Virus record (IMG/VR): IMGVR_UViG_3300021519_000014
Span: 1 to 53,474 of that record
From: a virus
Taxonomy: Duplodnaviria > Caudoviricetes
Direction: 5' to 3' (one strand)
DNA length: 53,474 nucleotides
Positions 1 to 53,474 of this stretch are shown piece by piece. The translations under genes and the position numbers were made by a program. How positions within the stretch are numbered: the stretch's first letter is position 1; the number at the start of each line of letters is the position of its first letter. A model generated the notes under the pieces. That model searched no databases, had not been told where the DNA came from, and was given only the letters and a program-made list of their open reading frames with translations.

Positions 1-569
1 GGGGGCGTCAGGCCACGTGTCACCGTCTCGTGCGAGCGCCGGCGGCGGATGTTGGTCACCATCGTGTAGGTGACGCCGTATTTCGTGGCCGCCGTGCCGT
101 GGTCGTCGGGGTCGAGGTAGATCGCGCGCACCTTCTCGTCGTCGCGGGGGGCGCCGCGGGGGATGTCTCCCTTGAAGGGCACGCGCGCGCCGACGCGGCG
201 GTTCTTGACGTGCAGCACCATCTGGTAGCTGAGGCCGTACCCGGCCGCGATCTCGTCGTAGGCCCGGGGGTCGGCCAAGATGCCCTTCACGACCTCGGGG
301 TCGAGGGACTGCCGCGCGCCGCGGGGGATGTCCCCCCCGAAGGCGACGTCCCCGTGCAGGCGCCGGGACTTGATCATGGCGATGGCCTGATACGTCATCC
401 CGCAGGCCTCCGCGATCTCCCGATACGGGCGCGCGTCGGCCAGCACCTCCCGCACGGCGTCGGGGGGCATCCGCTGTTTGAGCAGGGCCGCGATGTCGGA
501 GGCCTCCATGACCTCCCCCGCGCCGGGGGAGCGGGCAATGATCCACGGGTGCATGTCGTTCATCCTCAT
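1..569 (-). CDS. Protein with three tandem HTH-like repeats (3' end outside window; absent from the ORF track)
   Basis: Manual translation from ATG at 569 is open to the window edge: MRMNDMHPW...VLADARPYREIAEACGMTYQAIAMIKSRR...ILADPRAYDEIAAGYGLSYQMVLHVKNRR...IYLDPDDHGTAATKYGVTYTMVTNIRRRR; GC3-rich codons. Confidence 0.75.
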   Translation of the reverse strand, partial: MRMNDMHPWIIARSPGAGEVMEASDIAALLKQRMPPDAVREVLADARPYREIAEACGMTYQAIAMIKSRRLHGDVAFGGDIPRGARQSLDPEVVKGILADPRAYDEIAAGYGLSYQMVLHVKNRRVGARVPFKGDIPRGAPRDDEKVRAIYLDPDDHGTAATKYGVTYTMVTNIRRRRSHETVTRGLTP

Positions 570-690
570 GTTGGTTACGAAAAGTAAGAGACCGTCGGAC
601 TGAGTAGACGTGTTTTCGCAAACTTTCCTCTAAGGAGTTGCAAGATAGGCCGTCCGCCGCAGTGGCGCAACAGAGGGAAAGCGGTGCGGT

Positions 691-743
691 AATATATCTA
701 TATATATACTCTCTCTCTCTCTCTCTTTATATATATATATAGA
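691..743. repeat. AT-rich microsatellite block (TA)n-(CT)n-(TA)n
   Basis: aatatatctatatatatactctctctctctctctctttatatatatatataga, in an otherwise GC-rich window and between divergent genes. Confidence 0.9.
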
Positions 744-933
744 CGGTCTCTTTTCACCCGATCGATGCCCGGTTTCATTGCTTTTCAGGCAGAGACAACC
801 CCATCGGAAAATTAACGCGCTCAGGCCGCTTTCCGCGCTCGGCGCGGCACCTCGGCGACAGCCTGTCAGGCCCATTATACGAAAACCCCAACATACAGAC
901 GACGAGACATACGCACAGAGCCTCATTTTCCTG

Positions 934-964
934 TTTGACAGATTGTCAAAACAGGGGGTATAAG
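934..964 (+). promoter_or_regulatory. Sigma70-like early promoter with overlapping palindromic operator
   Basis: TTGACA (935-940), 18-nt spacer, TATAAG (959-964); perfect inverted repeat TTTGACA-gat-TGTCAAA (934-950). Confidence 0.65.
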
Positions 965-987
965 GGGGCATCAACAAGGAGATCGAG

Positions 988-1128
988 ATGGTTGTCACTG
1001 CCACCACCGCCGCCGAAGCCGCCGCCCTCGCCGCCCAGCTCCGCGTCCTCTACGCCAACACCGACTGGGCCGTCTGCATCCTGCGCCCCCTCTTCGAGGG
1101 TGAACTGTATCGCGTCATCGTCGGCTAA
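988..1128 (+). CDS. Small hypothetical early protein (46 aa; not in ORF track)
   Basis: AAGGAG RBS, ATG 988, MVVTATTAAEAAALAAQLRVLYANTDWAVCILRPLFEGELYRVIVG*, GC3-rich codons. Confidence 0.7.
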   Translation: MVVTATTAAEAAALAAQLRVLYANTDWAVCILRPLFEGELYRVIVG

Positions 1129-1133
1129 CCGAC

Positions 1134-1391
1134 ATGCACACCCTCACCGCCTACTGCCCCCTCGGCCTCGGCGAGATCGCAGTCGAGATCACCTACCGCT
1201 TCACCCCCGGGCGCCCGGCGCGGGGCCCCTCCTACGCCAGCGGCGGCGAGCCCGCCGATCCCCCGGAAGTCGAGTTCATCTCGGCCAGCACCACGATCAA
1301 CGACGATCTCGTCAAGCTGATGGTGACCGAGTGGGCCGAGGAGTGGATCGGCAACGACGGCTTCGACGAGGCAGTTGACAGGGCCTCCTGA
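1134..1391 (+). CDS. Hypothetical phage protein (85 aa)
   Basis: Tightly packed ORF, typical codon usage, natural composition. Confidence 0.7.
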   Translation: MHTLTAYCPLGLGEIAVEITYRFTPGRPARGPSYASGGEPADPPEVEFISASTTINDDLVKLMVTEWAEEWIGNDGFDEAVDRAS

Positions 1392-1424
1392 CTGCCCCAT
1401 ATTCAGGACATCGAATAGGAGATA
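1375..1424 (+). promoter_or_regulatory. Repeated early promoter + RBS block, copy 1
   Basis: TTGACA-17 nt-CATATT followed by gacatcgaatAGGAGata; near-identical to 2725-2774. Confidence 0.75.
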
Positions 1425-1428
1425 ACGA

Positions 1429-2334
1429 ATGTCTGACCTCAACGACCGCCTCGACGACATCTTCGGTGACGACCTCGCCAACGTGCCCTTCGGCAAGCCA
1501 AAGGCCCTCCCGCAGGACGCCGCCAGCGTCCGCATCCGCGAGACGACCCCGGAATTCGCCGAGCGGTGCCCCAAGTGCCGCGGCACCGGCAGCTTCACCA
1601 GCTACTCCGGGCGCCCGCTGGGCCAGTGCTTCGCCTGCAAGGGTAAGGGCAGCAAGACCTTCAAGACCAGCCCCGAGGCCCGCACGGCCGCCCGCCAGCG
1701 CACGGCCGTCGCCAAGGCCTCGGTCGTCGCCGACCATCAGGCCGAGCTGAAGTGGCTGGGCGACACCCTCGCCCGCCGCGACCGGCTCCCCGAGGGCTAC
1801 GCCACGATGCTGGCCGACTTCCAGACGCGCCTGCTGGGCGGCCACGCGCTGTCGGACAACCAGATGGCGGTGATCGCCAAGGGCATGGCCCGCAGCGCCC
1901 AGTGGGCTGTGGAGCGCGTCCAGAAGCAGGTTGAGCAGGCGGTGGCCCTTGACGTCACGGCCATCCGCACGGTGCTCCAGACCCGCAAGAAGGTCATGGT
2001 GGCGCTGTTCACGTTCAGCCTCGCCCCGGCTCACGGCAACAACCCGGGCGCGATCTACGTCAAGGACAACGGCGCGTACGTCGGCAAGATCCCCGCGGGC
2101 GCCTCGACCTTCGCTCCCGGCCGCGACTTCGACCAGAGCCGCCTCCCGGCCCTCGTCGAGGCGATGGCGGACCCGGCAGCGGCCGTGAAGGCCGACGCCG
2201 CCCGCCGCGCCCAGCAGCTGCTGGAGGATCCCGGCATGAGCATCCCCTGCGGCTGCTGCGGCCTGACCCTCACGAACCCCGAGAGCATCGCCCGCGGGAT
2301 CGGCCCGATCTGCGCCGGAAAGTGGGGGTTCTGA
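1429..2334 (+). CDS. Zinc-finger protein (DnaJ-like CxxCxGxG pair; C-terminal DUF6011-like domain)
   Basis: CPKCRGTG...CFACKGKG; C-terminal CGCCGLTLTNPESIARGIGPIC; AGGAG RBS. Confidence 0.7.
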   Translation: MSDLNDRLDDIFGDDLANVPFGKPKALPQDAASVRIRETTPEFAERCPKCRGTGSFTSYSGRPLGQCFACKGKGSKTFKTSPEARTAARQRTAVAKASVVADHQAELKWLGDTLARRDRLPEGYATMLADFQTRLLGGHALSDNQMAVIAKGMARSAQWAVERVQKQVEQAVALDVTAIRTVLQTRKKVMVALFTFSLAPAHGNNPGAIYVKDNGAYVGKIPAGASTFAPGRDFDQSRLPALVEAMADPAAAVKADAARRAQQLLEDPGMSIPCGCCGLTLTNPESIARGIGPICAGKWGF

Positions 2335-2555
2335 TGGCCCAACCCCCGCTCACCCCCGAGCAACGCCAGCGGCAGCGAGAGGGGATGCGCCGCTGGCAGG
2401 CCTCGCGCACCCTTGAAGAGAAGGAGGCCGCCAGCCTCAAGGCGCGAGAGAGATATCTCAAGACGCAGCAGGCGCGGCGCCAGAAGGCCGGCAAGTTGCG
2501 GGGGCGGATAGCCCTCCTCAACTGGGTCGTCTCCGACGACGAGGAAGACCGCTAG
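2334..2555 (+). CDS. Small basic hypothetical protein (paralog of next gene)
   Basis: TGATG coupling with upstream gene; LTPEQR...MRRWQASRT motif. Confidence 0.6.
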   Translation: MAQPPLTPEQRQRQREGMRRWQASRTLEEKEAASLKARERYLKTQQARRQKAGKLRGRIALLNWVVSDDEEDR

Positions 2556-2768
2556 ATGGCCAAGCTCACCCCCGGGCAGCGCGCGGAGAGCATGCGCCGC
2601 TGGCACGCCTCGCGCACCCCCGAAGAGCGGCGGGCCGTCGGGTTCAAGGGGTACATGACGCGCCAGAAGAACCGAGGCCTTACGGGGAGGCTGGTCGCCT
2701 CCAGCTGGGACCTCGACGACGAGGTTGACGACGCCTCCGGACTGCCCCATAATCGAGACATCGAATAG
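2556..2768 (+). CDS. Small basic hypothetical protein (paralog of previous gene)
   Basis: Abuts previous stop; LTPGQR...MRRWHASRT motif. Confidence 0.6.
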   Translation: MAKLTPGQRAESMRRWHASRTPEERRAVGFKGYMTRQKNRGLTGRLVASSWDLDDEVDDASGLPHNRDIE

Positions 2769-2774
2769 GAGATA
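2725..2774 (+). promoter_or_regulatory. Repeated early promoter + RBS block, copy 2
   Basis: TTGACG-17 nt-CATAAT followed by gacatcgaatAGGAGata. Confidence 0.75.
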
Positions 2775-2779
2775 TCATA

Positions 2780-3046
2780 ATGGCTCAGATCAGCACCCGC
2801 CGCGTCACTTGGAGTTCCATCGTCGGCGCGGCCGCCTTCCGCGAGGGCATCGAGGACTATCAGGCGGGCCGCGCCCCCGACTACGACAGGGACAAGAACT
2901 TCTGGCAGTACGAGCGCGGCCGGCAGTACGCCGCCGCCTGCGCCGGCCTCGGCCGCGCGCCGCAGCCCACTCGCAGCGGGCGCAGTGTCAGCCGGTTCGC
3001 CATCGCCGACTTCGGCCGCCAGTACGGCCCCAACGGCATCCTCTAG
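2780..3046 (+). CDS. Hypothetical phage protein (88 aa)
   Basis: AGGAG RBS, typical codon usage. Confidence 0.75.
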   Translation: MAQISTRRVTWSSIVGAAAFREGIEDYQAGRAPDYDRDKNFWQYERGRQYAAACAGLGRAPQPTRSGRSVSRFAIADFGRQYGPNGIL

Positions 3047-3058
3047 GGAGATAGGATC

Positions 3059-3244
3059 ATGATCAATCTGCTTACCGCCATCGACTACGAGGCCACGTAC
3101 TGGAAGTGGCTGAGGTACACCGCGGCCGCGCGCCGGCTCGACGCCCAGAACCCCGACGACACCCGCAAGGTGTTCACGCAGCTCTACCGTGCGCTTGCGG
3201 GCGACGACGTAGTCGTCCGCTTCCCCGGCGAGAGGAGCCTGTGA
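3059..3244 (+). CDS. Hypothetical protein (61 aa)
   Basis: GGAG/AGGA upstream; stop overlaps next start. Confidence 0.65.
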   Translation: MINLLTAIDYEATYWKWLRYTAAARRLDAQNPDDTRKVFTQLYRALAGDDVVVRFPGERSL

Positions 3245-3600
3245 TGGACTACGCAGAGATCTGGGCCGAGGCGTGGACGGCCGGCATCATGGCCGGCCTC
3301 GCCTGCCGCCCCACCCCGATGGTCGTCGAGTATCACAAAAGCAAGACCCTGTACGTCGTCGAAATCGTCGACGACGGCGCCTGCGGCTTCGCTTGGATCA
3401 AGATCCGGCCCGCCAATGCCAAACTGGCGCGCTGGCTGAAGGCGCAGAAGCTCGGCCACAAAGCCTACAACGGCGGCTGGGACGTCAGCGTCCACGACTT
3501 CGGCCAGAGCTTGGAGCGCAAGGCAAGCGCCGCGCGCGCCACGGCCGCCGTGCTGGTCAAGCACGGCATCGACGCAACCTCTTACAACAGGATGGACTGA
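3244..3600 (+). CDS. Conserved-type hypothetical phage protein (118 aa)
   Basis: GAGGAG RBS, TGATG coupling; DDGACGFAWIKIRP motif resembles a widespread phage family. Confidence 0.7.
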   Translation: MDYAEIWAEAWTAGIMAGLACRPTPMVVEYHKSKTLYVVEIVDDGACGFAWIKIRPANAKLARWLKAQKLGHKAYNGGWDVSVHDFGQSLERKASAARATAAVLVKHGIDATSYNRMD

Positions 3601-3601
3601 A

Positions 3602-4936
3602 ATGGCCAAGATCGTTCGTATGCCGACGCAGGCGAAGGGCGGCATCACACCCGCCGAGAAGCAGTTGATGGACGAGCATGCGAAGCTCTGGATCTCCCGG
3701 GCGATGCGCACGGACCCCATCGAACCCGCCAAGATCGTTCCGGCAATCGAAGGCATATACGCCGCCGCCGGTTTGAAGAAGCCGCGCGTCGTCATCGTGC
3801 CGTCGCCTCTCGTCATGGCGTTCGCATACGGAGCTGCCGCCGCAATCTGGTACGCCCACACGGCGACCCGCGCGGCGACCCGCGCGGCGACCCGCGCGGC
3901 GACCCACGCGGCGACCGACGCGGCGACCGACGCGGCGACCGACGCGGCGACCCGCGCGGCGACCCGCGCGGCGACCCACGCGGCGACCCACGCGGCGACC
4001 TACGCGGCGACCGACGCGGCGACCTACGCGGCGACCTACGCGGCGACCGACGCGGCGACCCGCGCGGCGACCGACGCGGCGACCGGCGCGGCGACCTACG
4101 CGGCGACCCGCGCGGCGACCCGCGCGGCGACCCGCGCGGCGACCGACGCGGCGACCGACGCGGCGACCGACGCGGCGACCCGCGCGGCGACCGACGCGGC
4201 GATCTACGAGGCGACCGACGCGGCGATCTACGAGGCGACCGACGAGGCGACCCGCGCGGCCTGCTACGATCTGGCGGGGGCTTCTGGGTTAGCGTGCGCC
4301 TCTGAGTGGACGCGCGTTTATCAGGGTGGGAATACGTGGGCCCCATACGAGGCTTACTTGACCGCCGCCCGAGACATTTTGGGGCTGCGCCTGCCGCCGC
4401 ATACAGGCTACGCCGCGTGGGAACAGGCTGCGATCCACGGCGGCTTTCGGGTGATGCACCCGGAATTCTGCATTGTCTCGGACTTCCCTGAAATACTGAA
4501 GGTCGACGCGGAGAACCGGCCCCACTGTGAGACGGGCCCCTCGCATCGGTGGCGCGACGGGTGGTCGCTTTATCATTGGCACGGCGTGAAGATCCCGGCC
4601 GAGTGGATTGAAAACAAGGCCTCGCTCACGGCGAAGACCGCGTTGACGTGGCCCAACGTCGAGCAGCGCCGCGCGGCTTGCGAGATATTGAGCTGGGCCG
4701 TGGTCTTGAAAGAACTGAAGGCCAAGACAATTGACCGCGACGACGACCCTGAGATCGGCGAGCTTGTCGAAGTAACGCTCGAAGGCAGCCGCGAGAGGTT
4801 CATCAAAGTATTGTGCGGAACTTCGCGTGAATTTGCGTTGCCGGTGCCCCCCGAAACCAAAACGGCGTTGGAAGGGAATGCTTGGTCCTACGGCGTCGAA
4901 CCTGATCTTCTCAAGCACATCGAAGTGAGGACGTGA
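3602..4936 (+). CDS. DUF6745-like protein with internal tetrapeptide repeat array
   Basis: C-terminal ENRPHCETGPSHRWRDGWSLYHWHGV...NVEQRRA pattern; central (ATxA)n array. Confidence 0.7.
   Translation: MAKIVRMPTQAKGGITPAEKQLMDEHAKLWISRAMRTDPIEPAKIVPAIEGIYAAAGLKKPRVVIVPSPLVMAFAYGAAAAIWYAHTATRAATRAATRAATHAATDAATDAATDAATRAATRAATHAATHAATYAATDAATYAATYAATDAATRAATDAATGAATYAATRAATRAATRAATDAATDAATDAATRAATDAAIYEATDAAIYEATDEATRAACYDLAGASGLACASEWTRVYQGGNTWAPYEAYLTAARDILGLRLPPHTGYAAWEQAAIHGGFRVMHPEFCIVSDFPEILKVDAENRPHCETGPSHRWRDGWSLYHWHGVKIPAEWIENKASLTAKTALTWPNVEQRRAACEILSWAVVLKELKAKTIDRDDDPEIGELVEVTLEGSRERFIKVLCGTSREFALPVPPETKTALEGNAWSYGVEPDLLKHIEVRT
3863..4258 (+). repeat. 12-bp tandem repeat, ~33 units (gcgaccNNcgcg) encoding ATxA
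   Basis: Read directly; variable codon cgc/cac/gac/tac/ggc; last units degenerate (AIYE, ATDE). Confidence 0.95.
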
Positions 4937-5277
4937 ACATGAAGACTTTTAACAACCTCTGCGCGCAGGGTGACATTTTGATCCAGCGCGTCGACAAGCT
5001 GCCCCCCGGCGTCGTGCCGGTGGCCCCCGAGAACGGCCGTGTGATCGTGACCCACAGCGAGACGGGCCACCATCACGTCATGCTGGCCGAGCGGACCAAG
5101 GCCTACAAGCTGCCTGACGCGATCATGGACATCTTCCTCACCGTCGAGGAGGGCGACACGCTGGAGCACCTGCGGGCGCACGACACCCACGAGAGCATCC
5201 TCTTCAAGCCCGGCATCTATCACGTCCGGCGCCAGCGAGAGTACACGCCGGAAGGCTTTCGGCGCGTGGAGGACTGA
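4933..5277 (+). CDS. His-rich small protein, likely partner of the DUF6745-like gene
   Basis: AQGD...HSETGHHH...HDTHE...PGIYHVRRQREY; overlaps upstream stop (start 4933 GTG or 4939 ATG). Confidence 0.75.
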   Translation: MNMKTFNNLCAQGDILIQRVDKLPPGVVPVAPENGRVIVTHSETGHHHVMLAERTKAYKLPDAIMDIFLTVEEGDTLEHLRAHDTHESILFKPGIYHVRRQREYTPEGFRRVED

Positions 5278-5280
5278 ATC

Positions 5281-5589
5281 ATGCGCGGACCTCACCCCCA
5301 CCTCAACCCGTGCATCATAGAGGGAAAGGAGCGCCAGCAGCTGCAGGCTGCCATCGACCGCCTTGAGCGGCTGAAGGACAAAGAGTGGTGCCACGACGCC
5401 CTGCTCGTCCTCGACGCCGCCCGGAAGCATCTGGAGACGCTGCCCCAGCCCGCTATCAAGTTCAGGGTGACGGCGACTCGCGGGGAACGGGCGCGGCGTA
5501 GAGATTTCGACACCCGGTATGACGCTGTCGCGTGGGTCACGACCAACCTCTGGGTCTACAACAGCTTCAGCATCGACGAGGTCGAGTGA
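5281..5589 (+). CDS. Hypothetical protein (102 aa)
   Basis: GGAGG RBS, operon packing. Confidence 0.65.
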   Translation: MRGPHPHLNPCIIEGKERQQLQAAIDRLERLKDKEWCHDALLVLDAARKHLETLPQPAIKFRVTATRGERARRRDFDTRYDAVAWVTTNLWVYNSFSIDEVE

Positions 5590-5846
5590 TGCTGACCATC
5601 CACGACTGCACTTTTCAGGTGAGCTGGAAAGGCTGGGGGCCGTTCACGCCGCACGCCGAGCGCGTGGCGGTGGGCATCATGGTCGAGCTGCAGGAGATGA
5701 GCCCCGAGGGCGTCCAGCGGCTCGCGCGGTCCCCGCGCGAGCTGACCCTGACCGGGCGCGTCGCGCGCGCCCACCTCGCCGTCATCCTCGCACACCGCAA
5801 GCGGGCCACGCCCAAGCACGCCGACATCGTTCTGGAGGCCCTGTGA
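5589..5846 (+). CDS. Hypothetical protein (85 aa)
   Basis: TGATG coupling; MLTIHDCTF... Confidence 0.6.
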   Translation: MLTIHDCTFQVSWKGWGPFTPHAERVAVGIMVELQEMSPEGVQRLARSPRELTLTGRVARAHLAVILAHRKRATPKHADIVLEAL

Positions 5847-6082
5847 CCAGCGTCCCCGCGCCGGGCGACCCTCGCCGGCTTGCCCGGATTGGGCACCTGC
5901 TCTACGGCGCGCAGCACATCGAGTATCTTTCTCGCATCCTCGGTGTCGACCGCAAGACCGTGTACCGCTGGCGCCGCGGCGTCACGCCCGTCCCCGGCTA
6001 CGTCTGGGAGCCGCTCAAGGTCGCGCTGATGAAGCGCCGCAACGACATCGGCATCGTATTGGAGGGGATCGACAGTGAGTGA
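5843..6082 (+). CDS. Small HTH DNA-binding protein (Cro/Xre-like)
   Basis: GGAGG RBS, GTGA overlap; LSRILGVDRKTVYRWRRG helix-turn-helix pattern. Confidence 0.65.
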   Translation: MTSVPAPGDPRRLARIGHLLYGAQHIEYLSRILGVDRKTVYRWRRGVTPVPGYVWEPLKVALMKRRNDIGIVLEGIDSE

Positions 6083-6308
6083 CAAGATCGTGACCCGCTT
6101 CGTCCTCGCCGCGGGCATCGTCCTGCTCTGCGCGGGAGCCAGCTGGCAGGTGCAGGAGTGGGACGGTGCGGCGTGGGCCCCGGCCGTCACGCCCAAGGGC
6201 CACACGGTGGTCGTCAACGCCGAGAAGACGGCCTGCGAGCTGGACCTCGCGAGCCTCTCGACGGTCAAGCCGTCGGGGACCCGCCTGCGGTGCGCCAAAA
6301 CGAAGTGA
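6075..6308 (+). CDS. Small exported/membrane protein (77 aa)
   Basis: N-terminal hydrophobic stretch FVLAAGIVLLCAGA; GGAGG RBS. Confidence 0.6.
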   Translation: MSDKIVTRFVLAAGIVLLCAGASWQVQEWDGAAWAPAVTPKGHTVVVNAEKTACELDLASLSTVKPSGTRLRCAKTK

Positions 6309-6318
6309 GGAATACGTC

Positions 6319-6828
6319 ATGGCTTTGCATGAGCAATCCGTAGGTGCTTCTGACGAGTGGTATACACCGCCGCATGTTTTCGCCGCGCTGGGCGAACAGT
6401 TCGACGTCGACGTTGCGTCCCCCGGCGCTGGGATCGTGCCGTGGATACCGGCGCAGTCCTGTATAACAGCGCGAAGCTTGACCGAAACATGGGCCGGGTT
6501 TGTGTGGATGAACCCTCCGTTTGGCGGCCGTAATGGGCTGGTGCCGTGGCTCGATAAATTTGTGAAGCACGGCAACGGCGTGTGTCTGGTACCCGACAGA
6601 ACATCGGCGCCGTGGTGGCAGCAGTGGGCTCCTGTTATGGGCGCGGTTCTGTTTGTCAGCCCGAAGCTGAAGTTCATTTCCGCCAAAGGTGTCGCGGGTA
6701 AAAGCCCTGCGCAGGGAACGTGCCTCGGCGGAATAGGCCCTCGGGGTGTTGTTGCTGTGACGCGCGCAGCCGCTACTCTCGGGGTGTTGATGACCCCTCA
6801 AACACCGCGTCCTGCACCTCGGCTTTGA
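6319..6828 (+). CDS. Phage DNA N6-adenine methyltransferase (Dam-phage type)
   Basis: DEWYTPP, FDVDVAS and catalytic WMNPPF motifs; GAGG RBS before ATG 6319. Confidence 0.85.
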   Translation: MALHEQSVGASDEWYTPPHVFAALGEQFDVDVASPGAGIVPWIPAQSCITARSLTETWAGFVWMNPPFGGRNGLVPWLDKFVKHGNGVCLVPDRTSAPWWQQWAPVMGAVLFVSPKLKFISAKGVAGKSPAQGTCLGGIGPRGVVAVTRAAATLGVLMTPQTPRPAPRL

Positions 6829-8107
6829 ACGTGAGGCGCGGGTAGACCGTGTCCTCCTCGACAGTGTCGACGGCGACGGTCGCGTAGCTGATCGTCTCCG
6901 GGGCCTTCTGGCCCTCGCGGGCCAGCCGCATGATCGTCTGGTCAAAATGGTCGAGCGACCACGGCAGCGAACACCAGCAGACCACATGCCCGCCGAATTG
7001 AAGATTAAGCCCGTGGCTGAATGCCGCCGGATGCGCGATCAGCACGCGCAGCCGCCTTGCGTTCCAATCCTCGACGGCCGCAGCGGCGACCTTGCGCGTC
7101 GTGCCGCTCCCCAGCACCGGCGCATCAGGATAGCGCAGCCGCAGCTCGTCGAGCTGCTCCCGGTAGTCGTAGACGAGCAGCACGGGCGACGTCTGCACGT
7201 CCACAACATCGCAGATGGCGTCGACGCGGAACATGTCGAGGCGCTTGCCTTCACCCGTCTCGTCGTAGACGAAGCCGGCGCAGACCTGCCGCATCTTGTT
7301 GACGACCTGCGCCCGGCCGCCGGGCATCATGACCTCGCCCTCGATGTCGGCGACGCTCGTCTTGTCGAGTTCCTCGTAGACGCGCCGGATGTCGGGGGGC
7401 AGGTCGACCGGAACCTTGACGTGGCGCACGGGAGGCGGCGCCCAGTTCTCAGGCGACAGGATGAACGTCATGTCGGAGATCTTCGCGAGCGTCTTCTCCA
7501 GCGTCCCCTTGCGGCACTTCCACACGTTCTCCGTCTGCTCCCACATGTTCGCCGCGCGCCACTTGACCCAGTCGCGGCCGAGCCTGCGGCCGTGGTCGAT
7601 GATGCGCGTCTGCGCGAACAGGTCTTCGGGCCCGTTGGGTACGGGCGACCCGGTGAGGCCGATGCGGACCTTCATGTGATCCGTATGCTTCAGCGTCGGG
7701 CGCCACTTTGCGCTGGTGGGCCCCTTGAACTTCGACAGCTCGTCGACCACGAGACAGTCGAAGGCCTTGCTGTGCTTCTCAAGGAAGTCGACGAGGTTCT
7801 CATGGTTCACGACGACGATGTCGCCCTCGGCCGCATCACGCTCAGCAGGCGTGCCCGTCGCGACGGCGATCCGCAGGTGTCGCAGGTGTTCCCACTTCGC
7901 GCCCTCCTGCTGCCACACCAGTTCAGCGACGCGCAGAGGCGCCGTCACCAGCACACGGCGCACGGTGCCGTCGGCGAGCATCTCGCTCAACGCCGTCAGC
8001 GTAACCAAAGTCTTTCCGGCACCCGGGCGAGCAAAAATCATGCTCTCGTTGCGTTCGTAGATGTGTGTGATTGCCTGCTGCTGTACAGGCCTGATTGCTA
8101 CGGACAT
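6773..8107 (-). CDS. SNF2-like superfamily 2 helicase
   Basis: Walker A ARPGAGKT, VVDELS (motif II), LTGSP (III), SHGLNLQ (V), QTIMRLAREGQ (VI). Confidence 0.9.
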   Translation of the reverse strand: MSVAIRPVQQQAITHIYERNESMIFARPGAGKTLVTLTALSEMLADGTVRRVLVTAPLRVAELVWQQEGAKWEHLRHLRIAVATGTPAERDAAEGDIVVVNHENLVDFLEKHSKAFDCLVVDELSKFKGPTSAKWRPTLKHTDHMKVRIGLTGSPVPNGPEDLFAQTRIIDHGRRLGRDWVKWRAANMWEQTENVWKCRKGTLEKTLAKISDMTFILSPENWAPPPVRHVKVPVDLPPDIRRVYEELDKTSVADIEGEVMMPGGRAQVVNKMRQVCAGFVYDETGEGKRLDMFRVDAICDVVDVQTSPVLLVYDYREQLDELRLRYPDAPVLGSGTTRKVAAAAVEDWNARRLRVLIAHPAAFSHGLNLQFGGHVVCWCSLPWSLDHFDQTIMRLAREGQKAPETISYATVAVDTVEEDTVYPRLTFKAEVQDAVFEGSSTPRE

Positions 8108-8361
8108 ATGCTTTCAAAATCCAATACGTTATCGATGACGTGTACTTCAAATCCTAATGCACGCAGCCGCGAATGCCAAGCCGCCTGCAGCGGCGTCGGC
8201 TTCTTGCCGGGTGCCTTGAATTCGATGAACACGACGCGGCCGCCGGCGGACAGCATGAGACGGTCTGGGACACCCGGATACCCCTGAACTTCAAGTTTCC
8301 AGAACACATGCCCGCGGGCTTTGGCGAACTTCCGGCACTTCGCTTCTATGTGCTTTTCCAC
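8098..8361 (-). CDS. VRR-NUC domain nuclease
   Basis: EKHIE...GVPDR...FIEFKAPG..PTPLQ signature; adjacent to the helicase. Confidence 0.9.
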   Translation of the reverse strand: MEKHIEAKCRKFAKARGHVFWKLEVQGYPGVPDRLMLSAGGRVVFIEFKAPGKKPTPLQAAWHSRLRALGFEVHVIDNVLDFESICP

Positions 8362-8432
8362 GCTTCAAGTTATCACGCTTGACGACAGCGTGTCACGAGG
8401 CGTAGCTTCCCGCCATCAAACAGGAGACAAGA
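8362..8432. promoter_or_regulatory. Divergent promoter region with GACA-N3-TGTC dyad
   Basis: TTGACG (8379-8384), 18 nt, TAGCTT; GACAgcgTGTC at 8384-8394; AGGAG RBS. Confidence 0.5.
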
Positions 8433-9551
8433 TTGCAACACGCACCCTTCGGATCGTCGACTGCCGAGCGCGTCATCAACTGCCCCGGCTCCGTCGCCCT
8501 CTCAGCCAAATCACCCGAACAGCCCGCGAGCGAATACGCCGCGAAGGGCAGCGCGCAGCACGCCCTGATCGAGCACCTCCTGCTTGAAGGCGGCGAGCCC
8601 AAGGACTTCATCGGCGCGATGTTCGCCGGCGTCGAGATCGACGAGGAGTTGTCCGACGGCGTCAAGATCGCGCTCGACGCAGCCGAGAAGCTCCTCGAAG
8701 ATTTCGCCGGCGACCAGCTCGTCGAGCAGCGGCTTGTCATCGTCGAGAACGAGATCTTCGGCACCGGCGACGTCATCGGCATTTCAGGCGACGGGACGCG
8801 CGCCCTGATCGCGGATCACAAGTTCGGCTACGTGGAAGTCTCCCCCGACAGTTTGCAGTTGAAGTTCCTCGCCGCCGCGCTGCTCGCGGATCCCGCGATG
8901 GCCGCCGTCGCGAAAGACATCGAGGAGTTCGAGTTGGCGATCATCCAGCCCGCCTTCGACCCGTGCGTCACGAAGGCGACGGTGACGCGCGCCGAAGTCG
9001 AGGTCTTCCTGCGCACGATCAAGCTGGCGCACTCGGCCAGCAAGGTACCCTCCGCAGAAGTCCGCATTGGCAAGTGGTGCAAGTGGTGTCGCGCCAAGGC
9101 GATCTGCCCCGCGCAGCGCCAGATGTTCGCGGACCTGATCGACGTGAAGGTTCACCCCGGCTGGTCGCCCGCGGAGCTGGGCGACATGCTGGTCAAGGCG
9201 AAGCAGGTCGAAGACCTGATCGAGAGCATCAAGGAGCGCGTGAAGCACGAGCTGGCGAACGGCAGGACCGTGCCGGGCTGGCGCCTCAAGGCGGGCTCGA
9301 CGCGCATGGCGTGGGCCCAGAGCGTCAAGGATACCATCGCCGCGCTGCGGGGCCTCGGGCTCAAGGGCGACAAGGCCATTCAACCCATCACCCCGGCGGC
9401 CGCCAAGAAGGCGCTGGGAGAGCTTCCCGACGATCTCGTCGTGAAGAACACGAGCGCGCCTTCGCTCGCTCGTGACACCGACGCCGCAGACGCTGTCCTG
9501 CCGGTGGCGGCCTTTGCAAAGGCAGCAGCACTGTTAGAAGGAACTAGGTAA
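8433..9551 (+). CDS. Cas4-like PD-(D/E)xK exonuclease (DUF2800-like)
   Basis: HAPFGSSTAERVINCPGS, GTGD...IADHKFG, WCKWCRAKAICP. Confidence 0.85.
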   Translation: MQHAPFGSSTAERVINCPGSVALSAKSPEQPASEYAAKGSAQHALIEHLLLEGGEPKDFIGAMFAGVEIDEELSDGVKIALDAAEKLLEDFAGDQLVEQRLVIVENEIFGTGDVIGISGDGTRALIADHKFGYVEVSPDSLQLKFLAAALLADPAMAAVAKDIEEFELAIIQPAFDPCVTKATVTRAEVEVFLRTIKLAHSASKVPSAEVRIGKWCKWCRAKAICPAQRQMFADLIDVKVHPGWSPAELGDMLVKAKQVEDLIESIKERVKHELANGRTVPGWRLKAGSTRMAWAQSVKDTIAALRGLGLKGDKAIQPITPAAAKKALGELPDDLVVKNTSAPSLARDTDAADAVLPVAAFAKAAALLEGTR

Positions 9552-10238
9552 ATGAGCAATCAAATGAGCCTCTTCTCGAACGGGGGCCTCCCCCCGGCTG
9601 ACCGCAACGCCTACAAGCAGTCGATCAAGGCGATGTCGGCCGCGGCGAAGTCGACGATGGGCGGCATGCCGTTCCTGCGCATGGGCAAGGACGGCGAGTG
9701 GGTCTACGGCGCCGACAACACCGAGGTCGAGGAGAACAGCCTCTGGGCCGTGAACCCGTTCTCGATGGCCCTCGGCTTCATCGCGTGGGGGACCGGGGCG
9801 CAGGAGGGCACCGTGCTGGGCGAGCAGCTGGCTCGCGTCGGCGAGGTGCCGGTGCAGCGGGGCAACCTGCAGGACGTCGGGGCCGAGTGGACGCCGTGCT
9901 GCGCGTTCGAGCTGGTCTGCCTCACCGGCGAGGATAAGGGGACGCACGTCCTCTACAAGACCAACTCGGTCGGCGGCCGCCGCGCGTTCGCCGACATGAT
10001 GCAGCTGGTTGCGGCAGCGATGGAGGACGAGGCCGAGGGCAAGTGCGTCCCCATCGTCAACCTCGACTGCGACAGCTACCCGCACAAGAAGTACGGCAAG
10101 ATCTACACGCCGATCTTCGACATCAAGAAGTGGGTCATGACCGACGCCGAGGAGCTTGGGGGCGCGCCGGCCAAGGAAGAGGTGGAGGCACCGGCGAAGC
10201 CTGCCGAGGAGGGCACGGTTCGTCGCCGCCGTCGCTGA
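9552..10238 (+). CDS. Putative ssDNA-binding protein
   Basis: Lies between Cas4-like nuclease and polymerase; acidic C-terminal tail; function inferred from synteny. Confidence 0.55.
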   Translation: MSNQMSLFSNGGLPPADRNAYKQSIKAMSAAAKSTMGGMPFLRMGKDGEWVYGADNTEVEENSLWAVNPFSMALGFIAWGTGAQEGTVLGEQLARVGEVPVQRGNLQDVGAEWTPCCAFELVCLTGEDKGTHVLYKTNSVGGRRAFADMMQLVAAAMEDEAEGKCVPIVNLDCDSYPHKKYGKIYTPIFDIKKWVMTDAEELGGAPAKEEVEAPAKPAEEGTVRRRRR

Positions 10239-10247
10239 AGCCTGACT

Positions 10248-10280
10248 GGGGGCGGCCTATGGCCGCCCCCTTTTCTTTTT
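10248..10280 (+). terminator. Rho-independent terminator
   Basis: gggggcggcc-tat-ggccgccccc followed by ttttcttttt. Confidence 0.85.
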
Positions 10281-12821
10281 ATGGAGAATAGCATGGGATT
10301 GATACTGAGTTTGGACTATGAGACGCAAAGCGCGCTCGACCTGACCAAGATCGGCGCTTACCGCTACGCCCAGAGCGCCAAGATCATGTGCGCCGGCTAC
10401 GCGATCTACGAAGAGAACACGTTCAAGCCCGAAATGGTGAAGCCGTGGCGCGCTTGGAAGGGCGAGCCGATGCCGGGCGACCTGCTCGCGGCGCTGTCCG
10501 ACGAGAGCGTCAGGAAGTTCGCGTGGAACGCCCAGTTCGAGCGCCTGATCACGCTGCACGCCGCGGGCCTCGCGGTGCCGCAGGAGCAGTGGTTTTGCAC
10601 CGCCGCGCGCGCCCGCGCCTCGGCCTACCCCGGCAAGCTGGACCTGTGCGCGAAGGCGCTGGCGATCCCGCAGAAGAAGGATCTGGCGGGCGGCAAGCTG
10701 ATGAAGAAGCTCTCGACTGAGGGCACCGGGACCGAGGAGGAGTACGAGCGCGTCCTCGAATACTGCATGCAGGATGTTGTCGTCGAGGCGACCATCGGCA
10801 TGGTCGTCCGCGACCTGACACGCGAGGAGTGGAAGGACTACCACGTCTGCGAGCGCATGAACGACCGCGGCATTCCCATCGACGCCGATCTGGCGCGCGC
10901 GGCGCAGAGCTATGCCGAGGTCGAGGCGGCAGAAATTGCCAAGGAATTAAATGCCGCGACGGGCGGCGCGATCACCAGCGCGAAGCAGTTCGCCCGCATC
11001 AAGCAGTGGGTCGCCGTGAAGGCGCCCGAGATTGCCGAGCAGTTTACCGACGAGGAGACGGGCAAGTTCTCGCTCGACAGGTCGGCGCGCACCGCCATCT
11101 TCGAGAGCGACCTGAACCTCAGCGAGGAAGTCCGCGAGGTGCTGGAGCTGATCGACGACGCCGGGCGCGCGAGCACGGCCAAGTACGCCGCCATCGAGAA
11201 CCGCACCGACACCGACGGCCGGTTGCGCGGCGCGTACCTGTTCAACGGTGCGGGGCAGACTGGCAGATACTCCGCCATGGGATTTCAGCCGCATAATCTG
11301 GTGCGCGACAAGCTCGACAACAGCGGCGACGTGATCGAGGCCGTGCTCGACGGGGCCTCTGCCGACGAGGTCACGACGCTCTCCGGGCAGAACATGCTGA
11401 CGACGCTGGCGCGCATGCTGCGCCCGACCATCGTCGCGGAGAACGGCAACGTGCTGGTCTGGGCCGACTACTCGGCCGTCGAGGCACGCGCCCTGCCGTG
11501 GCTCTCGGGGACACAGGACGCGGAGCCCCTGCTCGATCTCTTCCGCAAGAACGAGGACGTCTACAAGCACGCGGCGTCGGGCATCTACGGCGTGCGCGCA
11601 GACGCTGTAGACAAGGCGCAGAGGCAAATCGGAAAAATTTCCACATTGGCTCTAGGGTACGGCGGCGGAGCAAACGCCTTCCGCAAGATGGCGCGCGCCT
11701 ACGGTCTGAAGATCACCGACACCGTCGCAGAAGAGATCAAGGTCGCGTGGCGTCTGGCGAACCCGTGGGCGAAGACTTTCTGGCGCGATCTGGAGACGGC
11801 AGCGATCCTCGCTGTGCGCCACCCCGGCGACGTCGCAGAGGCGGGTCGCATCAAGTACCTGATGCACGGCGACATGCTCTACGCGCTGCTGCCCTGCGGG
11901 CGCCTGATCGCGTACCCGGAAGTCGAGCTGGTGGAGATCGAGGGCAAGTACGGCCCGCAGCCTCGCCTGACGGCGCTGAAGGCCTCGATGCACCCGAAGA
12001 AGGGCGAGACGGCGTGGCCCCGCGTTGCACTCTATGGTGGTCTGCTCGCCGAGAACTGCCTCGCCGGTGACACGGAAGTGCTGACGCCCGATGGATGGGT
12101 CGAACTGGCCGATGTGGGCGCGCGTCCCGTGTGGGATGGTGTCGAATTCGTGCGGCACGACGGCGTCATCGCCAAGGGTATTCGGTTGACCGGCAGGCTG
12201 GACGGGGTCCGCCTGACGTCGGATCATAAAGTGCTCACTGCGAAAGGATGGGTCGATGCCTCGGAAGCGGAAGGATTTGACAGGGCAAGTGTTCGGGCGC
12301 TTGACGGCTATAGCGCCGGTGGACAGCGCGCAGGGGTATGGGCCAGAGAATTGCCGCTGGGCTACGCGAGCGGAGCAGGCGCGGAATACCCGACGCTCCC
12401 GGTTCATCGACACACCATGGGGGCGCATGATGGTGGCGGGCGCAGCGGAACGGTCGGGCATCGGGGTGACGACATTGCTGTACCGTTTGGGGCGTGGGAA
12501 CCCGCTGTTCACGAAGCCGTCTACGACATCCTGAATTGCGGCCCTCGACAGAGGTTTGTTGTGCGCGGCCATTCGGGTCCTTTCATCGTGCACAACTGCA
12601 CGCAGGCATTCTGCGCCTCCCTGCTGCGCACCGCCGTGCGCCACCTCGACGACGCCGGGTGGCCCGTCGTCATGCACACGCACGACGAGGTTCTCGTTGA
12701 AGTCGGGGAGGATGAGATCGAGGAGGCCAAGGCAGCGTTGCAGGAGGCGATGCTGACGAACCCGTGGCCGGACTTACCCCTTGCCGCCGAACCGGAGTAC
12801 GGATACAGCTACGACAAGTAG
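10281..12821 (+). CDS. DNA polymerase family A with 3'-5' exonuclease domain, intein-containing (start may be 10293)
   Basis: LDYET (ExoI), AWNAQFE (ExoII), YCMQDV (ExoIII), TGRYS, ADYSAVEAR (motif A), RQIGK..LALGYG (B), HTHDEV (C). Confidence 0.95.
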   Translation: MENSMGLILSLDYETQSALDLTKIGAYRYAQSAKIMCAGYAIYEENTFKPEMVKPWRAWKGEPMPGDLLAALSDESVRKFAWNAQFERLITLHAAGLAVPQEQWFCTAARARASAYPGKLDLCAKALAIPQKKDLAGGKLMKKLSTEGTGTEEEYERVLEYCMQDVVVEATIGMVVRDLTREEWKDYHVCERMNDRGIPIDADLARAAQSYAEVEAAEIAKELNAATGGAITSAKQFARIKQWVAVKAPEIAEQFTDEETGKFSLDRSARTAIFESDLNLSEEVREVLELIDDAGRASTAKYAAIENRTDTDGRLRGAYLFNGAGQTGRYSAMGFQPHNLVRDKLDNSGDVIEAVLDGASADEVTTLSGQNMLTTLARMLRPTIVAENGNVLVWADYSAVEARALPWLSGTQDAEPLLDLFRKNEDVYKHAASGIYGVRADAVDKAQRQIGKISTLALGYGGGANAFRKMARAYGLKITDTVAEEIKVAWRLANPWAKTFWRDLETAAILAVRHPGDVAEAGRIKYLMHGDMLYALLPCGRLIAYPEVELVEIEGKYGPQPRLTALKASMHPKKGETAWPRVALYGGLLAENCLAGDTEVLTPDGWVELADVGARPVWDGVEFVRHDGVIAKGIRLTGRLDGVRLTSDHKVLTAKGWVDASEAEGFDRASVRALDGYSAGGQRAGVWARELPLGYASGAGAEYPTLPVHRHTMGAHDGGGRSGTVGHRGDDIAVPFGAWEPAVHEAVYDILNCGPRQRFVVRGHSGPFIVHNCTQAFCASLLRTAVRHLDDAGWPVVMHTHDEVLVEVGEDEIEEAKAALQEAMLTNPWPDLPLAAEPEYGYSYDK
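12057..12596 (+). mobile_element. Intein (180 aa) in DNA polymerase
   Basis: Starts CLAGDTEVLTPDG, block B LTSDHKVLT, block F VYDI, ends IVHN followed by Cys+1; removal restores GGLLAEN-CTQA. Confidence 0.93.
12256..12534 (+). CDS. Nested +1-frame ORF in intein: internally deleted HNH homing-endonuclease derivative (92 aa)
   Basis: KDLTGQVFGRLT and GYGPENCRWATRAEQARNTR motifs plus a C-terminal HTH-like segment; AAAGGA 7 nt before ATG. Confidence 0.7.
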   Translation: MPRKRKDLTGQVFGRLTAIAPVDSAQGYGPENCRWATRAEQARNTRRSRFIDTPWGRMMVAGAAERSGIGVTTLLYRLGRGNPLFTKPSTTS

Positions 12822-12829
12822 AGGTTGAT

Positions 12830-15109
12830 ATGGAATTGAATATATTCATGGGACACGTCTTCGGTGACGTGCCCGACGACGAAATCATCGGCATCGTCCA
12901 ACGCGGCAAAGATGGCCGGGGTTGGCAGGTTACACCCTACAGGCAGGGCCGCACGAAGCTGCGCCCCGACGCCGCCAGCTACTACTGCATCTCCACCCTG
13001 AAGAAGCCCCCCGAGGGCGAACCTCTGCGTCGGCTGATGCCGAACATGGCCCGGTGCCACGCCATCGTCCTCGACGACATCGGGACGAAGATCGACGCGG
13101 AGAAGTTCAAGGGCAAGGCCGAGCCGCACTACGTCATGGAGACGTCGGCGGGCAATCATCAGTACGGCCTGCTCTTCGACGGGACGTTGGAGGAGGCGCA
13201 GGTTCTCATCGAGGCCCTGATCGAGGCCGGCTACAGCGACCCCGGCGCCCGCGACGTTCACCGCCTCGTGCGCCTCCCCGGCTCGCTGAACTACAAGAGC
13301 GACCCGCCCTTCGTCGCGCATCTCGTCGGCGAGAACTGGGACCAGCCCGCGTGGACATTCAAGGATCTGTGCGAAGAGTTCGGCCTGACGCCGCGCGAGC
13401 CGACCAGCCTGCGCTCGACCAAGCGCGCGTGGAACGGCGACACGGGCGGCGACGTCATCCTGAAGTGGATCACCGAGAAGGGCATGGCCCTCTCGGAGCC
13501 CAACTCCGACGGCTGGCTGTTCATCGAGTGCCCGTGGGCCGACGAGCATAGCGACGGCCGGCGCGACGCGAAGTGGCAGATCGGGAACGGCACGACGGGC
13601 TCCTATCACTGCTTCCACGGATCCTGCCAGCACCGGACGCAGCGGGAGTTCTTGCTCTGGTGCTCGGAGAACGGCGCGCCCGACTTTGAGGCTGAGGTGA
13701 TCACGCAGGTCACCGTCATCGGCCAGAAGCTGGCGACGATACCGAGGGGTGCCTTCGCGCCGCCGGGCCCTTTGCAGCCCCCGCCGGACGGCACACCTGC
13801 GGGGGACATCCTTACTGGGCTCGTGCTGCAGTACGCCTCGCGGCTGGCGGTGGAGATGCTGCCGACGCTCGAAAAAACGTCGAAGACGAAGACGCCGAAG
13901 GACGTGCAGAAGGCCACCGTCGAGAACGTGCAGTATGTCGTCGCGGAATGCGGGTTCTCCGCGCTAAAAAATCACATGACCGGCGAGGTCGAGCTGACCC
14001 ACGCCGACGCGACTTTCAACGTGTTTAAGAACCCCATGGAGCGAGCCCTGATGACCCGTGAACTGCTGATATCGTTGGCGAACCGCGTCGGCATTTCGTT
14101 GCGCGCCACGCTCGACGAGCTGCTGCACACGCTGGCCGCCAACAACGGGTACCACCCGGTCTATGACTGGATAAAAAACAAACCGTGGGACGGCGTCGAC
14201 CGCTTTCCCGCGCTGGCCGCCGCGCTGGAGGTGCCGAACGAGAAGTGGCGCGACATCGTCCTCCTGCGCTCGTCCATGCAGTCGATTCTGGCTTGGACGA
14301 ACTGGATGCGCGAGACGCCCGTCAGCGTCCCCCACGTCCCCACCCTCAGCGGCCCGCAGGGTTGCGGCAAGTCGACGTTCATCGGGTCGCTGCTGCCGTC
14401 TCAGTGGCGCCTGCTGGAGCAGAGCGCGAACCTCGGCCACGCCAGCAGCAAGGACGACGAGCGCAGGCTCACGAGTTCCCCCCTCGTCGAGCTGTCGGAA
14501 CTGGAGACGGTCATCGGCCGCGTCGAGGCGGGGCACCTCAAGAGTTTCCTCTCGCGCCCCGTCGACAAGATGCGGCTCCCCTACGACCGCACGATCACTA
14601 CGCGCCCCCGCGGCACCACGTTCTGGGGCACCGTCAACGACGGCGTGTATCTCAACGACCCCACCGGGGCGCGCCGTTTCTGGCCTCTTGATGTGGTGAA
14701 GTGCAACGCCTTCCACGGCGTCGACATGCAGCAGTACTGGGCGCAGATGCTGCACCTGTTCAATCAGGGCGAGCCGTGGAACCTGACCCCCGACGAGGCG
14801 AAGCTCCACGCCGTCATCGCCGAGAAACACCGCGTCGAGAGCCCCGCCGAGGGGCGCCTGCAGGAGATGTACGCGCGCAGGAAACACATACCGGAGAAGG
14901 ATTGGACCTTCGCGACCGCGAGCGACATCTCGCGCTACTACCAGCTGCCGGACAACTACCCGACGTTGAGAGCCATCGGCAGCGTGCTGACGAAGATGTT
15001 TGGCGAACGTGCCAGCAATAACGAACGGAAAGGATGGAAAGTGCCGATAAAACAGGTTGAGTTCCGGGCGGGGTTTTCCTCCTACGCCCCTCCCGAGGGA
15101 TCGTCATGA
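12830..15109 (+). CDS. Primase-helicase (RepB-like primase, Zn motif, VapE-like ATPase)
   Basis: IVLDDIG, METSAGNHQYG, LVRLPGSLN; CPW..EH...CFHGSC; Walker A GPQGCGKST; LNDPTGARRFW; GAGG RBS. Confidence 0.9.
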   Translation: MELNIFMGHVFGDVPDDEIIGIVQRGKDGRGWQVTPYRQGRTKLRPDAASYYCISTLKKPPEGEPLRRLMPNMARCHAIVLDDIGTKIDAEKFKGKAEPHYVMETSAGNHQYGLLFDGTLEEAQVLIEALIEAGYSDPGARDVHRLVRLPGSLNYKSDPPFVAHLVGENWDQPAWTFKDLCEEFGLTPREPTSLRSTKRAWNGDTGGDVILKWITEKGMALSEPNSDGWLFIECPWADEHSDGRRDAKWQIGNGTTGSYHCFHGSCQHRTQREFLLWCSENGAPDFEAEVITQVTVIGQKLATIPRGAFAPPGPLQPPPDGTPAGDILTGLVLQYASRLAVEMLPTLEKTSKTKTPKDVQKATVENVQYVVAECGFSALKNHMTGEVELTHADATFNVFKNPMERALMTRELLISLANRVGISLRATLDELLHTLAANNGYHPVYDWIKNKPWDGVDRFPALAAALEVPNEKWRDIVLLRSSMQSILAWTNWMRETPVSVPHVPTLSGPQGCGKSTFIGSLLPSQWRLLEQSANLGHASSKDDERRLTSSPLVELSELETVIGRVEAGHLKSFLSRPVDKMRLPYDRTITTRPRGTTFWGTVNDGVYLNDPTGARRFWPLDVVKCNAFHGVDMQQYWAQMLHLFNQGEPWNLTPDEAKLHAVIAEKHRVESPAEGRLQEMYARRKHIPEKDWTFATASDISRYYQLPDNYPTLRAIGSVLTKMFGERASNNERKGWKVPIKQVEFRAGFSSYAPPEGSS

Positions 15110-15351
15110 AACTCCTGATCCACATGAATATGCCGTCGGGCAAGAACGACGGAACGCACCAGCTCATTCTGGAGATGCCCTCGGTGGCCGTGCTGGCCGA
15201 CCTGCCGTTCTTCTTTAAGCAGGGGTACTTGCACGGCACCCATCTCATCTACGACCGGGCTGACAACAACACCCGCGTGTGGTCGAGCCGGGGGACCATG
15301 ATCATCAACGTCGCGCACATCGGCAAGATTGCCGAATATTACGAGGGGTAG
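15106..15351 (+). CDS. Hypothetical protein (81 aa)
   Basis: ATGA overlap with the primase stop. Confidence 0.7.
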   Translation: MKLLIHMNMPSGKNDGTHQLILEMPSVAVLADLPFFFKQGYLHGTHLIYDRADNNTRVWSSRGTMIINVAHIGKIAEYYEG

Positions 15352-15353
15352 TC

Positions 15354-15629
15354 ATGAAGCATCTTGAGATCACTTCCGAGGCGCTGAGGCTTTTGGCGCC
15401 GCGAGGCGACGTCTACGGCACGGTGAGGGGGAACCACGAGCGCATCGCTCGCATCGCCAACGAACTCACGGGCCAGACTTTGCTTGCGCACGACATCGCC
15501 ATGGTGCTGGTCGCCGTCAAGCTCTCGCGCATCGCGCAGTCGCCCGGCCACGTCGACAGCTACGTCGACGCGATCAACTACCTCTCGTTTGCCGGGGAGT
15601 TCGCGACCGATGACGGCGGGGAAGGGTGA
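15354..15629 (+). CDS. DUF6378-like all-helical protein (possible dNTP pyrophosphohydrolase-like)
   Basis: RGDVYG...RIA...VKLSR...DSYVDAINY pattern. Confidence 0.7.
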   Translation: MKHLEITSEALRLLAPRGDVYGTVRGNHERIARIANELTGQTLLAHDIAMVLVAVKLSRIAQSPGHVDSYVDAINYLSFAGEFATDDGGEG

Positions 15630-15813
15630 GGAAAACGCCTCCGCGCGTCTTACGGAGGCCGAAGTATACGCGATCCGGCGCGACACCCGCCGGTATAAAC
15701 AGATTGCGCATGAGTATGGAGTAGCGGTGTCGCATGTATCCAACATTCGCAATCGTCGGAAGTGGAAACATCTAAAAGAGGAGAATGAAAATGACGCACG
15801 TAGTAACGACTGA
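15610..15813 (+). CDS. Stand-alone HTH module resembling the DNA-binding tail of phage HNH endonucleases (67 aa)
   Basis: GEENASARLTEAEVYAIR...IAHEYGVAVSHVSNIRNRRKWKHL; GGAG RBS; AT-richer codons. Confidence 0.6.
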   Translation: MTAGKGEENASARLTEAEVYAIRRDTRRYKQIAHEYGVAVSHVSNIRNRRKWKHLKEENENDARSND

Positions 15814-16594
15814 ACATGTAACGCCCGAGATGGCGCGTCGCTGGTTGGACCCGGAGATCAACAAGACCAACCGTAAGCTGAAGCCCGTGGTCGTGCGGAA
15901 GTACATCGCCGACATGGGCGAAGCTCACTGGATCTTCAACGGGGACTCTCTCAAGTTCGACTGGAACGGCAAGCTGCTCGACGGCCAGCATCGACTGCAC
16001 GCAGTCATCGCCATGGGACACCCGGTGGAGTTCCTGATCGTGCGAAACCTGCACCCCGACGCCTACCTGACGATTGATATCGGCGCCCGCCGCACGATGG
16101 GCGACATGATGCAGCGCATCGGCAGCAAGCAGTCCTCTGCCGCCGGCGCGGCCGCCAAGGTGCTGTACTGGTTTGAAACCGGGCAGACGTTGGACTTCAA
16201 CGCCACCTACTCCACCGCGCAGCTGCTCGACATCTATAAGGAGCACCCGAAGCTGGAGGAGTTTGTCGCGCAGTACACCGCCTCGTCGGTGCGCTGGAAG
16301 CTTCGCGCCGGCTCTGCGTGGCCCGTCGTGGCGTACATCGCCTCCCGCCGGTACCCCGTAGAGTGGGCCGCGTTTCAACAGTCCGTCGCCGATGGCAGCG
16401 GTATCGCGAAGGGCGACCCCCGGCACACGCTTCGTGAGTGGCTCCTGAACAGGGCCGCCTCCAAGCGGCAGGCTCGCAACGACGAGCGTTTCAACGTCTT
16501 CGCGAAGGCGTGGAACGCCCACCGCGCAAACCGCAAGCTCCTCGTGCTGGTGCATCGCGGCAACGAGGCCCCTGTGACCCCCGCGGGCGCCTGA
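15785..16594 (+). CDS. ParB/Srx-like (DGQHR motif) protein
   Basis: VTPEMARRWL...NRKL...GKLLDGQHRLHAVI. Confidence 0.7.
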   Translation: MKMTHVVTTEHVTPEMARRWLDPEINKTNRKLKPVVVRKYIADMGEAHWIFNGDSLKFDWNGKLLDGQHRLHAVIAMGHPVEFLIVRNLHPDAYLTIDIGARRTMGDMMQRIGSKQSSAAGAAAKVLYWFETGQTLDFNATYSTAQLLDIYKEHPKLEEFVAQYTASSVRWKLRAGSAWPVVAYIASRRYPVEWAAFQQSVADGSGIAKGDPRHTLREWLLNRAASKRQARNDERFNVFAKAWNAHRANRKLLVLVHRGNEAPVTPAGA

Positions 16595-16791
16595 TGACCG
16601 AACTGGAACAGCACAGCGCCCTCTACTGGGCGCTGTGCCGGCACGTCCAGCGGAACCGCTGCTGGACTGCCAACGCCACAATCCTGATCACGCGGCTCTT
16701 GCACAGCCCGCACGAGCGTGTCAGGCTCCTCGCTTGTGATTTATGGTATAGGATAACAGCAGATGAACGCAAAGACGCGACGCACGATTGA
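16594..16791 (+). CDS. Hypothetical protein (65 aa)
   Basis: TGATG coupling with upstream gene. Confidence 0.5.
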   Translation: MTELEQHSALYWALCRHVQRNRCWTANATILITRLLHSPHERVRLLACDLWYRITADERKDATHD

Positions 16792-16993
16792 GCAGGCGGC
16801 TCAACGCGAGGGCGCACTCAGGGTCGAGTGGACGCAGGGCCAGACCCACACCATCGCCCGCTTCCACATGCCCGACGGCCTCATCGTCTCCATGCCGGTT
16901 TCAAAAAGCAGCAGCATCGACGAGTACAGGTACAAGGGGTGGACGCGGCAGTACATCCGCAACCCCTCCAAGTGGCATGTCAGGCCGCGCTGA
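16763..16993 (+). CDS. Hypothetical protein (76 aa)
   Basis: AGGA RBS; typical codon usage. Confidence 0.6.
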   Translation: MNAKTRRTIEQAAQREGALRVEWTQGQTHTIARFHMPDGLIVSMPVSKSSSIDEYRYKGWTRQYIRNPSKWHVRPR

Positions 16994-17096
16994 CGCGATC
17001 CGGCACGCCGCCGCCAAGATCATGGCGCGGCGTGCCAAGTCGTGGCGTTATACGTTGGACGAGCGCGCCGCGATGGCCGGCGTGATCGGCCTGTTA

Positions 17097-18515
17097 TCAG
17101 TTACAATATTCGGTGATGATCACGATGCCCGACGACCCCGCGCCGCCCGCTACGTTGGCGATACTGTTGGACGTGTAGCCGCCGCCGCCGCCCGAGCCGT
17201 AGGCGCTTGCGGCGGCACCGTTGGCATCGCCGGTGCCAAAAAAGGCTGCGGGGGCCGCCCCGCCGCCGAAAAGTGACGATCCGCCCGCCGCGCCAAAAAC
17301 GGAGGTGGCCGCCGTGTTCGCGGCGTAGCCTGAATTGCCACTGGCCCCCGCAGCAGCGATGCCTCCGGTCGCGGTCCCGGCAATGCCACCAGCGCCCGCC
17401 GCGCCAACGGACACAGCTGCATCCGTGCCGCCGCCGCCCGTGCCGCCCTTGCCGATGCACAGCACGCCGACCGACGTATCGCCGCCGTTGCCGCCCGCAT
17501 TTGGACCGGCAGCACCAGCAGTACCGCCCGCGCCAATAGTGACAGTCTTGGACGCTCCGATGTCCGCCGCCGTCGCCAGCTTACGAGAGTAGCCGCCCGA
17601 TCCGCCGCCGCCGCCGACATTGACCTGCGACCCCGTGCCATTTGAGCCGCCACCCGCACCGCCGCCGCCGACGCATTCGATGATGCAGGTGACCATGCCG
17701 GCGTGCGGTGTGTATGTCCCAGAAGAGGTGAATACCTGCTGAAATACGGCGGTCGTAATTGCCGCCGTCGTCTGGGTTGTGGCGTTGGGGAACACGAAGC
17801 CGCCCGTAGTCGATGCGACGGTGCCCGCCACGGTCAGCATGTTGCTGCCGACGGTCGTCGTGCCGATGCCAACCTGCGTGCCCGACGGCGACAGGTACAG
17901 CGTGTTGCTGCCCACATTCAGCGTATTCGGGATCGCCATCGCGTTCGAGTTGACCGTGAGCGTGTCGCCGCCCGCGTCGCCAAGTACGGTATTGCCGCTG
18001 TTGGTCAGGCCCGCGACGGCAAGCGTCGTTCCGTCGAAGGTGAGGTTCGCGCTGCCCGCCAGCACGCCCGCGTTGTTGTACTGGACCTGCGTAGTCGAGC
18101 CGCCCGCGGCGGCCGTCGTGTCGTTGCGGACCATGCCGGACGCCGTGCCGTCGCAGGAGATCTGGACGTTGTCGCCGGCGTTGATCGTGACGTAGGTGCC
18201 GCCCGCGGCCGACTGCACGCGCACGGCGTAGCCGCCCGCCGTGCCGTTGCGGACGACCCACTGGCCCCCGATGCTGGAGGGGACCGAGTAGGTGACGATG
18301 CCGCCGGGGGTGCCCGAGACTACGAGCGAGAGGGGGACGCACTGCGCCGCCGACAGGACGACCGTCGTGCCGCCCAAGCCGGTGGAGTTCAGCAGCGTGC
18401 TGGCGCCGAGGGCGGAGTCGAGGAGTCCGAAGTTGGTGTTGAGGGGCCCGGTGCCCCACGTGTTGGCATTGGAATTGTAGGCGGGCTGGTCGAGCCCCTT
18501 GTTGGCTGTGGTCAT
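17097..18515 (-). CDS. Tail fibre-like virion protein with glycine-rich C-terminal domain
   Basis: G/T/A/S-rich; QVFTSSGTYTP...GGGGAGG...GSSGIVIITEY; GGSTTQVQYNNAG motif. Confidence 0.75.
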   Translation of the reverse strand: MTTANKGLDQPAYNSNANTWGTGPLNTNFGLLDSALGASTLLNSTGLGGTTVVLSAAQCVPLSLVVSGTPGGIVTYSVPSSIGGQWVVRNGTAGGYAVRVQSAAGGTYVTINAGDNVQISCDGTASGMVRNDTTAAAGGSTTQVQYNNAGVLAGSANLTFDGTTLAVAGLTNSGNTVLGDAGGDTLTVNSNAMAIPNTLNVGSNTLYLSPSGTQVGIGTTTVGSNMLTVAGTVASTTGGFVFPNATTQTTAAITTAVFQQVFTSSGTYTPHAGMVTCIIECVGGGGAGGGSNGTGSQVNVGGGGGSGGYSRKLATAADIGASKTVTIGAGGTAGAAGPNAGGNGGDTSVGVLCIGKGGTGGGGTDAAVSVGAAGAGGIAGTATGGIAAAGASGNSGYAANTAATSVFGAAGGSSLFGGGAAPAAFFGTGDANGAAASAYGSGGGGGYTSNSIANVAGGAGSSGIVIITEYCN

Positions 18516-21235
18516 TGGAGGGCCTCTTCAGCTATGGAGAGCGCCTTGGTGATGGCCTCATCAGGCTGCTCTAGGAGGGGTTCTGTCGTCGTGTTGTGGC
18601 CCTTCTTGGCCTTCTCCGCGGCGCGGATCAGCGACATCGCGATGCTGCCGTGGTTGATCCCCCCGATCCGCCCGCCCGCCTTGCGCCCCGGACGAGGAGC
18701 CCCCGTTGGCGTGGCGTACATCGGGATCGTCAGACCTTGCGCAGGCTGCGGCGGCGGAGCGTCAAGATCACGACCGCCAAGGTAACCGTACTTTGCGCCG
18801 GCTGTCGCCGCATCCTGCGCATATCGCGCCAGCCCCGGAATTGAAAACGGATTTCGAATGTTTTCTACTGAAGGCGCTTTGAGAAGCTCCCGCATAACTT
18901 TCGGGTCTTCGAGCGCGGCTTGCAGCAGCTTCGTGGCGGCCGCCTGTACGTCGCCGTACATCAACCGCGTTGTTAGTTGCCCCGGCGTTCCCCCGAGATA
19001 CCCACCGAGCCCTGCGAGACCGGCCAATTCCGCGCCCGCTGTCAACGCGGCGGGCAATCCGGTGGCTTTTGCAGCGCCAAAGGCAAGCGCGCCTTGCGCA
19101 AGACGGCCCATTGCGACACCGTGGACTAGCGTGAAGATGTCGCCCTGTTTCAGCAGGTCAGTCAATCGACGCTCGTCAAGCGCGCCCTGCGGGATACGCG
19201 ACCAGACTTCAGCCGACCGTTGAAGTTGCGTCAGCGATTGAGGACTATGCCCCGGCAAGGCTGCGCGCAAGTCAGCAGCGTTGTTCTGGATGAAGTCCGC
19301 GATGCGCGTAGGGTTCTCGCTGTTGAGTACGTCGCGAAACTCACCAACGAGCCGCTCGCTGCCGGCGCGCGCCGTGACGGCGCGCAAACGACTTTCAAGC
19401 CCCGGCACTTCAGCAACCAGCGACGCGAAGCTGGGATCCTTCATGTACCGCTGCAAGTCGGTGTCAGTTATAATCTTCTGGCCGTTGTTCGAGAGCTTCG
19501 AGACGGCCCAGTCCGATACCGACTCCTGCAGATTACGCTGCATGCTCGCGCGGTCCCCCGCCGGCAGCCTTTCGGCAACCGCCGGGGAGTCAAAGAACGA
19601 CGCCATCCGCCTGTAGTTGCCCGCGGCGTCTTTACCCTTCAGCAGCGTGTCGAGCGTCGTCTCAGACGGCAGCACGTTCTCCCCGGCGCCTGCAACGCCT
19701 TCGCCGTAGCGTTTACGAAGCTGGCCGAAAACTTTATCGCTGCTATCGAAAAGCCGTTCGTACTCTCGCGTCTTTTTGACGGCATCCGTCCATGAGTCAG
19801 AGAACTGCCCGTAAGTCACGCCTTCCGGCATGAACCTCTTCGATACATTCTCAACGTTCTCCAGCACCGGGTTGAAAGCCTCGATAAAAGCTCGTGTGCT
19901 GCGGCTGTCGCCGCGCCCTTCCCGCAAGTTCTCTTTCGCCGTCGACAGCGCGTTTTGGACGTAGCGAGCAGGCACCGTACCCTTCGCCATGTCGAAAGCT
20001 TCAATATATGCCCGCAGGTTCGGGTCGAGGGCTGCTACACCCGGGCCGATTTTCTCCGCCATTGCTTGAGAAGCTGCGCGCAGCGGTGGAGTGTTGATTT
20101 CGGCCAGCTCAAGCACGGGGTGTTTCCACGCGAGATCGGCGTCGCCCTTCATCCGGTCGTGGATGACGTCGAAGGGTCCGCGTGCCCTGACCGACGCTGC
20201 CGCCTGCGGATTATCTCCTACGACCCGCAGCGTCTCGTGCAGCGGGCTTGGCGCTGGCGCCGCCGCCGCGAGGCGCGCCGCCGCGCTCCCAATTTCCTGC
20301 CGTGCCTCAGTTGTGAGGATGGAACTTCGCTCTGGCGCGATTTCTTTTGTGAGCCCTGCGAGTCGCGGGTTCTGCGCCATGAGCTGTCGCGAGATGGGTT
20401 CGGCCCCCGGGGTGTAGAGGTCCGGGGAGAGCCGCGGCACGTCAGTGACGCCTGCCTCTTTGCGCAGGATGTCGGCCGCTGTGCCTTTGGCGATGGCTTC
20501 GCGTTCAGCGCGCCCGGCGCGCAGCGAACCCGCCCGCGCGCCTGCCAGCGCCCCGGCGATCTCCGCGCCGGGTGTGTTAGGCAGCAGTTCACCGGCTGCC
20601 CCCGCACCGACACCTGCCAGCAGGTTTGCGGGGCTCGCGGTTTCACGAATTGCGCCGCGTGTGAGGCCGCCTACACCACTGCGGATTGCGCCGGGTACCG
20701 CACCGAATGCGGGCGCGCCGCCGATGAATTCACCGGCAGTACGCGCCGCGCGACCGTATCCCGTGGCGGGTTCGTATTGGAGCCCCGGCACACCCTGCCG
20801 CGATGCCCAGTCGACTGCTCCCTTGCTGGTCGGCAGATCGACGCCCAACACCCGCGCATGCGTGCCGGCGCGTTCTTCAGGCGTCGCGCTTTCGGCTGCC
20901 GCGCGTTTGGCGGTTTCTAATTTTTGCGCGGCCTCACCCGGCGCGGTGAACCCAAGCACTTCGCCGGCTTTACGCGCGGCAAACGGGACGTATTGTTCAC
21001 CCAGCCGGTAAAGTTGCGCGATGTCACCCGGCAGCCCCGCCGTCCCTACAAAACCGCGGCCGACACCGGACGCCGTAGCCTTGGCGACATCTTCAACTAC
21101 TCCCGGCGTTTCGCCCGGAGAGGGCGTCTCAAAAGTTCCTTGGCCTGTGGCCGTTACTCTTGCGCCGGGGCGCACCGCGCGTTCAGGGGCCCGCGAGGGC
21201 GCGGGCGTCTCAAAAAGAACTTTCTCATCAGTCAT
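18512..21235 (-). CDS. Large internal virion/ejection protein (907 aa)
   Basis: Ala/Gly-rich helical protein downstream of the other ejection-type gene; function from position. Confidence 0.6.
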   Translation of the reverse strand: MTDEKVLFETPAPSRAPERAVRPGARVTATGQGTFETPSPGETPGVVEDVAKATASGVGRGFVGTAGLPGDIAQLYRLGEQYVPFAARKAGEVLGFTAPGEAAQKLETAKRAAAESATPEERAGTHARVLGVDLPTSKGAVDWASRQGVPGLQYEPATGYGRAARTAGEFIGGAPAFGAVPGAIRSGVGGLTRGAIRETASPANLLAGVGAGAAGELLPNTPGAEIAGALAGARAGSLRAGRAEREAIAKGTAADILRKEAGVTDVPRLSPDLYTPGAEPISRQLMAQNPRLAGLTKEIAPERSSILTTEARQEIGSAAARLAAAAPAPSPLHETLRVVGDNPQAAASVRARGPFDVIHDRMKGDADLAWKHPVLELAEINTPPLRAASQAMAEKIGPGVAALDPNLRAYIEAFDMAKGTVPARYVQNALSTAKENLREGRGDSRSTRAFIEAFNPVLENVENVSKRFMPEGVTYGQFSDSWTDAVKKTREYERLFDSSDKVFGQLRKRYGEGVAGAGENVLPSETTLDTLLKGKDAAGNYRRMASFFDSPAVAERLPAGDRASMQRNLQESVSDWAVSKLSNNGQKIITDTDLQRYMKDPSFASLVAEVPGLESRLRAVTARAGSERLVGEFRDVLNSENPTRIADFIQNNAADLRAALPGHSPQSLTQLQRSAEVWSRIPQGALDERRLTDLLKQGDIFTLVHGVAMGRLAQGALAFGAAKATGLPAALTAGAELAGLAGLGGYLGGTPGQLTTRLMYGDVQAAATKLLQAALEDPKVMRELLKAPSVENIRNPFSIPGLARYAQDAATAGAKYGYLGGRDLDAPPPQPAQGLTIPMYATPTGAPRPGRKAGGRIGGINHGSIAMSLIRAAEKAKKGHNTTTEPLLEQPDEAITKALSIAEEALQ

Positions 21236-24200
21236 TTACTCACCCCACTGCGCGCCGCCACCGGCGCTAGGGCCAAGGAAGCGTGCTTTCTGATACGTGT
21301 TGCCGTAGGGCACCATATACATCTGGCCAACCTTGAGTTTACGCGGGTCAGGGCCCGAAGATGTCATCGCAGTGTCGATGTCGCCAAGCACGGCGATATC
21401 CTTCTTCACCCGCGCAATCCGCTCGTTCAGGTTGTTACCGGGGAGCCGCGCCCACGCCTGCGCCGCGCCAGCGCGGTCAATGCTGGGGCCGTACTTGTTA
21501 GGAGACATCTGCTCATTAAGCCAATTGTCGCGCTCTTGAGCCCACTGCGCAGTCGCCACCAATTCAGATATGATAGCTTTATTGGCTTCTGGCAGAAGGT
21601 TCATGTCAGAGTTGGCGTTGCTCAGACCTCCATACCGGGTGTCTGACATCGCGCCAGCGTTTTTCAAATTGTCCATGATAAGTTTGTAGGCGTTCTTGCG
21701 CGCGATCTGGAAGGCGTCAGGGTCGGTGGCCGTGATGGTCTGGCCAGTGAAGCCCTGCACCAGCGCCGCCACGTTGTTGATGGCGCCACGCAGCGGGCCG
21801 GTCTGGGCTTCCTGCAGCGCCTTGCTCAACTCAGTCGCCGTTGAGAGCGAGTTCTCAAAATTCTGTTGGCGGTTTTCGTATGTGTTCTTCCACTGCGTGT
21901 TGTCGGCAGTGCGCTGCGTCTGCGCTTGCATGGAATTGAAACCGGGCAGCGTGATAAACCCGGTGCCGCCAATTACTGGTACCCGACCATTGCTACTGAT
22001 TTCAGCCTGAATTTCATCAGCTTCACGACGGCGTCTTGCAGACCCTTCGGCATCAAAGCGGGCCATTTGCCGCGCCTCTTCTCGCATAGTATCCGGGTTA
22101 CGCGCCGGGTCGATATTTTGCGCAACCCACTGTTGCTGCTCAGGCGTAATGCCGGCGGGGCGCGCCCAATCAGGCACGTCACCCGGCGGCGTAGCCGCTG
22201 AAGGTGCGGTAGCCCCGCCAGCCGCAGGCGCGCCGCCAGTCGCAGGCGCGCCGCCAGTCGCAGGCGCGCCGCCAGTCGCAGGCGCGCCGCCAGTCGCAGG
22301 CGCGCCGCTCCTGAGCAAATCCTGCATCTCGCCGGGTGACTTTGCATACCGGCTGAGCAATCTGCTAATGTATTGCCCAAGAATATCGTACTGCTTTTGC
22401 ACCGGGTTGATCAGGTCGGCTGAATCGCGATTGGCGATCATTTGGCCAAGTTTGGTACCGAGGTCCGTGCGAATTTTGAATAGTTCGCCCGCAGAGGATA
22501 TGTCAGCCCGCTGTTGATTTATGTCGAGGCCCTGCTGCTTATACGACATCATGGGATACATCTGCGCGGCTTCGCCAAGGCCCTGACCGATAGCGACGCC
22601 AAGGTACGGCGACGGCGACGCAAGCATCTTTCCGATGCCCCCCGCCAACGGCATCAGCCAGTTCTGGTTGTTTCCAATCCAGTCGCCGGCGCGGTCGAAG
22701 AAATTACGCTCCGCAAGGTTGGAGGCGTTGGGTGCCCTCAGAGCGTTCGATTCCACGGCAGGTGCAGGTGCGGGGGTATTGCCCCCCGGTGGCGTCTGCA
22801 CAGCTTGCGGCGGCGGAAGCGGGGGCGCGCTTGAGGGTGCCGTCCGCGCAGCGGGGGGCTGCGCAGCGGTGTTGTGGCCGACAAGATCGCTATCCCCGGT
22901 GGTGCGTTCAGCTCCCGCAGTGCTTTGCGGTGGTACAAGGCCCTGCGTAATTTCGGGCGGGTATACTGGCGGATTTGTCGTCGTCGTCGCCGGTTGCGCA
23001 GGCGGCGGCACAAGCCCCGCTGGGGTAGGCTCGGTTTGCGCGGCTGCCGCGCTACCCGTTGACGGGAACAGACTGCGCGTGAAATTGCCAATTGGATCGC
23101 GCGCAGGCGGCTTCATATTAGTAGGGTACGCAGGCGCGATTGAGTATGGGTCAACGCCTGTCGATTCGCGCGGCGGCGGTGGCACAAGCCCCACCGGGGG
23201 CTGCGGCTGCTCAGTCGCGCGCAACGTGTTTTCAAATCTGCGCTGACGCACGTTCTGGATCGTGGCGTCGCGCGCATAATCGCCTTCAGGGCCCCACATC
23301 GGCGGGGATGGTTCGCCAATCATTCGGTTTATGACGCGCGTCGTCTCCTCGTCGTCTGCCACGGCGCTTCCATCTGCGTAACCACGGCGCGGCACGAGGC
23401 CGCCCGAGGCAAAGCGGTCGGGCATCTCGAAACGGTCGGGCATCTCGAAATCGTCGCCCGTGTCGATGGGCTCAAGACCCGCGTGCATATCTTCAACATC
23501 GTGAAGCGGGGGCGCGAGGCCCGCGCTGCGCGGTGCCTCGGGGCGCATGTGCACCTCGGCCGGCGGCGCGCCGCCCATGATCTTGGCGACATAGTCGTTC
23601 GTCGACATGTTGACGTCGCGCCGTCCGAGGCGCCGCGCCTCGGACAACGGCACGCCGCTGTGCCACATCGAGGCGGCGTCGGCGAGGTTGCCGTGCTGGC
23701 CGAGATACTTGCCAAAATGGTGCTCGAAGACGCGCTCCTGCGCTTCCGGGCTCTTCAGAAACTCTTCCGGCGTCATGCGGCGCCCAAGGGCCTCTTGCGT
23801 CCACGACGGGATGTTTGCGCCCATGACCTGATACTTGCCGTGTGCGCGGTCGCCGCCGACTGACGGCCCCATGGCGTCGTATCGGCCGCCGCTCTCGATG
23901 CCCGCGATCCGGCGCTTGGCGTCGGCCATCATAGCCGGGTCAACGCGGCCGTCGGTGGCGTAGCCGACGCGGCCGCCGTCCTTCGCGAACGCAGAGCCTG
24001 CCATCTTGCCGGCCGCACCTCCTATCATGCCGCCCGCGGGACCACCCATTAGCGAGCCTCCGATAGTGCCTACGAGGCCCAGAAGGGCTCCCGCGGTTCC
24101 GTCTTTCTTTTGGCCGTCCTTATCGCCGCGCATGTCGAGCTTCGGCGCGTCGAGTTTATTCTGTTTTTGCGGGTCGTCGGCAAGGTCTTCAACTATTGAT

Positions 24201-26419
24201 TTGTCGTCGGTGCCCCCGGTGTACGGAAGCGCCGGGTTGCTGCCGACCAAGCCGCCGGGGTTGTATCCGATGCGTCCGCCGCGCGCGACAAACACAGAGC
24301 CGAGGCCCTCGCCAACACCCCCAAGGTCTTCTGCCGGAAGCTCGCCAAGCGACGCCGTTGTAATTTCAGAAGGCGCCGGTGCCACCTCGGCCGTTTCCAG
24401 CTTTGCTGCGCCCAGCCCCGGCGCCGGTGCCACCTCGGCCGTTCGCTGCGGCTCCGCTGCGCCCAGCCCCGGAGCAGCGCTCGTCCGCACGGGCGCCGGC
24501 TCCGGGGTGGCGGGAGCCGCGCTCGGCTGTGCGGAGGGAGGCAAATTTTCGGTCTTAACACTTCCCGGCGAAGTTGACGCCGTGTAGCCCGGTTGCGCCG
24601 GCTGCTGACTGGCGCGCTGCTCACGCCACCAGTCGCCAACCCCCTTGTATGCCTCCTCGCCGACCTTGTAGGCCTTCTCGCCGACCTTGTAGGCCTTCTC
24701 GCCCGTCTCGACGGCGCCGACGGCATCCTTGATGCCGCCCCCGACTACCTCGCCGGTTGACTTCGGCGGCGGCGGCGGCGGGGACAAGTTGCCTTTCAAT
24801 ATCGAAGGCGGGGTTATCGGTTTGGCGCTCCACCCCTGCTGCTGCCCCTTGGGCAGTGATTTACCCGCAATGCCGTAAGGCAGCGACCCTGCACCCGGGT
24901 TCGCAAGCATCTCAAGAATCTGCTGCGATCTTGCGTCGACACCCGGCGTCACCGCGCCCGATAATGCAAACGCGGGGCGAGGCGCGCCGAGGGCCGCCAT
25001 GCTCGGATGCACGGCGCCGCCCTCGGACGACGGCATCAGGCCGCCCCCGTAGGCGCGCTCGGCGTGCTTCGTCGCGGCGTCGTAGTCGACGGCCTTGATG
25101 CCCTCGGCCGTCTCGCTGACGGCCTCCGGGTGGTGCTTCTCGACGTCCTGCGCCGAGAGGCCAATCTGCGGCTGGTTCGATCCCTTGTACTTGAACTTGA
25201 TGATCTTCTGGCCGTCGTGGGTGCGGCCGATCTCGGTAATGTCTTCCTTGACGCGCTCGTCCGAGAAGAACGGCGTCGGCGAGCCGGTGACGCCCGACGT
25301 CGTGCTGCCGTAGAGCGGGCCGCCGCCGTAGGCGATGTTCGCGAGGAACTGGGCGATCTGGAACGGGTAGCCCTGCTGCTGCTGGTACTGGTTGTACAGC
25401 GCCGCGTTCTGCTGCTGCTGCGTCTGCTGCTCCAGCGTGCCGGCGCCAAGTAGCGCCTGCCCGCTCGCCAGCCCCGTCTGCGTGCCCTGCTGGCCTATTC
25501 CGGTCAGTCCTTGGGCCACATTCTGCCCGTAGCCGAGGAGGCCCTGCCCGAGGCCCTGCTGGGCCTGCGCGGCCGCCATCGGCTGCTGGAAGGCCTGCTG
25601 GCCGATCTGGAGGAGCTGGGGCGAGAGCTGCTGCATCGCCGCCCGGTTGGCCTGCCCCGCCTGAAGGCCCACACCCTGCTGCTGTTGCCCCGCCTGCAGG
25701 GCCTGCCCGTAGCCTTGCGAGAGAAGCCCGGCCTGCGTCTGCTGCGCGGCCAGACCCTGCTGGCGCGCCAGATTCGCGGCCCCAATCGAGCCTCTGTCGC
25801 CGCCGAAGGCGCCGCGCATCGCCTGCGAGCCCATGAGCTGGCTCTGCTGCTGTTGCTGCTGCTGGTACAGACCCTGCATCGTCGGTGCAACAACCGACTG
25901 CAGGTAGGGGTCCATGTACTGCCCGATGTTGAGCTGCCCCGGGTTCACCGCCTGCGCGCCGGCCAATCCCGCCATCGTAGCCGCGCCCGTGTAGGGCGCG
26001 CCCGCCGCCTGCGCCGTGTCGATATTCTGCCCCGCCTGCCCGTAGTAGGGGAGGGCGGCCTCGGCTGCGCCGGTCAGGGCCGTGGTCGCGGCCTGCTGAT
26101 AGGGCTGGTAGCCCTGCCCCGCGTTGGCGATCTGGGCAGTGCCGGCCTGCTGGGTGGCCGTCAGCGGCGCGACGAACTGGCCCGTGTACGGCTGGAACGG
26201 CTGCTGCGCGGCCGTCTCTGCGCGGGCGTTGACCGCGTCGTAGCGCGCCCGGACTTCGGGAGGGATTGTCGTCGTCTGCTGCTGGTAGGTCGTGCCGCCG
26301 GCACCACCCTTACCGCCGCCGAACGCAAGATGCCGGCGCGCAATCGGGGGCGCGCCGTCGAGGCCCATGAAGTCCTCGAAGGGGGCCCCGTCGTTCCAGA
26401 TCTTGCGTTCAGAGAACAT
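21236..26419 (-). CDS. Large ejection-type protein (1727 aa) with peptidase S74-like chaperone domain and lytic transglycosylase-like domain
   Basis: Q/G-rich N-terminus; SDERVKEDI...IGLSAQDVEK..PEAV...VDY; IAGIESGGRY...GKYQVM...FLKSPEAQE. Confidence 0.75.
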   Translation of the reverse strand: MFSERKIWNDGAPFEDFMGLDGAPPIARRHLAFGGGKGGAGGTTYQQQTTTIPPEVRARYDAVNARAETAAQQPFQPYTGQFVAPLTATQQAGTAQIANAGQGYQPYQQAATTALTGAAEAALPYYGQAGQNIDTAQAAGAPYTGAATMAGLAGAQAVNPGQLNIGQYMDPYLQSVVAPTMQGLYQQQQQQQSQLMGSQAMRGAFGGDRGSIGAANLARQQGLAAQQTQAGLLSQGYGQALQAGQQQQGVGLQAGQANRAAMQQLSPQLLQIGQQAFQQPMAAAQAQQGLGQGLLGYGQNVAQGLTGIGQQGTQTGLASGQALLGAGTLEQQTQQQQNAALYNQYQQQQGYPFQIAQFLANIAYGGGPLYGSTTSGVTGSPTPFFSDERVKEDITEIGRTHDGQKIIKFKYKGSNQPQIGLSAQDVEKHHPEAVSETAEGIKAVDYDAATKHAERAYGGGLMPSSEGGAVHPSMAALGAPRPAFALSGAVTPGVDARSQQILEMLANPGAGSLPYGIAGKSLPKGQQQGWSAKPITPPSILKGNLSPPPPPPKSTGEVVGGGIKDAVGAVETGEKAYKVGEKAYKVGEEAYKGVGDWWREQRASQQPAQPGYTASTSPGSVKTENLPPSAQPSAAPATPEPAPVRTSAAPGLGAAEPQRTAEVAPAPGLGAAKLETAEVAPAPSEITTASLGELPAEDLGGVGEGLGSVFVARGGRIGYNPGGLVGSNPALPYTGGTDDKSIVEDLADDPQKQNKLDAPKLDMRGDKDGQKKDGTAGALLGLVGTIGGSLMGGPAGGMIGGAAGKMAGSAFAKDGGRVGYATDGRVDPAMMADAKRRIAGIESGGRYDAMGPSVGGDRAHGKYQVMGANIPSWTQEALGRRMTPEEFLKSPEAQERVFEHHFGKYLGQHGNLADAASMWHSGVPLSEARRLGRRDVNMSTNDYVAKIMGGAPPAEVHMRPEAPRSAGLAPPLHDVEDMHAGLEPIDTGDDFEMPDRFEMPDRFASGGLVPRRGYADGSAVADDEETTRVINRMIGEPSPPMWGPEGDYARDATIQNVRQRRFENTLRATEQPQPPVGLVPPPPRESTGVDPYSIAPAYPTNMKPPARDPIGNFTRSLFPSTGSAAAAQTEPTPAGLVPPPAQPATTTTNPPVYPPEITQGLVPPQSTAGAERTTGDSDLVGHNTAAQPPAARTAPSSAPPLPPPQAVQTPPGGNTPAPAPAVESNALRAPNASNLAERNFFDRAGDWIGNNQNWLMPLAGGIGKMLASPSPYLGVAIGQGLGEAAQMYPMMSYKQQGLDINQQRADISSAGELFKIRTDLGTKLGQMIANRDSADLINPVQKQYDILGQYISRLLSRYAKSPGEMQDLLRSGAPATGGAPATGGAPATGGAPATGGAPAAGGATAPSAATPPGDVPDWARPAGITPEQQQWVAQNIDPARNPDTMREEARQMARFDAEGSARRRREADEIQAEISSNGRVPVIGGTGFITLPGFNSMQAQTQRTADNTQWKNTYENRQQNFENSLSTATELSKALQEAQTGPLRGAINNVAALVQGFTGQTITATDPDAFQIARKNAYKLIMDNLKNAGAMSDTRYGGLSNANSDMNLLPEANKAIISELVATAQWAQERDNWLNEQMSPNKYGPSIDRAGAAQAWARLPGNNLNERIARVKKDIAVLGDIDTAMTSSGPDPRKLKVGQMYMVPYGNTYQKARFLGPSAGGGAQWGE
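22223..22308. repeat. 18-bp tandem repeat (4 full + 1 partial) encoding GGAPAT linker
   Basis: cgcaggcgcgccgccagt repeated. Confidence 0.9.
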
Positions 26420-27057
26420 CAGTGTTCAGCCTTGTTGGTGACGCCCGACGGCAGCCGGCGCCGCTTGGTGTTGTTGGCGACGGCGGTCAGAACTTGCAGG
26501 TTCCACGGCACGTGCAACCCTCGGCTATGCGTTCCTTTGATAGGATAGATGTGGTCGACTTCGTGAGCCACCCCGGTTTGCGTCGTCCGAGCCAGCGCGA
26601 TGTCGTAGAACTCGGCAACCTGCGCGCGCTGGATAGCGGTGAGCCACGACGGTGTCGCCTGTTTCACTGCGGTCTTTCGCGCTGCTTTTCCCGCGCGCAG
26701 TGCGTCGCGGTTTCGCGCACCCCATTCGCGTCCGTATTGTTTGCGTGCTTCAGCGTTACGTGCGTAACGAAGCTGCTCGACGGCCACGCGACACGCCTTA
26801 CACATCCGCCTAAGCCCGTCGGGGGAGTTTCTAACGCGCCCGAAATCCGCGCACGTTTTCATCTCGCTGCAGCGTGTGCACGCGCGCGGCGCGTCAGGTG
26901 ATACGGTCACCATTGCGGGGCGTGCGTGTTTTTTAGCGTAGTTAGCGCGTGCGCTCTTGTTGTGGCATTGCTTGCACCAAGAAGACGGCGATCCGTAGAC
27001 AGTCTTGTAGAAATGGTCGGCGTCTTTAGCTTCGCGGCATTTCGTGCAGGTTCTCAT
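26419..27057 (-). CDS. Free-standing HNH endonuclease with two CxxC...CxxC zinc-ribbon repeats
   Basis: CTKC...WCKQC, CTRC...MCKAC; HEVDHIYPIKG...GLHVPWNLQVLTAVANNTK; ATGA overlap with upstream gene. Confidence 0.9.
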   Translation of the reverse strand: MRTCTKCREAKDADHFYKTVYGSPSSWCKQCHNKSARANYAKKHARPAMVTVSPDAPRACTRCSEMKTCADFGRVRNSPDGLRRMCKACRVAVEQLRYARNAEARKQYGREWGARNRDALRAGKAARKTAVKQATPSWLTAIQRAQVAEFYDIALARTTQTGVAHEVDHIYPIKGTHSRGLHVPWNLQVLTAVANNTKRRRLPSGVTNKAEH

Positions 27058-27536
27058 TTGTTGGTCACCCCCGTCTCGGCGCCACACAACCAATAGGCAC
27101 CGGAGGGCTTACCGAAAATGCGCTCGTACAGGCGCACCTTCCCCTCCGTCCGGCTGTTTGACAGGATGCCAATCATCAGGGGCATCTCAAGTTTCGACGC
27201 CGCCGCCTTGGCGAATTCGCACAGTTTGCGCGCGCGGCCGCCCTTGGCGCTGCGGTACTCCGGGTGGACGAACACGCCGCGCTCCTCCAGCACGACCTGA
27301 TCGCTGTACCAGAGCTTGCAGGTGCGCATGAGGATGCCCCCCTCGAAGTGGTCGGAGCCGGGGGCCCCGATCACGCCGCAGATGCCGCCGTCGCGGTTGA
27401 GCGCGGGCCACACTTCTGCGAGAAGTTTCTGCGGGTCAGGATGCACGAAGCCGTTCTCCTCGCTCCCCTGCAGACAGAGGGACATGAATTGATGTATGTC
27501 GTCGGGTGTGCCGACGCGGACGTGGATGTCGGTCAT
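27054..27536 (-). CDS. GNAT-fold acetyltransferase-like protein
   Basis: VFVHPEYRSAKGGRARKLCEFAK resembles GNAT motif A; GAGGAG RBS; precedes ejection genes. Confidence 0.65.
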   Translation of the reverse strand: MTDIHVRVGTPDDIHQFMSLCLQGSEENGFVHPDPQKLLAEVWPALNRDGGICGVIGAPGSDHFEGGILMRTCKLWYSDQVVLEERGVFVHPEYRSAKGGRARKLCEFAKAAASKLEMPLMIGILSNSRTEGKVRLYERIFGKPSGAYWLCGAETGVTNK

Positions 27537-27577
27537 CTGCTTCTCCTCAAGCATTGACGGGGTTGCGGGAGTGCCCA

Positions 27578-28198
27578 CTAATCAACCTTTGGACCCGGAA
27601 GATTCTCAAGCGTCTTGATGGTCTTCGCCCTGAACCGCTTTACAAACTCGTCGAGGATCCTGTGCCCGTCGTCGAGCGAGCCCTTGCCGAGCCGCACGAC
27701 GTCCTCGGGGTGGATCACGTACTCGCCGCCGGCGGCGACGATGGGGACCGTTGCGCTGCCGCCTTCCGCCTTGCCCGGCATGGGCGCGTTGTAGGGCAGC
27801 ACGTCGTCGGTGTAGGGCTGGTCGCCCTCGGCCCCATACGGTTCGCCGGACTGGCCGTAAGGTGCGCCGGCGCCCGCCTTTGAGGCGTCGTAGAAGGGTG
27901 AGGTGAAGATCGACTTGGCGACCTTGAAGCCCGCCGTCGTGTTGCCCTCGCCCATGGCCGAGATGATATCAGCCGGAATGACATACGCCCCTGAGGGGAC
28001 GTGCATTGGGAGATGATCCGTTCTTCCGGCAACGGCGCTGTGGATCGCGCCGGTGTGGACCTTGCCCCCGGTGGCGCGCGTCTTGCGCGCCGTGTTCAGG
28101 GCGGCGGCGATGGCCTGCTCGCGCGGACGCCCGGCGTTGAGCATTTCGCCGATGTTGGCGCTGATCGTGGCCTGCGAGGAACCGCGCTTCAAGGGCAC
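27578..28198 (-). CDS. Virion-associated hypothetical protein (206 aa)
   Basis: Two related motifs (VPSGAYVIPADII / AAGGEYVIHPEDVV); GGAG RBS, GTG start. Confidence 0.7.
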   Translation of the reverse strand: MPLKRGSSQATISANIGEMLNAGRPREQAIAAALNTARKTRATGGKVHTGAIHSAVAGRTDHLPMHVPSGAYVIPADIISAMGEGNTTAGFKVAKSIFTSPFYDASKAGAGAPYGQSGEPYGAEGDQPYTDDVLPYNAPMPGKAEGGSATVPIVAAGGEYVIHPEDVVRLGKGSLDDGHRILDEFVKRFRAKTIKTLENLPGPKVD

Positions 28199-28262
28199 TT
28201 AAATACTCCGGGTAACAGGCTACTATACCGCGCCTTGTGAAGACCCCAAAGATGTCACCGTG

Positions 28263-28733
28263 TCAGGATACCCGCAGCACTGTCACGATTATAGACGGCA
28301 TGCCGGGTGCCGCGGGGGGCCCCGCGGTGGCGGCGGCGGCGTAGACGCCCACCGACGTGGCAGTCCCGCCCATCCACAGCTGGTAGTAGTCGCCCACGGT
28401 GGTGCAGTCGAGCTTGATGCCCAACGCCAAGATCGTCGGCTCCGCGTTCAGGCATACTACTTTGGTGTTGCTGTAGACGACGTCCGAGCCGTTTTTGCGG
28501 AACCAGATCGAGCATATCTTGTTGGACGCCGTGGCCTGCACCACCGCCGACACCGAGAAGAAATACGTGCCTACGTTCGGCAGGGTTATGCGCGACGACG
28601 CGGCTAGCGTGATCCCGGCCGTGTCGCTCACCGTGTTGAACGTGAGGACTTGGGCCGTGTTGGTTGCCGCGATCAGTTGCGTCGTGGTGTCGTAGACCAT
28701 GCTGTGCGGCGTCGGACCCGTCCAGTATGACAT
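28263..28733 (-). CDS. Putative tail/virion accessory protein (156 aa)
   Basis: TGATG coupling; beta-rich composition. Confidence 0.6.
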   Translation of the reverse strand: MSYWTGPTPHSMVYDTTTQLIAATNTAQVLTFNTVSDTAGITLAASSRITLPNVGTYFFSVSAVVQATASNKICSIWFRKNGSDVVYSNTKVVCLNAEPTILALGIKLDCTTVGDYYQLWMGGTATSVGVYAAAATAGPPAAPGMPSIIVTVLRVS

Positions 28734-29122
28734 CAGATGATCCCCCACGCGGTGCCGGTTGAAACCAACGTGATGCTTTCGTATTGCACCGACAGGATCT
28801 GCGAGGCGCCCCCGTCGATGAACTCGCCACCGGCGGCGGCGACAGTGATGCCGCCTGCGCCGCTATTCTTGACGATGAACACCTGCCCCTGAATTCCCGC
28901 CGCCGTGGGCAGTGTCACCGTGAACGTGTTGGACGTGCAGTCGACGACGCAGTCGGTCAACGCTATCGTGTAGGTGCCGCTGATTGGCGTGTATTTGACC
29001 TTGAGGGCGGCCCCGAGCGAGGGCTGGATCAGCGTCAGGAAGTCCGCCATCAGGCGCTGGATGCCGTTGATCGCGACGACGCCGTTCTTCTGGACCGTAA
29101 TGACGTCGTCAAGCGATGCCAT
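28733..29122 (-). CDS. Putative tail/virion protein (129 aa)
   Basis: MASLDDVITVQKNGV...TVTLPTAAG...FIVKNSGAG; TGATG coupling. Confidence 0.65.
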   Translation of the reverse strand: MASLDDVITVQKNGVVAINGIQRLMADFLTLIQPSLGAALKVKYTPISGTYTIALTDCVVDCTSNTFTVTLPTAAGIQGQVFIVKNSGAGGITVAAAGGEFIDGGASQILSVQYESITLVSTGTAWGII

Positions 29123-31452
29123 CAGAATTTTCCTGCCGGTGTGATGCGGTAGCGCGGGGCGCCGATGCGCCAGAACGTGTCGATGTCGTTGCTCTCGAAC
29201 TTGATCGACACCAGCCGCCCGCGCAGCCGGGGGGTGATGTACTGGGTCGCCTGTGTCAGCGTGTAGGGGCCGTGGACGCGCGGCGTCTGGCTGGGATAGT
29301 CGGCGACATAGAATGTCATCAGGAGCGAGGCGTTCTGGGCGCCGTTGTAGTAGCCCCACTTGAAGTCGGGCCAGACCTGATCAATGAACGAGAGCAGGTC
29401 ACCGTCCTGCAGCGTGAAGTAGCCCGTCTGGAAGCTGGCCGCCAGCGGCTGGCCGTCGGCGTTCGGCGACGTCTCGTGCTGGAAGATGAGGCCCGTCGGG
29501 GCGCCGCCGATGGGCGGCCCCAGTACCGACTGGTTGATCCACGCCGTGCGCGAGAGGTAGCCGTAGTCCCAGCTGCTGGTGCCCGCAGAGTATTTCACGT
29601 AGGCGTCGATCTCGCCGCCGCCCGCAGTCGTCGGGAAGAACCACGAGATTTCATTGAAACGTGAGTTGGGCGCGCAGCGGATCTTGTCGACGTTCGCCGT
29701 GTCGAGCTGCTGGAACACGAAGTCCCACACGGTGCAGGGAAGGTCGCGCACGCCGTCGCTGTAGATGTAGAACTGCGACGGGCCCATCCAGAACGTGACG
29801 TTGTTCAGGAAGCCGAACGCCTTCTTGGCGATCAGGCCGCAACCCGTCGCCAGCTCGTTGAAATTGTAGACGTCGGGCAGGTTGACGTACTGCATCGCCC
29901 AGAGCGCGAGGTCCGTCCAGAGCAGGCCCTGCTGCGGCCCCTGCGCGCCGCCGATAATGCGGCTGCCCTTGGTCAGGCGGTAGGAACCCGCCTGATTGAC
30001 CGGCGTAGCGATCCACGAGTTGAAATTGTTGAGGTCGCACCACCGGATCAGCAGGTGATCCTGCACACCCGTAAACGTCGAGGCGAGCGCCACGATCTGG
30101 CGCTGCGGCATCGCGAGGAAGACGCTGTGGTTCGTGATAGGCGCCTGCGGGATGATCTGGGCATTCTGCAGGCCTGTCGCGGGCCCCCACTGGAATATCG
30201 GGCCGCCGGGGTCGACGTCTACGGTCTGCGTCGGTGCCCCGTCGGGGGAGGCGATCAGGATTTCGCCCCAGTTATCCAGCGACCAGTCGTCGGCGGTAAT
30301 GGGGAAGCCCACGGCAGCCGAGGGGGTAGTCCCGGTCGAGTAGCCGCCGACGGAGTACCCGCCGGTCGAGTATCCCCCACCGGGGGGAAGTGGCCCATAG
30401 CTGATGTAGTAGACGTAGCGGGCGTCGCCGCCGTTGATCGATTCGGTTTCAGTAGTCTCCGGGTCTTGGGGCGCCTGAATTGTAAACGTGTCGACGGTTG
30501 GCACCGTCAGTACGGTGTAGTCCCCCTCCAGCGTCGTGCTGCCGACCACCGTCGCTATGAGGACAGGGTAGGTATCGCCAACTGCGTACCCGTGGTCGTT
30601 CAGCGTGACCGTGACGATGGATGTCCCTGAGGTCGTGTCGAATACGGCGACGTCGCCGCCGTTGGTGACAGTGGCGGTGGCGAGCGCGGGATCGCCCAGC
30701 ACGTCCGTCGCCGCGATCTGATACGTGGTGGAAGATGCAGAGATGCACGGGTAGACCCCGAACAGGATCAAGCCGCCGACGCTGATGTGCGCCGGGATGA
30801 ACACCGCGTCGTAGCCAGTGATATTGCTGCCGCCGCTGCCGACGGTCCCGGGGACAGTCTGCGCCCCGGTCGTGGCGTTGGCGTAAGACACTGAGCCGGC
30901 ACTGGAGGCCGTCACGGTCGCGGTGGAGTTGTAGCCCCCGGGCGTCACGCCCGCGACGACGACCGCCGCGCCGAGGGGGAAGACATACGTCCCCGCGTAG
31001 GTGATCGTGGCGGTGGTGCCGTCGCCCGAGGCGCCTGTCGTGGCGGCGCTGAAGCCGGGGTCGGCTATGGTGACGATGTCGCTCCCGAGTGTCGTCGTGC
31101 AGTCGACCGCAGTGTTCTGGACGTAGTACTGCGGGGTGATAGGCTGCAGCACACCCCCGTCAACGTCGTAGACGTACAGCGGCGCGCCGACTGCCGGCGT
31201 CGACACTGACGTCTCGCACCCGATGGCTAGGTAATCGTTGGCGAGGTTGTCGCGCCAAGCCCACAGGGCCCTCGGCACGGCAGGCACCGCAGTGGGGTAG
31301 AAGCGCGTCCAGCCCCCGAGCTTCTGCACGAGGCCGAGGTTCTCCCGGTCGCGCATGAAGCGGATCAGTTGGGTCTGGTTGATCGCGGCCTCGTTCAACG
31401 CGGGCGTGCGCTGCGTGTCGACCGTGGGGATCAGCTTCAGGCTGGCGTGCAT
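29122..31452 (-). CDS. Tail nozzle/stabilisation protein (tail tubular B / P22 gp10-like)
   Basis: 776 aa, beta-propeller-like W/D motifs (WSLDNWGE, LIRWCD); follows adaptor gene. Confidence 0.7.
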   Translation of the reverse strand: MHASLKLIPTVDTQRTPALNEAAINQTQLIRFMRDRENLGLVQKLGGWTRFYPTAVPAVPRALWAWRDNLANDYLAIGCETSVSTPAVGAPLYVYDVDGGVLQPITPQYYVQNTAVDCTTTLGSDIVTIADPGFSAATTGASGDGTTATITYAGTYVFPLGAAVVVAGVTPGGYNSTATVTASSAGSVSYANATTGAQTVPGTVGSGGSNITGYDAVFIPAHISVGGLILFGVYPCISASSTTYQIAATDVLGDPALATATVTNGGDVAVFDTTSGTSIVTVTLNDHGYAVGDTYPVLIATVVGSTTLEGDYTVLTVPTVDTFTIQAPQDPETTETESINGGDARYVYYISYGPLPPGGGYSTGGYSVGGYSTGTTPSAAVGFPITADDWSLDNWGEILIASPDGAPTQTVDVDPGGPIFQWGPATGLQNAQIIPQAPITNHSVFLAMPQRQIVALASTFTGVQDHLLIRWCDLNNFNSWIATPVNQAGSYRLTKGSRIIGGAQGPQQGLLWTDLALWAMQYVNLPDVYNFNELATGCGLIAKKAFGFLNNVTFWMGPSQFYIYSDGVRDLPCTVWDFVFQQLDTANVDKIRCAPNSRFNEISWFFPTTAGGGEIDAYVKYSAGTSSWDYGYLSRTAWINQSVLGPPIGGAPTGLIFQHETSPNADGQPLAASFQTGYFTLQDGDLLSFIDQVWPDFKWGYYNGAQNASLLMTFYVADYPSQTPRVHGPYTLTQATQYITPRLRGRLVSIKFESNDIDTFWRIGAPRYRITPAGKF

Positions 31453-31455
31453 CGA

Positions 31456-32181
31456 CTACCCTCGCGTCGGCGTCGCGGCAACCGCCGGCGACATCGACGA
31501 CCACGCCCCCGCCTCAAACTTCTTGCGGGCCTCCTCGACCAGCGCGCTCTTCAGCAGGGTCTGGTACTGCGTCTCGTAGTTGATGGGCATGCCAGCGTCG
31601 TTCGGCTGGCTGGCGCCGAGGGCGAAGTCGCGCTGGTATCCGCTGATGAAGACCATGGAGGCCATGAGGAACAGGTCGGGCAGGTACGTGCTGACGAAGG
31701 TCGTCACGTTCGATGCCGACAACGAGTCAGGGCGAACGGTGCCGACGATCTCCACGCTGTAGTTGGCGTTCGGCCACGGCGCGATCAGAGCCGTGTTCTG
31801 GTTCAGCATCGCCATCCACTGCGGGACGCCCGTCGCGCTGGGGGAGGCGTAGACCGTGTCCATCCAGACTTTGGTCGTCGGCAGCAGGTTGACGCGCGTC
31901 CCCGCGTCGGGGTTCGCGGTGCCGACGGGGGTGATGACGTTGATCTCCTGCACCGTCACGAACTGGGAAATCGGCCACGTGATCTGGCGGCTGCCGGTCG
32001 CGCACGCGAACCCGGAGGCTGCGGTGACAGTCGAAAGCAGGTCGAGGTCGCGATAGATGCGGTTCTCAGCGTAGGTGATGCACTGCGGCAGGTTGGCGAC
32101 GAAATTGACGTCCGTCGGGTCCACGACCGCGAGGTTGGCTAGCTCCGTGACGTATTGCGTGTAGGTAAGGCCGGTGGTCAT
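31456..32181 (-). CDS. Head-tail adaptor (tail tubular A-like)
   Basis: ITYAENRIYRDL...APWPNANY...YLPDLFLMAS pattern; position before nozzle. Confidence 0.65.
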   Translation of the reverse strand: MTTGLTYTQYVTELANLAVVDPTDVNFVANLPQCITYAENRIYRDLDLLSTVTAASGFACATGSRQITWPISQFVTVQEINVITPVGTANPDAGTRVNLLPTTKVWMDTVYASPSATGVPQWMAMLNQNTALIAPWPNANYSVEIVGTVRPDSLSASNVTTFVSTYLPDLFLMASMVFISGYQRDFALGASQPNDAGMPINYETQYQTLLKSALVEEARKKFEAGAWSSMSPAVAATPTRG

Positions 32182-32184
32182 GCC

Positions 32185-32403
32185 CTAGTCCTTGTTCAGT
32201 TGGTTCGTCAAGTCAACCAGCTTGGCACGCTCGGCCGCGAGAAGAGCACCAAACGCCGCCAGCTCGTCGGCCGTCGTCGCCGCCGGGCTCTGCGACAGGG
32301 CCACGCCCCGGCTGACGATCTCGGTCACGTCCATGCCCAGTTTGATTGCCTGCGGCATGAACTGGATGGTTTCACCGAGGATGGCGATGATGGCGCCGAT
32401 CAT
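32185..32403 (-). CDS. Small hypothetical protein at end of lysis cassette (72 aa)
   Basis: GGAGG RBS; amphipathic. Confidence 0.6.
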   Translation of the reverse strand: MIGAIIAILGETIQFMPQAIKLGMDVTEIVSRGVALSQSPAATTADELAAFGALLAAERAKLVDLTNQLNKD

Positions 32404-32404
32404 G

Positions 32405-32785
32405 TCAGCCTCCCTTGGCCGAAGCGAGGATCGACTGGAGGACGGGGATGCCTTGCGTCGCGACTGCGATGGCCGCCACCACTTTGCTCTCGGTGACGCC
32501 GGGGGTCGAGGCGACGTTCATGGCGGCGAACAGCGCCTTGCTGATCTGGTCGTTTGCCGCGCGCAGCTTGGCGACGATGGTTGGATCGGAGCAGGTGATG
32601 ATCGTGCGCGGCTCCGTGCAGCGCGGTCGCTTGTTGTAGGCGACGGCGACGGTCAGGACCGCCTCGTAGGCGATCTCCGCTTCGAGCACCATCTTCTGCG
32701 CCGCCGCCGTATTGACGGTCGGCTGCGGCGACGGCTGGCAGGCCGCCAGCGCGAGGATCAGTATTAACGCTATTGAGTTTTTCAA
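32405..32785 (-). CDS. Lipoprotein (possible spanin component)
   Basis: Signal peptide with lipobox LAAC; AGGAG before TTG start; within lysis cassette. Confidence 0.65.
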   Translation of the reverse strand: MKNSIALILILALAACQPSPQPTVNTAAAQKMVLEAEIAYEAVLTVAVAYNKRPRCTEPRTIITCSDPTIVAKLRAANDQISKALFAAMNVASTPGVTESKVVAAIAVATQGIPVLQSILASAKGG

Positions 32786-32799
32786 CTCATTCTCCTGCG

Positions 32800-33351
32800 C
32801 TAGGGTATATTTCCGCCGACGGGATTAGCCACGCCCGGAGCCGCCTCGGTAATCACCTTCGTCCCCGGCGGGATAGGGTTGCCGGACGGAGACTCGTTCA
32901 TCGGCCCGTAGCAGTCGGCCAGTTTCGCGCCGTTTGTCGATCCGGGGCGGATGACACAGGGGAACGACCACATGTTCGACATGCCGCCGCCGGGAGCCAC
33001 CGTCGTGACGAACGTGCGCGGCTTCGCGGGCGCGACAGCCCAGCTAGGGGCCTGCGGGTACGATAAGTAGGCCACCGAGAACAGCGACCAGACTTTACCC
33101 GGCCCCGGCGGGGCGCAGGAGCCGTTGGTCAGATTGAGGTCGGCAATCGCGGGTCCAGCCAGCACCGGGCAAACCGAATGTCCGAGCGGGTAGACTATAT
33201 CGCCCACCGTGATGGTTTTATTCGGGACGGGCGTCGTGCCGCTGGCCGCGCACAACGCGAACTCGCCGGGGCAGATCGCGAGCTTGATGCCCTGCGCTTG
33301 CGCGGTGGTGCCGATGGCGACGAGGACGAGCGCGAGGACTAGGCGTGTCAT
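32800..33351 (-). CDS. Secreted cysteine-rich protein (183 aa)
   Basis: Signal peptide MTRLVLALVLVAIGTTAQA; six Cys; ATGA overlap with holin. Confidence 0.65.
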   Translation of the reverse strand: MTRLVLALVLVAIGTTAQAQGIKLAICPGEFALCAASGTTPVPNKTITVGDIVYPLGHSVCPVLAGPAIADLNLTNGSCAPPGPGKVWSLFSVAYLSYPQAPSWAVAPAKPRTFVTTVAPGGGMSNMWSFPCVIRPGSTNGAKLADCYGPMNESPSGNPIPPGTKVITEAAPGVANPVGGNIP

Positions 33352-33668
33352 GTTGGCGATACTCCGTTGTCGGCCTTGTCCATCGCCGCAGCGACGACGG
33401 TGGCGGGGGCGGTGGTGGTATCGACCCTCACGGTGACACCGGGCATTGCACCGACAGACAGGGCGATGTTCTTGGGCGAGCGCGTGATAATACCCCAAAC
33501 CACGGTGCCGACGATAGCGATGATCGGTGCCGCCTGCGCGACGAGGTTGGTAAGCTGCCCCGCCTGTTCGTTGGAAAGCCGCCCGCTGGAAACCAGCCAC
33601 GTCAGGCCGATGCAGGCGGCGGTGCGGAGAAGGGACTTCCACTGGTCCTGACTAAGCCCGAGGAACAT
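33348..33668 (-). CDS. Putative holin
   Basis: 106 aa, two hydrophobic segments, directly after endolysin; GGAGG RBS. Confidence 0.65.
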   Translation of the reverse strand: MFLGLSQDQWKSLLRTAACIGLTWLVSSGRLSNEQAGQLTNLVAQAAPIIAIVGTVVWGIITRSPKNIALSVGAMPGVTVRVDTTTAPATVVAAAMDKADNGVSPT

Positions 33669-34389
33669 GATTGCCTCCTAAAGACATACGAGTAAGCACG
33701 CCCACGACTCCGTCAACGTCGCCGCACGCCGGGTGCGCCCGCTGCCACTCCATGACGGCTCGCTTGGTGTCGGGACCGAAGTCGCCGTCTGCCGTAATGC
33801 CGAGGGCTTTCTGGAGCGCCACAACGTCGGGGCCGGGGCTGACACCAATCATCATAAGCCGTGGTGGGGGCGGCGACGCCACGACGCCGTCCTCCGACAG
33901 ACGGGACTTGAACACGTTGACCGCGTCCAGAACGTCACTCAGTCGCTGCGCGTAGTTGGGGTCGGTGGCGTAGCCGTCCGCCGCCAGACGCCGGAAGTAC
34001 TCCTGATCCGACATGGTGTTGTCGTGGTCGAACACGTTCCTGTAGCGGCTGTTGTTCTTCAGGAACTGGAAGTGGTCCTCGATGCCATCCGCCAGAGTCG
34101 AGTAATCGCGGAAGGGTGCCACGATGTGGACGACCGCGCCGTTCTCGACCTCCCACGTTGGCCGCATCACAACCGCGCCCTTCCAGCCGGAAGACGCCTT
34201 GATCCCGAACACGTTGTTGCCGATGGCCGAACGTCCCCAGCCCGTCTCCTGCGCCGCCTGCGCCACGATGGCCTCGGGGCTGCATCCAATCTTGGCGGCG
34301 GACGCCTTGGATGCGCCAAGCATGCGCGCCACCCACTCCAACTTTTTCTGCATGCCGGGGTCGGTGTAGGGCTTGGCGACGACGTACAT
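33652..34389 (-). CDS. Endolysin: GH73/FlgJ-like glucosaminidase plus peptidoglycan-binding domain
   Basis: AQAAQETGWG, NNVFGIKA, FRDY, GYATDPNYA; C-terminal VVALQKAL...DGDFGPDT. Confidence 0.9.
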   Translation of the reverse strand: MYVVAKPYTDPGMQKKLEWVARMLGASKASAAKIGCSPEAIVAQAAQETGWGRSAIGNNVFGIKASSGWKGAVVMRPTWEVENGAVVHIVAPFRDYSTLADGIEDHFQFLKNNSRYRNVFDHDNTMSDQEYFRRLAADGYATDPNYAQRLSDVLDAVNVFKSRLSEDGVVASPPPPRLMMIGVSPGPDVVALQKALGITADGDFGPDTKRAVMEWQRAHPACGDVDGVVGVLTRMSLGGNHVPRA

Positions 34390-34395
34390 GACGCC

Positions 34396-34599
34396 TCACA
34401 GTTTCAGAAAGTTCTTGGCCAGCGCGCCCGTGATCAAGGTCAGCGCACTAAAAATACCAGCCGCCACCACCCACGCGACGTTTTTCAAGGCGCGCAACTC
34501 ATGCCAGACCTGCCGGTTCTGGAGAAAGCACTCTTGAAGATGCGCCGCAAGAGTCTTGTCGATCTCGTGCATCTTTTTAGTGAGTTCAGTCTCGTTCAC
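34396..34599 (-). CDS. Small membrane protein (coiled coil + C-terminal TM), lysis-associated
   Basis: 67 aa with C-terminal hydrophobic helix, upstream of endolysin. Confidence 0.6.
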   Translation of the reverse strand: MNETELTKKMHEIDKTLAAHLQECFLQNRQVWHELRALKNVAWVVAAGIFSALTLITGALAKNFLKL

Positions 34600-34819
34600 G
34601 GCGCGGTTCCTTACGGCTTAGCGGGCGTCGGCCTCGGCCTGCATGACCGCCATTTTGAACTGCAGGGCGAGGTCAGGGTGATCGGCTGCTCAAGCGAATT
34701 TTCGATCTCGGGCATGTTTCATCCTCGTAGTTGCCACTCAAGAATATACCGCATGTCAGGAGAAGGGTAATCTTGACATTATGGCGGGTGATATCTTCAG
34801 CCCCTCGGCAAGCAAGCGC

Positions 34820-35635
34820 CTAATAGACTCCTCGCTCGACAAGCACCGCTTTGTAGAGGTCCAGTGTGACGTCATCTATGGAGCTGATGATCAGCATCCC
34901 CTGTGAAGCCCATCCCGTTCCCGCGATGACAGTAGCCCCCGAGGTTACAAAACCATGATTGAACTTGGCGTCTGTGTATGGCTGCGGAATCGTCAAGGCA
35001 CTGGGTGTTTTTACAACTGTTTCGTCTAGCTCAATCGATCCTTGGATTGCCGCAGCGTTGTATTTGAAAACGACAAGATGATACGCCGTGTTTAGGACGC
35101 TCGCCGCTGTCGCAATAAAAGTGTTTGTTTGATAGTTGCTGTAAAAACGAATAACGCCAGCGGACGTGCAGGCAAGCGCCATGGCTTGCGTCGTGCTGTT
35201 TGTGCCCCCAAAGACAGTGAGGTTACCGGGGGTCAGCGCGCGAAGAAAATATGCCACCGTAAAATCGCCGCTGGGTATGTTCATAAAACTGTTACCCACC
35301 ATCTTTCGGTGGTTAAACCCGGAGATATTGGCCCCCGCCGCGTTCATGCCCGTGCGGAATTCAAATTGAGTTGGGTCGCTCGGATCGTAGCCGCCATAGG
35401 GGTAGTCGTTAGTGGTCAGGGCGTTGAATTGCGGCTGGTTTGCGCCAATAAGTTGACGGCTGCGCCATTGCGCAAGCGTAGCATCCCCGGCTAATTCGCG
35501 TTCATAGCCTTTGGCGTCGACCCAACAGAGAAGGTCTGCACGCGCTTTCAGCGCGCTTTCGGTCTGTGTAAGCGGCGATTGCGGGTAAGCGCCCGTTGCA
35601 ACCTGATCCGAAATTATGAGGCTTTGAATGCCCAT
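34820..35635 (-). CDS. Tail-spike-associated protein, possibly lectin/LamG-like
   Basis: 271 aa, beta-rich, lower GC, directly after the spike gene. Confidence 0.55.
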   Translation of the reverse strand: MGIQSLIISDQVATGAYPQSPLTQTESALKARADLLCWVDAKGYERELAGDATLAQWRSRQLIGANQPQFNALTTNDYPYGGYDPSDPTQFEFRTGMNAAGANISGFNHRKMVGNSFMNIPSGDFTVAYFLRALTPGNLTVFGGTNSTTQAMALACTSAGVIRFYSNYQTNTFIATAASVLNTAYHLVVFKYNAAAIQGSIELDETVVKTPSALTIPQPYTDAKFNHGFVTSGATVIAGTGWASQGMLIISSIDDVTLDLYKAVLVERGVY

Positions 35636-35637
35636 GA

Positions 35638-37872
35638 TTAGCTGCTCCGGGGGACAGTGGAGTTGATAGGTGATCCGGGGCGGATGAACTGCCGCGCCAG
35701 ATACGGGTTAAGAGGTCGTGGGTTCTGCGTGGGGGCGGCAGGCGTCGGGTTAGACGGTGTTGGCGCTTCAAGGCCGTCCCAACCAATTGAAGAATACGCA
35801 CCCCGTAAGAGTTCAAAACAATGCCGCGCGCCGACGTGGGCGCCTGCGCCGCTGCGTAGGAATTGCGCGTAGGTTTGGGTTCCGCCGTACCCGCTGCCCC
35901 CGACCAGACCTGTGTAGCCCACTACTTGCCCCCCGGAAACGACAGAGGTAGCAGTGGCACCCGTGCCGGCGCCGCCGATAGCTATCTGATTTCCGTTAGC
36001 CCAGCTATTGCCGGGGTTGGTGATAATGATGTCAACCACAGACCCCCCAGACACTACGGCGTATCCTTCTGCCTGAAAACCGCCGCCCGTCCCCACATTT
36101 GCGTTCTGGCGCATGCCAAAACCAAAACAATATCCGCTGGCGGGGCCCGTAGGGGGTGCTGAAAGGGTCGCGCGAAGAATGGTTCGTTGAGGCGCAGTTA
36201 TCGAGGTGTCCAAAACCGAAAAGCCGGTGATTGTTGGCGGCGAGCCGCTGCCGTCAGTAAACTCACACCCGTAATAACCTTGAATACCTACCAAACCGAT
36301 GACGTCACCCGTTTGATTAAAGTTCAAGGCGTATTGCGCGCCGATATCAAAATCAAAAGTGGTTGCGCCAGACTGCCAACAGTTATTAACTGCGGGCGTT
36401 ACCATACCGCCCAGAAAAAGGTGGTCAGCGATATCTTCGGCTATAAGCTCGCCTTCCCATAGATAGTTAAGGTTGGACTTGTGCGTGCCGTCTTGATTAT
36501 CGGTCTGCGTTCCCCCTCCGACTAAACAAACGCGTTCGTCGGCCATGGCAAGCCCGAGTTGCGCTTGCGATTGGCCGAACTCAGTCATGAAGTCGTCTGG
36601 CGCTACGGAATCCTGTCGCATGAACAGCATGACTTTTTCTGTCTGCCCTGTAAGACGCGGCAACTCTTCATTCCAGATATCTAGGAACCGAGAGCACATG
36701 AGCTGGTACCGCAATGTCTGCGTGATGCCCGCGTTGGCGTTGCCGTGGACTTGAATGAAGCCCCGAACAGCAACTCGCTTGCCGATGCTGGCCCCCCACG
36801 CCACTGCGCGTTCCACATTCTGCTTTAGTGCTTCACCATTAAAAGTGCCGGGGCCTAGTTCGGCCAGCGTCTGTCCTTGGACACCTTGCGTAATCACAGC
36901 TTGATGAATATGCCGTCCCGTCGCCTCATAAACCCTATCATGGAGACGTCCGAGCATCCGCACCCAGCCTGTCTCGCCTGAAGGGTTAATGCCGATAGAA
37001 AAGATTTGTTCGTATGCGTTCACCATTGAGGACCAGTAGTCGCCGTAGGGCACAACACCCACACTCGGCATCCAGCAATAAGGGTACCAACTCATTCCGG
37101 AGGCCACTGTCTGGTCCGTGTAGACGACCGGATTGATGAGGCCGCCGCCAAGCGTCAAGGACTGCCCGAACACAATATACAGCCACACGGTATCACCCGT
37201 GGTGGTGACACGCATCGGGGTTTGGAGCTGATACGAGCTGTCGTATTGCGCGGCAATTTGCGTGGCCTGCGACAAACCCCCCTGCGGAGGAGCTTCTCCG
37301 AGAATCGTCCCGTCGGCATTTAAAAACCACGGCCCCCTGAAGCCGTAGCCGGGCCAGTCGTCTAACACATTTCTATTGGCTCCGGTCGCCTGCAGCGCGG
37401 CAATTTCCTCGTTCGTCGTCTGCGCCGACCAGATCAATTGGAAGTTTGCGTCCAACAGCGCGACATCGGGGCCGACATACGGAGCCACGAAGCCCGGCCA
37501 ATCGTCAGTCAAAAACTCTTGATTAAGCGCCCCCGCCGCCGCCGTTGCGGCTATGCCGGCGGAAACATCGCTTGCTGCCGCCGAAATTCCCGAAGCATCA
37601 GCGGACGCCTGCGAGGCGTTGGCTGATGTCTGCGCGGCGCCAGCGGACGCCTGCGAGGCGTTGGCTGATGTCTGCGCGGCGCCAGCAGAAGCCTGTGCTG
37701 CGGCTGCCGCCGCCTCGGCTTCCGCTACATATGGGGTAACTTCCGAGATGTTGTACGCGCCGATTTGCGCGGCCGTTACTTTAACCGATACTCCTGCCTG
37801 AACAGCTTCAAGTTGTTCGCTACCACTCAGGGCAATCGCTGCAGGTAGATTCGGTATCTGAATGTTGCTCAT
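35638..37872 (-). CDS. Tail spike / receptor-binding protein with SGNH-hydrolase-like esterase domain
   Basis: N-terminal anchor and Ala-rich stalk; IVFGQSL, GVQGQT, VHGNAN and DGTH blocks. Confidence 0.65.
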   Translation of the reverse strand: MSNIQIPNLPAAIALSGSEQLEAVQAGVSVKVTAAQIGAYNISEVTPYVAEAEAAAAAAQASAGAAQTSANASQASAGAAQTSANASQASADASGISAAASDVSAGIAATAAAGALNQEFLTDDWPGFVAPYVGPDVALLDANFQLIWSAQTTNEEIAALQATGANRNVLDDWPGYGFRGPWFLNADGTILGEAPPQGGLSQATQIAAQYDSSYQLQTPMRVTTTGDTVWLYIVFGQSLTLGGGLINPVVYTDQTVASGMSWYPYCWMPSVGVVPYGDYWSSMVNAYEQIFSIGINPSGETGWVRMLGRLHDRVYEATGRHIHQAVITQGVQGQTLAELGPGTFNGEALKQNVERAVAWGASIGKRVAVRGFIQVHGNANAGITQTLRYQLMCSRFLDIWNEELPRLTGQTEKVMLFMRQDSVAPDDFMTEFGQSQAQLGLAMADERVCLVGGGTQTDNQDGTHKSNLNYLWEGELIAEDIADHLFLGGMVTPAVNNCWQSGATTFDFDIGAQYALNFNQTGDVIGLVGIQGYYGCEFTDGSGSPPTITGFSVLDTSITAPQRTILRATLSAPPTGPASGYCFGFGMRQNANVGTGGGFQAEGYAVVSGGSVVDIIITNPGNSWANGNQIAIGGAGTGATATSVVSGGQVVGYTGLVGGSGYGGTQTYAQFLRSGAGAHVGARHCFELLRGAYSSIGWDGLEAPTPSNPTPAAPTQNPRPLNPYLARQFIRPGSPINSTVPRSS
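37599..37686. repeat. 42-bp tandem duplication in spike stalk
   Basis: cagcggacgcctgcgaggcgttggctgatgtctgcgcggcgc twice (GAAQTSANASQASA). Confidence 0.9.
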
Positions 37873-38372
37873 GTCAGCGGACCTGTCTCGGGGACGTCGG
37901 TGTTGTTGTACGGCAGCCCCGGATCGTCGTTACCCGGCGCGTTGGGGTCGGTGCCCGGCTGCTCGTTGAGACTGCCCGGCGCCGCGCCCGTCTGTTGCGT
38001 GACGCGAGTGTCGTCGTTCTGCGTGATGCGCCCGTCGTTGCCGGGGATCGGAATGCCCGTCCAGAAGTCGACCGTGTCCTGACCGCTGGTCGTGCGCCGC
38101 GTCGTGGACGCCGCCGCGAAATCCTGCACACGCGAATTCATGATCGGCACCGGATCCGCGGGGATCACGATGGCGCGAAGCTGCTGTTGCTGGTCATCGT
38201 TACAGGTACGGCAGACGAGAACGCGCGTGTTCTGCAGCGTCGCGCCTCGCCAATCCATTTGCCACTCAAGGGCGTTATGGTTGTAGCGAAAGCCGCAGCG
38301 ATCACAGATTGCATGCGCAGCCGGCGATGACGGGCTAGTGCGAGCGCGGCCAGAACGGGATGCGTAGCCCAT
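37869..38372 (-). CDS. Late-region protein with CxxC...CxxC motif
   Basis: AICDRCGFRY...VCRTCND. Confidence 0.7.
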   Translation of the reverse strand: MGYASRSGRARTSPSSPAAHAICDRCGFRYNHNALEWQMDWRGATLQNTRVLVCRTCNDDQQQQLRAIVIPADPVPIMNSRVQDFAAASTTRRTTSGQDTVDFWTGIPIPGNDGRITQNDDTRVTQQTGAAPGSLNEQPGTDPNAPGNDDPGLPYNNTDVPETGPLT

Positions 38373-38380
38373 GGATCACC

Positions 38381-39073
38381 TCACGGCCGGTAATAGCCGA
38401 AGATCTGCGGAGAAATATACTGCTGCGCCTGCTCGATGTTCTGTTCTGCCGCGATCTTGTAAGTCTCGTCAGCGACCGCCTTGAGGCCCACCGCGACCTG
38501 CGGGTTCCATACCTTGGCGAGCCTGTACGCGAGCCCGTCGGCGAAGGCTTCGAGCCAGAGATACGGGATCTCGGCCGTCTGCCCGCTTGTGAAGGCCGAA
38601 TCCTGCAGGCGGCGCACGCGGTAGTATTTCAGCGTCGTCGTGCTGGCGCCGTCCGGCACCGGCCACAGCGTGACGGTGGGGTTGATCAGGCGGTCGAACC
38701 AGAAAGACGTGGGGAAGCCCTGCTGCTCCTTGTTCGGGTACGTCGCGTACTCTGAGCGGCTGACGGGCATGATGATCCGGTCGATGTTCGAGCCGCTGCT
38801 TGACGTCACCATGTAGGCGTCGAGGATCATCACCGTGTTGGCGTCGACCGCATACGTCGAGACGCCCTGCGTCACGGGGGTCGTCACGAGGTCGACAGCC
38901 CACAGGTTGACGCCTTGGTTCGACCACGTCGCCAGCATCATGTTCGTAGCCATGCGGGCGCTTTGCATGTGCTCCTGCACGAGCGACGTCGGCCTGATCT
39001 GGCAGAGGTTGAACGCGTAGAGCGTCAGCTCGCCGAGGGAGGGGTCGAAGGTGTAGGTGGAGCTGGTGGTCAT
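38381..39073 (-). CDS. Head-tail connector/adaptor-like protein
   Basis: MTTSSTYTF...WSNQGVNLW...SRSEYATYPNK..QGFPT...LWPVPD; ATGA overlap. Confidence 0.65.
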   Translation of the reverse strand: MTTSSTYTFDPSLGELTLYAFNLCQIRPTSLVQEHMQSARMATNMMLATWSNQGVNLWAVDLVTTPVTQGVSTYAVDANTVMILDAYMVTSSSGSNIDRIIMPVSRSEYATYPNKEQQGFPTSFWFDRLINPTVTLWPVPDGASTTTLKYYRVRRLQDSAFTSGQTAEIPYLWLEAFADGLAYRLAKVWNPQVAVGLKAVADETYKIAAEQNIEQAQQYISPQIFGYYRP

Positions 39074-39975
39074 ACGTTTGCACCGACAGAAGTTGCCCAC
39101 GCCTGAATGGCGTTATATTGCGCCAGTTCCTGCGCGCCGGAGAGCGGGCCACCGACCACAACGAAACCGACAGAGGACGCCCGGAAAGAGGCCGCCGTGC
39201 CCGCGTTGTTGAGCGCCCCAATGTAGACGGACCGCGTCGGCGCCAGCGCCTCAACAGCTGCCGCCGTACCGTTGGCCAGCGCCACGCCGCGATTATACAT
39301 CTGTACCGTTAAACCGCCGTTCGCGCGGCTTGCGGTCTTGAGGCCGCGACTGTCGGTTGTGGCGAGCGTGAAGTTTAGTGTCGCGCAGTTCGCGCGGGCA
39401 GTGGCAAGCAACGCGTTCCGACAATTGACGACTGACAGCGCGCGCGTGGTGGTGTCCAAAGTGCCGGCGGAAACCCCCGCCGAAGACACATGTGTGCGCT
39501 CGTAGGCGCCGATGCGCTGGTCTGTGCCTGTGCAGTTGAAACCGTCAAGCGAGGGCACGAATCCTGTGTCGATGTACTGCGTCGTTCCGTTGAAGACGTA
39601 GCCCCTGTCTGTCGTAAAGGTCGGCGTGGCCACGGGTGTAGCAAGGCGTCGTTGCTTCAGGCTGGTCAGTGCCTGCGCTGCGTTTTCAGCCCACAGCGAA
39701 CAGTAGTCGTCAGTCAACCACCATGCGCCAGACGCCATATCGGAGGTTATGAACTGACGAATGATCACCATGCGGTTCGCCGACACGCTTCCGCCGTTGG
39801 CAACCACGGCGGATCCGTACAGGTCAGCGATGCTGTTCACCGACGTCGTACCGAACGTCGTGAGGCCATCGCCGTACAGGTCGCGGCCGTTTGCGTTGAG
39901 GGTCAGCCTGTTCGCGCCCAACGTCAGGCCGCCGCCTACTCCGAGGCCTGCGCCATCGTTAGAGAACCCGACCAT
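39070..39975 (-). CDS. Virion protein, possibly LamG-like (301 aa)
   Basis: FNGTTQYIDTGF motif; T/G/A-rich. Confidence 0.6.
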   Translation of the reverse strand: MVGFSNDGAGLGVGGGLTLGANRLTLNANGRDLYGDGLTTFGTTSVNSIADLYGSAVVANGGSVSANRMVIIRQFITSDMASGAWWLTDDYCSLWAENAAQALTSLKQRRLATPVATPTFTTDRGYVFNGTTQYIDTGFVPSLDGFNCTGTDQRIGAYERTHVSSAGVSAGTLDTTTRALSVVNCRNALLATARANCATLNFTLATTDSRGLKTASRANGGLTVQMYNRGVALANGTAAAVEALAPTRSVYIGALNNAGTAASFRASSVGFVVVGGPLSGAQELAQYNAIQAWATSVGANV

Positions 39976-39984
39976 TCAGGAAAC

Positions 39985-40638
39985 TCACTTCGGCACCGCG
40001 CTCGCCTGCAAGAACGTAGACGTCACGGTTCCCGTGCCGCTGTTCAGGAGGACGCGCGCGAATACCGGCGTGAAGTTGTAGTTGGTCTGCTGCGTCGTAG
40101 TTGCGCCCACGACGTTGATGTCGGAACTCGAAACCCATGTCATCGTCGCAGGGGTCATGGTGGCTCCGGGTACATTCGGGTCGTCCAAGGTCTGCTGGAC
40201 AGTGTAGTTGACCGTTCCGCTGACCGTACACTGGATCGCGACGCCGTGGGGCGCGTAGTCGTCGAGGCGCACCCACGGGCTGGCGGCTACTCCGTTCGTT
40301 CCGATGGATAGGTTGCCGGTCAGCGCCGCGCTGCAGTAGGCGCTCGTCACGGTCTTGTAGTCAAGGACGGACGCCACGGTGCTGGCATTGACCAGCGTCA
40401 CCGTCTCCGAAATCAAATCGCCGGCCCAGTTCGTGCCCGCCAGCAGGATGGTCTTCGTCGTCTCGTTGGCCGTCGTCGTGAACAGGACGCGGCGCGCGGC
40501 GTCAAGGATTGCGACACCGGCCGTGACCAGCGAGCCGTTCAGCGTCAGGTTGCCGGCGCCGGCGACACCGGACGCTGTGCGGATGTTGGTGGCGCTCGCG
40601 CTGGCGAGGGGGCCAACGGTGACAGTAATCGGGCGCAT
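39985..40638 (-). CDS. Virion structural protein (217 aa)
   Basis: T/A/V-rich; AGGAG RBS. Confidence 0.65.
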   Translation of the reverse strand: MRPITVTVGPLASASATNIRTASGVAGAGNLTLNGSLVTAGVAILDAARRVLFTTTANETTKTILLAGTNWAGDLISETVTLVNASTVASVLDYKTVTSAYCSAALTGNLSIGTNGVAASPWVRLDDYAPHGVAIQCTVSGTVNYTVQQTLDDPNVPGATMTPATMTWVSSSDINVVGATTTQQTNYNFTPVFARVLLNSGTGTVTSTFLQASAVPK

Positions 40639-40649
40639 CTACGAGGCTC

Positions 40650-40925
40650 CTAGCATTTCACGTCCCACTTCTTCAGCGCAAGGTTGATGCGGCTGTTCGG
40701 ATCGTGGGCGGTTTTTGAGGAAGTCAGCTTTTCCTTCATCCCGCACATGCGGGCGCGGAAGCTGTCGCGGCGCGCGGCGGACGCCGGGCTGCCCTTGGCC
40801 TGCTCCGCGGTGACGGGCGGCTTGATGTTGTATCCGGTGGCGCGCAGAGACGCCCGGCCGGTGGCGTTCAAGCCGCCTGACGGGTTCTTTCCCTCGCGAC
40901 GCTGCCATGCCGGTGTGCGGGCCAT
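40650..40925 (-). CDS. DUF6321-like small basic protein
   Basis: GKNPSGGLN..GRAS...SFRARMCGMK...DPNSRIN..LKKW. Confidence 0.7.
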   Translation of the reverse strand: MARTPAWQRREGKNPSGGLNATGRASLRATGYNIKPPVTAEQAKGSPASAARRDSFRARMCGMKEKLTSSKTAHDPNSRINLALKKWDVKC

Positions 40926-40936
40926 CAGGCACCTCG

Positions 40937-40964
40937 AAAAAGAGGACGGGGGCCGAGGCCCCCG
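40937..40964 (-). terminator. Putative Rho-independent terminator
   Basis: cgggggc-ctcg-gcccccg followed by tcctcttttt on - strand. Confidence 0.6.
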
Positions 40965-40971
40965 CCGTAGG

Positions 40972-41271
40972 TCAGCAGCTGCTCTGCTTGCTGCTGCGGC
41001 CCCGAGCGGGGGTACCGCTATGAGCCGAGGAGAGCGGGTTCATGTTCGAGCCCGCGCGTCCGCCGCTCTTGCGAGGCATGCGGCCGGCGTTGAGCTTGGA
41101 CATCTTGCCCTGCATCTTCACGGTCTTGCCGCCGCGCTTGCGCTCTTCGGCGGCGTCCGTGACATCGTCGGCGCCGGGACCGTTGTACTTCCCGTTCTTC
41201 CGACTGAGGTCTTCCTTGTAGGCGGCGACGCCGCCGCCGGCTTCACGATTTTTGCGATGACGAGCCTTCAT
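40972..41271 (-). CDS. Small basic GG-motif protein (99 aa)
   Basis: AAGGAGG RBS; REAGG, RKRGG and RKSGG motifs. Confidence 0.65.
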   Translation of the reverse strand: MKARHRKNREAGGGVAAYKEDLSRKNGKYNGPGADDVTDAAEERKRGGKTVKMQGKMSKLNAGRMPRKSGGRAGSNMNPLSSAHSGTPARGRSSKQSSC

Positions 41272-41282
41272 GGCCTGCCTCC

Positions 41283-42314
41283 TTACGACGGGTTGACGGC
41301 GATGCCGCTGGTGGCCGCCGTAACGGTGCCGCCATCGACGTAGATCTGACCCAGCGAATTGGCGTCGGTGCCAAATTCGGAGATGCCGACGAGAGTGCAG
41401 TCCTTCATCAGCAGCAGGCCGCCAGCCGAGGCCGGGAGCGTCGCGAGGGCGCTCATGGTCGTCGAGGTCGACTTGATGTTGTTGATGAACGTGCAACGGT
41501 CGAACTTCTGCCAGCGATCAATGCCAGCCGCAGCCGCCACGATGATGCCCAACGTGGTAGCCGAGCTGGTCTGGAAGCTGAAGTTACAGCCCCTGAACGT
41601 GTTGCGCGCGGTGCCCCCGGAGAACGAGAGCGTGGCGTTTGCGACAGTGCGCGTCACGGTGTCGAGGCCAAACTCGCAGTCGTCGAAGGTATTCTCGCCC
41701 GTGCTGCCGCTGATCAGCAGCGAACGGCTCGACGTCGACTGAGCCGAGGCCGTGTCGCCCGCACCACCGAACATGACGTTCGAATAGTAGTTGCGACCGC
41801 CGCTGTCGGTCCACGCGATCTGGCTGGCGCCGCCGGTCGAGAAACCGTTGAACACCGAGAAGTTCGCGAAGATGCATCCCGTCGCCGACACCGTCACGAA
41901 ATTGCCCGACCCGAAGGTCGCCATCGTGTAGGTGCCCGTCGGCGGCGCGATGCGAGCGCGCTGGCTGACCATGGTCGGAGCGCACATGCCCACGATGTGG
42001 CATGCGTTCTTCGACCAGACGAGCGTGCCGGCGGTAGCCGTCGAGTCGAGAACCTGCGCATTGGCCAGCGACAGGCGCTGGGTGGCGGCGGTCCCGCCGT
42101 CACCGACGATCACGGCCACGTCGTTCTGGCCTGCCGTCATCTTGTAGTGCGCTCCGTAGAGCGTCTGGAGGGGGCTGTCTGCCGATCCGGTGTTGCCGTC
42201 GCTTCCGTTGACGTAGTCAACGAAGAAGACGCTGCCGGTGGTCAGCGGGAGGCCGGACATTCCCATGGTGGGAATGCCGGCTACCGCCAGCCCGCTCAGG
42301 TGCGTAATACCCAT
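41283..42314 (-). CDS. Capsid-associated fibre/decoration protein, beta-helix-like
   Basis: FFVDYVNGSDGNTGSADSPLQT motif; repeated F-x-x-C-x-F rungs; follows the capsid gene. Confidence 0.6.
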   Translation of the reverse strand: MGITHLSGLAVAGIPTMGMSGLPLTTGSVFFVDYVNGSDGNTGSADSPLQTLYGAHYKMTAGQNDVAVIVGDGGTAATQRLSLANAQVLDSTATAGTLVWSKNACHIVGMCAPTMVSQRARIAPPTGTYTMATFGSGNFVTVSATGCIFANFSVFNGFSTGGASQIAWTDSGGRNYYSNVMFGGAGDTASAQSTSSRSLLISGSTGENTFDDCEFGLDTVTRTVANATLSFSGGTARNTFRGCNFSFQTSSATTLGIIVAAAAGIDRWQKFDRCTFINNIKSTSTTMSALATLPASAGGLLLMKDCTLVGISEFGTDANSLGQIYVDGGTVTAATSGIAVNPS

Positions 42315-42329
42315 GGTGAGCGGCTCCTA

Positions 42330-43244
42330 TCAGGTGGTCGGGAAGGATCCGAAGATCGAACGGAAGTTGTAGTACCCGAACGAGTACCTCTCGTAGCCCT
42401 TCACCAGCAGGTTGTCGGTGACGAAGTCGACCTGCATGTCCGTTTCGAACTTGATGCGCTCCATGTAGGAGAGCCCGTCGATGTTGGTCAGCAGGAACCA
42501 CGCGTAGGACGACGTCAGGAAGTCGTTGACCATGTAGCCTTCGGGCATACCGCCCGCCGTCGACATGATCGCGTTGACATCGTTGTCGGCCGTGCCGGGG
42601 CGCAGTTCCGTCTTGGTCAGGCGGATGGCGACCGGCTCAAGCTGCGGCGGCACGATGAGCTTCCGGGCGCGGGCGAAGACCTTGAGGCCCGCCTGATCCT
42701 TGAAGTTCGTCCGCACCGAGATCATCGCGTTCAGCAGCGACGCCTCGTTCAGGTCGACCTGAACCGCAGGCTTGTTGGCTACCGTGCCGCCGTCGATGGG
42801 GTGATCGGTGGCACAGAGTGCCTTGCCGTCGCCGCCGATGGAGGCATTGTAGGTCGTCGCCGTGTTCAGGATGTTCGCGCCGTAGATTTCCTTGGTCTGC
42901 TGAAAGCTTTCGATCAGGCCGAGGTTCGACGGGTGGAACTGCGTCTTGTACAGGTTGTCGTCGATGGCCTTGCGAGTGATCGCGTAGCCAAGAGCGATTT
43001 CCGTGTGCTCCTGATTGTAGACGAAGCGTTCGCCGGCGGCGTTGTCGAAGGCGGTCTGGCCGCCTTCGGTCTTCAGCTGGGCGAGCCCGAGGTACCGCAT
43101 TTCGGCGGTGCGTTCGAGAGCCATCTTCGAATCGTGCTTGGTGAAGATCTTGTCGTACTGAGACGGGATCATCTCGTACTTGCCCTCGACGCCACGCAGG
43201 CCGGGGAGGAGCAAGTCCTTGATGGCGGAAAGATTAACAGCCAT
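42330..43244 (-). CDS. Major capsid protein (Mu gpT-like family)
   Basis: 304 aa; LLPGL, ALGYAITRKAIDDNLY, KLIVPPQL, AWFLLT, KGYERYSFG; strong RBS and codon bias. Confidence 0.88.
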   Translation of the reverse strand: MAVNLSAIKDLLLPGLRGVEGKYEMIPSQYDKIFTKHDSKMALERTAEMRYLGLAQLKTEGGQTAFDNAAGERFVYNQEHTEIALGYAITRKAIDDNLYKTQFHPSNLGLIESFQQTKEIYGANILNTATTYNASIGGDGKALCATDHPIDGGTVANKPAVQVDLNEASLLNAMISVRTNFKDQAGLKVFARARKLIVPPQLEPVAIRLTKTELRPGTADNDVNAIMSTAGGMPEGYMVNDFLTSSYAWFLLTNIDGLSYMERIKFETDMQVDFVTDNLLVKGYERYSFGYYNFRSIFGSFPTT

Positions 43245-43257
43245 TGGTCATTACTCC

Positions 43258-43887
43258 TTAGCTGATGCCGGTCGGGCCGGCGCCATTCGAGCGCAGCCAC
43301 TCGTTGTTGAAGCCGACGATGACCTGATTGTAGGCCGTGGTCGGATCAGCACCGGGGGCGCCCGGAGGGGCGGCGATCAGACCTCGCACGATGAACGGGA
43401 ACGTCGCCGTGGTGTTGGCGGTGTCGAGATACGCGCCGGACTGGCCGGTGCTCGCGTCGCCCGTGCCGATGGCGAACTGGGCGTACTGGCCGACCTTTGA
43501 GCTAGTGACCGTGGTCAGCGTGCCCGTGATGTTGAAGGTCGTGCTGGTGCCCATGACGATGAACTGCGCGTTCGGGTCGTCAACGATGTACGCCTCGATG
43601 TCGCCGCTGGCGTCGCTGCCGGGCCAGTAGCTGTTCCACACGGTGCGCTTCTGCGAAACCGAGAGGTACTTGCAGCCGACGAAGATGCCGGCGAGCGTGG
43701 TGGTACCGGCGGCGCCCTGCGTGATGTAGCCGTTCGCGGTCGAGATGACCGGCATCACCGGGTCGCCCGAGTAGATCGGGGTGCTGTTGGTGGACGCGAT
43801 CACGCGGGTCGACTGCGCGAAGGTGGGAGCGCCACCCGAGCCGCCGTAGTACTGCCGGAAACCGAAGGGCGAGTTCGTGTTCGCCAT
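43258..43887 (-). CDS. Capsid decoration/cement-like protein
   Basis: MANTNSPFGF...IYSGDPV...GIFVGCKY...VDDPN; directly before the capsid gene. Confidence 0.6.
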   Translation of the reverse strand: MANTNSPFGFRQYYGGSGGAPTFAQSTRVIASTNSTPIYSGDPVMPVISTANGYITQGAAGTTTLAGIFVGCKYLSVSQKRTVWNSYWPGSDASGDIEAYIVDDPNAQFIVMGTSTTFNITGTLTTVTSSKVGQYAQFAIGTGDASTGQSGAYLDTANTTATFPFIVRGLIAAPPGAPGADPTTAYNQVIVGFNNEWLRSNGAGPTGIS

Positions 43888-44025
43888 ACCGGAAACTCCT
43901 TTGTGAAGGAAGGTCCGCTAGCGTCCCGAGACGTTGCAAGAGCCGTGAAAATTGAAGCCTCACACCGAGGAGGCAGGATGTATAATGCGCCAAGACGGCG
44001 GCGGGCTTCAACTTGACATACTGAC

Positions 44026-44053
44026 AATAAAAAAGGGGGCCCTTCGGCCCCCT
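44026..44053 (-). terminator. Rho-independent terminator
   Basis: gggggcc-gaag-ggccccc followed by ttttttatt on - strand. Confidence 0.8.
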
Positions 44054-44072
44054 CTCTCACATGTGTTGAACC

Positions 44073-44654
44073 CTAGTCGTCCTTCGGAATCGGCATCGCC
44101 TCAAAACTTTTCTTGATCGAGGGCCGCGTGCGCGCGTCGGAAAATTCGCGCTCCATCGTGCCGGGGGGTGCCGCATTGAGCTGCTGCTCCTTGGCCTTGA
44201 TCTGGTTGCGCGCCTTGCGCAGGTCCAGCTCCTCGATGCGCTCGGTGATTTCCCGCGGGCGCTGCATCAGGACCATGCCCTTGCGCTCGATGGTTTCACC
44301 CTTCCAGCCGGCGGGCATCATCTCTGGATGTCGCCGGGAGGGGACGGCCTCCCACCCGGTGCGCGCGAGCGCGACCTGATACGCGGGGTCTTCCTGCCCC
44401 ATGATCGTGCGGCGCTTCCACTCGTATGTCCAACCGTCAGGTATCTGGTCGGGCGAGAAGTAGAACTCGTCGACGCCCTCGTCCATGCTGCCAAGATGGC
44501 CAAGGATTACGGCGGCGCGGCGTTTGGCGGCGGCGCGGGGGTCGTCGTCGCGCAGCTCCGGGCGCATGTCCGGGCGAACCGTCTCTTCGACGGCTTCTTC
44601 GGGGCGGCGCGTGCGGCGGCGGCGGCCGCCGGCGGTCTGGGGCAGTGTGTCCAT
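44073..44654 (-). CDS. Head-module hypothetical protein (193 aa)
   Basis: IPDGWTYEWKR...GWEAVP...GMVLM; TGATG coupling. Confidence 0.7.
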   Translation of the reverse strand: MDTLPQTAGGRRRRTRRPEEAVEETVRPDMRPELRDDDPRAAAKRRAAVILGHLGSMDEGVDEFYFSPDQIPDGWTYEWKRRTIMGQEDPAYQVALARTGWEAVPSRRHPEMMPAGWKGETIERKGMVLMQRPREITERIEELDLRKARNQIKAKEQQLNAAPPGTMEREFSDARTRPSIKKSFEAMPIPKDD

Positions 44655-45460
44655 CAGTTCAACCGTCCTTCCTTCTTGAGCGCGACTTTGTTCTTCGCGT
44701 ACTCCTCGGGGGTCATCTTCATCATGTCGGCCATCTCACGCTCCTCGGAGGTGAGACGCACCACATTGCCTCCCCGTGTTTCACGGGAAACAGGCGCCGC
44801 AGGCGGCGGCGTCGAGCGCCGCGAGGCGGACGACAGCGGCTCTTCGGCGGCGGGAGCCTTGCGGACCCCCAGCAGCCCCTCGACGTTAGCGAAATAGTCT
44901 TCGCTGTCGGCAGCGTGGCCGTCGGCCACGGTCATGTTGTGCGCCGCGATCATCTTCTGGTTCAGGCGCGGGTCCGTCACGAACTGCGGGTGCCTGCGCA
45001 CCCACTCGGCCGAGCGCGACGAGAGCTGCGAGGCAAACGCCTCGACAGGATCCGACGGGCGCGACACGGGCATCACGGGTTGCGGGGCGTTCTCAAGCGC
45101 CTGCTTGCCCTGTTCGAGCTGCAAGAGCTTGGCGGCGTGCGTCCCCATCTCCTCCTGATAGCTCGCGGCGGCGTCGTAGTCGCCGTTCGACATGGCCGCC
45201 TTGTAGTTGGCCTTGGCGATCTCGTTGCTCTGGCGCAGCGTGTCGATGGCGTTGGACACGAGGTGCAGGTTCGTCTCCTGCACCGTGCCCCGCGCCTCGT
45301 GCGCCGCGACTTCGGCGCTGTGACGCGCCGTCTCGGCCGCCTTGGCGCGAGCCTCCGCGGCCTCCAGCCTCTGCTTCAGGTCGTCGACGCCTTCCTCAAG
45401 CGTGAGTTCCTTCGGCGTCGCGTCTTCTTCGACGACGATATCTTCGTTTTCGGTGCTCAT
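44654..45460 (-). CDS. Putative scaffolding protein
   Basis: Acidic N-terminus, coiled coil, C-terminal LTSEEREMA..MTPEEYAKNK; upstream of capsid genes. Confidence 0.65.
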   Translation of the reverse strand: MSTENEDIVVEEDATPKELTLEEGVDDLKQRLEAAEARAKAAETARHSAEVAAHEARGTVQETNLHLVSNAIDTLRQSNEIAKANYKAAMSNGDYDAAASYQEEMGTHAAKLLQLEQGKQALENAPQPVMPVSRPSDPVEAFASQLSSRSAEWVRRHPQFVTDPRLNQKMIAAHNMTVADGHAADSEDYFANVEGLLGVRKAPAAEEPLSSASRRSTPPPAAPVSRETRGGNVVRLTSEEREMADMMKMTPEEYAKNKVALKKEGRLN

Positions 45461-45467
45461 TGTGTCC

Positions 45468-45860
45468 TCACCACACACGGTCGGGCTGGTCGACCTTGCC
45501 CCTGATCGCCGTATCGTCGATCAGTCTGCAGGCGACGCCGTTGACGTTGATTGCCCAGCCATCGCTGGGGCGGAAGATGACCCAGTCGCCTTCGGCGATG
45601 CCGGCATCGACGAACCACTCGCCGCGCTCGTCAACGAAGGCCCTCGGACCCTTCTTCACGACGAGGCCCGCCTTGCCCTGAATGCGGTCCTCGGAAGTGT
45701 AGCTGTCCGTCAGGTAGATGCCGGATTTAGTTCGGCTCGGCCGCACGTAGATCGCGACCAAAACCGAATTGTTGAAGACATCGACACCGCTCGTGTCGCC
45801 AAGTGTCGCGAGCAAGTCCTTTTTCGGGTCGACGTCGTGCTTCATTGCCATCTGTGGCAT
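45468..45860 (-). CDS. groES: GroES-like co-chaperonin
   Basis: VLVAIYVRPSRTKSGIYL...LVVKKGP...EGDWVIF...RLIDD; GAGGAG RBS. Confidence 0.8.
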   Translation of the reverse strand: MPQMAMKHDVDPKKDLLATLGDTSGVDVFNNSVLVAIYVRPSRTKSGIYLTDSYTSEDRIQGKAGLVVKKGPRAFVDERGEWFVDAGIAEGDWVIFRPSDGWAINVNGVACRLIDDTAIRGKVDQPDRVW

Positions 45861-45861
45861 G

Positions 45862-46062
45862 TCAGCTCCTCTCTGCGCCTTTAGTGATAGCCTCCGCTTC
45901 CTCATAGATGTCGAGCGCCTCGCGGAGGCCTTGGAAGCGCCCGGTTTCCCGTGCGTACTCACGCTCGGTCATCGTCCCGTTCATCACGTTGTGTGTGATG
46001 ACGGTCATGCGTTCGGCGGCAAGGTCATTGAACTTGCGGCCAAGTCTCGTGTCGAACTTCAC
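45862..46062 (-). CDS. Small hypothetical protein (66 aa)
   Basis: GAGGAG RBS, GTG start; EYARETGRFQGLREAL. Confidence 0.7.
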   Translation of the reverse strand: MKFDTRLGRKFNDLAAERMTVITHNVMNGTMTEREYARETGRFQGLREALDIYEEAEAITKGAERS

Positions 46063-46122
46063 TGGCTCCTCCCAGTGGCCGAAGGTGGGGCGCCGCGCCG
46101 CGAGGAGTCAGCGCAGCGCCCC
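46060..46122 (-). promoter_or_regulatory. Predicted cis-regulatory kissing-loop RNA over RBS and start codon
   Basis: 14-bp stem with loop ACUCCUCG; second hairpin CACUGG-GAGGAG-CCAGUG; loops complementary over 6 nt. Confidence 0.55.
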
Positions 46123-46137
46123 GTCGCCGGCCGGCGA

Positions 46138-47697
46138 TTATTTCTTATGCTTCTGGATCGCGATCTTCTCGATGCGGCCCATGCCGCCCAGAGCGCCTGC
46201 GTCCATGTCCTTGTAGGAGCGCGCGCGGCCGCCTGACAGGCGCCCCACACGCTTGCCGTGCTCGATCTCGACCTTCTCCAGACGTCCCATGCCGCCCAGA
46301 GCGCCCGCGTCCATGTCCTTGTAGGAGCGGTAGGCGCGGCCGCCGCTCTTGCGCGGCATCGGGGGCATTCCCGGCGGGCCACCCATCGGCGGCATGCCCG
46401 GGGGCGGGCCGGGCGGCGGCATCGGCATCGGGGGCATGCCCGCGCCCATGCCCGGGGGAGCAATCGGCGGGACAGGCATCGGCGACGGCGTCGGCATCTT
46501 GGGCATCATCGCCTGCTGATCGTCGGGCTTGCCGGCGTTGATCGAGATGACGATGTTGGTCTTGCCCTTGGTGCGGCCGCCGCTCTTGCGCGCTTTGCGG
46601 TACGAATTAGCCTTTTCATCCCACTCTTCAAGATTCTCACGTTTTGGGTCATCCGTGCTGCGCGCGGCCTCCCGCATGGCATCATCGTGATCCTTTGCGC
46701 CGATCATGATATGGCCGTACCGGCCCTTCAGGCGGTAAGACTTCAGCCCTTTGTCGGCTAGCGGGCGGTCCTGCATACTACCGCCGTCGGCCTTCGGCAT
46801 GCGGCCGCCGGTGGGGCGTGTGCCGCCGTAGTAGGTGCCGCCGCCCTTGGCCTTCATGGGCATCATCGTGCCGCCCGGCGGGCTCGTCTTGTCGCCCTGA
46901 CCTTCGGGAGGGCCCTTACCCGTCTGGAGCTTCTGCCAGTCTTCGTACTTGGTCTCGGGCGCCGCGCGCTCGCGGGGTCCTAACATCGTGGACGCTCGCT
47001 GCCCCGGCCCCATCAATGCCTGTTTTGTGAGGCTGTCTACGTCCATGCCGCCGCCGTCCTGCTTCTTGGTGCGGCCGCCCTTCGTGTAGCGGCCTGCGAT
47101 GCGGCGCCCCGACGGGGGCAGCGGCGTGTTGGACACGTCGCGCGGCATCGGCTGCTTCTCAGCGTCCGCGGCCATTTTCTCAAAATTGGCTATCTGGTAA
47201 GGCGTCATCTTGGCGTTGGGGTCCATCTTGCCGCCGTCGGCCTTCTTGGTGCGGCCGCCCTTCTTCAGCTTGATGTCCTCGTGCTTGCCGCCGTGCATGT
47301 GTTCGTCATGCTGGCGGAATGCCTTCTTGACCAGCTTCTTGTCCTGCTCGACGTCGCCGCCGCTCTTGTAGCCGCCGACATGGGCGTCGCCGCCCTCGCG
47401 TGCGAGGTTCGCCTTCTTCACGTTGCGATTGATCAGGTCCGTCACCAGCGAGCGGCCGCCGCCCTTACGCTGCTTGCGGTCGGCGCGCATGGCGGTGGGG
47501 CTGCCCTCAATGACCTTGCCGCCCTTCCTGTAGGCGCGGCGCGTCAGGGGGCGCATGCCCGTCTTCATGTCGGTGTTCATCATCTCGGGCGGCGACCAGC
47601 TCGACGCGTCGACCTTGGTCTTCGGATCGCCCTTGCCGCCCATGCGGGAGGCCTTGGCCTTCATGGCCGCGCGTGCGGCCTTCGACATCTCACTCAT
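46138..47697 (-). CDS. Basic low-complexity late protein with >10 xxxGG motifs (519 aa)
   Basis: K/G/M/P-rich; GGAG RBS; duplicated C-terminal SYKDMDAGALGGMGR. Confidence 0.75.
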   Translation of the reverse strand: MSEMSKAARAAMKAKASRMGGKGDPKTKVDASSWSPPEMMNTDMKTGMRPLTRRAYRKGGKVIEGSPTAMRADRKQRKGGGRSLVTDLINRNVKKANLAREGGDAHVGGYKSGGDVEQDKKLVKKAFRQHDEHMHGGKHEDIKLKKGGRTKKADGGKMDPNAKMTPYQIANFEKMAADAEKQPMPRDVSNTPLPPSGRRIAGRYTKGGRTKKQDGGGMDVDSLTKQALMGPGQRASTMLGPRERAAPETKYEDWQKLQTGKGPPEGQGDKTSPPGGTMMPMKAKGGGTYYGGTRPTGGRMPKADGGSMQDRPLADKGLKSYRLKGRYGHIMIGAKDHDDAMREAARSTDDPKRENLEEWDEKANSYRKARKSGGRTKGKTNIVISINAGKPDDQQAMMPKMPTPSPMPVPPIAPPGMGAGMPPMPMPPPGPPPGMPPMGGPPGMPPMPRKSGGRAYRSYKDMDAGALGGMGRLEKVEIEHGKRVGRLSGGRARSYKDMDAGALGGMGRIEKIAIQKHKK

Positions 47698-50600
47698 TTA
47701 TTTTCTCCGTGTTATCGCGAGCGCACGCTCGACAATGTTGGTTGCGCGCCCACCGCGTTTAAAGTCGCCCGAGCCGGTGCCGTCGCCGCCCAGTATCTCG
47801 GTCGGTGAGGGTCCGTAGTTCGTCTGGTAGTACGGCATTGCATCGGCGGCGGGTTGTACCGGCGCGACGGCGGGTGCGGGCGCGGCGACCTTCGGGGTCG
47901 TCGGGAACATCTCTTCGTAGGTCTTGCCGTTCAACGCATTATACATCAGGGCACGGCTGGCATCGTTGGGGGCATCCCCTCTCGCCTGCGCATCCATGCG
48001 CTGGTAGGCCCCGTAGGGGGCCCGCTGCGGCATGGCCTGCTGCTGCTGCGGGGCCTGCGCTGCGACCTGCCGGTTGAGGTCGCTGAAGGCCCCCCGCAGG
48101 TTCTGCTGGAGCTGTTCGACGCCGCCGCCGGGTGTGTAGCCGGCGCGGCGATTAGCTACTTCGCGTGTGGGTGCACGGCCGGATCGCGTCGAAACATAGG
48201 GGGCAAATCCTCCTCTTGCTCGGCCGACAGGCGCGAGGGCGGCTTGCCCGCGTACAAGAGGTTCAGAAAGTGCTCCCTGTCCAGCGGGACTTTGGTTGCC
48301 CTCATCAGGTCCAGAAGACCCTCCCACGAACCATGTCGGGGCTGGGATGCCGTGGGGGGCTGATAGATTGACGATGCGCTGCTGGGCTTCATGTTGGTCT
48401 ATCTTTCCGTTGCGGTATTGCTTCCAGACATCGGTCACACGCGCATTATGCGCGGGGGTCTTGGCGGTGTCGGGAAAGAGCCCTCGCACCGCTTCCCACG
48501 TAATCGACTGCATTTCGCGTGGCAGGATACCACGCGACGCCGCCGCCTTGCGATATGCATCTGCGTACAGTGGGTACGTGCCTTGGATGCCGGTCATCGC
48601 CGTCCCGCGCGCGGCGGGCAACCCGACGCCGGGGTGGTTGGCGAAGTTGTGGGCCACTTCTAGAGAGTTGCCCGATAACGGGCGCAACAACCCCGCCGCT
48701 ACAGCGTGCGTGTCGATGGTGACGTCGCCGTGAGGGGACTGCGGCGCCAGAATGTTGTTGTAGAAGTTACGGACTTTATGCTTCTCGCCCATCAGCTGAG
48801 AGAGCGCCTCCGGGTTTCCCGCGTTCTCAATAGCTTGAATAGCTTTTCCGATTTCCGTGAGCGACCCCCACCCAACCTTTGCCTTCGCGCCTTTGGCGGT
48901 GGCCACGAAATCGCCGTCTCCGCCTTCCGGTGTAATGATGCGATGCGCCGGGTCGCTGTGCGCTTCGTCGTGCATCCTGATCCATAGCGCCTTGGCCTGC
49001 GCCTTGGCTGCTGGCGACAGGTCAAGGCCGTCAAGATCCGCCAATGAGCGGCCATTCATAAGCTGCCGCACGCCTTCATACGCCGGTTTGTTGAGCGACG
49101 GGCGCGACGTGAACGTCTTGGCCATCTTGTCGTCGAAGGCGAAACCCTTGTAAAAATTTTCGTTGCCGCGCATGGCGTTAAGGACGCGCTCGGCCAGCGA
49201 GACGTTCTGGTACCAATCTTTCTGCGGTGACAGCGCGGCCAGTGCGCCCGCGATGCTATGATCCGGCAAGCCGTACTTCTGCGACCAACGGTCGGTGATT
49301 GCCCGCGCGCCGTCGTACCAGAGCTTGCTGCGCTGCCGGATGTGCTCGGGCACCGCGTCGTGCAGGGCCAACAAGTTGTCCGTCACGTGGTTTATAAAAG
49401 CATCGGCTACTTTGTCGTGGTTTTTATACCCCGCAACTTTGGCGGTCGTGTTTGGATACGCGCGCACCAAATCAACATTTGAACGGAATACATCAGGTGT
49501 TTGTTTCATAGATGCCACATCAACAATGTGGCGTTCACCTGCGGTGGGGGTGTGTTTCTTGCTAGTGATCAACCGCGTAGGAATCCACGCTGGGTGGTCG
49601 CCTGTGGCTTCGCCACCGTCAGCGTAACGCTGGTGCACCCCTACATCTCCGCCGCGCTTGAATGAGTTGAAGCCGTTGGCCTTGATGCTGTCGCGCATCT
49701 GCGGCGTGACGTCGAGGCTGTGAAGTCGAGATACGTCAGTCGTGGATGGGCGGTAGTTGGACGGCGTCACCAAGTCGTCGCGCTCTTCATCGGTCAACTC
49801 TTCAAAGGGGCGCGAGGACTGCATCTCGTGCGCGTGCAGGTTGACCTTCGCCTGCGGGTCGTGCTGCTGCGCGAGGGCCTGCAGGCGCTTCGGGAGGATG
49901 TTGTCGTAGTAGCCGCGCATGCCCTCGCCGCCGACCTTCAAGCCTTCGCCCTCAAGCTCGTGGTAGAACTCGCCGCCCAGCTTGCCGCGACCCTCGTAGC
50001 GTTGCATCCCCTGCTTCAGGATCCGGTCGGCGGCCTCCTTGCCGATGTGCTTCGACAGGTCCTCTGGCTTCACGTTCTCATGTTCGACGCCTTGGTTGTC
50101 GTGCGTCGTCGCGTGAAGGTAGCCGAGGTCGGGATAATACTGGATGTTCTTGACCTGACTGCTCAGGTCGTACCGCTTGTTCTGCTCGTCGCCCGGCGTG
50201 ACGACGATCTTGTCGTAGCCGCCGTGCGCGGCCTCGTGCAGGACGCGCTTCAGCGCGAGGTCGGTCCACTTCTGGGTGTTGTCGACGTAAGGACCAGAAG
50301 GAACGCCCTTGTCGCCCTTCGCCGCCATAACATCAATCTGGCGCTGCAATGCTTCGTGCTCTTCTGCAGTGCTAGTAGCATCGCGGCGGTGCAGCAAATC
50401 TTGAAATTTTGCCTCGTTGTCAAATCCGCGTTCACGGCCCTGCTGGCCCCAGTCGCTCTGGGCTTCCTCAAGGTGGAGGATCTTCTCGCCGTTCGGGCCT
50501 TTACGGTCGGACATGCGGACGTGCGCGAGGACGTTAGGCTCGTCCCAGTGGCCGGATTTGTAGTTTTGCGTGCCGTGTCTGGCTTTGAGTTGCGTCAACT

Positions 50601-51255
50601 CTTCGCCAGCCTGCATAGCTTCCCGCTCGCGTAGATCGTGGTCTGCACGAGACGTTTGCGAATTGCCGCCGAGTTGATCAAGTAGTGAAGCATCGAACGC
50701 GGCAAGTGCTTGCTTGTGGCGTGCGCGCGCGGCGTCTACCGCGGGATGGTCTTTTGAAGGCGCGTGCAGCAGCACCTCGCGGTAGTTCTCGCCGCCGGGT
50801 AGCGCGGTCTTCTCTTCGCCGTATCGACGCAGCGCCGATTGCTCGTCGTCCCCAGTGTAGACCGTCTCCTGCAGCGGGGCGGCATTGTCCTCAAGGTGCT
50901 TGATCACCTCCTCTCGGGGAAGGGCCTTCGAGCCCAGCGTGTCGAACTTGGAGTGCTTCAGCTCATCGGGCTTGATGCCCGGCATCGCCGCGTACTGCTG
51001 CGGCGTCGCCTTGGCCTGTCCCTTGGACTTGATGATCTTGGCCGCGCCGCTGTAGAGCTTGAAGGGCGGGACCTTGCCGCCTTCGGCATAGCCCGACGGG
51101 CCGATGTACTTGCCGCCGCCGGGGCCGCTGTAGCCGCCGCCGCCGGGCGACGGGTCCATGCCCCCGCCGGGCCCCGGGTAGATGTTGGCCACTCGCCGCA
51201 GCAGGGCGCGCTGGTCGCGGGCGATCATCGTCGCGCGTCGAATGTTATCAGCCAT
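47698..51255 (-). CDS. Large multidomain (polyvalent-type) protein, 1185 aa, including a DUF7178-like domain
   Basis: Domain 1: NYREVLL...HWDEPNVLAHVR...LEEAQSDWGQ. Domain 2: LWYDGAR...AALSPQKDW...KVRNFYNNI...VTIDTHA...MQSITWE. Confidence 0.7.
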   Translation of the reverse strand: MADNIRRATMIARDQRALLRRVANIYPGPGGGMDPSPGGGGYSGPGGGKYIGPSGYAEGGKVPPFKLYSGAAKIIKSKGQAKATPQQYAAMPGIKPDELKHSKFDTLGSKALPREEVIKHLEDNAAPLQETVYTGDDEQSALRRYGEEKTALPGGENYREVLLHAPSKDHPAVDAARARHKQALAAFDASLLDQLGGNSQTSRADHDLREREAMQAGEELTQLKARHGTQNYKSGHWDEPNVLAHVRMSDRKGPNGEKILHLEEAQSDWGQQGRERGFDNEAKFQDLLHRRDATSTAEEHEALQRQIDVMAAKGDKGVPSGPYVDNTQKWTDLALKRVLHEAAHGGYDKIVVTPGDEQNKRYDLSSQVKNIQYYPDLGYLHATTHDNQGVEHENVKPEDLSKHIGKEAADRILKQGMQRYEGRGKLGGEFYHELEGEGLKVGGEGMRGYYDNILPKRLQALAQQHDPQAKVNLHAHEMQSSRPFEELTDEERDDLVTPSNYRPSTTDVSRLHSLDVTPQMRDSIKANGFNSFKRGGDVGVHQRYADGGEATGDHPAWIPTRLITSKKHTPTAGERHIVDVASMKQTPDVFRSNVDLVRAYPNTTAKVAGYKNHDKVADAFINHVTDNLLALHDAVPEHIRQRSKLWYDGARAITDRWSQKYGLPDHSIAGALAALSPQKDWYQNVSLAERVLNAMRGNENFYKGFAFDDKMAKTFTSRPSLNKPAYEGVRQLMNGRSLADLDGLDLSPAAKAQAKALWIRMHDEAHSDPAHRIITPEGGDGDFVATAKGAKAKVGWGSLTEIGKAIQAIENAGNPEALSQLMGEKHKVRNFYNNILAPQSPHGDVTIDTHAVAAGLLRPLSGNSLEVAHNFANHPGVGLPAARGTAMTGIQGTYPLYADAYRKAAASRGILPREMQSITWEAVRGLFPDTAKTPAHNARVTDVWKQYRNGKIDQHEAQQRIVNLSAPHGIPAPTWFVGGSSGPDEGNQSPAGQGALSEPLVRGQAALAPVGRARGGFAPYVSTRSGRAPTREVANRRAGYTPGGGVEQLQQNLRGAFSDLNRQVAAQAPQQQQAMPQRAPYGAYQRMDAQARGDAPNDASRALMYNALNGKTYEEMFPTTPKVAAPAPAVAPVQPAADAMPYYQTNYGPSPTEILGGDGTGSGDFKRGGRATNIVERALAITRRK
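48156..48392 (-). CDS. Nested alternative-frame small ORF (78 aa), candidate immunity/partner protein
   Basis: LLDLMRATKVPLDREHFLNLLYAGKPPSRLSAEQEEDLPPMFR looks folded while the host frame here is linker-like; GGAAAG upstream. Confidence 0.5.
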   Translation of the reverse strand: MKPSSASSIYQPPTASQPRHGSWEGLLDLMRATKVPLDREHFLNLLYAGKPPSRLSAEQEEDLPPMFRRDPAVHPHAK

Positions 51256-53474
51256 CAGGCTTCGCCTTCAGCGCCGCCAGCATGCGCTCGTGGCCGTGCT
51301 GCGCCTCGCGCTCGGTCGTCGCGTGCGCCTGCGCCGTCTTGGTCTTCATCAGGTCGCCCACCAGCTTCAGGTTGGCCTCCTGCAGGCTCGTTTGCCGTTC
51401 GAGGTCGCGGTTCTCGTCTTCCTTGAGCGCACGCTCCTGCTTGAACTGCACGTCCTTGGCGTTCGATGCGACCTCGGCCGCCTTCAGGGCCAGCTCTTGG
51501 CTCTTGTCCTCGGGCGGCGCCAGCCCCGTCGGGGGCTTGCTGGCCTCGATCTGCAGCTTGGCCTGCCCGAGCTGGCCCTCCTGCTGCAGTTTCGCCTGCT
51601 CAAGCTGCATCTTGCCGGCGTCGGCCTGCGCCTTCTGCTGGAGCGCCTCGCGCTTGATCTGCTGCTCGCCGTGCTTGAGCTTCAGCTCCTCCATGCCCTG
51701 CTGGACTTCCAGAGGCGGCTTGTTCATGGCCGCGGGCGGCACGAAGAACTGCTCCGGGTTGTTCCAGCCCAGCGCCTGCAGGGCCGCGGTGTCGACGGCA
51801 ATCGGGTCGTACAGGGACGGGCTCGAACTCTGCAGCTGCTTCAGGGCCATGACCTTGATGATGCGCTGCGTGTGGCTCGCCGTGTTCGGGTCGGCCTGCG
51901 GCACCAGCGACTGCGAGTACATGTCGAGCGCGTCGCGGAAGGTCTTCTCGTCCCACGCGAAGGCCGGCTTGCGGTTGCGCTGCCAGAAGCTCTCCGGGTT
52001 CTCCTTGAAGCACTTGACAAGGAGCTGGAACTCCTCGGCCTGCGCCGCGTGCATGCGCTTGTGGACGCTGTTCAGGATCTTCTGCGCCTGCTCGATCAGG
52101 GCCAGCGTCGTGCCCACCGGCGCGTCGGCGCGGCCCTCGCCGACCTGCTGCTCGCTCGTCCCGCCCAAGCGGGCGCCGGTCGTGGCGATGTTGTCGACGA
52201 GCGTCATCAGGGCCGCGCTCGGCTCCTTGTACGGGAGCGGCATGATCGCCTGACTGAGCGGCATGCCGCCCGTCTTCACGAGCGCGCCGCCGCCCGGCGG
52301 GACGCGGAAGATGTTCGTGTTCTGGCGGCCGCCGGCGTCGCTGAAGAGAAATCCGGGGAAGTTCGCGTACATGCCCGCGTCGAGCAGCTCGCGCCACGCC
52401 GCGGTGATGGCGTTCGTCGTGTTGCCGAGGATGTGCAGCAGGCCGATGGGGTAGAAGCCGAAGCCGGGCACGAACGTGTACGGGACGAACACGGGCCGCG
52501 CCTCGGGCAGCTCCGCAGTGTCCTCGTCGTAGTTGCGGACGATGGACAGGATCTGTCTGGAGCTGACGTCGAGGGTCACGCGCCACGGGATTTCGAGGCC
52601 GCTCTCCTTGCCCTTCCACTTGTGCTCGTAGCCCTTGATGTTCAGCTCGCAGTAGCACTCGTAGATTTCGCGGTCGCGGTCGTCCGGGTTCAGCGCCTCG
52701 GGCTCGACGCCCTGCTGCGACTTCTTCTCGCGCTGCGCGCTGTCCAACGTCTGCGGCATCGGCGTCGAGAGCGGCACGTCGCGGTAGGCGCCCAGAATCT
52801 GCAGGCGCTTCACCGTCGAGGGCCGCATCTGGACGCGGTGCGTCACGCGCTTGGCGCTGCGGATGTCAGTCGCCGCCGCGTTGACGATCAAGTCCTCGGC
52901 GTCAACCGTCTCGCTGATCGGCCGGTTGCGGAGCGGGCAGAAATACACCTTCTTGAACGAGAGGCCGCCGAAGCCGAGCATCAGCAGCATGCGGTCGGTG
53001 TCGGGGTAGTACTCGGACGCCGTGACCGTCAGGTAGTGGTTGAGGTCTTTCTCCAGCGCGTCGGCCATGCGGTCGGTCTGAAACGTGCCGTTGTTGTCGT
53101 CGACCCGGATCTTGACGGGGCCGTCGGTCGGGAGCAGCTCGGCGCGCGCGTTCGCCTGAAAGCGCAGCACGGCTTCGAGCAGCAGCGGGTGGCGGACGCG
53201 GTTCATGCCCTCGACCGGCGCGCCCTCGGCGGCGCCGCCGATGCCCGGCACTTCGATCTTCAGGCCCAGCAGCTTGATGCCCTGCGCGCGGTCCTCGATC
53301 CACTCCTTGCGGCTGTCGAGGTCGTCGCCGACGCCCCTGATCAGGTCGTCGGCAATGCGCGACAGCTCGGCGTCGTCGATCTTGTCGATCAGGTTGTTGA
53401 ACCAGCCGCCGGTGCCTTCCTTGGCGCTCTCTTCGACGGGCTTGCCGTCGAGGCTGATCGTGATGCTACCGTCG
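51248..53474 (-). CDS. Portal protein (5' end outside window)
   Basis: Frame stays open upstream of the track start (…DLDSRKEW…GIKLLGLK…); HPLLLEAVLRFQANA, GFGGLSFKKVY, PGFGFYPIGL, APVGTTLALIE; coiled-coil C-terminus. Confidence 0.85.
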   Translation of the reverse strand, partial: DGSITISLDGKPVEESAKEGTGGWFNNLIDKIDDAELSRIADDLIRGVGDDLDSRKEWIEDRAQGIKLLGLKIEVPGIGGAAEGAPVEGMNRVRHPLLLEAVLRFQANARAELLPTDGPVKIRVDDNNGTFQTDRMADALEKDLNHYLTVTASEYYPDTDRMLLMLGFGGLSFKKVYFCPLRNRPISETVDAEDLIVNAAATDIRSAKRVTHRVQMRPSTVKRLQILGAYRDVPLSTPMPQTLDSAQREKKSQQGVEPEALNPDDRDREIYECYCELNIKGYEHKWKGKESGLEIPWRVTLDVSSRQILSIVRNYDEDTAELPEARPVFVPYTFVPGFGFYPIGLLHILGNTTNAITAAWRELLDAGMYANFPGFLFSDAGGRQNTNIFRVPPGGGALVKTGGMPLSQAIMPLPYKEPSAALMTLVDNIATTGARLGGTSEQQVGEGRADAPVGTTLALIEQAQKILNSVHKRMHAAQAEEFQLLVKCFKENPESFWQRNRKPAFAWDEKTFRDALDMYSQSLVPQADPNTASHTQRIIKVMALKQLQSSSPSLYDPIAVDTAALQALGWNNPEQFFVPPAAMNKPPLEVQQGMEELKLKHGEQQIKREALQQKAQADAGKMQLEQAKLQQEGQLGQAKLQIEASKPPTGLAPPEDKSQELALKAAEVASNAKDVQFKQERALKEDENRDLERQTSLQEANLKLVGDLMKTKTAQAHATTEREAQHGHERMLAALKAKPDG

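Follow-up and report, generated by a model that had tools for sequence, protein, structure and literature searches.

A phage DNA polymerase mini-intein with the remnant of an HNH-like nuclease gene overprinted in its +1 frame

Introduction

Textbook inteins combine a splicing domain with an in-frame nuclease, mostly of the LAGLIDADG type. To our knowledge, nucleases encoded out of frame are treated as a real, rare class only in very recent preprints. Intein nucleases that are out of frame or antisense have been described in two works, bioRxiv 10.1101/2025.01.02.630785 and 10.64898/2026.09.14.751524, both of which cite Gorbalenya 1998, 'Non-canonical inteins'. The cyanobacterial dnaX intein carries its nuclease out of frame between the splicing blocks, with purifying selection on the nuclease frame and relaxed selection on the overlapped intein frame; mini-inteins and empty alleles coexist, and an origin by secondary invasion of a mini-intein was proposed (10.64898/2026.09.14.751524). 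In actinobacteriophage inteins the nuclease is encoded apart from the splicing frame, and capture of free-standing phage nucleases was proposed and decay to mini-inteins predicted (10.1101/2025.01.02.630785). The main text of the latter work contains no out-of-frame HNH-like type, and the polymerase host found there is Pol III alpha.

Related arrangements are found in other phage genes. The ShiLan domain of a phage methylase hides an HNH gene in another frame, which runs from a GTG near the 5' end of the insertion to a stop in its last bases (PMC11855218). In fractured genes, the two halves of a split intein lie on either side of a free-standing homing nuclease gene, the 3' end of which shows short coding overlaps (Dassa et al. 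2009, PMC2677866). Moreover, the RefSeq record of the Hamiltonella phage APSE-1 annotates P46, an 'HNH endonuclease', inside P45 as a separate CDS, and the intein has been lost differentially among APSE phages (PMC7313666). In freely accessible main texts we found no PolA or APSE-type intein described as having its nuclease out of frame, the P45/P46 overlap included; a prior description may exist.

Here we analyzed a window of 53,474 nt, i.e., the whole of IMG/VR record IMGVR_UViG_3300021519_000014 (Caudoviricetes), which we read as a metagenomic phage genome with a polymerase that probably carries a member of a large phage and prophage PolA intein family. With a probability of about 0.82, this is a PolA mini-intein with an HNH-like nuclease gene overprinted at +1, here gutted by a deletion and caught in the degeneration stage of the homing cycle. 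Since out-of-frame intein nucleases have already been described in the dnaX and actinophage families, the architecture is not unprecedented and not a new kind.

APSE-1 shares with the window the intein family, the polymerase site and the +1 register. Its intein is full-length (306 aa), with a nuclease ORF that begins at a GTG and is intact over 216 codons, whereas the window holds a 180-aa mini form from which the nuclease core is deleted. The dnaX intein likewise combines an other-frame nuclease, frame-specific selection, mini-inteins and empty alleles; however, it involves a LAGLIDADG nuclease in frame +2 of the cellular dnaX gene, and the PolA family an HNH-like nuclease at +1 (+2 in three distant cases) of phage polymerase genes. 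As in the PolA intein, the gene that hosts the ShiLan domain is open throughout. In contrast to the complete HINT domain that flanks the nested gene in the PolA intein, no splicing domain is detectable in ShiLan (PMC11855218), and the insert therefore stays in the host protein. No ribosome-binding site is detected there either, whereas the window has a Shine-Dalgarno (SD)-like stretch built from conserved intein codons. Fractured genes differ in that the host is split into two genes and trans-spliced (PMC2677866); the host frame was continuous in all 60 PolA inteins compared here.

Results

Anatomy of the polymerase intein

The precursor is a single continuous ORF of 846 codons (Table 1), i.e., the host gene is unbroken, unlike a fractured gene or a split intein. 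Outside the N-terminal part of the intein, the polymerase is 86–100% identical at the nucleotide level to that of IMG/VR locus L005, the closest relative of the window, which we used as reference for the deletion size. The splicing motifs comprise Cys1 (CLAGDTEV), a block B with T-x-x-H (TSDHKVLT), block F (VYDILNCGPRQRF) and the intein end ...FIVHN/C, i.e., a terminal HN followed by Cys+1. C1, T54 and H57 are invariant across 53 relatives. The AlphaFold model of the intein resembles solved mini-inteins, e.g., Ssp DnaB and Mtu RecA (Foldseek probability 1.00), and all top Foldseek matches are solved mini-inteins at E-values from 2.8e-4 to 1e-3. By motifs and model, this is a class-1 intein with a HINT fold that looks splicing-competent. 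Its C-terminal splicing part shares 94% nucleotide identity with L005. Between the two splicing parts, residues 81–145 are predicted to be disordered (pLDDT 51–57 versus about 94–98 in the splicing parts) and match no Pfam family.

Table 1. Features of the polymerase locus, in positions of the window. A slash marks the intein junction.
Feature	Position	Strand	Basis or remark
Family A DNA polymerase gene, 846-aa precursor including intein	10281..12821	+	ORF list; Pfam DNA_pol_A 5.6e-19
180-aa class-1 mini-intein, site ...LLAEN/CTQAF...	12057..12596	+	Splicing motifs, AlphaFold model, intein-free alleles
N-terminal splicing part, blocks A and B, residues 1-75	12057..12281	+	pLDDT 95-98
SD-like AAAGGA (12242-12247) and ATG (12256-12258), from intein codons K-G-W-V-D-A	12242..12258	+	Sequence
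Nested +1 ORF, 92 codons and TGA, putative remnant of HNH-like (beta-beta-alpha-Me) nuclease gene	12256..12534	+	PHROG, L005 alignment
Intein-frame linker, residues 81-145, 'shadow' translation of the nested gene	12297..12491	+	pLDDT 51-57
Deletion junction, 336 nt (112 codons in both frames) absent versus L005	12310..12311	+	MAFFT alignment
C-terminal splicing part, blocks F and G, residues 150-180	12504..12596	+	pLDDT 94-97
Nested ORF stop TGA	12532-12534	+	Inside block F (ATC CTG AAT)
Cys+1 codon of the C-extein	12597..12599	+	Sequence

A nuclease remnant in the +1 frame of the window

The linker coincides with an ORF in the +1 frame, in which eight bases separate the AAAGGA from the ATG. 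The ORF matches the PHROG families phrog_3377 (3.3e-12) and phrog_374 (9.2e-12), each labelled HNH endonuclease, and tblastn aligns it at 60% identity (E 3e-21) with the interior of DNA polymerase genes of the Caulobacter phages GB2A, RW, RLK and KcrB. By these E-values, homology to the nuclease families is far beyond chance. The same ORF has no Pfam HNH match.

Compared with L005, the window lacks about residues 21–132 of a 204-aa nuclease ORF, the exact junction being ambiguous by a few bases. The remnant is 93% identical to residues 132–203 of the L005 nuclease; the strand motif of the N-terminus, the latter half of the core (GYGPENCRWAT..EQARN) and the helix-turn-helix at the C-terminus have all been preserved. 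Six of the 21 invariant residues of our alignment A3 are kept; with the other 15 and the 336 nt gone, the window copy does not contain an intact nuclease gene. The alignment thus confirms it as a degenerate family member with a deletion remnant of the nuclease gene. One deletion does not account for its whole history, since the N-terminal part of the intein is only 62–75% identical to L005 at the nucleotide level, unlike the rest of the gene. Among 243 loci we found no donor for this diverged part; the best match was still L005, with 65% amino-acid identity.

These results bear out most of a preliminary description of the locus made from the window sequence. It had placed the intein exactly where we find it, and had read the intein frame between blocks B and F as a featureless linker. 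It had also noted the +1 ORF with the AAAGGA and ATG supplied by the KGWVDA codons and the stop in block F, all of which we verified. Its suggestion that the central catalytic part had been deleted, leaving a decayed mini form, agrees with a deletion that keeps both frames in register, with the 180-aa intein and with the lost invariant residues. That both frames are open, as it had further stated, is true in the window. The openness of the +1 frame is, however, not significant in itself: this frame stays open over the 92 codons in 65% of shuffles that are synonymous for the host frame, and alternative frames are often open in this region of 64% GC.

We considered whether the remnant of 92 aa may still function as a protein, i.e., a DNA-binding factor such as a regulator, or a site-binder that helps or blocks a nuclease acting in trans. 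It keeps its start, SD-like stretch and stop, and the 93% identity to L005 covers the helix-turn-helix part. Moreover, similar +1 remnants of N-terminus plus helix-turn-helix occur in four other mini-inteins of the family (L006, L012, L030 and L190). However, such remnants with both ends kept are the default without any function, because deletions must stay in frame and spare blocks B and F. Three further mini-inteins (L007, L009 and L010) have lost the remnant to stops in the +1 frame, and most of the invariant residues are gone from the window copy. Neither the shuffles nor the substitutions demonstrated selection on the window remnant alone: the 12 differences to L005 comprise eight that are non-synonymous in the host frame and six in the nested frame, and are hence uninformative. 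We regard a working remnant as unlikely and prefer to read it as the dead remainder of a nuclease gene.

Translation start of the nested gene

For the family, we collapsed 69 inteins for exact duplicates and used the resulting 60 unique full-size sequences; L050, whose nested ORF ends at a premature stop, and L082, with a stop in the host frame, had been left out before counting. An ATG, GTG or TTG is present in 34 of the 60 at a common start position, 10 nt past the Gly codon of a conserved Gly-Trp, and absent from it in 26. Some start codon lies between the upstream +1 stop and the conserved N-terminal motif in all 60, and in 33 of them this stop is just 11 nt ahead of the Gly codon. We found no promoter-like site or terminator within positions 11700..12900 of the window, which suggests that both products come from one mRNA.

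A single mRNA would also suit programmed ribosomal frameshifting, by which the nuclease would be made from the polymerase/intein frame, joined to N-extein and N-terminal intein half in one protein, and the 26 sequences in which the common position holds no start codon fit such a mechanism as well. It is at odds with the conserved start position behind an SD-like stretch in the majority, with the start codons available in all 60 and with the nearby +1 stops. Free-standing homologues of equal length also speak against it: they account for 65 of the best 80 out of at least 589 nuclease relatives in IMG/VR, 14 and one partial copy being nested at +1. Also, P46 of APSE-1 is annotated as a separate CDS. 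Frameshifting hence strikes us as quite improbable, and the start-codon pattern rather suggests that the nested nuclease is translated separately, from an internal start.

The nuclease is out of frame throughout the family

The intein relatives examined were the best 80 of 346. Phage records and IMG/VR yielded 71 full-size relatives; in every one, a nuclease homologue of about 210 aa lies at +1, never in frame, and its ORF is uninterrupted in 70. Contigs from bacterial genomes contributed 36 full-size inteins, of which 32 have the nuclease at +1, three at +2 and none in frame, while one is without nuclease match; the three +2 cases are distant relatives. This set also held 13 mini-inteins (L225 counted among these), and six loci were incomplete. 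We found no in-frame fusion among the approximately 121 full-size or nested copies examined.

The preliminary description had proposed to look for inteins at the same site with a full-length nuclease ORF at +1, and had held that homologues with the nuclease in frame would speak for mere compensating frameshifts. The former were found and the latter were not, i.e., the outcome was the opposite of an in-frame ancestry, and the reading of an overprinted nuclease therefore survives. The initial observation is confirmed as real, and an architecture with an overprinted HNH-like nuclease in the PolA intein family, of which the window is a decayed form, is supported. An accident of a single sequence, be it compensating frameshifts in an intein with in-frame HNH, an assembly error or a chance ORF, for which the frames often open in this GC-rich region could speak, is refuted, among the relatives examined, by the counts of 71/71 at +1, from independent records and metagenomes and including APSE-1 at 46% GC, and 0/36 in frame, as well as by the homology E-values that rule out a chance ORF, and deserves practically no credence.

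We then compared codon positions, as had been suggested for each frame, at the level of the family. Across the 60 unique inteins, sequences differed pairwise by 0.439/0.398/0.618 at the three positions of +1 codons in the nested region, and by 0.400/0.309/0.664 at those of intein codons in the N-terminal splicing region. The third position is hence the most variable for +1 codons in the former and for intein codons in the latter. Over the same columns of the nested region, the translations are 45% identical in amino acids at +1 versus 24% in the intein frame. All 60 keep the host frame open, compared with a mean of 0.2% of synonymous shuffles of the nested ORF, under which 2.6–13.6 stops are expected in the host frame; the third frame is open in 0/60. 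The identity of the extein flanks (25%) was not used as evidence, as it is weak because different insertion sites are mixed. Codon-position variation and identity show purifying selection on the nuclease frame in the family; with the host frame kept open against expectation, they make a strong family-level case for real overprinting.

Relationship of the nuclease to HNH enzymes

Full-length relatives of the nuclease match phrog_374 at 1.2e-52, where 'HNH endonuclease' is an annotation label. None of 53 members scanned matched Pfam HNH, the hits being to helix-turn-helix families only, and three proteins scanned had no match in NCBIfam. A search of PDB sequences with a single nested protein returned chance-level rows only. 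In a profile search of PDB sequences the best match, albeit marginal (E 0.025), was the HNH motif of I-HmuI, with V-D-H...N-L-R-W...N aligned to L-D-R...N-C-R-W...N of the nested protein. The nuclease model (pLDDT 93.5) has strands at residues 130–133 and 145–148 followed by a helix at 150–155. With VIA-align against all representatives, the best fold match of model residues 75–160 was PacI, at a middling Z of 6.3 (rmsd 2.1, 72 residues), whereas Foldseek gave nothing in the PDB at E ≤ 0.001, I-HmuI ranking second at E 0.38.

Two invariant Asn residues, N144 and N156, correspond to the N...N of I-HmuI in the profile alignment, and both persist in the window remnant. The canonical first His of HNH is replaced by an Arg (R133) that is invariant in 53 sequences, which makes the chemistry uncertain; the nested nuclease differs in this residue, and in domain order, from both I-HmuI and PacI. 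PacI is an HNH variant thought to use Tyr rather than His, which would make an Arg and Tyr variant plausible. HNH-family motifs, as had been proposed for the +1 frame, stand in part: matches to PHROG profiles labelled HNH were found, while a curated Pfam or NCBIfam HNH match is absent and the first His is an Arg. We use the term HNH-like, a label that rests on PHROG names, the marginal I-HmuI profile match and the middling PacI fold match.

Intein-free alleles

The intein is absent from 22 of 24 close polymerase relatives, which have the junction ...LLAEN/[CA]TQ... without insert, and its distribution among them is sporadic, which lends indirect support to homing. The +1 position is Cys in eight of the 22, which thus have an AEN/CTQ junction, and Ala in 14.

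Discussion

From these comparisons we propose a homing cycle in which the nuclease would be a separate gene of about 210 codons, overprinted at +1 between splicing blocks B and F. When the polymerase frame is read through, it would yield a disordered linker between the HINT halves, and the intein would excise itself. The nuclease would be a second product of the polymerase mRNA, initiated at an internal ATG or GTG behind the purine-rich, SD-like stretch. It is predicted to consist of a small, Cys-rich N-terminal beta domain, a beta-beta-alpha-Me core that is related to those of HNH enzymes but has Arg for the first His, and a C-terminal helix-turn-helix. Homing by the nested nuclease would then proceed by cleavage of intein-free AEN/CTQ alleles of co-infecting relatives, the repair of which would copy the intein in. 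In the window, a deletion in frame for both readings probably took most of the nuclease core together with the zinc-binding domain, and left a mini-intein with a dead remnant of 92 codons, presumably the degeneration stage of this cycle.

Among the copies examined, the out-of-frame arrangement is the rule in the PolA family (71/71 and 35/36 full-size copies). It comprises several hundred bases of what appears to be true dual coding within an essential gene, and gene callers and intein surveys that consider in-frame nucleases only would class such elements as 'inteins without nuclease'. The family also offers natural support for the idea that inteins gain nucleases by capture of free-standing phage genes. 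The window documents the decay step to a mini-intein, for which a close full-length relative and empty alleles are available for comparison.

We see about even odds for a more general proposal, i.e., that for the PolA intein and its nuclease overprinting, and not fusion, is the stable, selected state, in which mini-inteins captured a free-standing Arg-variant HNH-like phage nuclease more than once (+1 at the AEN/C site, +2 at the motif-B site) and retained it in another frame in hundreds of phages from many bacterial phyla. If true, this would be the largest and most tractable natural system for an origin of mobile inteins in which splicing came first and the nuclease was captured later, and also for asking how a nested gene is translated inside an essential gene.

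Members of the family occur in phages from Proteobacteria, Firmicutes, Verrucomicrobia and further phyla. Cultured carriers are APSE, Caulobacter phages GB2A/RW and Shewanella phage SFCi1, which make translation and homing testable.

The polymerase gene contains an apparently splicing-competent mini-intein with a second reading frame

The viral record (53,474 bases, estimated completeness ~94%) contains a family A DNA polymerase gene with an intein. The splicing residues of the intein are intact, i.e., Cys1 in CLAGDTEVLT, block B as TSDHKVLT, block F as VYDILNCGPRQRF and a C-terminal HN followed by Cys+1 (CTQ). With 53 relatives as input, AlphaFold modeled residues 1–75 and 150–180 at pLDDT 95–98 and residues 81–145 at 51–57, and Foldseek matched the model to the solved mini-inteins Ssp DnaB, MchDnaB-1 and Mtu RecA (probability 1.00, E ~3e-4). 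The preliminary description, splicing blocks joined by a featureless linker, was therefore correct. Large ORFs flank the polymerase, one of 781 aa downstream (12764/12831–15109) and two of 372 and 228 aa upstream (8433–10238), and look like a replication module.

Polymerase, intein and nested reading frame in the window
Feature	Position	Strand	Evidence
Family A DNA polymerase, 846 aa	10281..12821	+	Pfam DNA_pol_A, 5.6e-19
Class-1 intein, 180 codons, interrupting the polymerase	12057..12596	+	All splicing-block hallmarks present
Nested +1 ORF, 92 codons	12256..12534	+	ATG from intein codons GAT GCC; TGA within block F

The nested ORF is preceded by AAAGGA eight bases 5' of its ATG, so that a Shine-Dalgarno-like sequence, start and stop are all found where they had been described from the sequence alone. 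Since the 92 codons stayed open in 65% of host-synonymous shuffles, openness of this frame alone is meaningless; it is homology that makes the ORF real. A Pfam search of the ORF yielded no family. The ORF matched phrog_3377 (3.3e-12) and phrog_374 (9.2e-12), both annotated as HNH endonuclease. With tblastn, the ORF matched the interior of the polymerase genes of Caulobacter phages GB2A, RW, RLK and KcrB (60% identity, E 3e-21) and a site inside the DNA polymerase gene of Shewanella phage SFCi1, as well as free-standing genes, e.g., orf78 of Pseudomonas phage D3.

Homologous inteins encode a full-length nuclease out of frame

The same-site inteins of APSE-1, GB2A and SFCi1 comprise 306–308 aa, and their +1 ORF is complete with 216, 213 or 224 codons and its own GTG or ATG. 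In the APSE-1 record, it is annotated as P46, 'HNH endonuclease', nested in P45. The P46 CDS is annotated from 2931 (L001, 2931–3353), and the conserved ORF of 216 codons starts from a GTG at 2703 (2703–3353). This longer ORF includes the conserved N-terminal motif and the Cys motifs, so the protein is probably cut short in the record as deposited.

The frame of the nuclease in homologues had been set beforehand as the test of overprinting. An IMG/VR pattern scan found 346 intein relatives, of which we classified the best 80 together with the three phage records. All 71 full-size inteins in this set (259–320 aa) had nuclease homology at +1 and none at frame offset 0. The nested ORF was uninterrupted in 70 of them, the exception being an APSE-like copy with a premature stop (L050, 3255–3902). 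Twelve loci held mini-inteins of 128–174 aa, and +1 vestiges persist in six mini-inteins (L006, L012, L030, L037, L038 and L017). Bacterial contigs, sampled as one genome per species, contributed 56 loci: 36 full-size inteins, 14 'mini' rows (including one with a remnant and one mis-parsed) and six incomplete ones. Among the 36, the nuclease lay at +1 in 32, at +2 in three and in frame in none; one had no nuclease match (L227). Record titles of the bacterial loci name Alpha-, Beta- and Gammaproteobacteria, Bacillota, Verrucomicrobia, Spirochaetes, Actinobacteria, Saccharibacteria and others.

The three +2 inteins (L207, L210 and L211; about 1501–2364) occupy a second polymerase site in the motif-B region, ...GKxxELA|CGYxGG. 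Their nuclease belongs to the same family but is more distant, and its different out-of-frame register suggests an independent capture. Their contig titles are Pseudomonas sp. MAG, Erwinia sp. OLFS4 and Saccharibacteria MAG. Further full-size copies are broken by a host-frame stop (L082, 2501–3427, and L202) or by a stop within the nuclease match (L097 and L216); together with L050, they may reflect ongoing decay or sequencing errors.

Selection in the central stretch reads the +1 frame

For dual-coding tests we used 60 unique full-size inteins. Pairwise differences per codon position were 0.439/0.398/0.618 for the +1 codons of the nested region and 0.400/0.309/0.664 for the intein codons of the N-terminal splicing region. 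Mean pairwise amino-acid identity over the same columns was 45% in the +1 frame versus 24% in the intein frame. Selection in the central stretch therefore reads the +1 frame. The host frame was nevertheless open across the nested gene in 60/60 inteins, compared with a mean of 0.2% of trials when the nested gene was shuffled among synonymous codons (2.6 to 13.6 stops expected), and the third frame was open in 0/60. Two frames are hence both maintained: the +1 frame encodes a protein under selection, whereas the host frame only has to remain open.

The start codon lies exactly 10 nt past the Gly codon of a conserved Gly-Trp after block B in 34/60 relatives (ATG 17, GTG 16, TTG 1), and the codons 5' of this common start are purine-rich, e.g., GAAGGATGG. 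In 33/60, a +1-frame stop occurs 11 nt 5' of the same Gly codon; in the 26/60 relatives that lack the common start, the nested ORF starts elsewhere nearby. Its stop falls within block F or near block G. The simplest reading of this arrangement is that the nested gene would be initiated independently; that the nuclease is instead made by frameshifting appears very improbable. Because we found no promoter-like site within the window polymerase gene, the nested gene and the polymerase would share one mRNA.

The nested protein resembles HNH nucleases

The nuclease of L005, the closest full-length relative (protein P0001, 204 aa), was modeled with a mean pLDDT of 93.5. An N-terminal beta domain with conserved C-x-C and C-G-C motifs is followed by a helical region, a strand-strand-helix unit (130–133, 145–148, 150–155) and a C-terminal helix-turn-helix. 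A Foldseek search with this model gave no significant match. For residues 75–160, the top VIA-align match was the HNH enzyme PacI (Z 6.3, middling for this tool; rmsd 2.1 over 72 residues). The best PDB sequence for a 53-sequence nuclease profile was the I-HmuI HNH motif (E 0.025), with L-D-R...N-C-R-W...N of the nuclease aligned to V-D-H...N-L-R-W...N. R133, which aligns to the His of the I-HmuI motif, is invariant, as are N144 and N156. The nested protein matched phrog_374 at 1.2e-52, whereas none of the 53 members matched any Pfam HNH model. From this mixed evidence of models and alignments, we call the protein HNH-like (beta-beta-alpha-Me), with the first His apparently replaced by Arg. 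PacI likewise reportedly lacks the first His and probably uses Tyr.

Among the best 80 of at least 589 nuclease relatives in IMG/VR, 65 were free-standing genes; 14 plus one partial were nested at +1 in inteins and were closest to the query. This distribution is consistent with a mini-intein having captured a phage nuclease gene that was once free-standing. Small 'endonuclease' genes lie directly 3' of intein-bearing polymerases, i.e., APSE-1 P44 (L001, 3893–4174) and GB2A_gp057 (L002, 3660–3950), and in L037 (3462–3956) a polymerase with a mini-intein is followed closely by a free-standing gene homologous to the nested nuclease.

Relation to known out-of-frame intein nucleases

Three cases of out-of-frame or antisense intein nucleases have been described. 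One preprint reports an out-of-frame LAGLIDADG nuclease in a cyanobacterial dnaX intein (bioRxiv 10.64898/2026.09.14.751524), and Gorbalenya 1998 is cited both there and in a preprint on actinobacteriophage inteins (10.1101/2025.01.02.630785). Other papers describe a hidden out-of-frame HNH in a methylase without any intein (PMC11855218) and free-standing nucleases flanked by split inteins (PMC2677866). The APSE intein is mentioned in PMC7313666 and cited in PMC549080. A literature search that covered open-access main texts yielded no account of PolA/APSE-type inteins with an HNH-like nuclease out of frame. An out-of-frame intein nuclease is of a known kind, rare and recently described, from which the PolA family differs in nuclease family, host gene and much wider spread. 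The window is a degenerate member of this family; it points the way to a large group of inteins that should be amenable to experiment, and the remnant itself is of modest interest.

Empty sites and decay of the window copy

We compared 24 IMG/VR polymerases (L165–L188) with 73–94% identity to that of the window. Two contigs (L004 and L005) contain a 292-aa full intein and 22 are intein-free. Eight of these 22 have the junction AEN|CTQ and thus an empty site that is usable; the two closest polymerases (94% and 93%) are among them. The remaining 14 have Ala at +1 (13 AEN|ATQ, one AEN|APQ), a residue that could not serve as the nucleophile for splicing, and may represent refractory alleles. This sporadic occurrence of a full intein, a decayed one and empty sites in a single polymerase clade fits the homing cycle reportedly set out by Goddard and Burt.

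The window and L005 polymerases share 86–100% DNA identity. Compared with L005, the window intein lacks 336 nt, i.e., 112 codons in both frames, and identity downstream of the gap is 92–95%. The gap removes about residues 21–132 of the nuclease (L005 numbering), and 15/21 invariant residues are gone, among them R133 and those of the Cys motifs; what is retained is the N-terminal motif, the segment GYGPENCRWAT..EQARN and the helix-turn-helix. The central part is thus deleted as proposed, and the window remnant showed no sign of selection. The preliminary description of an overprinted nuclease intein in decayed mini form was confirmed as an observation, and its interpretation is supported by the +1 homologues and by this deletion.

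A simple internal deletion does not fully account for the history of the window intein. Its N-terminal part (12090..12310) has 62–75% DNA identity to L005 (1940–2160), with surroundings much closer. The divergence stops where the 336 nt are missing, so the mini-intein looks like a recombinant with its junction coinciding with the deletion. None of the fetched loci was a better donor candidate than L005. Similar +1 remnants, in which either the NC.W motif or the helix-turn-helix follows on from the N-terminal motif, occur in other mini-inteins (L006, 2501–2971; L190, 1501–1971; L012; L030); in-frame internal deletions of the nuclease core have hence taken place more than once.

Follow-up and report, generated by a model that had tools for sequence, protein, structure and literature searches.

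A short di-glycine motif recurs in a defined set of late proteins of an uncultured phage. It is enriched over composition, conserved at the protein level, placed at module junctions and protein termini, and restricted to this protein set and to the lineage of the phage. The consensus is R-x-x-[RKYF]-[AK]-x-G-G-x-[VI]. We regard the motif, often combined with a terminal amphipathic helix, as a candidate modular docking or encapsidation tag (probability about 0.45), and the proteins that bear it are probably head-internal phage cargo. The carriers are putatively polyvalent effectors, a hub-like protein rich in Gly, Lys and Arg, one small basic protein, and three proteins with a putative role in ejection. 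No description of the motif was found in the literature searched. To our knowledge, how proteins are chosen for head entry and injection is known in very few phages, namely for the T4 internal proteins and P1 DarB.

Source genome and lineage

The window, that is, the whole 53,474-nt stretch of DNA analysed (IMGVR_UViG_3300021519_000014), is the nearly complete genome of an uncultured SU10-like podovirus. Its lineage is a large and very abundant environmental one. Capsid-protein matches in public metagenomes numbered hundreds (596/599 scanned stretches), and homologues of the 519-aa protein described below numbered thousands. Two head genes served as reference points.

51248..53474 (-): portal gene (SU10_portal / phrog_1216), cut by the record end; 0 motifs
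42330..43244 (-): major capsid protein (phrog_371), a non-carrier of the motif and a candidate receptor

The capsid protein matched phrog_371 ('major head protein') and, weakly, Mu-like gpT; it had no match among PDB sequences. Across the 80 loci kept, identity was 90-98% for this protein and 62-69% for the portal. The GenBank relative MW202675 showed the same motif pattern as the window and had three genes in place of one gene elsewhere. The label 'yenB' on a homologue in MW202675 is the depositor's annotation only. By tblastn, which gave only MW202675 and a 60-residue match in phage ZRG1, no cultured phage carries the 519-aa family. The cultured Alcaligenes phage QDWS535, which has the same head module without the post-portal cargo, had no motif, indicating that the motif system travels with the cargo. 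The motif was also not enriched in the polyvalent proteins of F116, which has a different head module.

Motif definition and enrichment

The original prediction was a basic/aromatic-x-x-GG rule with 27 listed pentapeptides in six late proteins. All 27 were present (five in the 1185-aa protein, 11 in the 519-aa, three in the 99-aa, two in the 206-aa, five in the 1727-aa and one in the 907-aa protein). The rule stood in that the six proteins are enriched, but it was too loose, as VARGG, AKDGG and LKKGG are not basic or aromatic at -3. The conserved positions are [RKYF] at -3, A or K at -2 and V or I two residues past the GG, with G, A or K at -4, and the fixed R at -6 belongs to the motif. Sites are internal, N-proximal or C-terminal and number 1 to 19 per protein. 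They come in a basic (RKSGGR) and an acidic (YADGGEV) flavour, which may not share one function.

We compared the occurrence of [KRYF]xxGG with a composition null of 2000 whole-protein shuffles. Overlapping GG positions numbered 22 in the 1185-aa protein, 25 in the 519-aa, 4 in the 99-aa, 3 in the 206-aa, 36 in the 1727-aa and 7 in the 907-aa protein. First, the 519-aa protein had 12 motifs vs 2.6 expected, a count reached by no shuffle, and enrichment was also seen in the 1185-aa (6 vs 2.2, p=0.019) and 99-aa (3 vs 0.5, p=0.010) proteins. In addition, the 206-aa protein had 2 vs 0.5 (p=0.087), and the 1727-aa (4 vs 3.6, p=0.50) and 907-aa (1 vs 1.7, p=0.82) proteins were at chance. Finally, when residues were shuffled within 20- or 40-residue blocks as a local-composition null, significance was retained by two proteins alone, the 519-aa (p=0.0005) and the 99-aa one (p about 0.012), and the 1185-aa protein was marginal (p=0.06-0.11). 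The sites of the 206-, 907- and 1727-aa proteins are conserved in homologues.

Pooled, the six proteins had 28 [KRYF]xxGG motifs vs 11.0 expected, and 0/1000 shuffles reached 28. The 24 other late proteins (11 vs 9.9) and the 22 early/other proteins (5 vs 5.3) were at chance. The longer pattern [KRYF]xxGGx[VI] gave 10 vs 0.9, 1 vs 1.1 and 0 vs 0.6 for the three groups, respectively. Matrices trained on other loci found matches, among 52 proteins, in the flagged set only, plus one early ORF. The motif was not enriched in capsid, portal or scaffold proteins. The earlier impression that capsid proteins are motif-free was not confirmed, since KTEGG occurs in the major capsid protein and two matches occur in a 343-aa protein; these are at chance level, and the second G of KTEGG is not conserved. 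Other multidomain late proteins of the window, namely the tail fibre proteins and a nozzle-like protein, lack the motif. Because the six proteins were chosen by eye for the motif, the support that is independent of selection comes from relatives.

The post-portal protein

Both in the window and in related loci, the post-portal gene (that of the 1185-aa protein in the window) immediately follows the portal.

47698..51255 (-): 1185-aa post-portal polyvalent-type protein (Pfam DUF7178, E=1.5e-25; AlphaFold2; homology blocks; mosaic relatives)
51076..51090 (-): YAEGG, residues 56-60, 10.5 bits, at the end of the N-terminal disordered leader
49612..49662 (-): doublet FKRGGDVGVHQRYADGG, residues 532-548, in the inter-module linker (pLDDT<50 at 533-551)
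48124..48222 (-): RARGG (1012-1016) and YTPGG (1040-1044), in the disordered stretch past module 2
47701..47769 (-): C-terminal tail GDFKRGGRATNIVERALAITRRK, motif plus terminal amphipathic helix (1173-1184 in the model)

In the AlphaFold2 model, two folded modules (about 60-530 and 555-977, with DUF7178 in the second) are joined and flanked by motif-bearing disordered linkers. The pLDDT was below 50 at 19-57, 533-551, 978-1049 and 1062-1172, and every motif site was within or at the edge of these segments. The homology blocks were 61-556, 555-1016 and 1037-1185. The confidence profile and the homology breakpoints thus confirm, for this protein, the predicted location of motifs at domain boundaries. 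DUF7178 is its sole recognised domain; the first module had no Pfam match, and the whole model had no match in the PDB by Foldseek at E<=0.001. At least 120 homologues of 651-2074 aa combine DUF7178 with ART-PolyVal, InPase, GP88, SLT, or an acetyl- or methyltransferase. With PBECR5, these domains form the variable repertoire, and a Pfam match was obtained for 11/26 post-portal proteins of related loci.

Other carriers

The other five flagged proteins and their motif sites are as follows.

46138..47697 (-): 519-aa Gly/Lys/Arg-rich, mostly low-complexity, hub-like protein with 12 [KRYF]xxGG motifs
47518-47532, 47455-47469, 47356-47370, 47230-47244, 47074-47088, 47050-47064 (-): its motifs 1-6
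46840-46854, 46804-46818, 46780-46794, 46576-46590, 46339-46353, 46228-46242 (-): its motifs 7-12
40972..41271 (-): 99-aa basic protein with three conserved motifs, encoded two genes past the capsid gene
41233-41247, 41128-41142, 41059-41073 (-): motifs of the 99-aa protein
27578..28198 (-): 206-aa conserved protein, with RATGG at 28064-28078 and KAEGG at 27758-27772
21236..26419 (-): 1727-aa putative ejection protein (PHROG 'virion structural protein' / 'DNA ejection protein', residues 41-452)
24236-24295, 23954-23992, 23366-23419 (-): its conserved doublets, residues 709-728, 810-822 and 1001-1018
25010-25063 (-): a further site of the 1727-aa protein, residues 453-470
18512..21235 (-): 907-aa putative ejection protein, whose sole strong motif is RKAGG at 18671-18685
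18515..18697 (-): 61-residue C-terminal tail of the 907-aa protein, PRPGRKAGGRIG ... AITKALSIAEEALQ, motif plus helices

In a 30-sequence alignment of the 519-aa family, the GG columns were invariant and the cassettes between them variable. The three sites of the 99-aa protein could be aligned across 53 distinct homologues; further motif copies were inserted past the second site. In the AlphaFold2 model of the 206-aa protein, a strand-helix unit occurs twice, and a low-confidence stretch that contains one of the motifs immediately precedes each unit. Among its 66 distinct homologues, RATGG was kept at A42 (62/66), G44 (66/66) and G45 (61/66), and KAEGG at K/R143 (66/66), A144 (65/66) and G146/G147 (66/66). 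Across loci of 47-66% G+C, a mixture of synonymous codons encodes these motifs. Near-invariant residues with varied codons indicate selection at the protein level.

The doublets of the 1727-aa protein were conserved in homologues down to 39-41% identity. The transglycosylase-like domain that had been assigned to this protein found no Pfam or PDB sequence support. RKAGG of the 907-aa protein scored 12.1 and 9.2 bits on two cross-trained matrices. The tail that contains it was highly conserved in 12/13 related loci (79-98% tblastn identity where the tail was reported) and more diverged in the 13th (40%). It is found on at least five different unrelated upstream bodies, with homology starting at the motif. 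The retention of one tail on at least five unrelated bodies resembles the behaviour of a targeting signal.

Related loci and module junctions

Three gene positions were motif-enriched in at least 24 of 25 related loci: the post-portal proteins, the ~95-aa basic protein, and the Gly/Lys/Arg-rich protein encoded ahead of the GroES-like gene. The capsid, scaffold, GroES-like and portal proteins of the same loci had 0-1 motif each. A shared signature on late proteins that resemble internal or ejected cargo, as originally proposed, is conserved at the protein level and confined to this set.

The 120 homologues of the 1185-aa protein contained 253 [KRYF]xxGGx[VI] sites vs 21.7 expected. A homology breakpoint was within 15 residues of 214/232 internal motif sites, compared with 42% of random positions, and 12.9% of the breakpoints were <=5 residues from a motif vs 2.4% at random. 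In homologues of the 519-aa and 206-aa proteins, cassettes were inserted exactly between motif copies. The breakpoints, the cassettes and the varied domains bear out the notion of interchangeable modules bracketed by the motif. The motif sits in disordered leaders, inter-module linkers and tails. Fused proteins retain internal copies of whole tails, which fits an end-to-end fusion of separately tagged cargo genes. Paired sites 8-9 residues apart were common. A few proteins end only 3-10 residues past the GG, and most sites are not C-terminal. A subset reads GGx[VIL]G[VILYFM]: 23 such sites were counted in 120 proteins against 5.4 expected, and the window has three.

Terminal amphipathic helix

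The second element, overlooked in the original prediction, is an amphipathic helix at the protein terminus (type x[KR]RALMIAK), with which the motif is often paired at protein ends. Its signature was present at the C-end in 46/120 and at the N-end in 20/118 polyvalent homologues, compared with 0.7% of internal windows. A GG was located <=25 residues upstream of 38/46 C-terminal helices. No such helix was present in 65/120 polyvalent homologues or in the 519-aa family. Clusters of Lys and Arg form the ends of the tails. The presence of this helix points to docking over cleavage.

Proposed function and alternative explanations

An address tag of this kind would mark proteins, and single modules of fused polyvalent proteins, for procapsid entry, and the tagged proteins would later exit with the DNA. 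It would dock onto one common partner; the candidates are the inner surface of the capsid, which is very conserved, the portal/core, and the 519-aa protein as a multivalent hub. Since each module would bring its own tag, cargo genes could be fused, split or swapped with encapsidation kept. There are precedents for cargo loading by a short tag in encapsulin targeting peptides and in the T4 and P1 capsid targeting sequences. We infer a location inside the virion for the polyvalent, 519-aa and 99-aa proteins from gene position, the PHROG labels of the 1727-aa protein and the prediction of Iyer et al., as set out in the relevant part of PMC5512222. The 8-15 repeats found in one protein are unusual for a simple address label and count against a tag. 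A tentative elaboration, which we hold possible, is a cargo-loading code, in which a universal docking motif and the terminal helix, readable at either module end, would recruit the carriers into the conserved capsid. The multivalent 519-aa protein would then be the glue between shell and cargo, by analogy with encapsulin targeting peptides or CsoS2. Such a code would explain how this very abundant lineage shuffles anti-host effector domains freely with packaging kept.

Alternatively, the motif might be a flexible linker and recombination joint only, the preferred hinge of the lineage, which is copied with the modules and whose repeated coding sequence aids cassette exchange. The disordered location of the sites in the 1185-aa model, the clustering of breakpoints, and the cassettes that come and go exactly between duplicated copies are as expected of such a joint. 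Motif DNA is also shared, for example a 26-nt stretch (92% identity) common to the 99-aa and 519-aa genes and a 43-nt stretch (86%) repeated within the 519-aa gene. However, a hinge needs glycine, not a fixed R at -6, [RKYF] at -3, A/K at -2 and V/I at +2, and these residues are kept despite varied synonymous codons across loci of 47-66% G+C. Moreover, single copies occur near the termini of non-mosaic proteins beside the conserved terminal helix, and the multidomain tail fibre and nozzle-like proteins do without the motif. We consider a mere joint unlikely.

Maturation cleavage appears improbable. A phage or host protease would cut at or beside the GG and free the modules, chopping the 519-aa and 99-aa proteins into small basic peptides, and the terminal helices would be removable targeting pro-pieces as in T4. 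The between-module position is as expected of a polyprotein site, and processing of polyvalent proteins was proposed as possible by Iyer et al. (relevant part of PMC5512222). Yet neither a prohead protease, already reported as unrecognisable, nor any other protease family, C5/C39 cysteine proteases for di-glycine processing included, was detected by Pfam or PHROGs in the 58 ORFs of the window. A conserved 193-aa protein without a Pfam or PDB match has no invariant Ser or Cys. The proteins that stop 3-10 residues after the GG and the frequent doublets 8-9 residues apart also argue against a cut. In adenain-type sites and double-glycine leaders, a hydrophobic residue is at -4 from the cut and GG at -2/-1. 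The phage motif, with G, A or K at -4, does not fit this consensus, and the suggestion of di-glycine processing was not upheld. Published accounts of lambda gpH, which has two C-terminal motif copies, describe a cut in its glycine-rich region, but the estimated cut (about 690-730) is upstream of the motifs at 733-737 and 778-782.

It is also quite improbable that the basic R-K-x-G-G-R form of the 519-aa and 99-aa proteins is a DNA-condensing or -tethering repeat, similar to an AT-hook or RGG-box, that holds internal proteins on the packaged genome. Lys+Arg make up 20% of the 519-aa and 23% of the 99-aa protein, the basic matrix has R/K on both sides of the GG, and Lys/Arg clusters close the tails. 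However, the commonest form in polyvalent proteins is acidic (Y-A-[DE]-G-G-E-V-[DE]), conservation falls on aromatic, Ala and Val positions and not on charge, and no Pfam DNA-binding family was matched. Chance is scarcely credible: the rule was loose, the 1727-aa and 907-aa counts were at expectation, and [KRYF]xxGG also occurs in other late proteins at chance level, but eye-picked GG dipeptides of glycine-rich late proteins would not give a pooled count beyond 1000 shuffles, two proteins that survive local shuffling, recurrence in at least 24 loci and 120+120 database homologues, and column-by-column conservation in the 519-, 99-, 206- and 1727-aa families.

One short, protein-level-conserved consensus marks every putative internal protein of the lineage of the window and also the seams where effector domains exchange. 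If it is an encapsidation tag, injected effectors of uncultured phages could be predicted by a rule read from the sequence, the modular evolution of polyvalent proteins would be explained, and a small portable tag would be available with which to load foreign proteins into capsids. As a linker only, the motif is still a useful module-boundary marker.

Comparison with known systems

RTX and YD/Rhs repeats were ruled out, as the sites are single or junction doublets and form no long tandem arrays. In the C-terminal region of the lambda tape measure protein gpH, FHFATGGF and RGYATGGYVG flank a GEFVF...G.GN element. This order is repeated in the 206-aa protein, where KAEGG precedes GGEYVIHPEDVVRLGKGS, with a weak BLAST match of the element (E=0.083). 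In published accounts, virions show no resolved structure for the motif-bearing part of gpH, and the protein leaves the particle on infection. Unlike the carriers described here, gpH is a siphovirus tail protein with two motif copies only, and not head cargo.

The T4 capsid targeting signal is removed by the prohead protease. No peptidase family that could remove a signal of this type was found by Pfam or PHROGs among the 58 ORFs. In T4 internal proteins and P1 DarB, short peptides suffice to send cargo, even foreign cargo, into the head, and the P1 authors reported no consensus among Dar protein N-termini (relevant passages of PMC9024508). The T4/P1 signals are single and N-terminal, whereas the phage motif is found at either end and internally, in up to 15 or more copies per protein, and one consensus is common to at least six proteins. 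The candidate of a single N-terminal targeting sequence was therefore rejected.

Encapsulin targeting peptides (GGDLGIRK, GSLxIGSLK, LTVGSLRR) are short, combine Gly with hydrophobic residues, follow a flexible linker and bind the inner face of the shell (relevant part of PMC10960027), which has the HK97 fold (relevant part of PMC8229669). The GGx[VIL]G[VILYFM] subset, a minority of the sites, is similar and resembles GGDLGIRK. In contrast to the C-terminal, single encapsulin peptides, the phage sites are mostly non-C-terminal and have a different consensus, and the capsid is a candidate binding partner only. Encapsulation peptides of bacterial microcompartments are amphipathic terminal helices that a linker attaches to one or the other end of various cargo enzymes, and the disordered carboxysome protein CsoS2 uses many short repeats to stitch cargo to the shell. 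CsoS2 is a possible analogue of the 519-aa protein, by analogy of logic only; microcompartment shells and sequences are unrelated.

Among the nearest known systems are the polyvalent proteins, which Iyer, Burroughs, Anand, de Souza and Aravind (2017) predicted to be packaged and injected (relevant part of PMC5512222). The words 'glycine' and 'linker' do not occur in the main text of PMC5512222, which describes no junction motif. The motif is not class-wide, as F116 shows, and here it is also present in the non-polyvalent 99-, 206- and 907-aa proteins. The relatives of the 1185-aa protein contain ART-PolyVal, PBECR5 and InPase, which are Pfam families named for polyvalent proteins or discussed in the relevant part of PMC5512222. 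Like polyvalent proteins, they are large mosaic proteins next to the portal among head genes, with exchangeable effector domains.

Genome organisation of the window

The window is an entire IMG/VR virus record of 53,474 bases with a completeness rating of 94% and a G+C content of about 65%. The early and replication genes (family A DNA polymerase, primase/VapE-like helicase, PD-(D/E)XK nuclease and Dam-like methylase) occupy the left third on the plus strand, and the minus-strand virion genes run from 17.1 kb up to the record end. The ORF set was our own choice, made by length and third-position G+C. The record shows no recognisable terminase gene; this gene probably sits in the missing 6% of the genome. 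From the record end inward, the virion genes are arranged as follows.

Virion genes in order from the right end of the record
Gene 1, minus strand: SU10-type portal, truncated by the right end of the record
Gene 2, minus strand: 1185-aa protein with DUF7178
Gene 3, minus strand: 519-aa Gly/Lys/Arg-rich protein
Gene 4, 45468-45962, minus strand: GroES-like protein
Gene 5, 44654-45478, minus strand: 274-aa protein, putative scaffold
Gene 6, minus strand: 193-aa unknown protein
Gene 7, minus strand: 209-aa protein directly ahead of the capsid gene
Gene 8, 42330-43244, minus strand: major capsid protein (phrog_371)
Gene 9, minus strand: variable 343-aa protein
Gene 10, minus strand: 99-aa basic protein
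Gene 11, 40650-40925, minus strand: 91-aa DUF6321 protein
Then, minus strand: SU10-adaptor-like proteins, tail fibre proteins, endolysin
Then, minus strand: 776-aa virion protein, 206-aa protein
Then, 26419-27578, minus strand: GNAT acetyltransferase-like and HNH/endonuclease VII-like genes, between the 206-aa and 1727-aa genes
Then, 21236-26419, minus strand: 1727-aa protein (PHROG 'DNA ejection protein' and 'virion structural protein' matches)
Then, minus strand: 907-aa protein, glycine-rich fibre protein

The N-terminal match of the HNH/endonuclease VII-like gene is Lar-like. The GroES (Cpn10) homologue has a 62-residue basic N-terminal extension and is placed in the head module, between the cargo and scaffold genes; its gene is kept in 55 related loci and in the cultured relatives HTVC023P and QDWS535. 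In PHROGs, the DUF6321 protein aligns to the C-terminal ends of far longer families, e.g. positions 850-927 of a 928-position profile, and may be another portable terminal module. The 274-aa protein had no PDB match, and its gene position and a C-terminal segment conserved in 48 loci lead us to regard it as the scaffold. PDB sequence searches with the 209-aa, 193-aa and capsid proteins were also without a match, searching Pfam with a profile of the 193-aa protein (25 rows) yielded nothing beyond weak AT-hook matches, an NCBIfam search of 12 proteins returned nothing relevant, and the ESM Atlas returned only unnamed viral clusters.

Enrichment of the motif in six late proteins

The original prediction was that a basic or aromatic residue followed by x-x-GG recurs in six late proteins. 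All 27 pentapeptides listed were found in the window proteins, although they are a selection out of many GG dipeptides. Most of them have the basic or aromatic residue at -3; VARGG, AKDGG and LKKGG do not. In whole-protein shuffles, [KRYF]xxGG was enriched in the 519-aa (12 vs. 2.6 expected), 1185-aa (6 vs. 2.2, p=0.019) and 99-aa (3 vs. 0.5, p=0.010) proteins. For the 206-aa protein (2 vs. 0.5) the excess was marginal, and the 1727-aa (4 vs. 3.6) and 907-aa (1 vs. 1.7) proteins did not depart from chance. Under shuffling restricted to blocks of 20 or 40 residues, significance held for the 519-aa protein (p=0.0005) and the 99-aa protein (p about 0.012), and the 1185-aa protein dropped to p=0.06-0.11.

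The proposed enrichment beyond composition was borne out when the six proteins were pooled (28 vs. 11.0; none of 1000 shuffles as high). The 24 remaining late proteins (11 vs. 9.9) and the 22 early proteins (5 vs. 5.3) stayed near expectation. With V or I added two residues past the GG ([KRYF]xxGGx[VI]), the counts were 10 vs. 0.9 in the six carriers, 1 vs. 1.1 in the other late proteins and 0 vs. 0.6 in the early ones. Since the six proteins were picked for having the motif, the independent test lies in their relatives.

The motif in related loci

A capsid protein search of IMG/VR gave 596 relatives among 599 matched stretches. Over the 80 best loci the capsid protein is 90-98% identical, compared with 62-69% for the portal, 53-87% for the scaffold and 57-94% for the GroES-like protein. 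Judged by these sequence identities, the capsid protein is unusually frozen in this lineage and its neighbours are hypervariable.

We counted the motif in 25 loci with upstream DNA, and the following holds for at least 24 of them, the counts including sequences related to one another. First, the motif was enriched in the large variable post-portal protein or proteins. In addition, the Gly/Lys/Arg-rich protein ahead of the GroES-like gene had 7-19 motifs vs. 1.1-3.3 expected, and a 90-147-aa basic protein after the capsid gene was usually enriched (3-5 vs. 0.4-0.7). Finally, the portal, GroES-like, scaffold, 193-aa-like and capsid proteins had 0-1 motifs each. The GenBank relative MW202675, a metagenome assembly and the nearest named record, showed the same pattern, with 10 motifs vs. 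1.5 expected in its 'yenB'-labelled 519-aa-like protein. The scaffold C-terminus was rejected as a carrier, as its GG is not kept (TRGGNVV in the window, TRPNVV in relatives).

For the 1185-aa protein, the best 120 of 1095 homologues with E<=1e-5 (7999 candidates scored) contained 499 copies of [KRYF]xxGG vs. 238.5 expected, and 253 of [KRYF]xxGGx[VI] vs. 21.7.

Two forms of the motif were modelled. A two-component model, trained on GG sites of other loci with the window and its near-identical relatives left out, gave a basic form, R..[RK][KA]xGG[RK][VAT]. A model of the post-portal proteins, seeded solely on V or I two residues past the GG, gave G-[YKRF]-A-[DKE]-G-G-x-[VI]-[DE] and covered about 43% of 274 GG sites; given this seeding, the predicted -3 position arose without being imposed. 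Among 52 window proteins, the basic matrix at 6 bits or more matched only the 907-aa (1), 206-aa (1), 99-aa (3), 519-aa (8) and 1185-aa (1) proteins, and the post-portal matrix at 5 bits or more matched the 907-aa (1), 1727-aa (2), 519-aa (3) and 1185-aa (1) proteins and one early ORF. This 85-aa ORF (1134-1391, plus strand) has a single match, SYASGGEP (6.5 bits), the sole one outside the late cargo set.

The motif lies at module boundaries

In the AlphaFold2 model of the 1185-aa protein, built on a 55-row alignment and with a mean pLDDT of 76.7, two modules are confident, at about 60-530 and 555-977. Low-confidence segments occupy 19-57, 533-551, 978-1049 and 1062-1172, and a helix at 1173-1184 closes the model. 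The motifs had been placed at domain boundaries, and all six (56-60, 532-536, 544-548, 1012-1016, 1040-1044 and 1165-1169) fall in or at the edge of low-confidence segments. The BLAST blocks shared with relatives (61-556, 555-1016 and 1037-1185) stop at the same positions. Foldseek of the model against the PDB returned nothing at E<=0.001, the best match being 8-oxoguanine glycosylase (E=0.07).

Boundary placement extended to the homologues: a breakpoint in homology lay within 15 residues of 214 of the 232 internal motif sites, vs. 42% for random positions, and 12.9% of the 5073 internal breakpoints lay within 5 residues of a motif, vs. 2.4% of random positions, these events not being independent because the sequences are mutually related. 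The domains combined with DUF7178 in these relatives include ART-PolyVal, PBECR5, InPase, GP88, SLT, acetyltransferase and methyltransferase, and the relatives are the 'polyvalent protein' class of Iyer et al. 2017 (PMC5512222). The sections of that paper on this class predict that such proteins are packaged in the capsid and injected; the words 'glycine' and 'linker' do not occur in its main text.

In the carriers whose own counts fell short (the 206-, 907- and 1727-aa proteins), the motif is conserved among homologues. Homology between otherwise unrelated proteins of the 907-aa family starts exactly at RKAGGRIG and spans a 56-61-residue tail, which is borne by at least five different bodies over 13 loci. 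In the 1727-aa family, the doublets F-x-A-R-G-G-R-I-G-Y-x-x-G-G and R-F-A-x-G-G-L-V-x-R-x-G-Y-x-x-G-G are kept down to 39-41% identity. The transglycosylase-like domain that the motifs were said to bracket in the 1727-aa protein found no Pfam or PDB sequence support. This protein matches Peptidase_S74, a self-cleaving intramolecular chaperone, at residues 386-434, and has glutamine runs and a five-fold GGAPAT tandem repeat at about 1374-1403.

In the 519-aa family alignment, cassettes come and go between conserved GG columns. Residues 301-360 (46600-46790, minus strand) share 60% identity with a 62-aa protein that stands alone in Pseudomonas phage ZRG1 and is annotated 'KH domain-containing' there, so small exchangeable modules are also part of the 519-aa protein. 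Residues about 395-519 (46141-46515, minus strand) combine a Met/Pro-rich part, PKMPTPSPMPVPP...MPPMP, with a 36-residue unit, RKSGGRAYRSYKDMDAGALGGMGRLEK..., that comes after it in two tandem copies (DNA repeat of 69 nt, 88% identical, 46153-46221 and 46261-46329); this region is in large part invariant over 30 homologues.

Across 66 distinct homologues of the 206-aa protein, the first motif keeps G44 in 66, G45 in 61 and A42 in 62, and the second keeps K/R143 in 66, A144 in 65 and G146/G147 in 66. Some relatives have an extra module at the first motif, with the motif duplicated on its flanks. In three of them (L156, L162 and L146) the insert is a conserved small module, GGLYANIHAKRERI.HGS.E.MRKPGS.GAPT.

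A terminal helix accompanies the motif

At the end of most post-portal proteins stands the motif and, after it, a basic amphipathic helix, e.g. FKKGGAVRRALMIAKGSKKK; a tail of this type in the window is FKRGGRATNIVERALAITRRK. Of 120 homologues, 46 carried a strict helix signature within their C-terminal 28 residues, and of 118, 20 carried it within their N-terminal 28; for random internal windows the rate was 0.7%. A GG lay no more than 25 residues ahead of 38 of the 46 C-terminal helices. Many homologues start with MAKDV[KR]RALMIAK..GG. Just two of 17 window proteins tested, those of 1185 and 907 aa, had the signature, in each case at the C-end. Long fused proteins retain entire tails internally, and the single fused gene of other loci corresponds to three separate genes in MW202675, as expected if separately tagged cargo genes had fused end to end.

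Possible function of the motif

We tentatively favour a docking or encapsidation tag, with a probability of roughly 45%, and infer that the carrier proteins are packaged. Several features favour this reading. The peptide is short and conserved, and unrelated bodies bear it in their disordered leaders and tails, as is usual for targeting signals; a terminal helix accompanies it, working at the N- or C-end alike; its carriers are restricted to proteins marked as internal or ejected by position or PHROG label; and it survives fusion, fission and cassette exchange. The tag would dock on one receptor. Candidates for it are the capsid protein, the portal or core, and, in the role of a multivalent hub, the 519-aa protein. 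The capsid protein is a candidate since it is far more conserved than every other head protein. A co-fold of the capsid protein (100-row alignment) with the 66-residue C-tail of the 1185-aa protein (14-row), run with no controls, scored 0.00 with a mark of 0.32 and is uninformative either way.

A less probable explanation is that the motif is a plain hinge and recombination joint. DNA repeats do occur at motifs, but the flanking residues are specific and the codons diverse: the motif alanines of the 206-aa family use GCT 27, GCC 16, GCG 10 and GCA 9 times in loci of 47-66% G+C, indicating selection on the protein and not merely on a DNA joint. The di-glycine processing that was also proposed would make the motifs cleavage sites. 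This is unlikely, given that a few proteins stop 3-10 residues past the GG and that, as anticipated for a prohead protease, the Pfam and PHROGs scan recognised a peptidase family in none of 58 ORFs. It is more doubtful still that the basic form of the motif serves to bind DNA, and chance is highly improbable as the source of the motif. Mimicry of the GroES mobile loop (TKSGIYL in the window phage, KTKGGVIL in HTVC023P) was set aside because the motif has no run of three hydrophobic residues past the GG.

Comparison with other phages and known systems

The motif is neither a general trait of polyvalent proteins nor one of the capsid family. Two F116 polyvalent proteins were unenriched (3 vs. 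2.7 and 3 vs. 2.6). Pelagibacter phage HTVC023P, whose capsid protein is 42% identical, has at most isolated copies. In Alcaligenes phage QDWS535 (capsid 39% identical) the GroES-like gene comes directly after the portal gene with no cargo genes between the two, and the motif is absent, also from the large putative ejection proteins. These results indicate that the motif system travels with the cargo genes of this one lineage. A description of the motif was not found in the full-text literature searched, which took in work on polyvalent proteins, capsid targeting sequences, DUF7178 and ART-PolyVal, and among the matches listed for its pentapeptides none was in a phage context.

In the lambda tape measure protein gpH, FHFATGGF and RGYATGGYVG flank a GEFVF...G.GN element, the same arrangement as in the 206-aa protein. 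The passages on gpH in PMC12617516 describe the motif-bearing part as disordered in the virion and place the cleavage of gpH to gpH* in a glycine-rich region, with the site and activity undetermined in lambda. We treat this resemblance as a lead only, to what may be a wider echo of the motif. Precedents for a short cargo-loading tag are the encapsulin targeting peptides, in the portion of PMC10960027 that treats them, and the capsid targeting sequences of T4 and P1, in the corresponding portion of PMC9024508. A subset of the phage sites, GGx[VIL]G[VILYFM] (23 vs. 5.4 expected), is similar to the Thermotoga encapsulin peptide.
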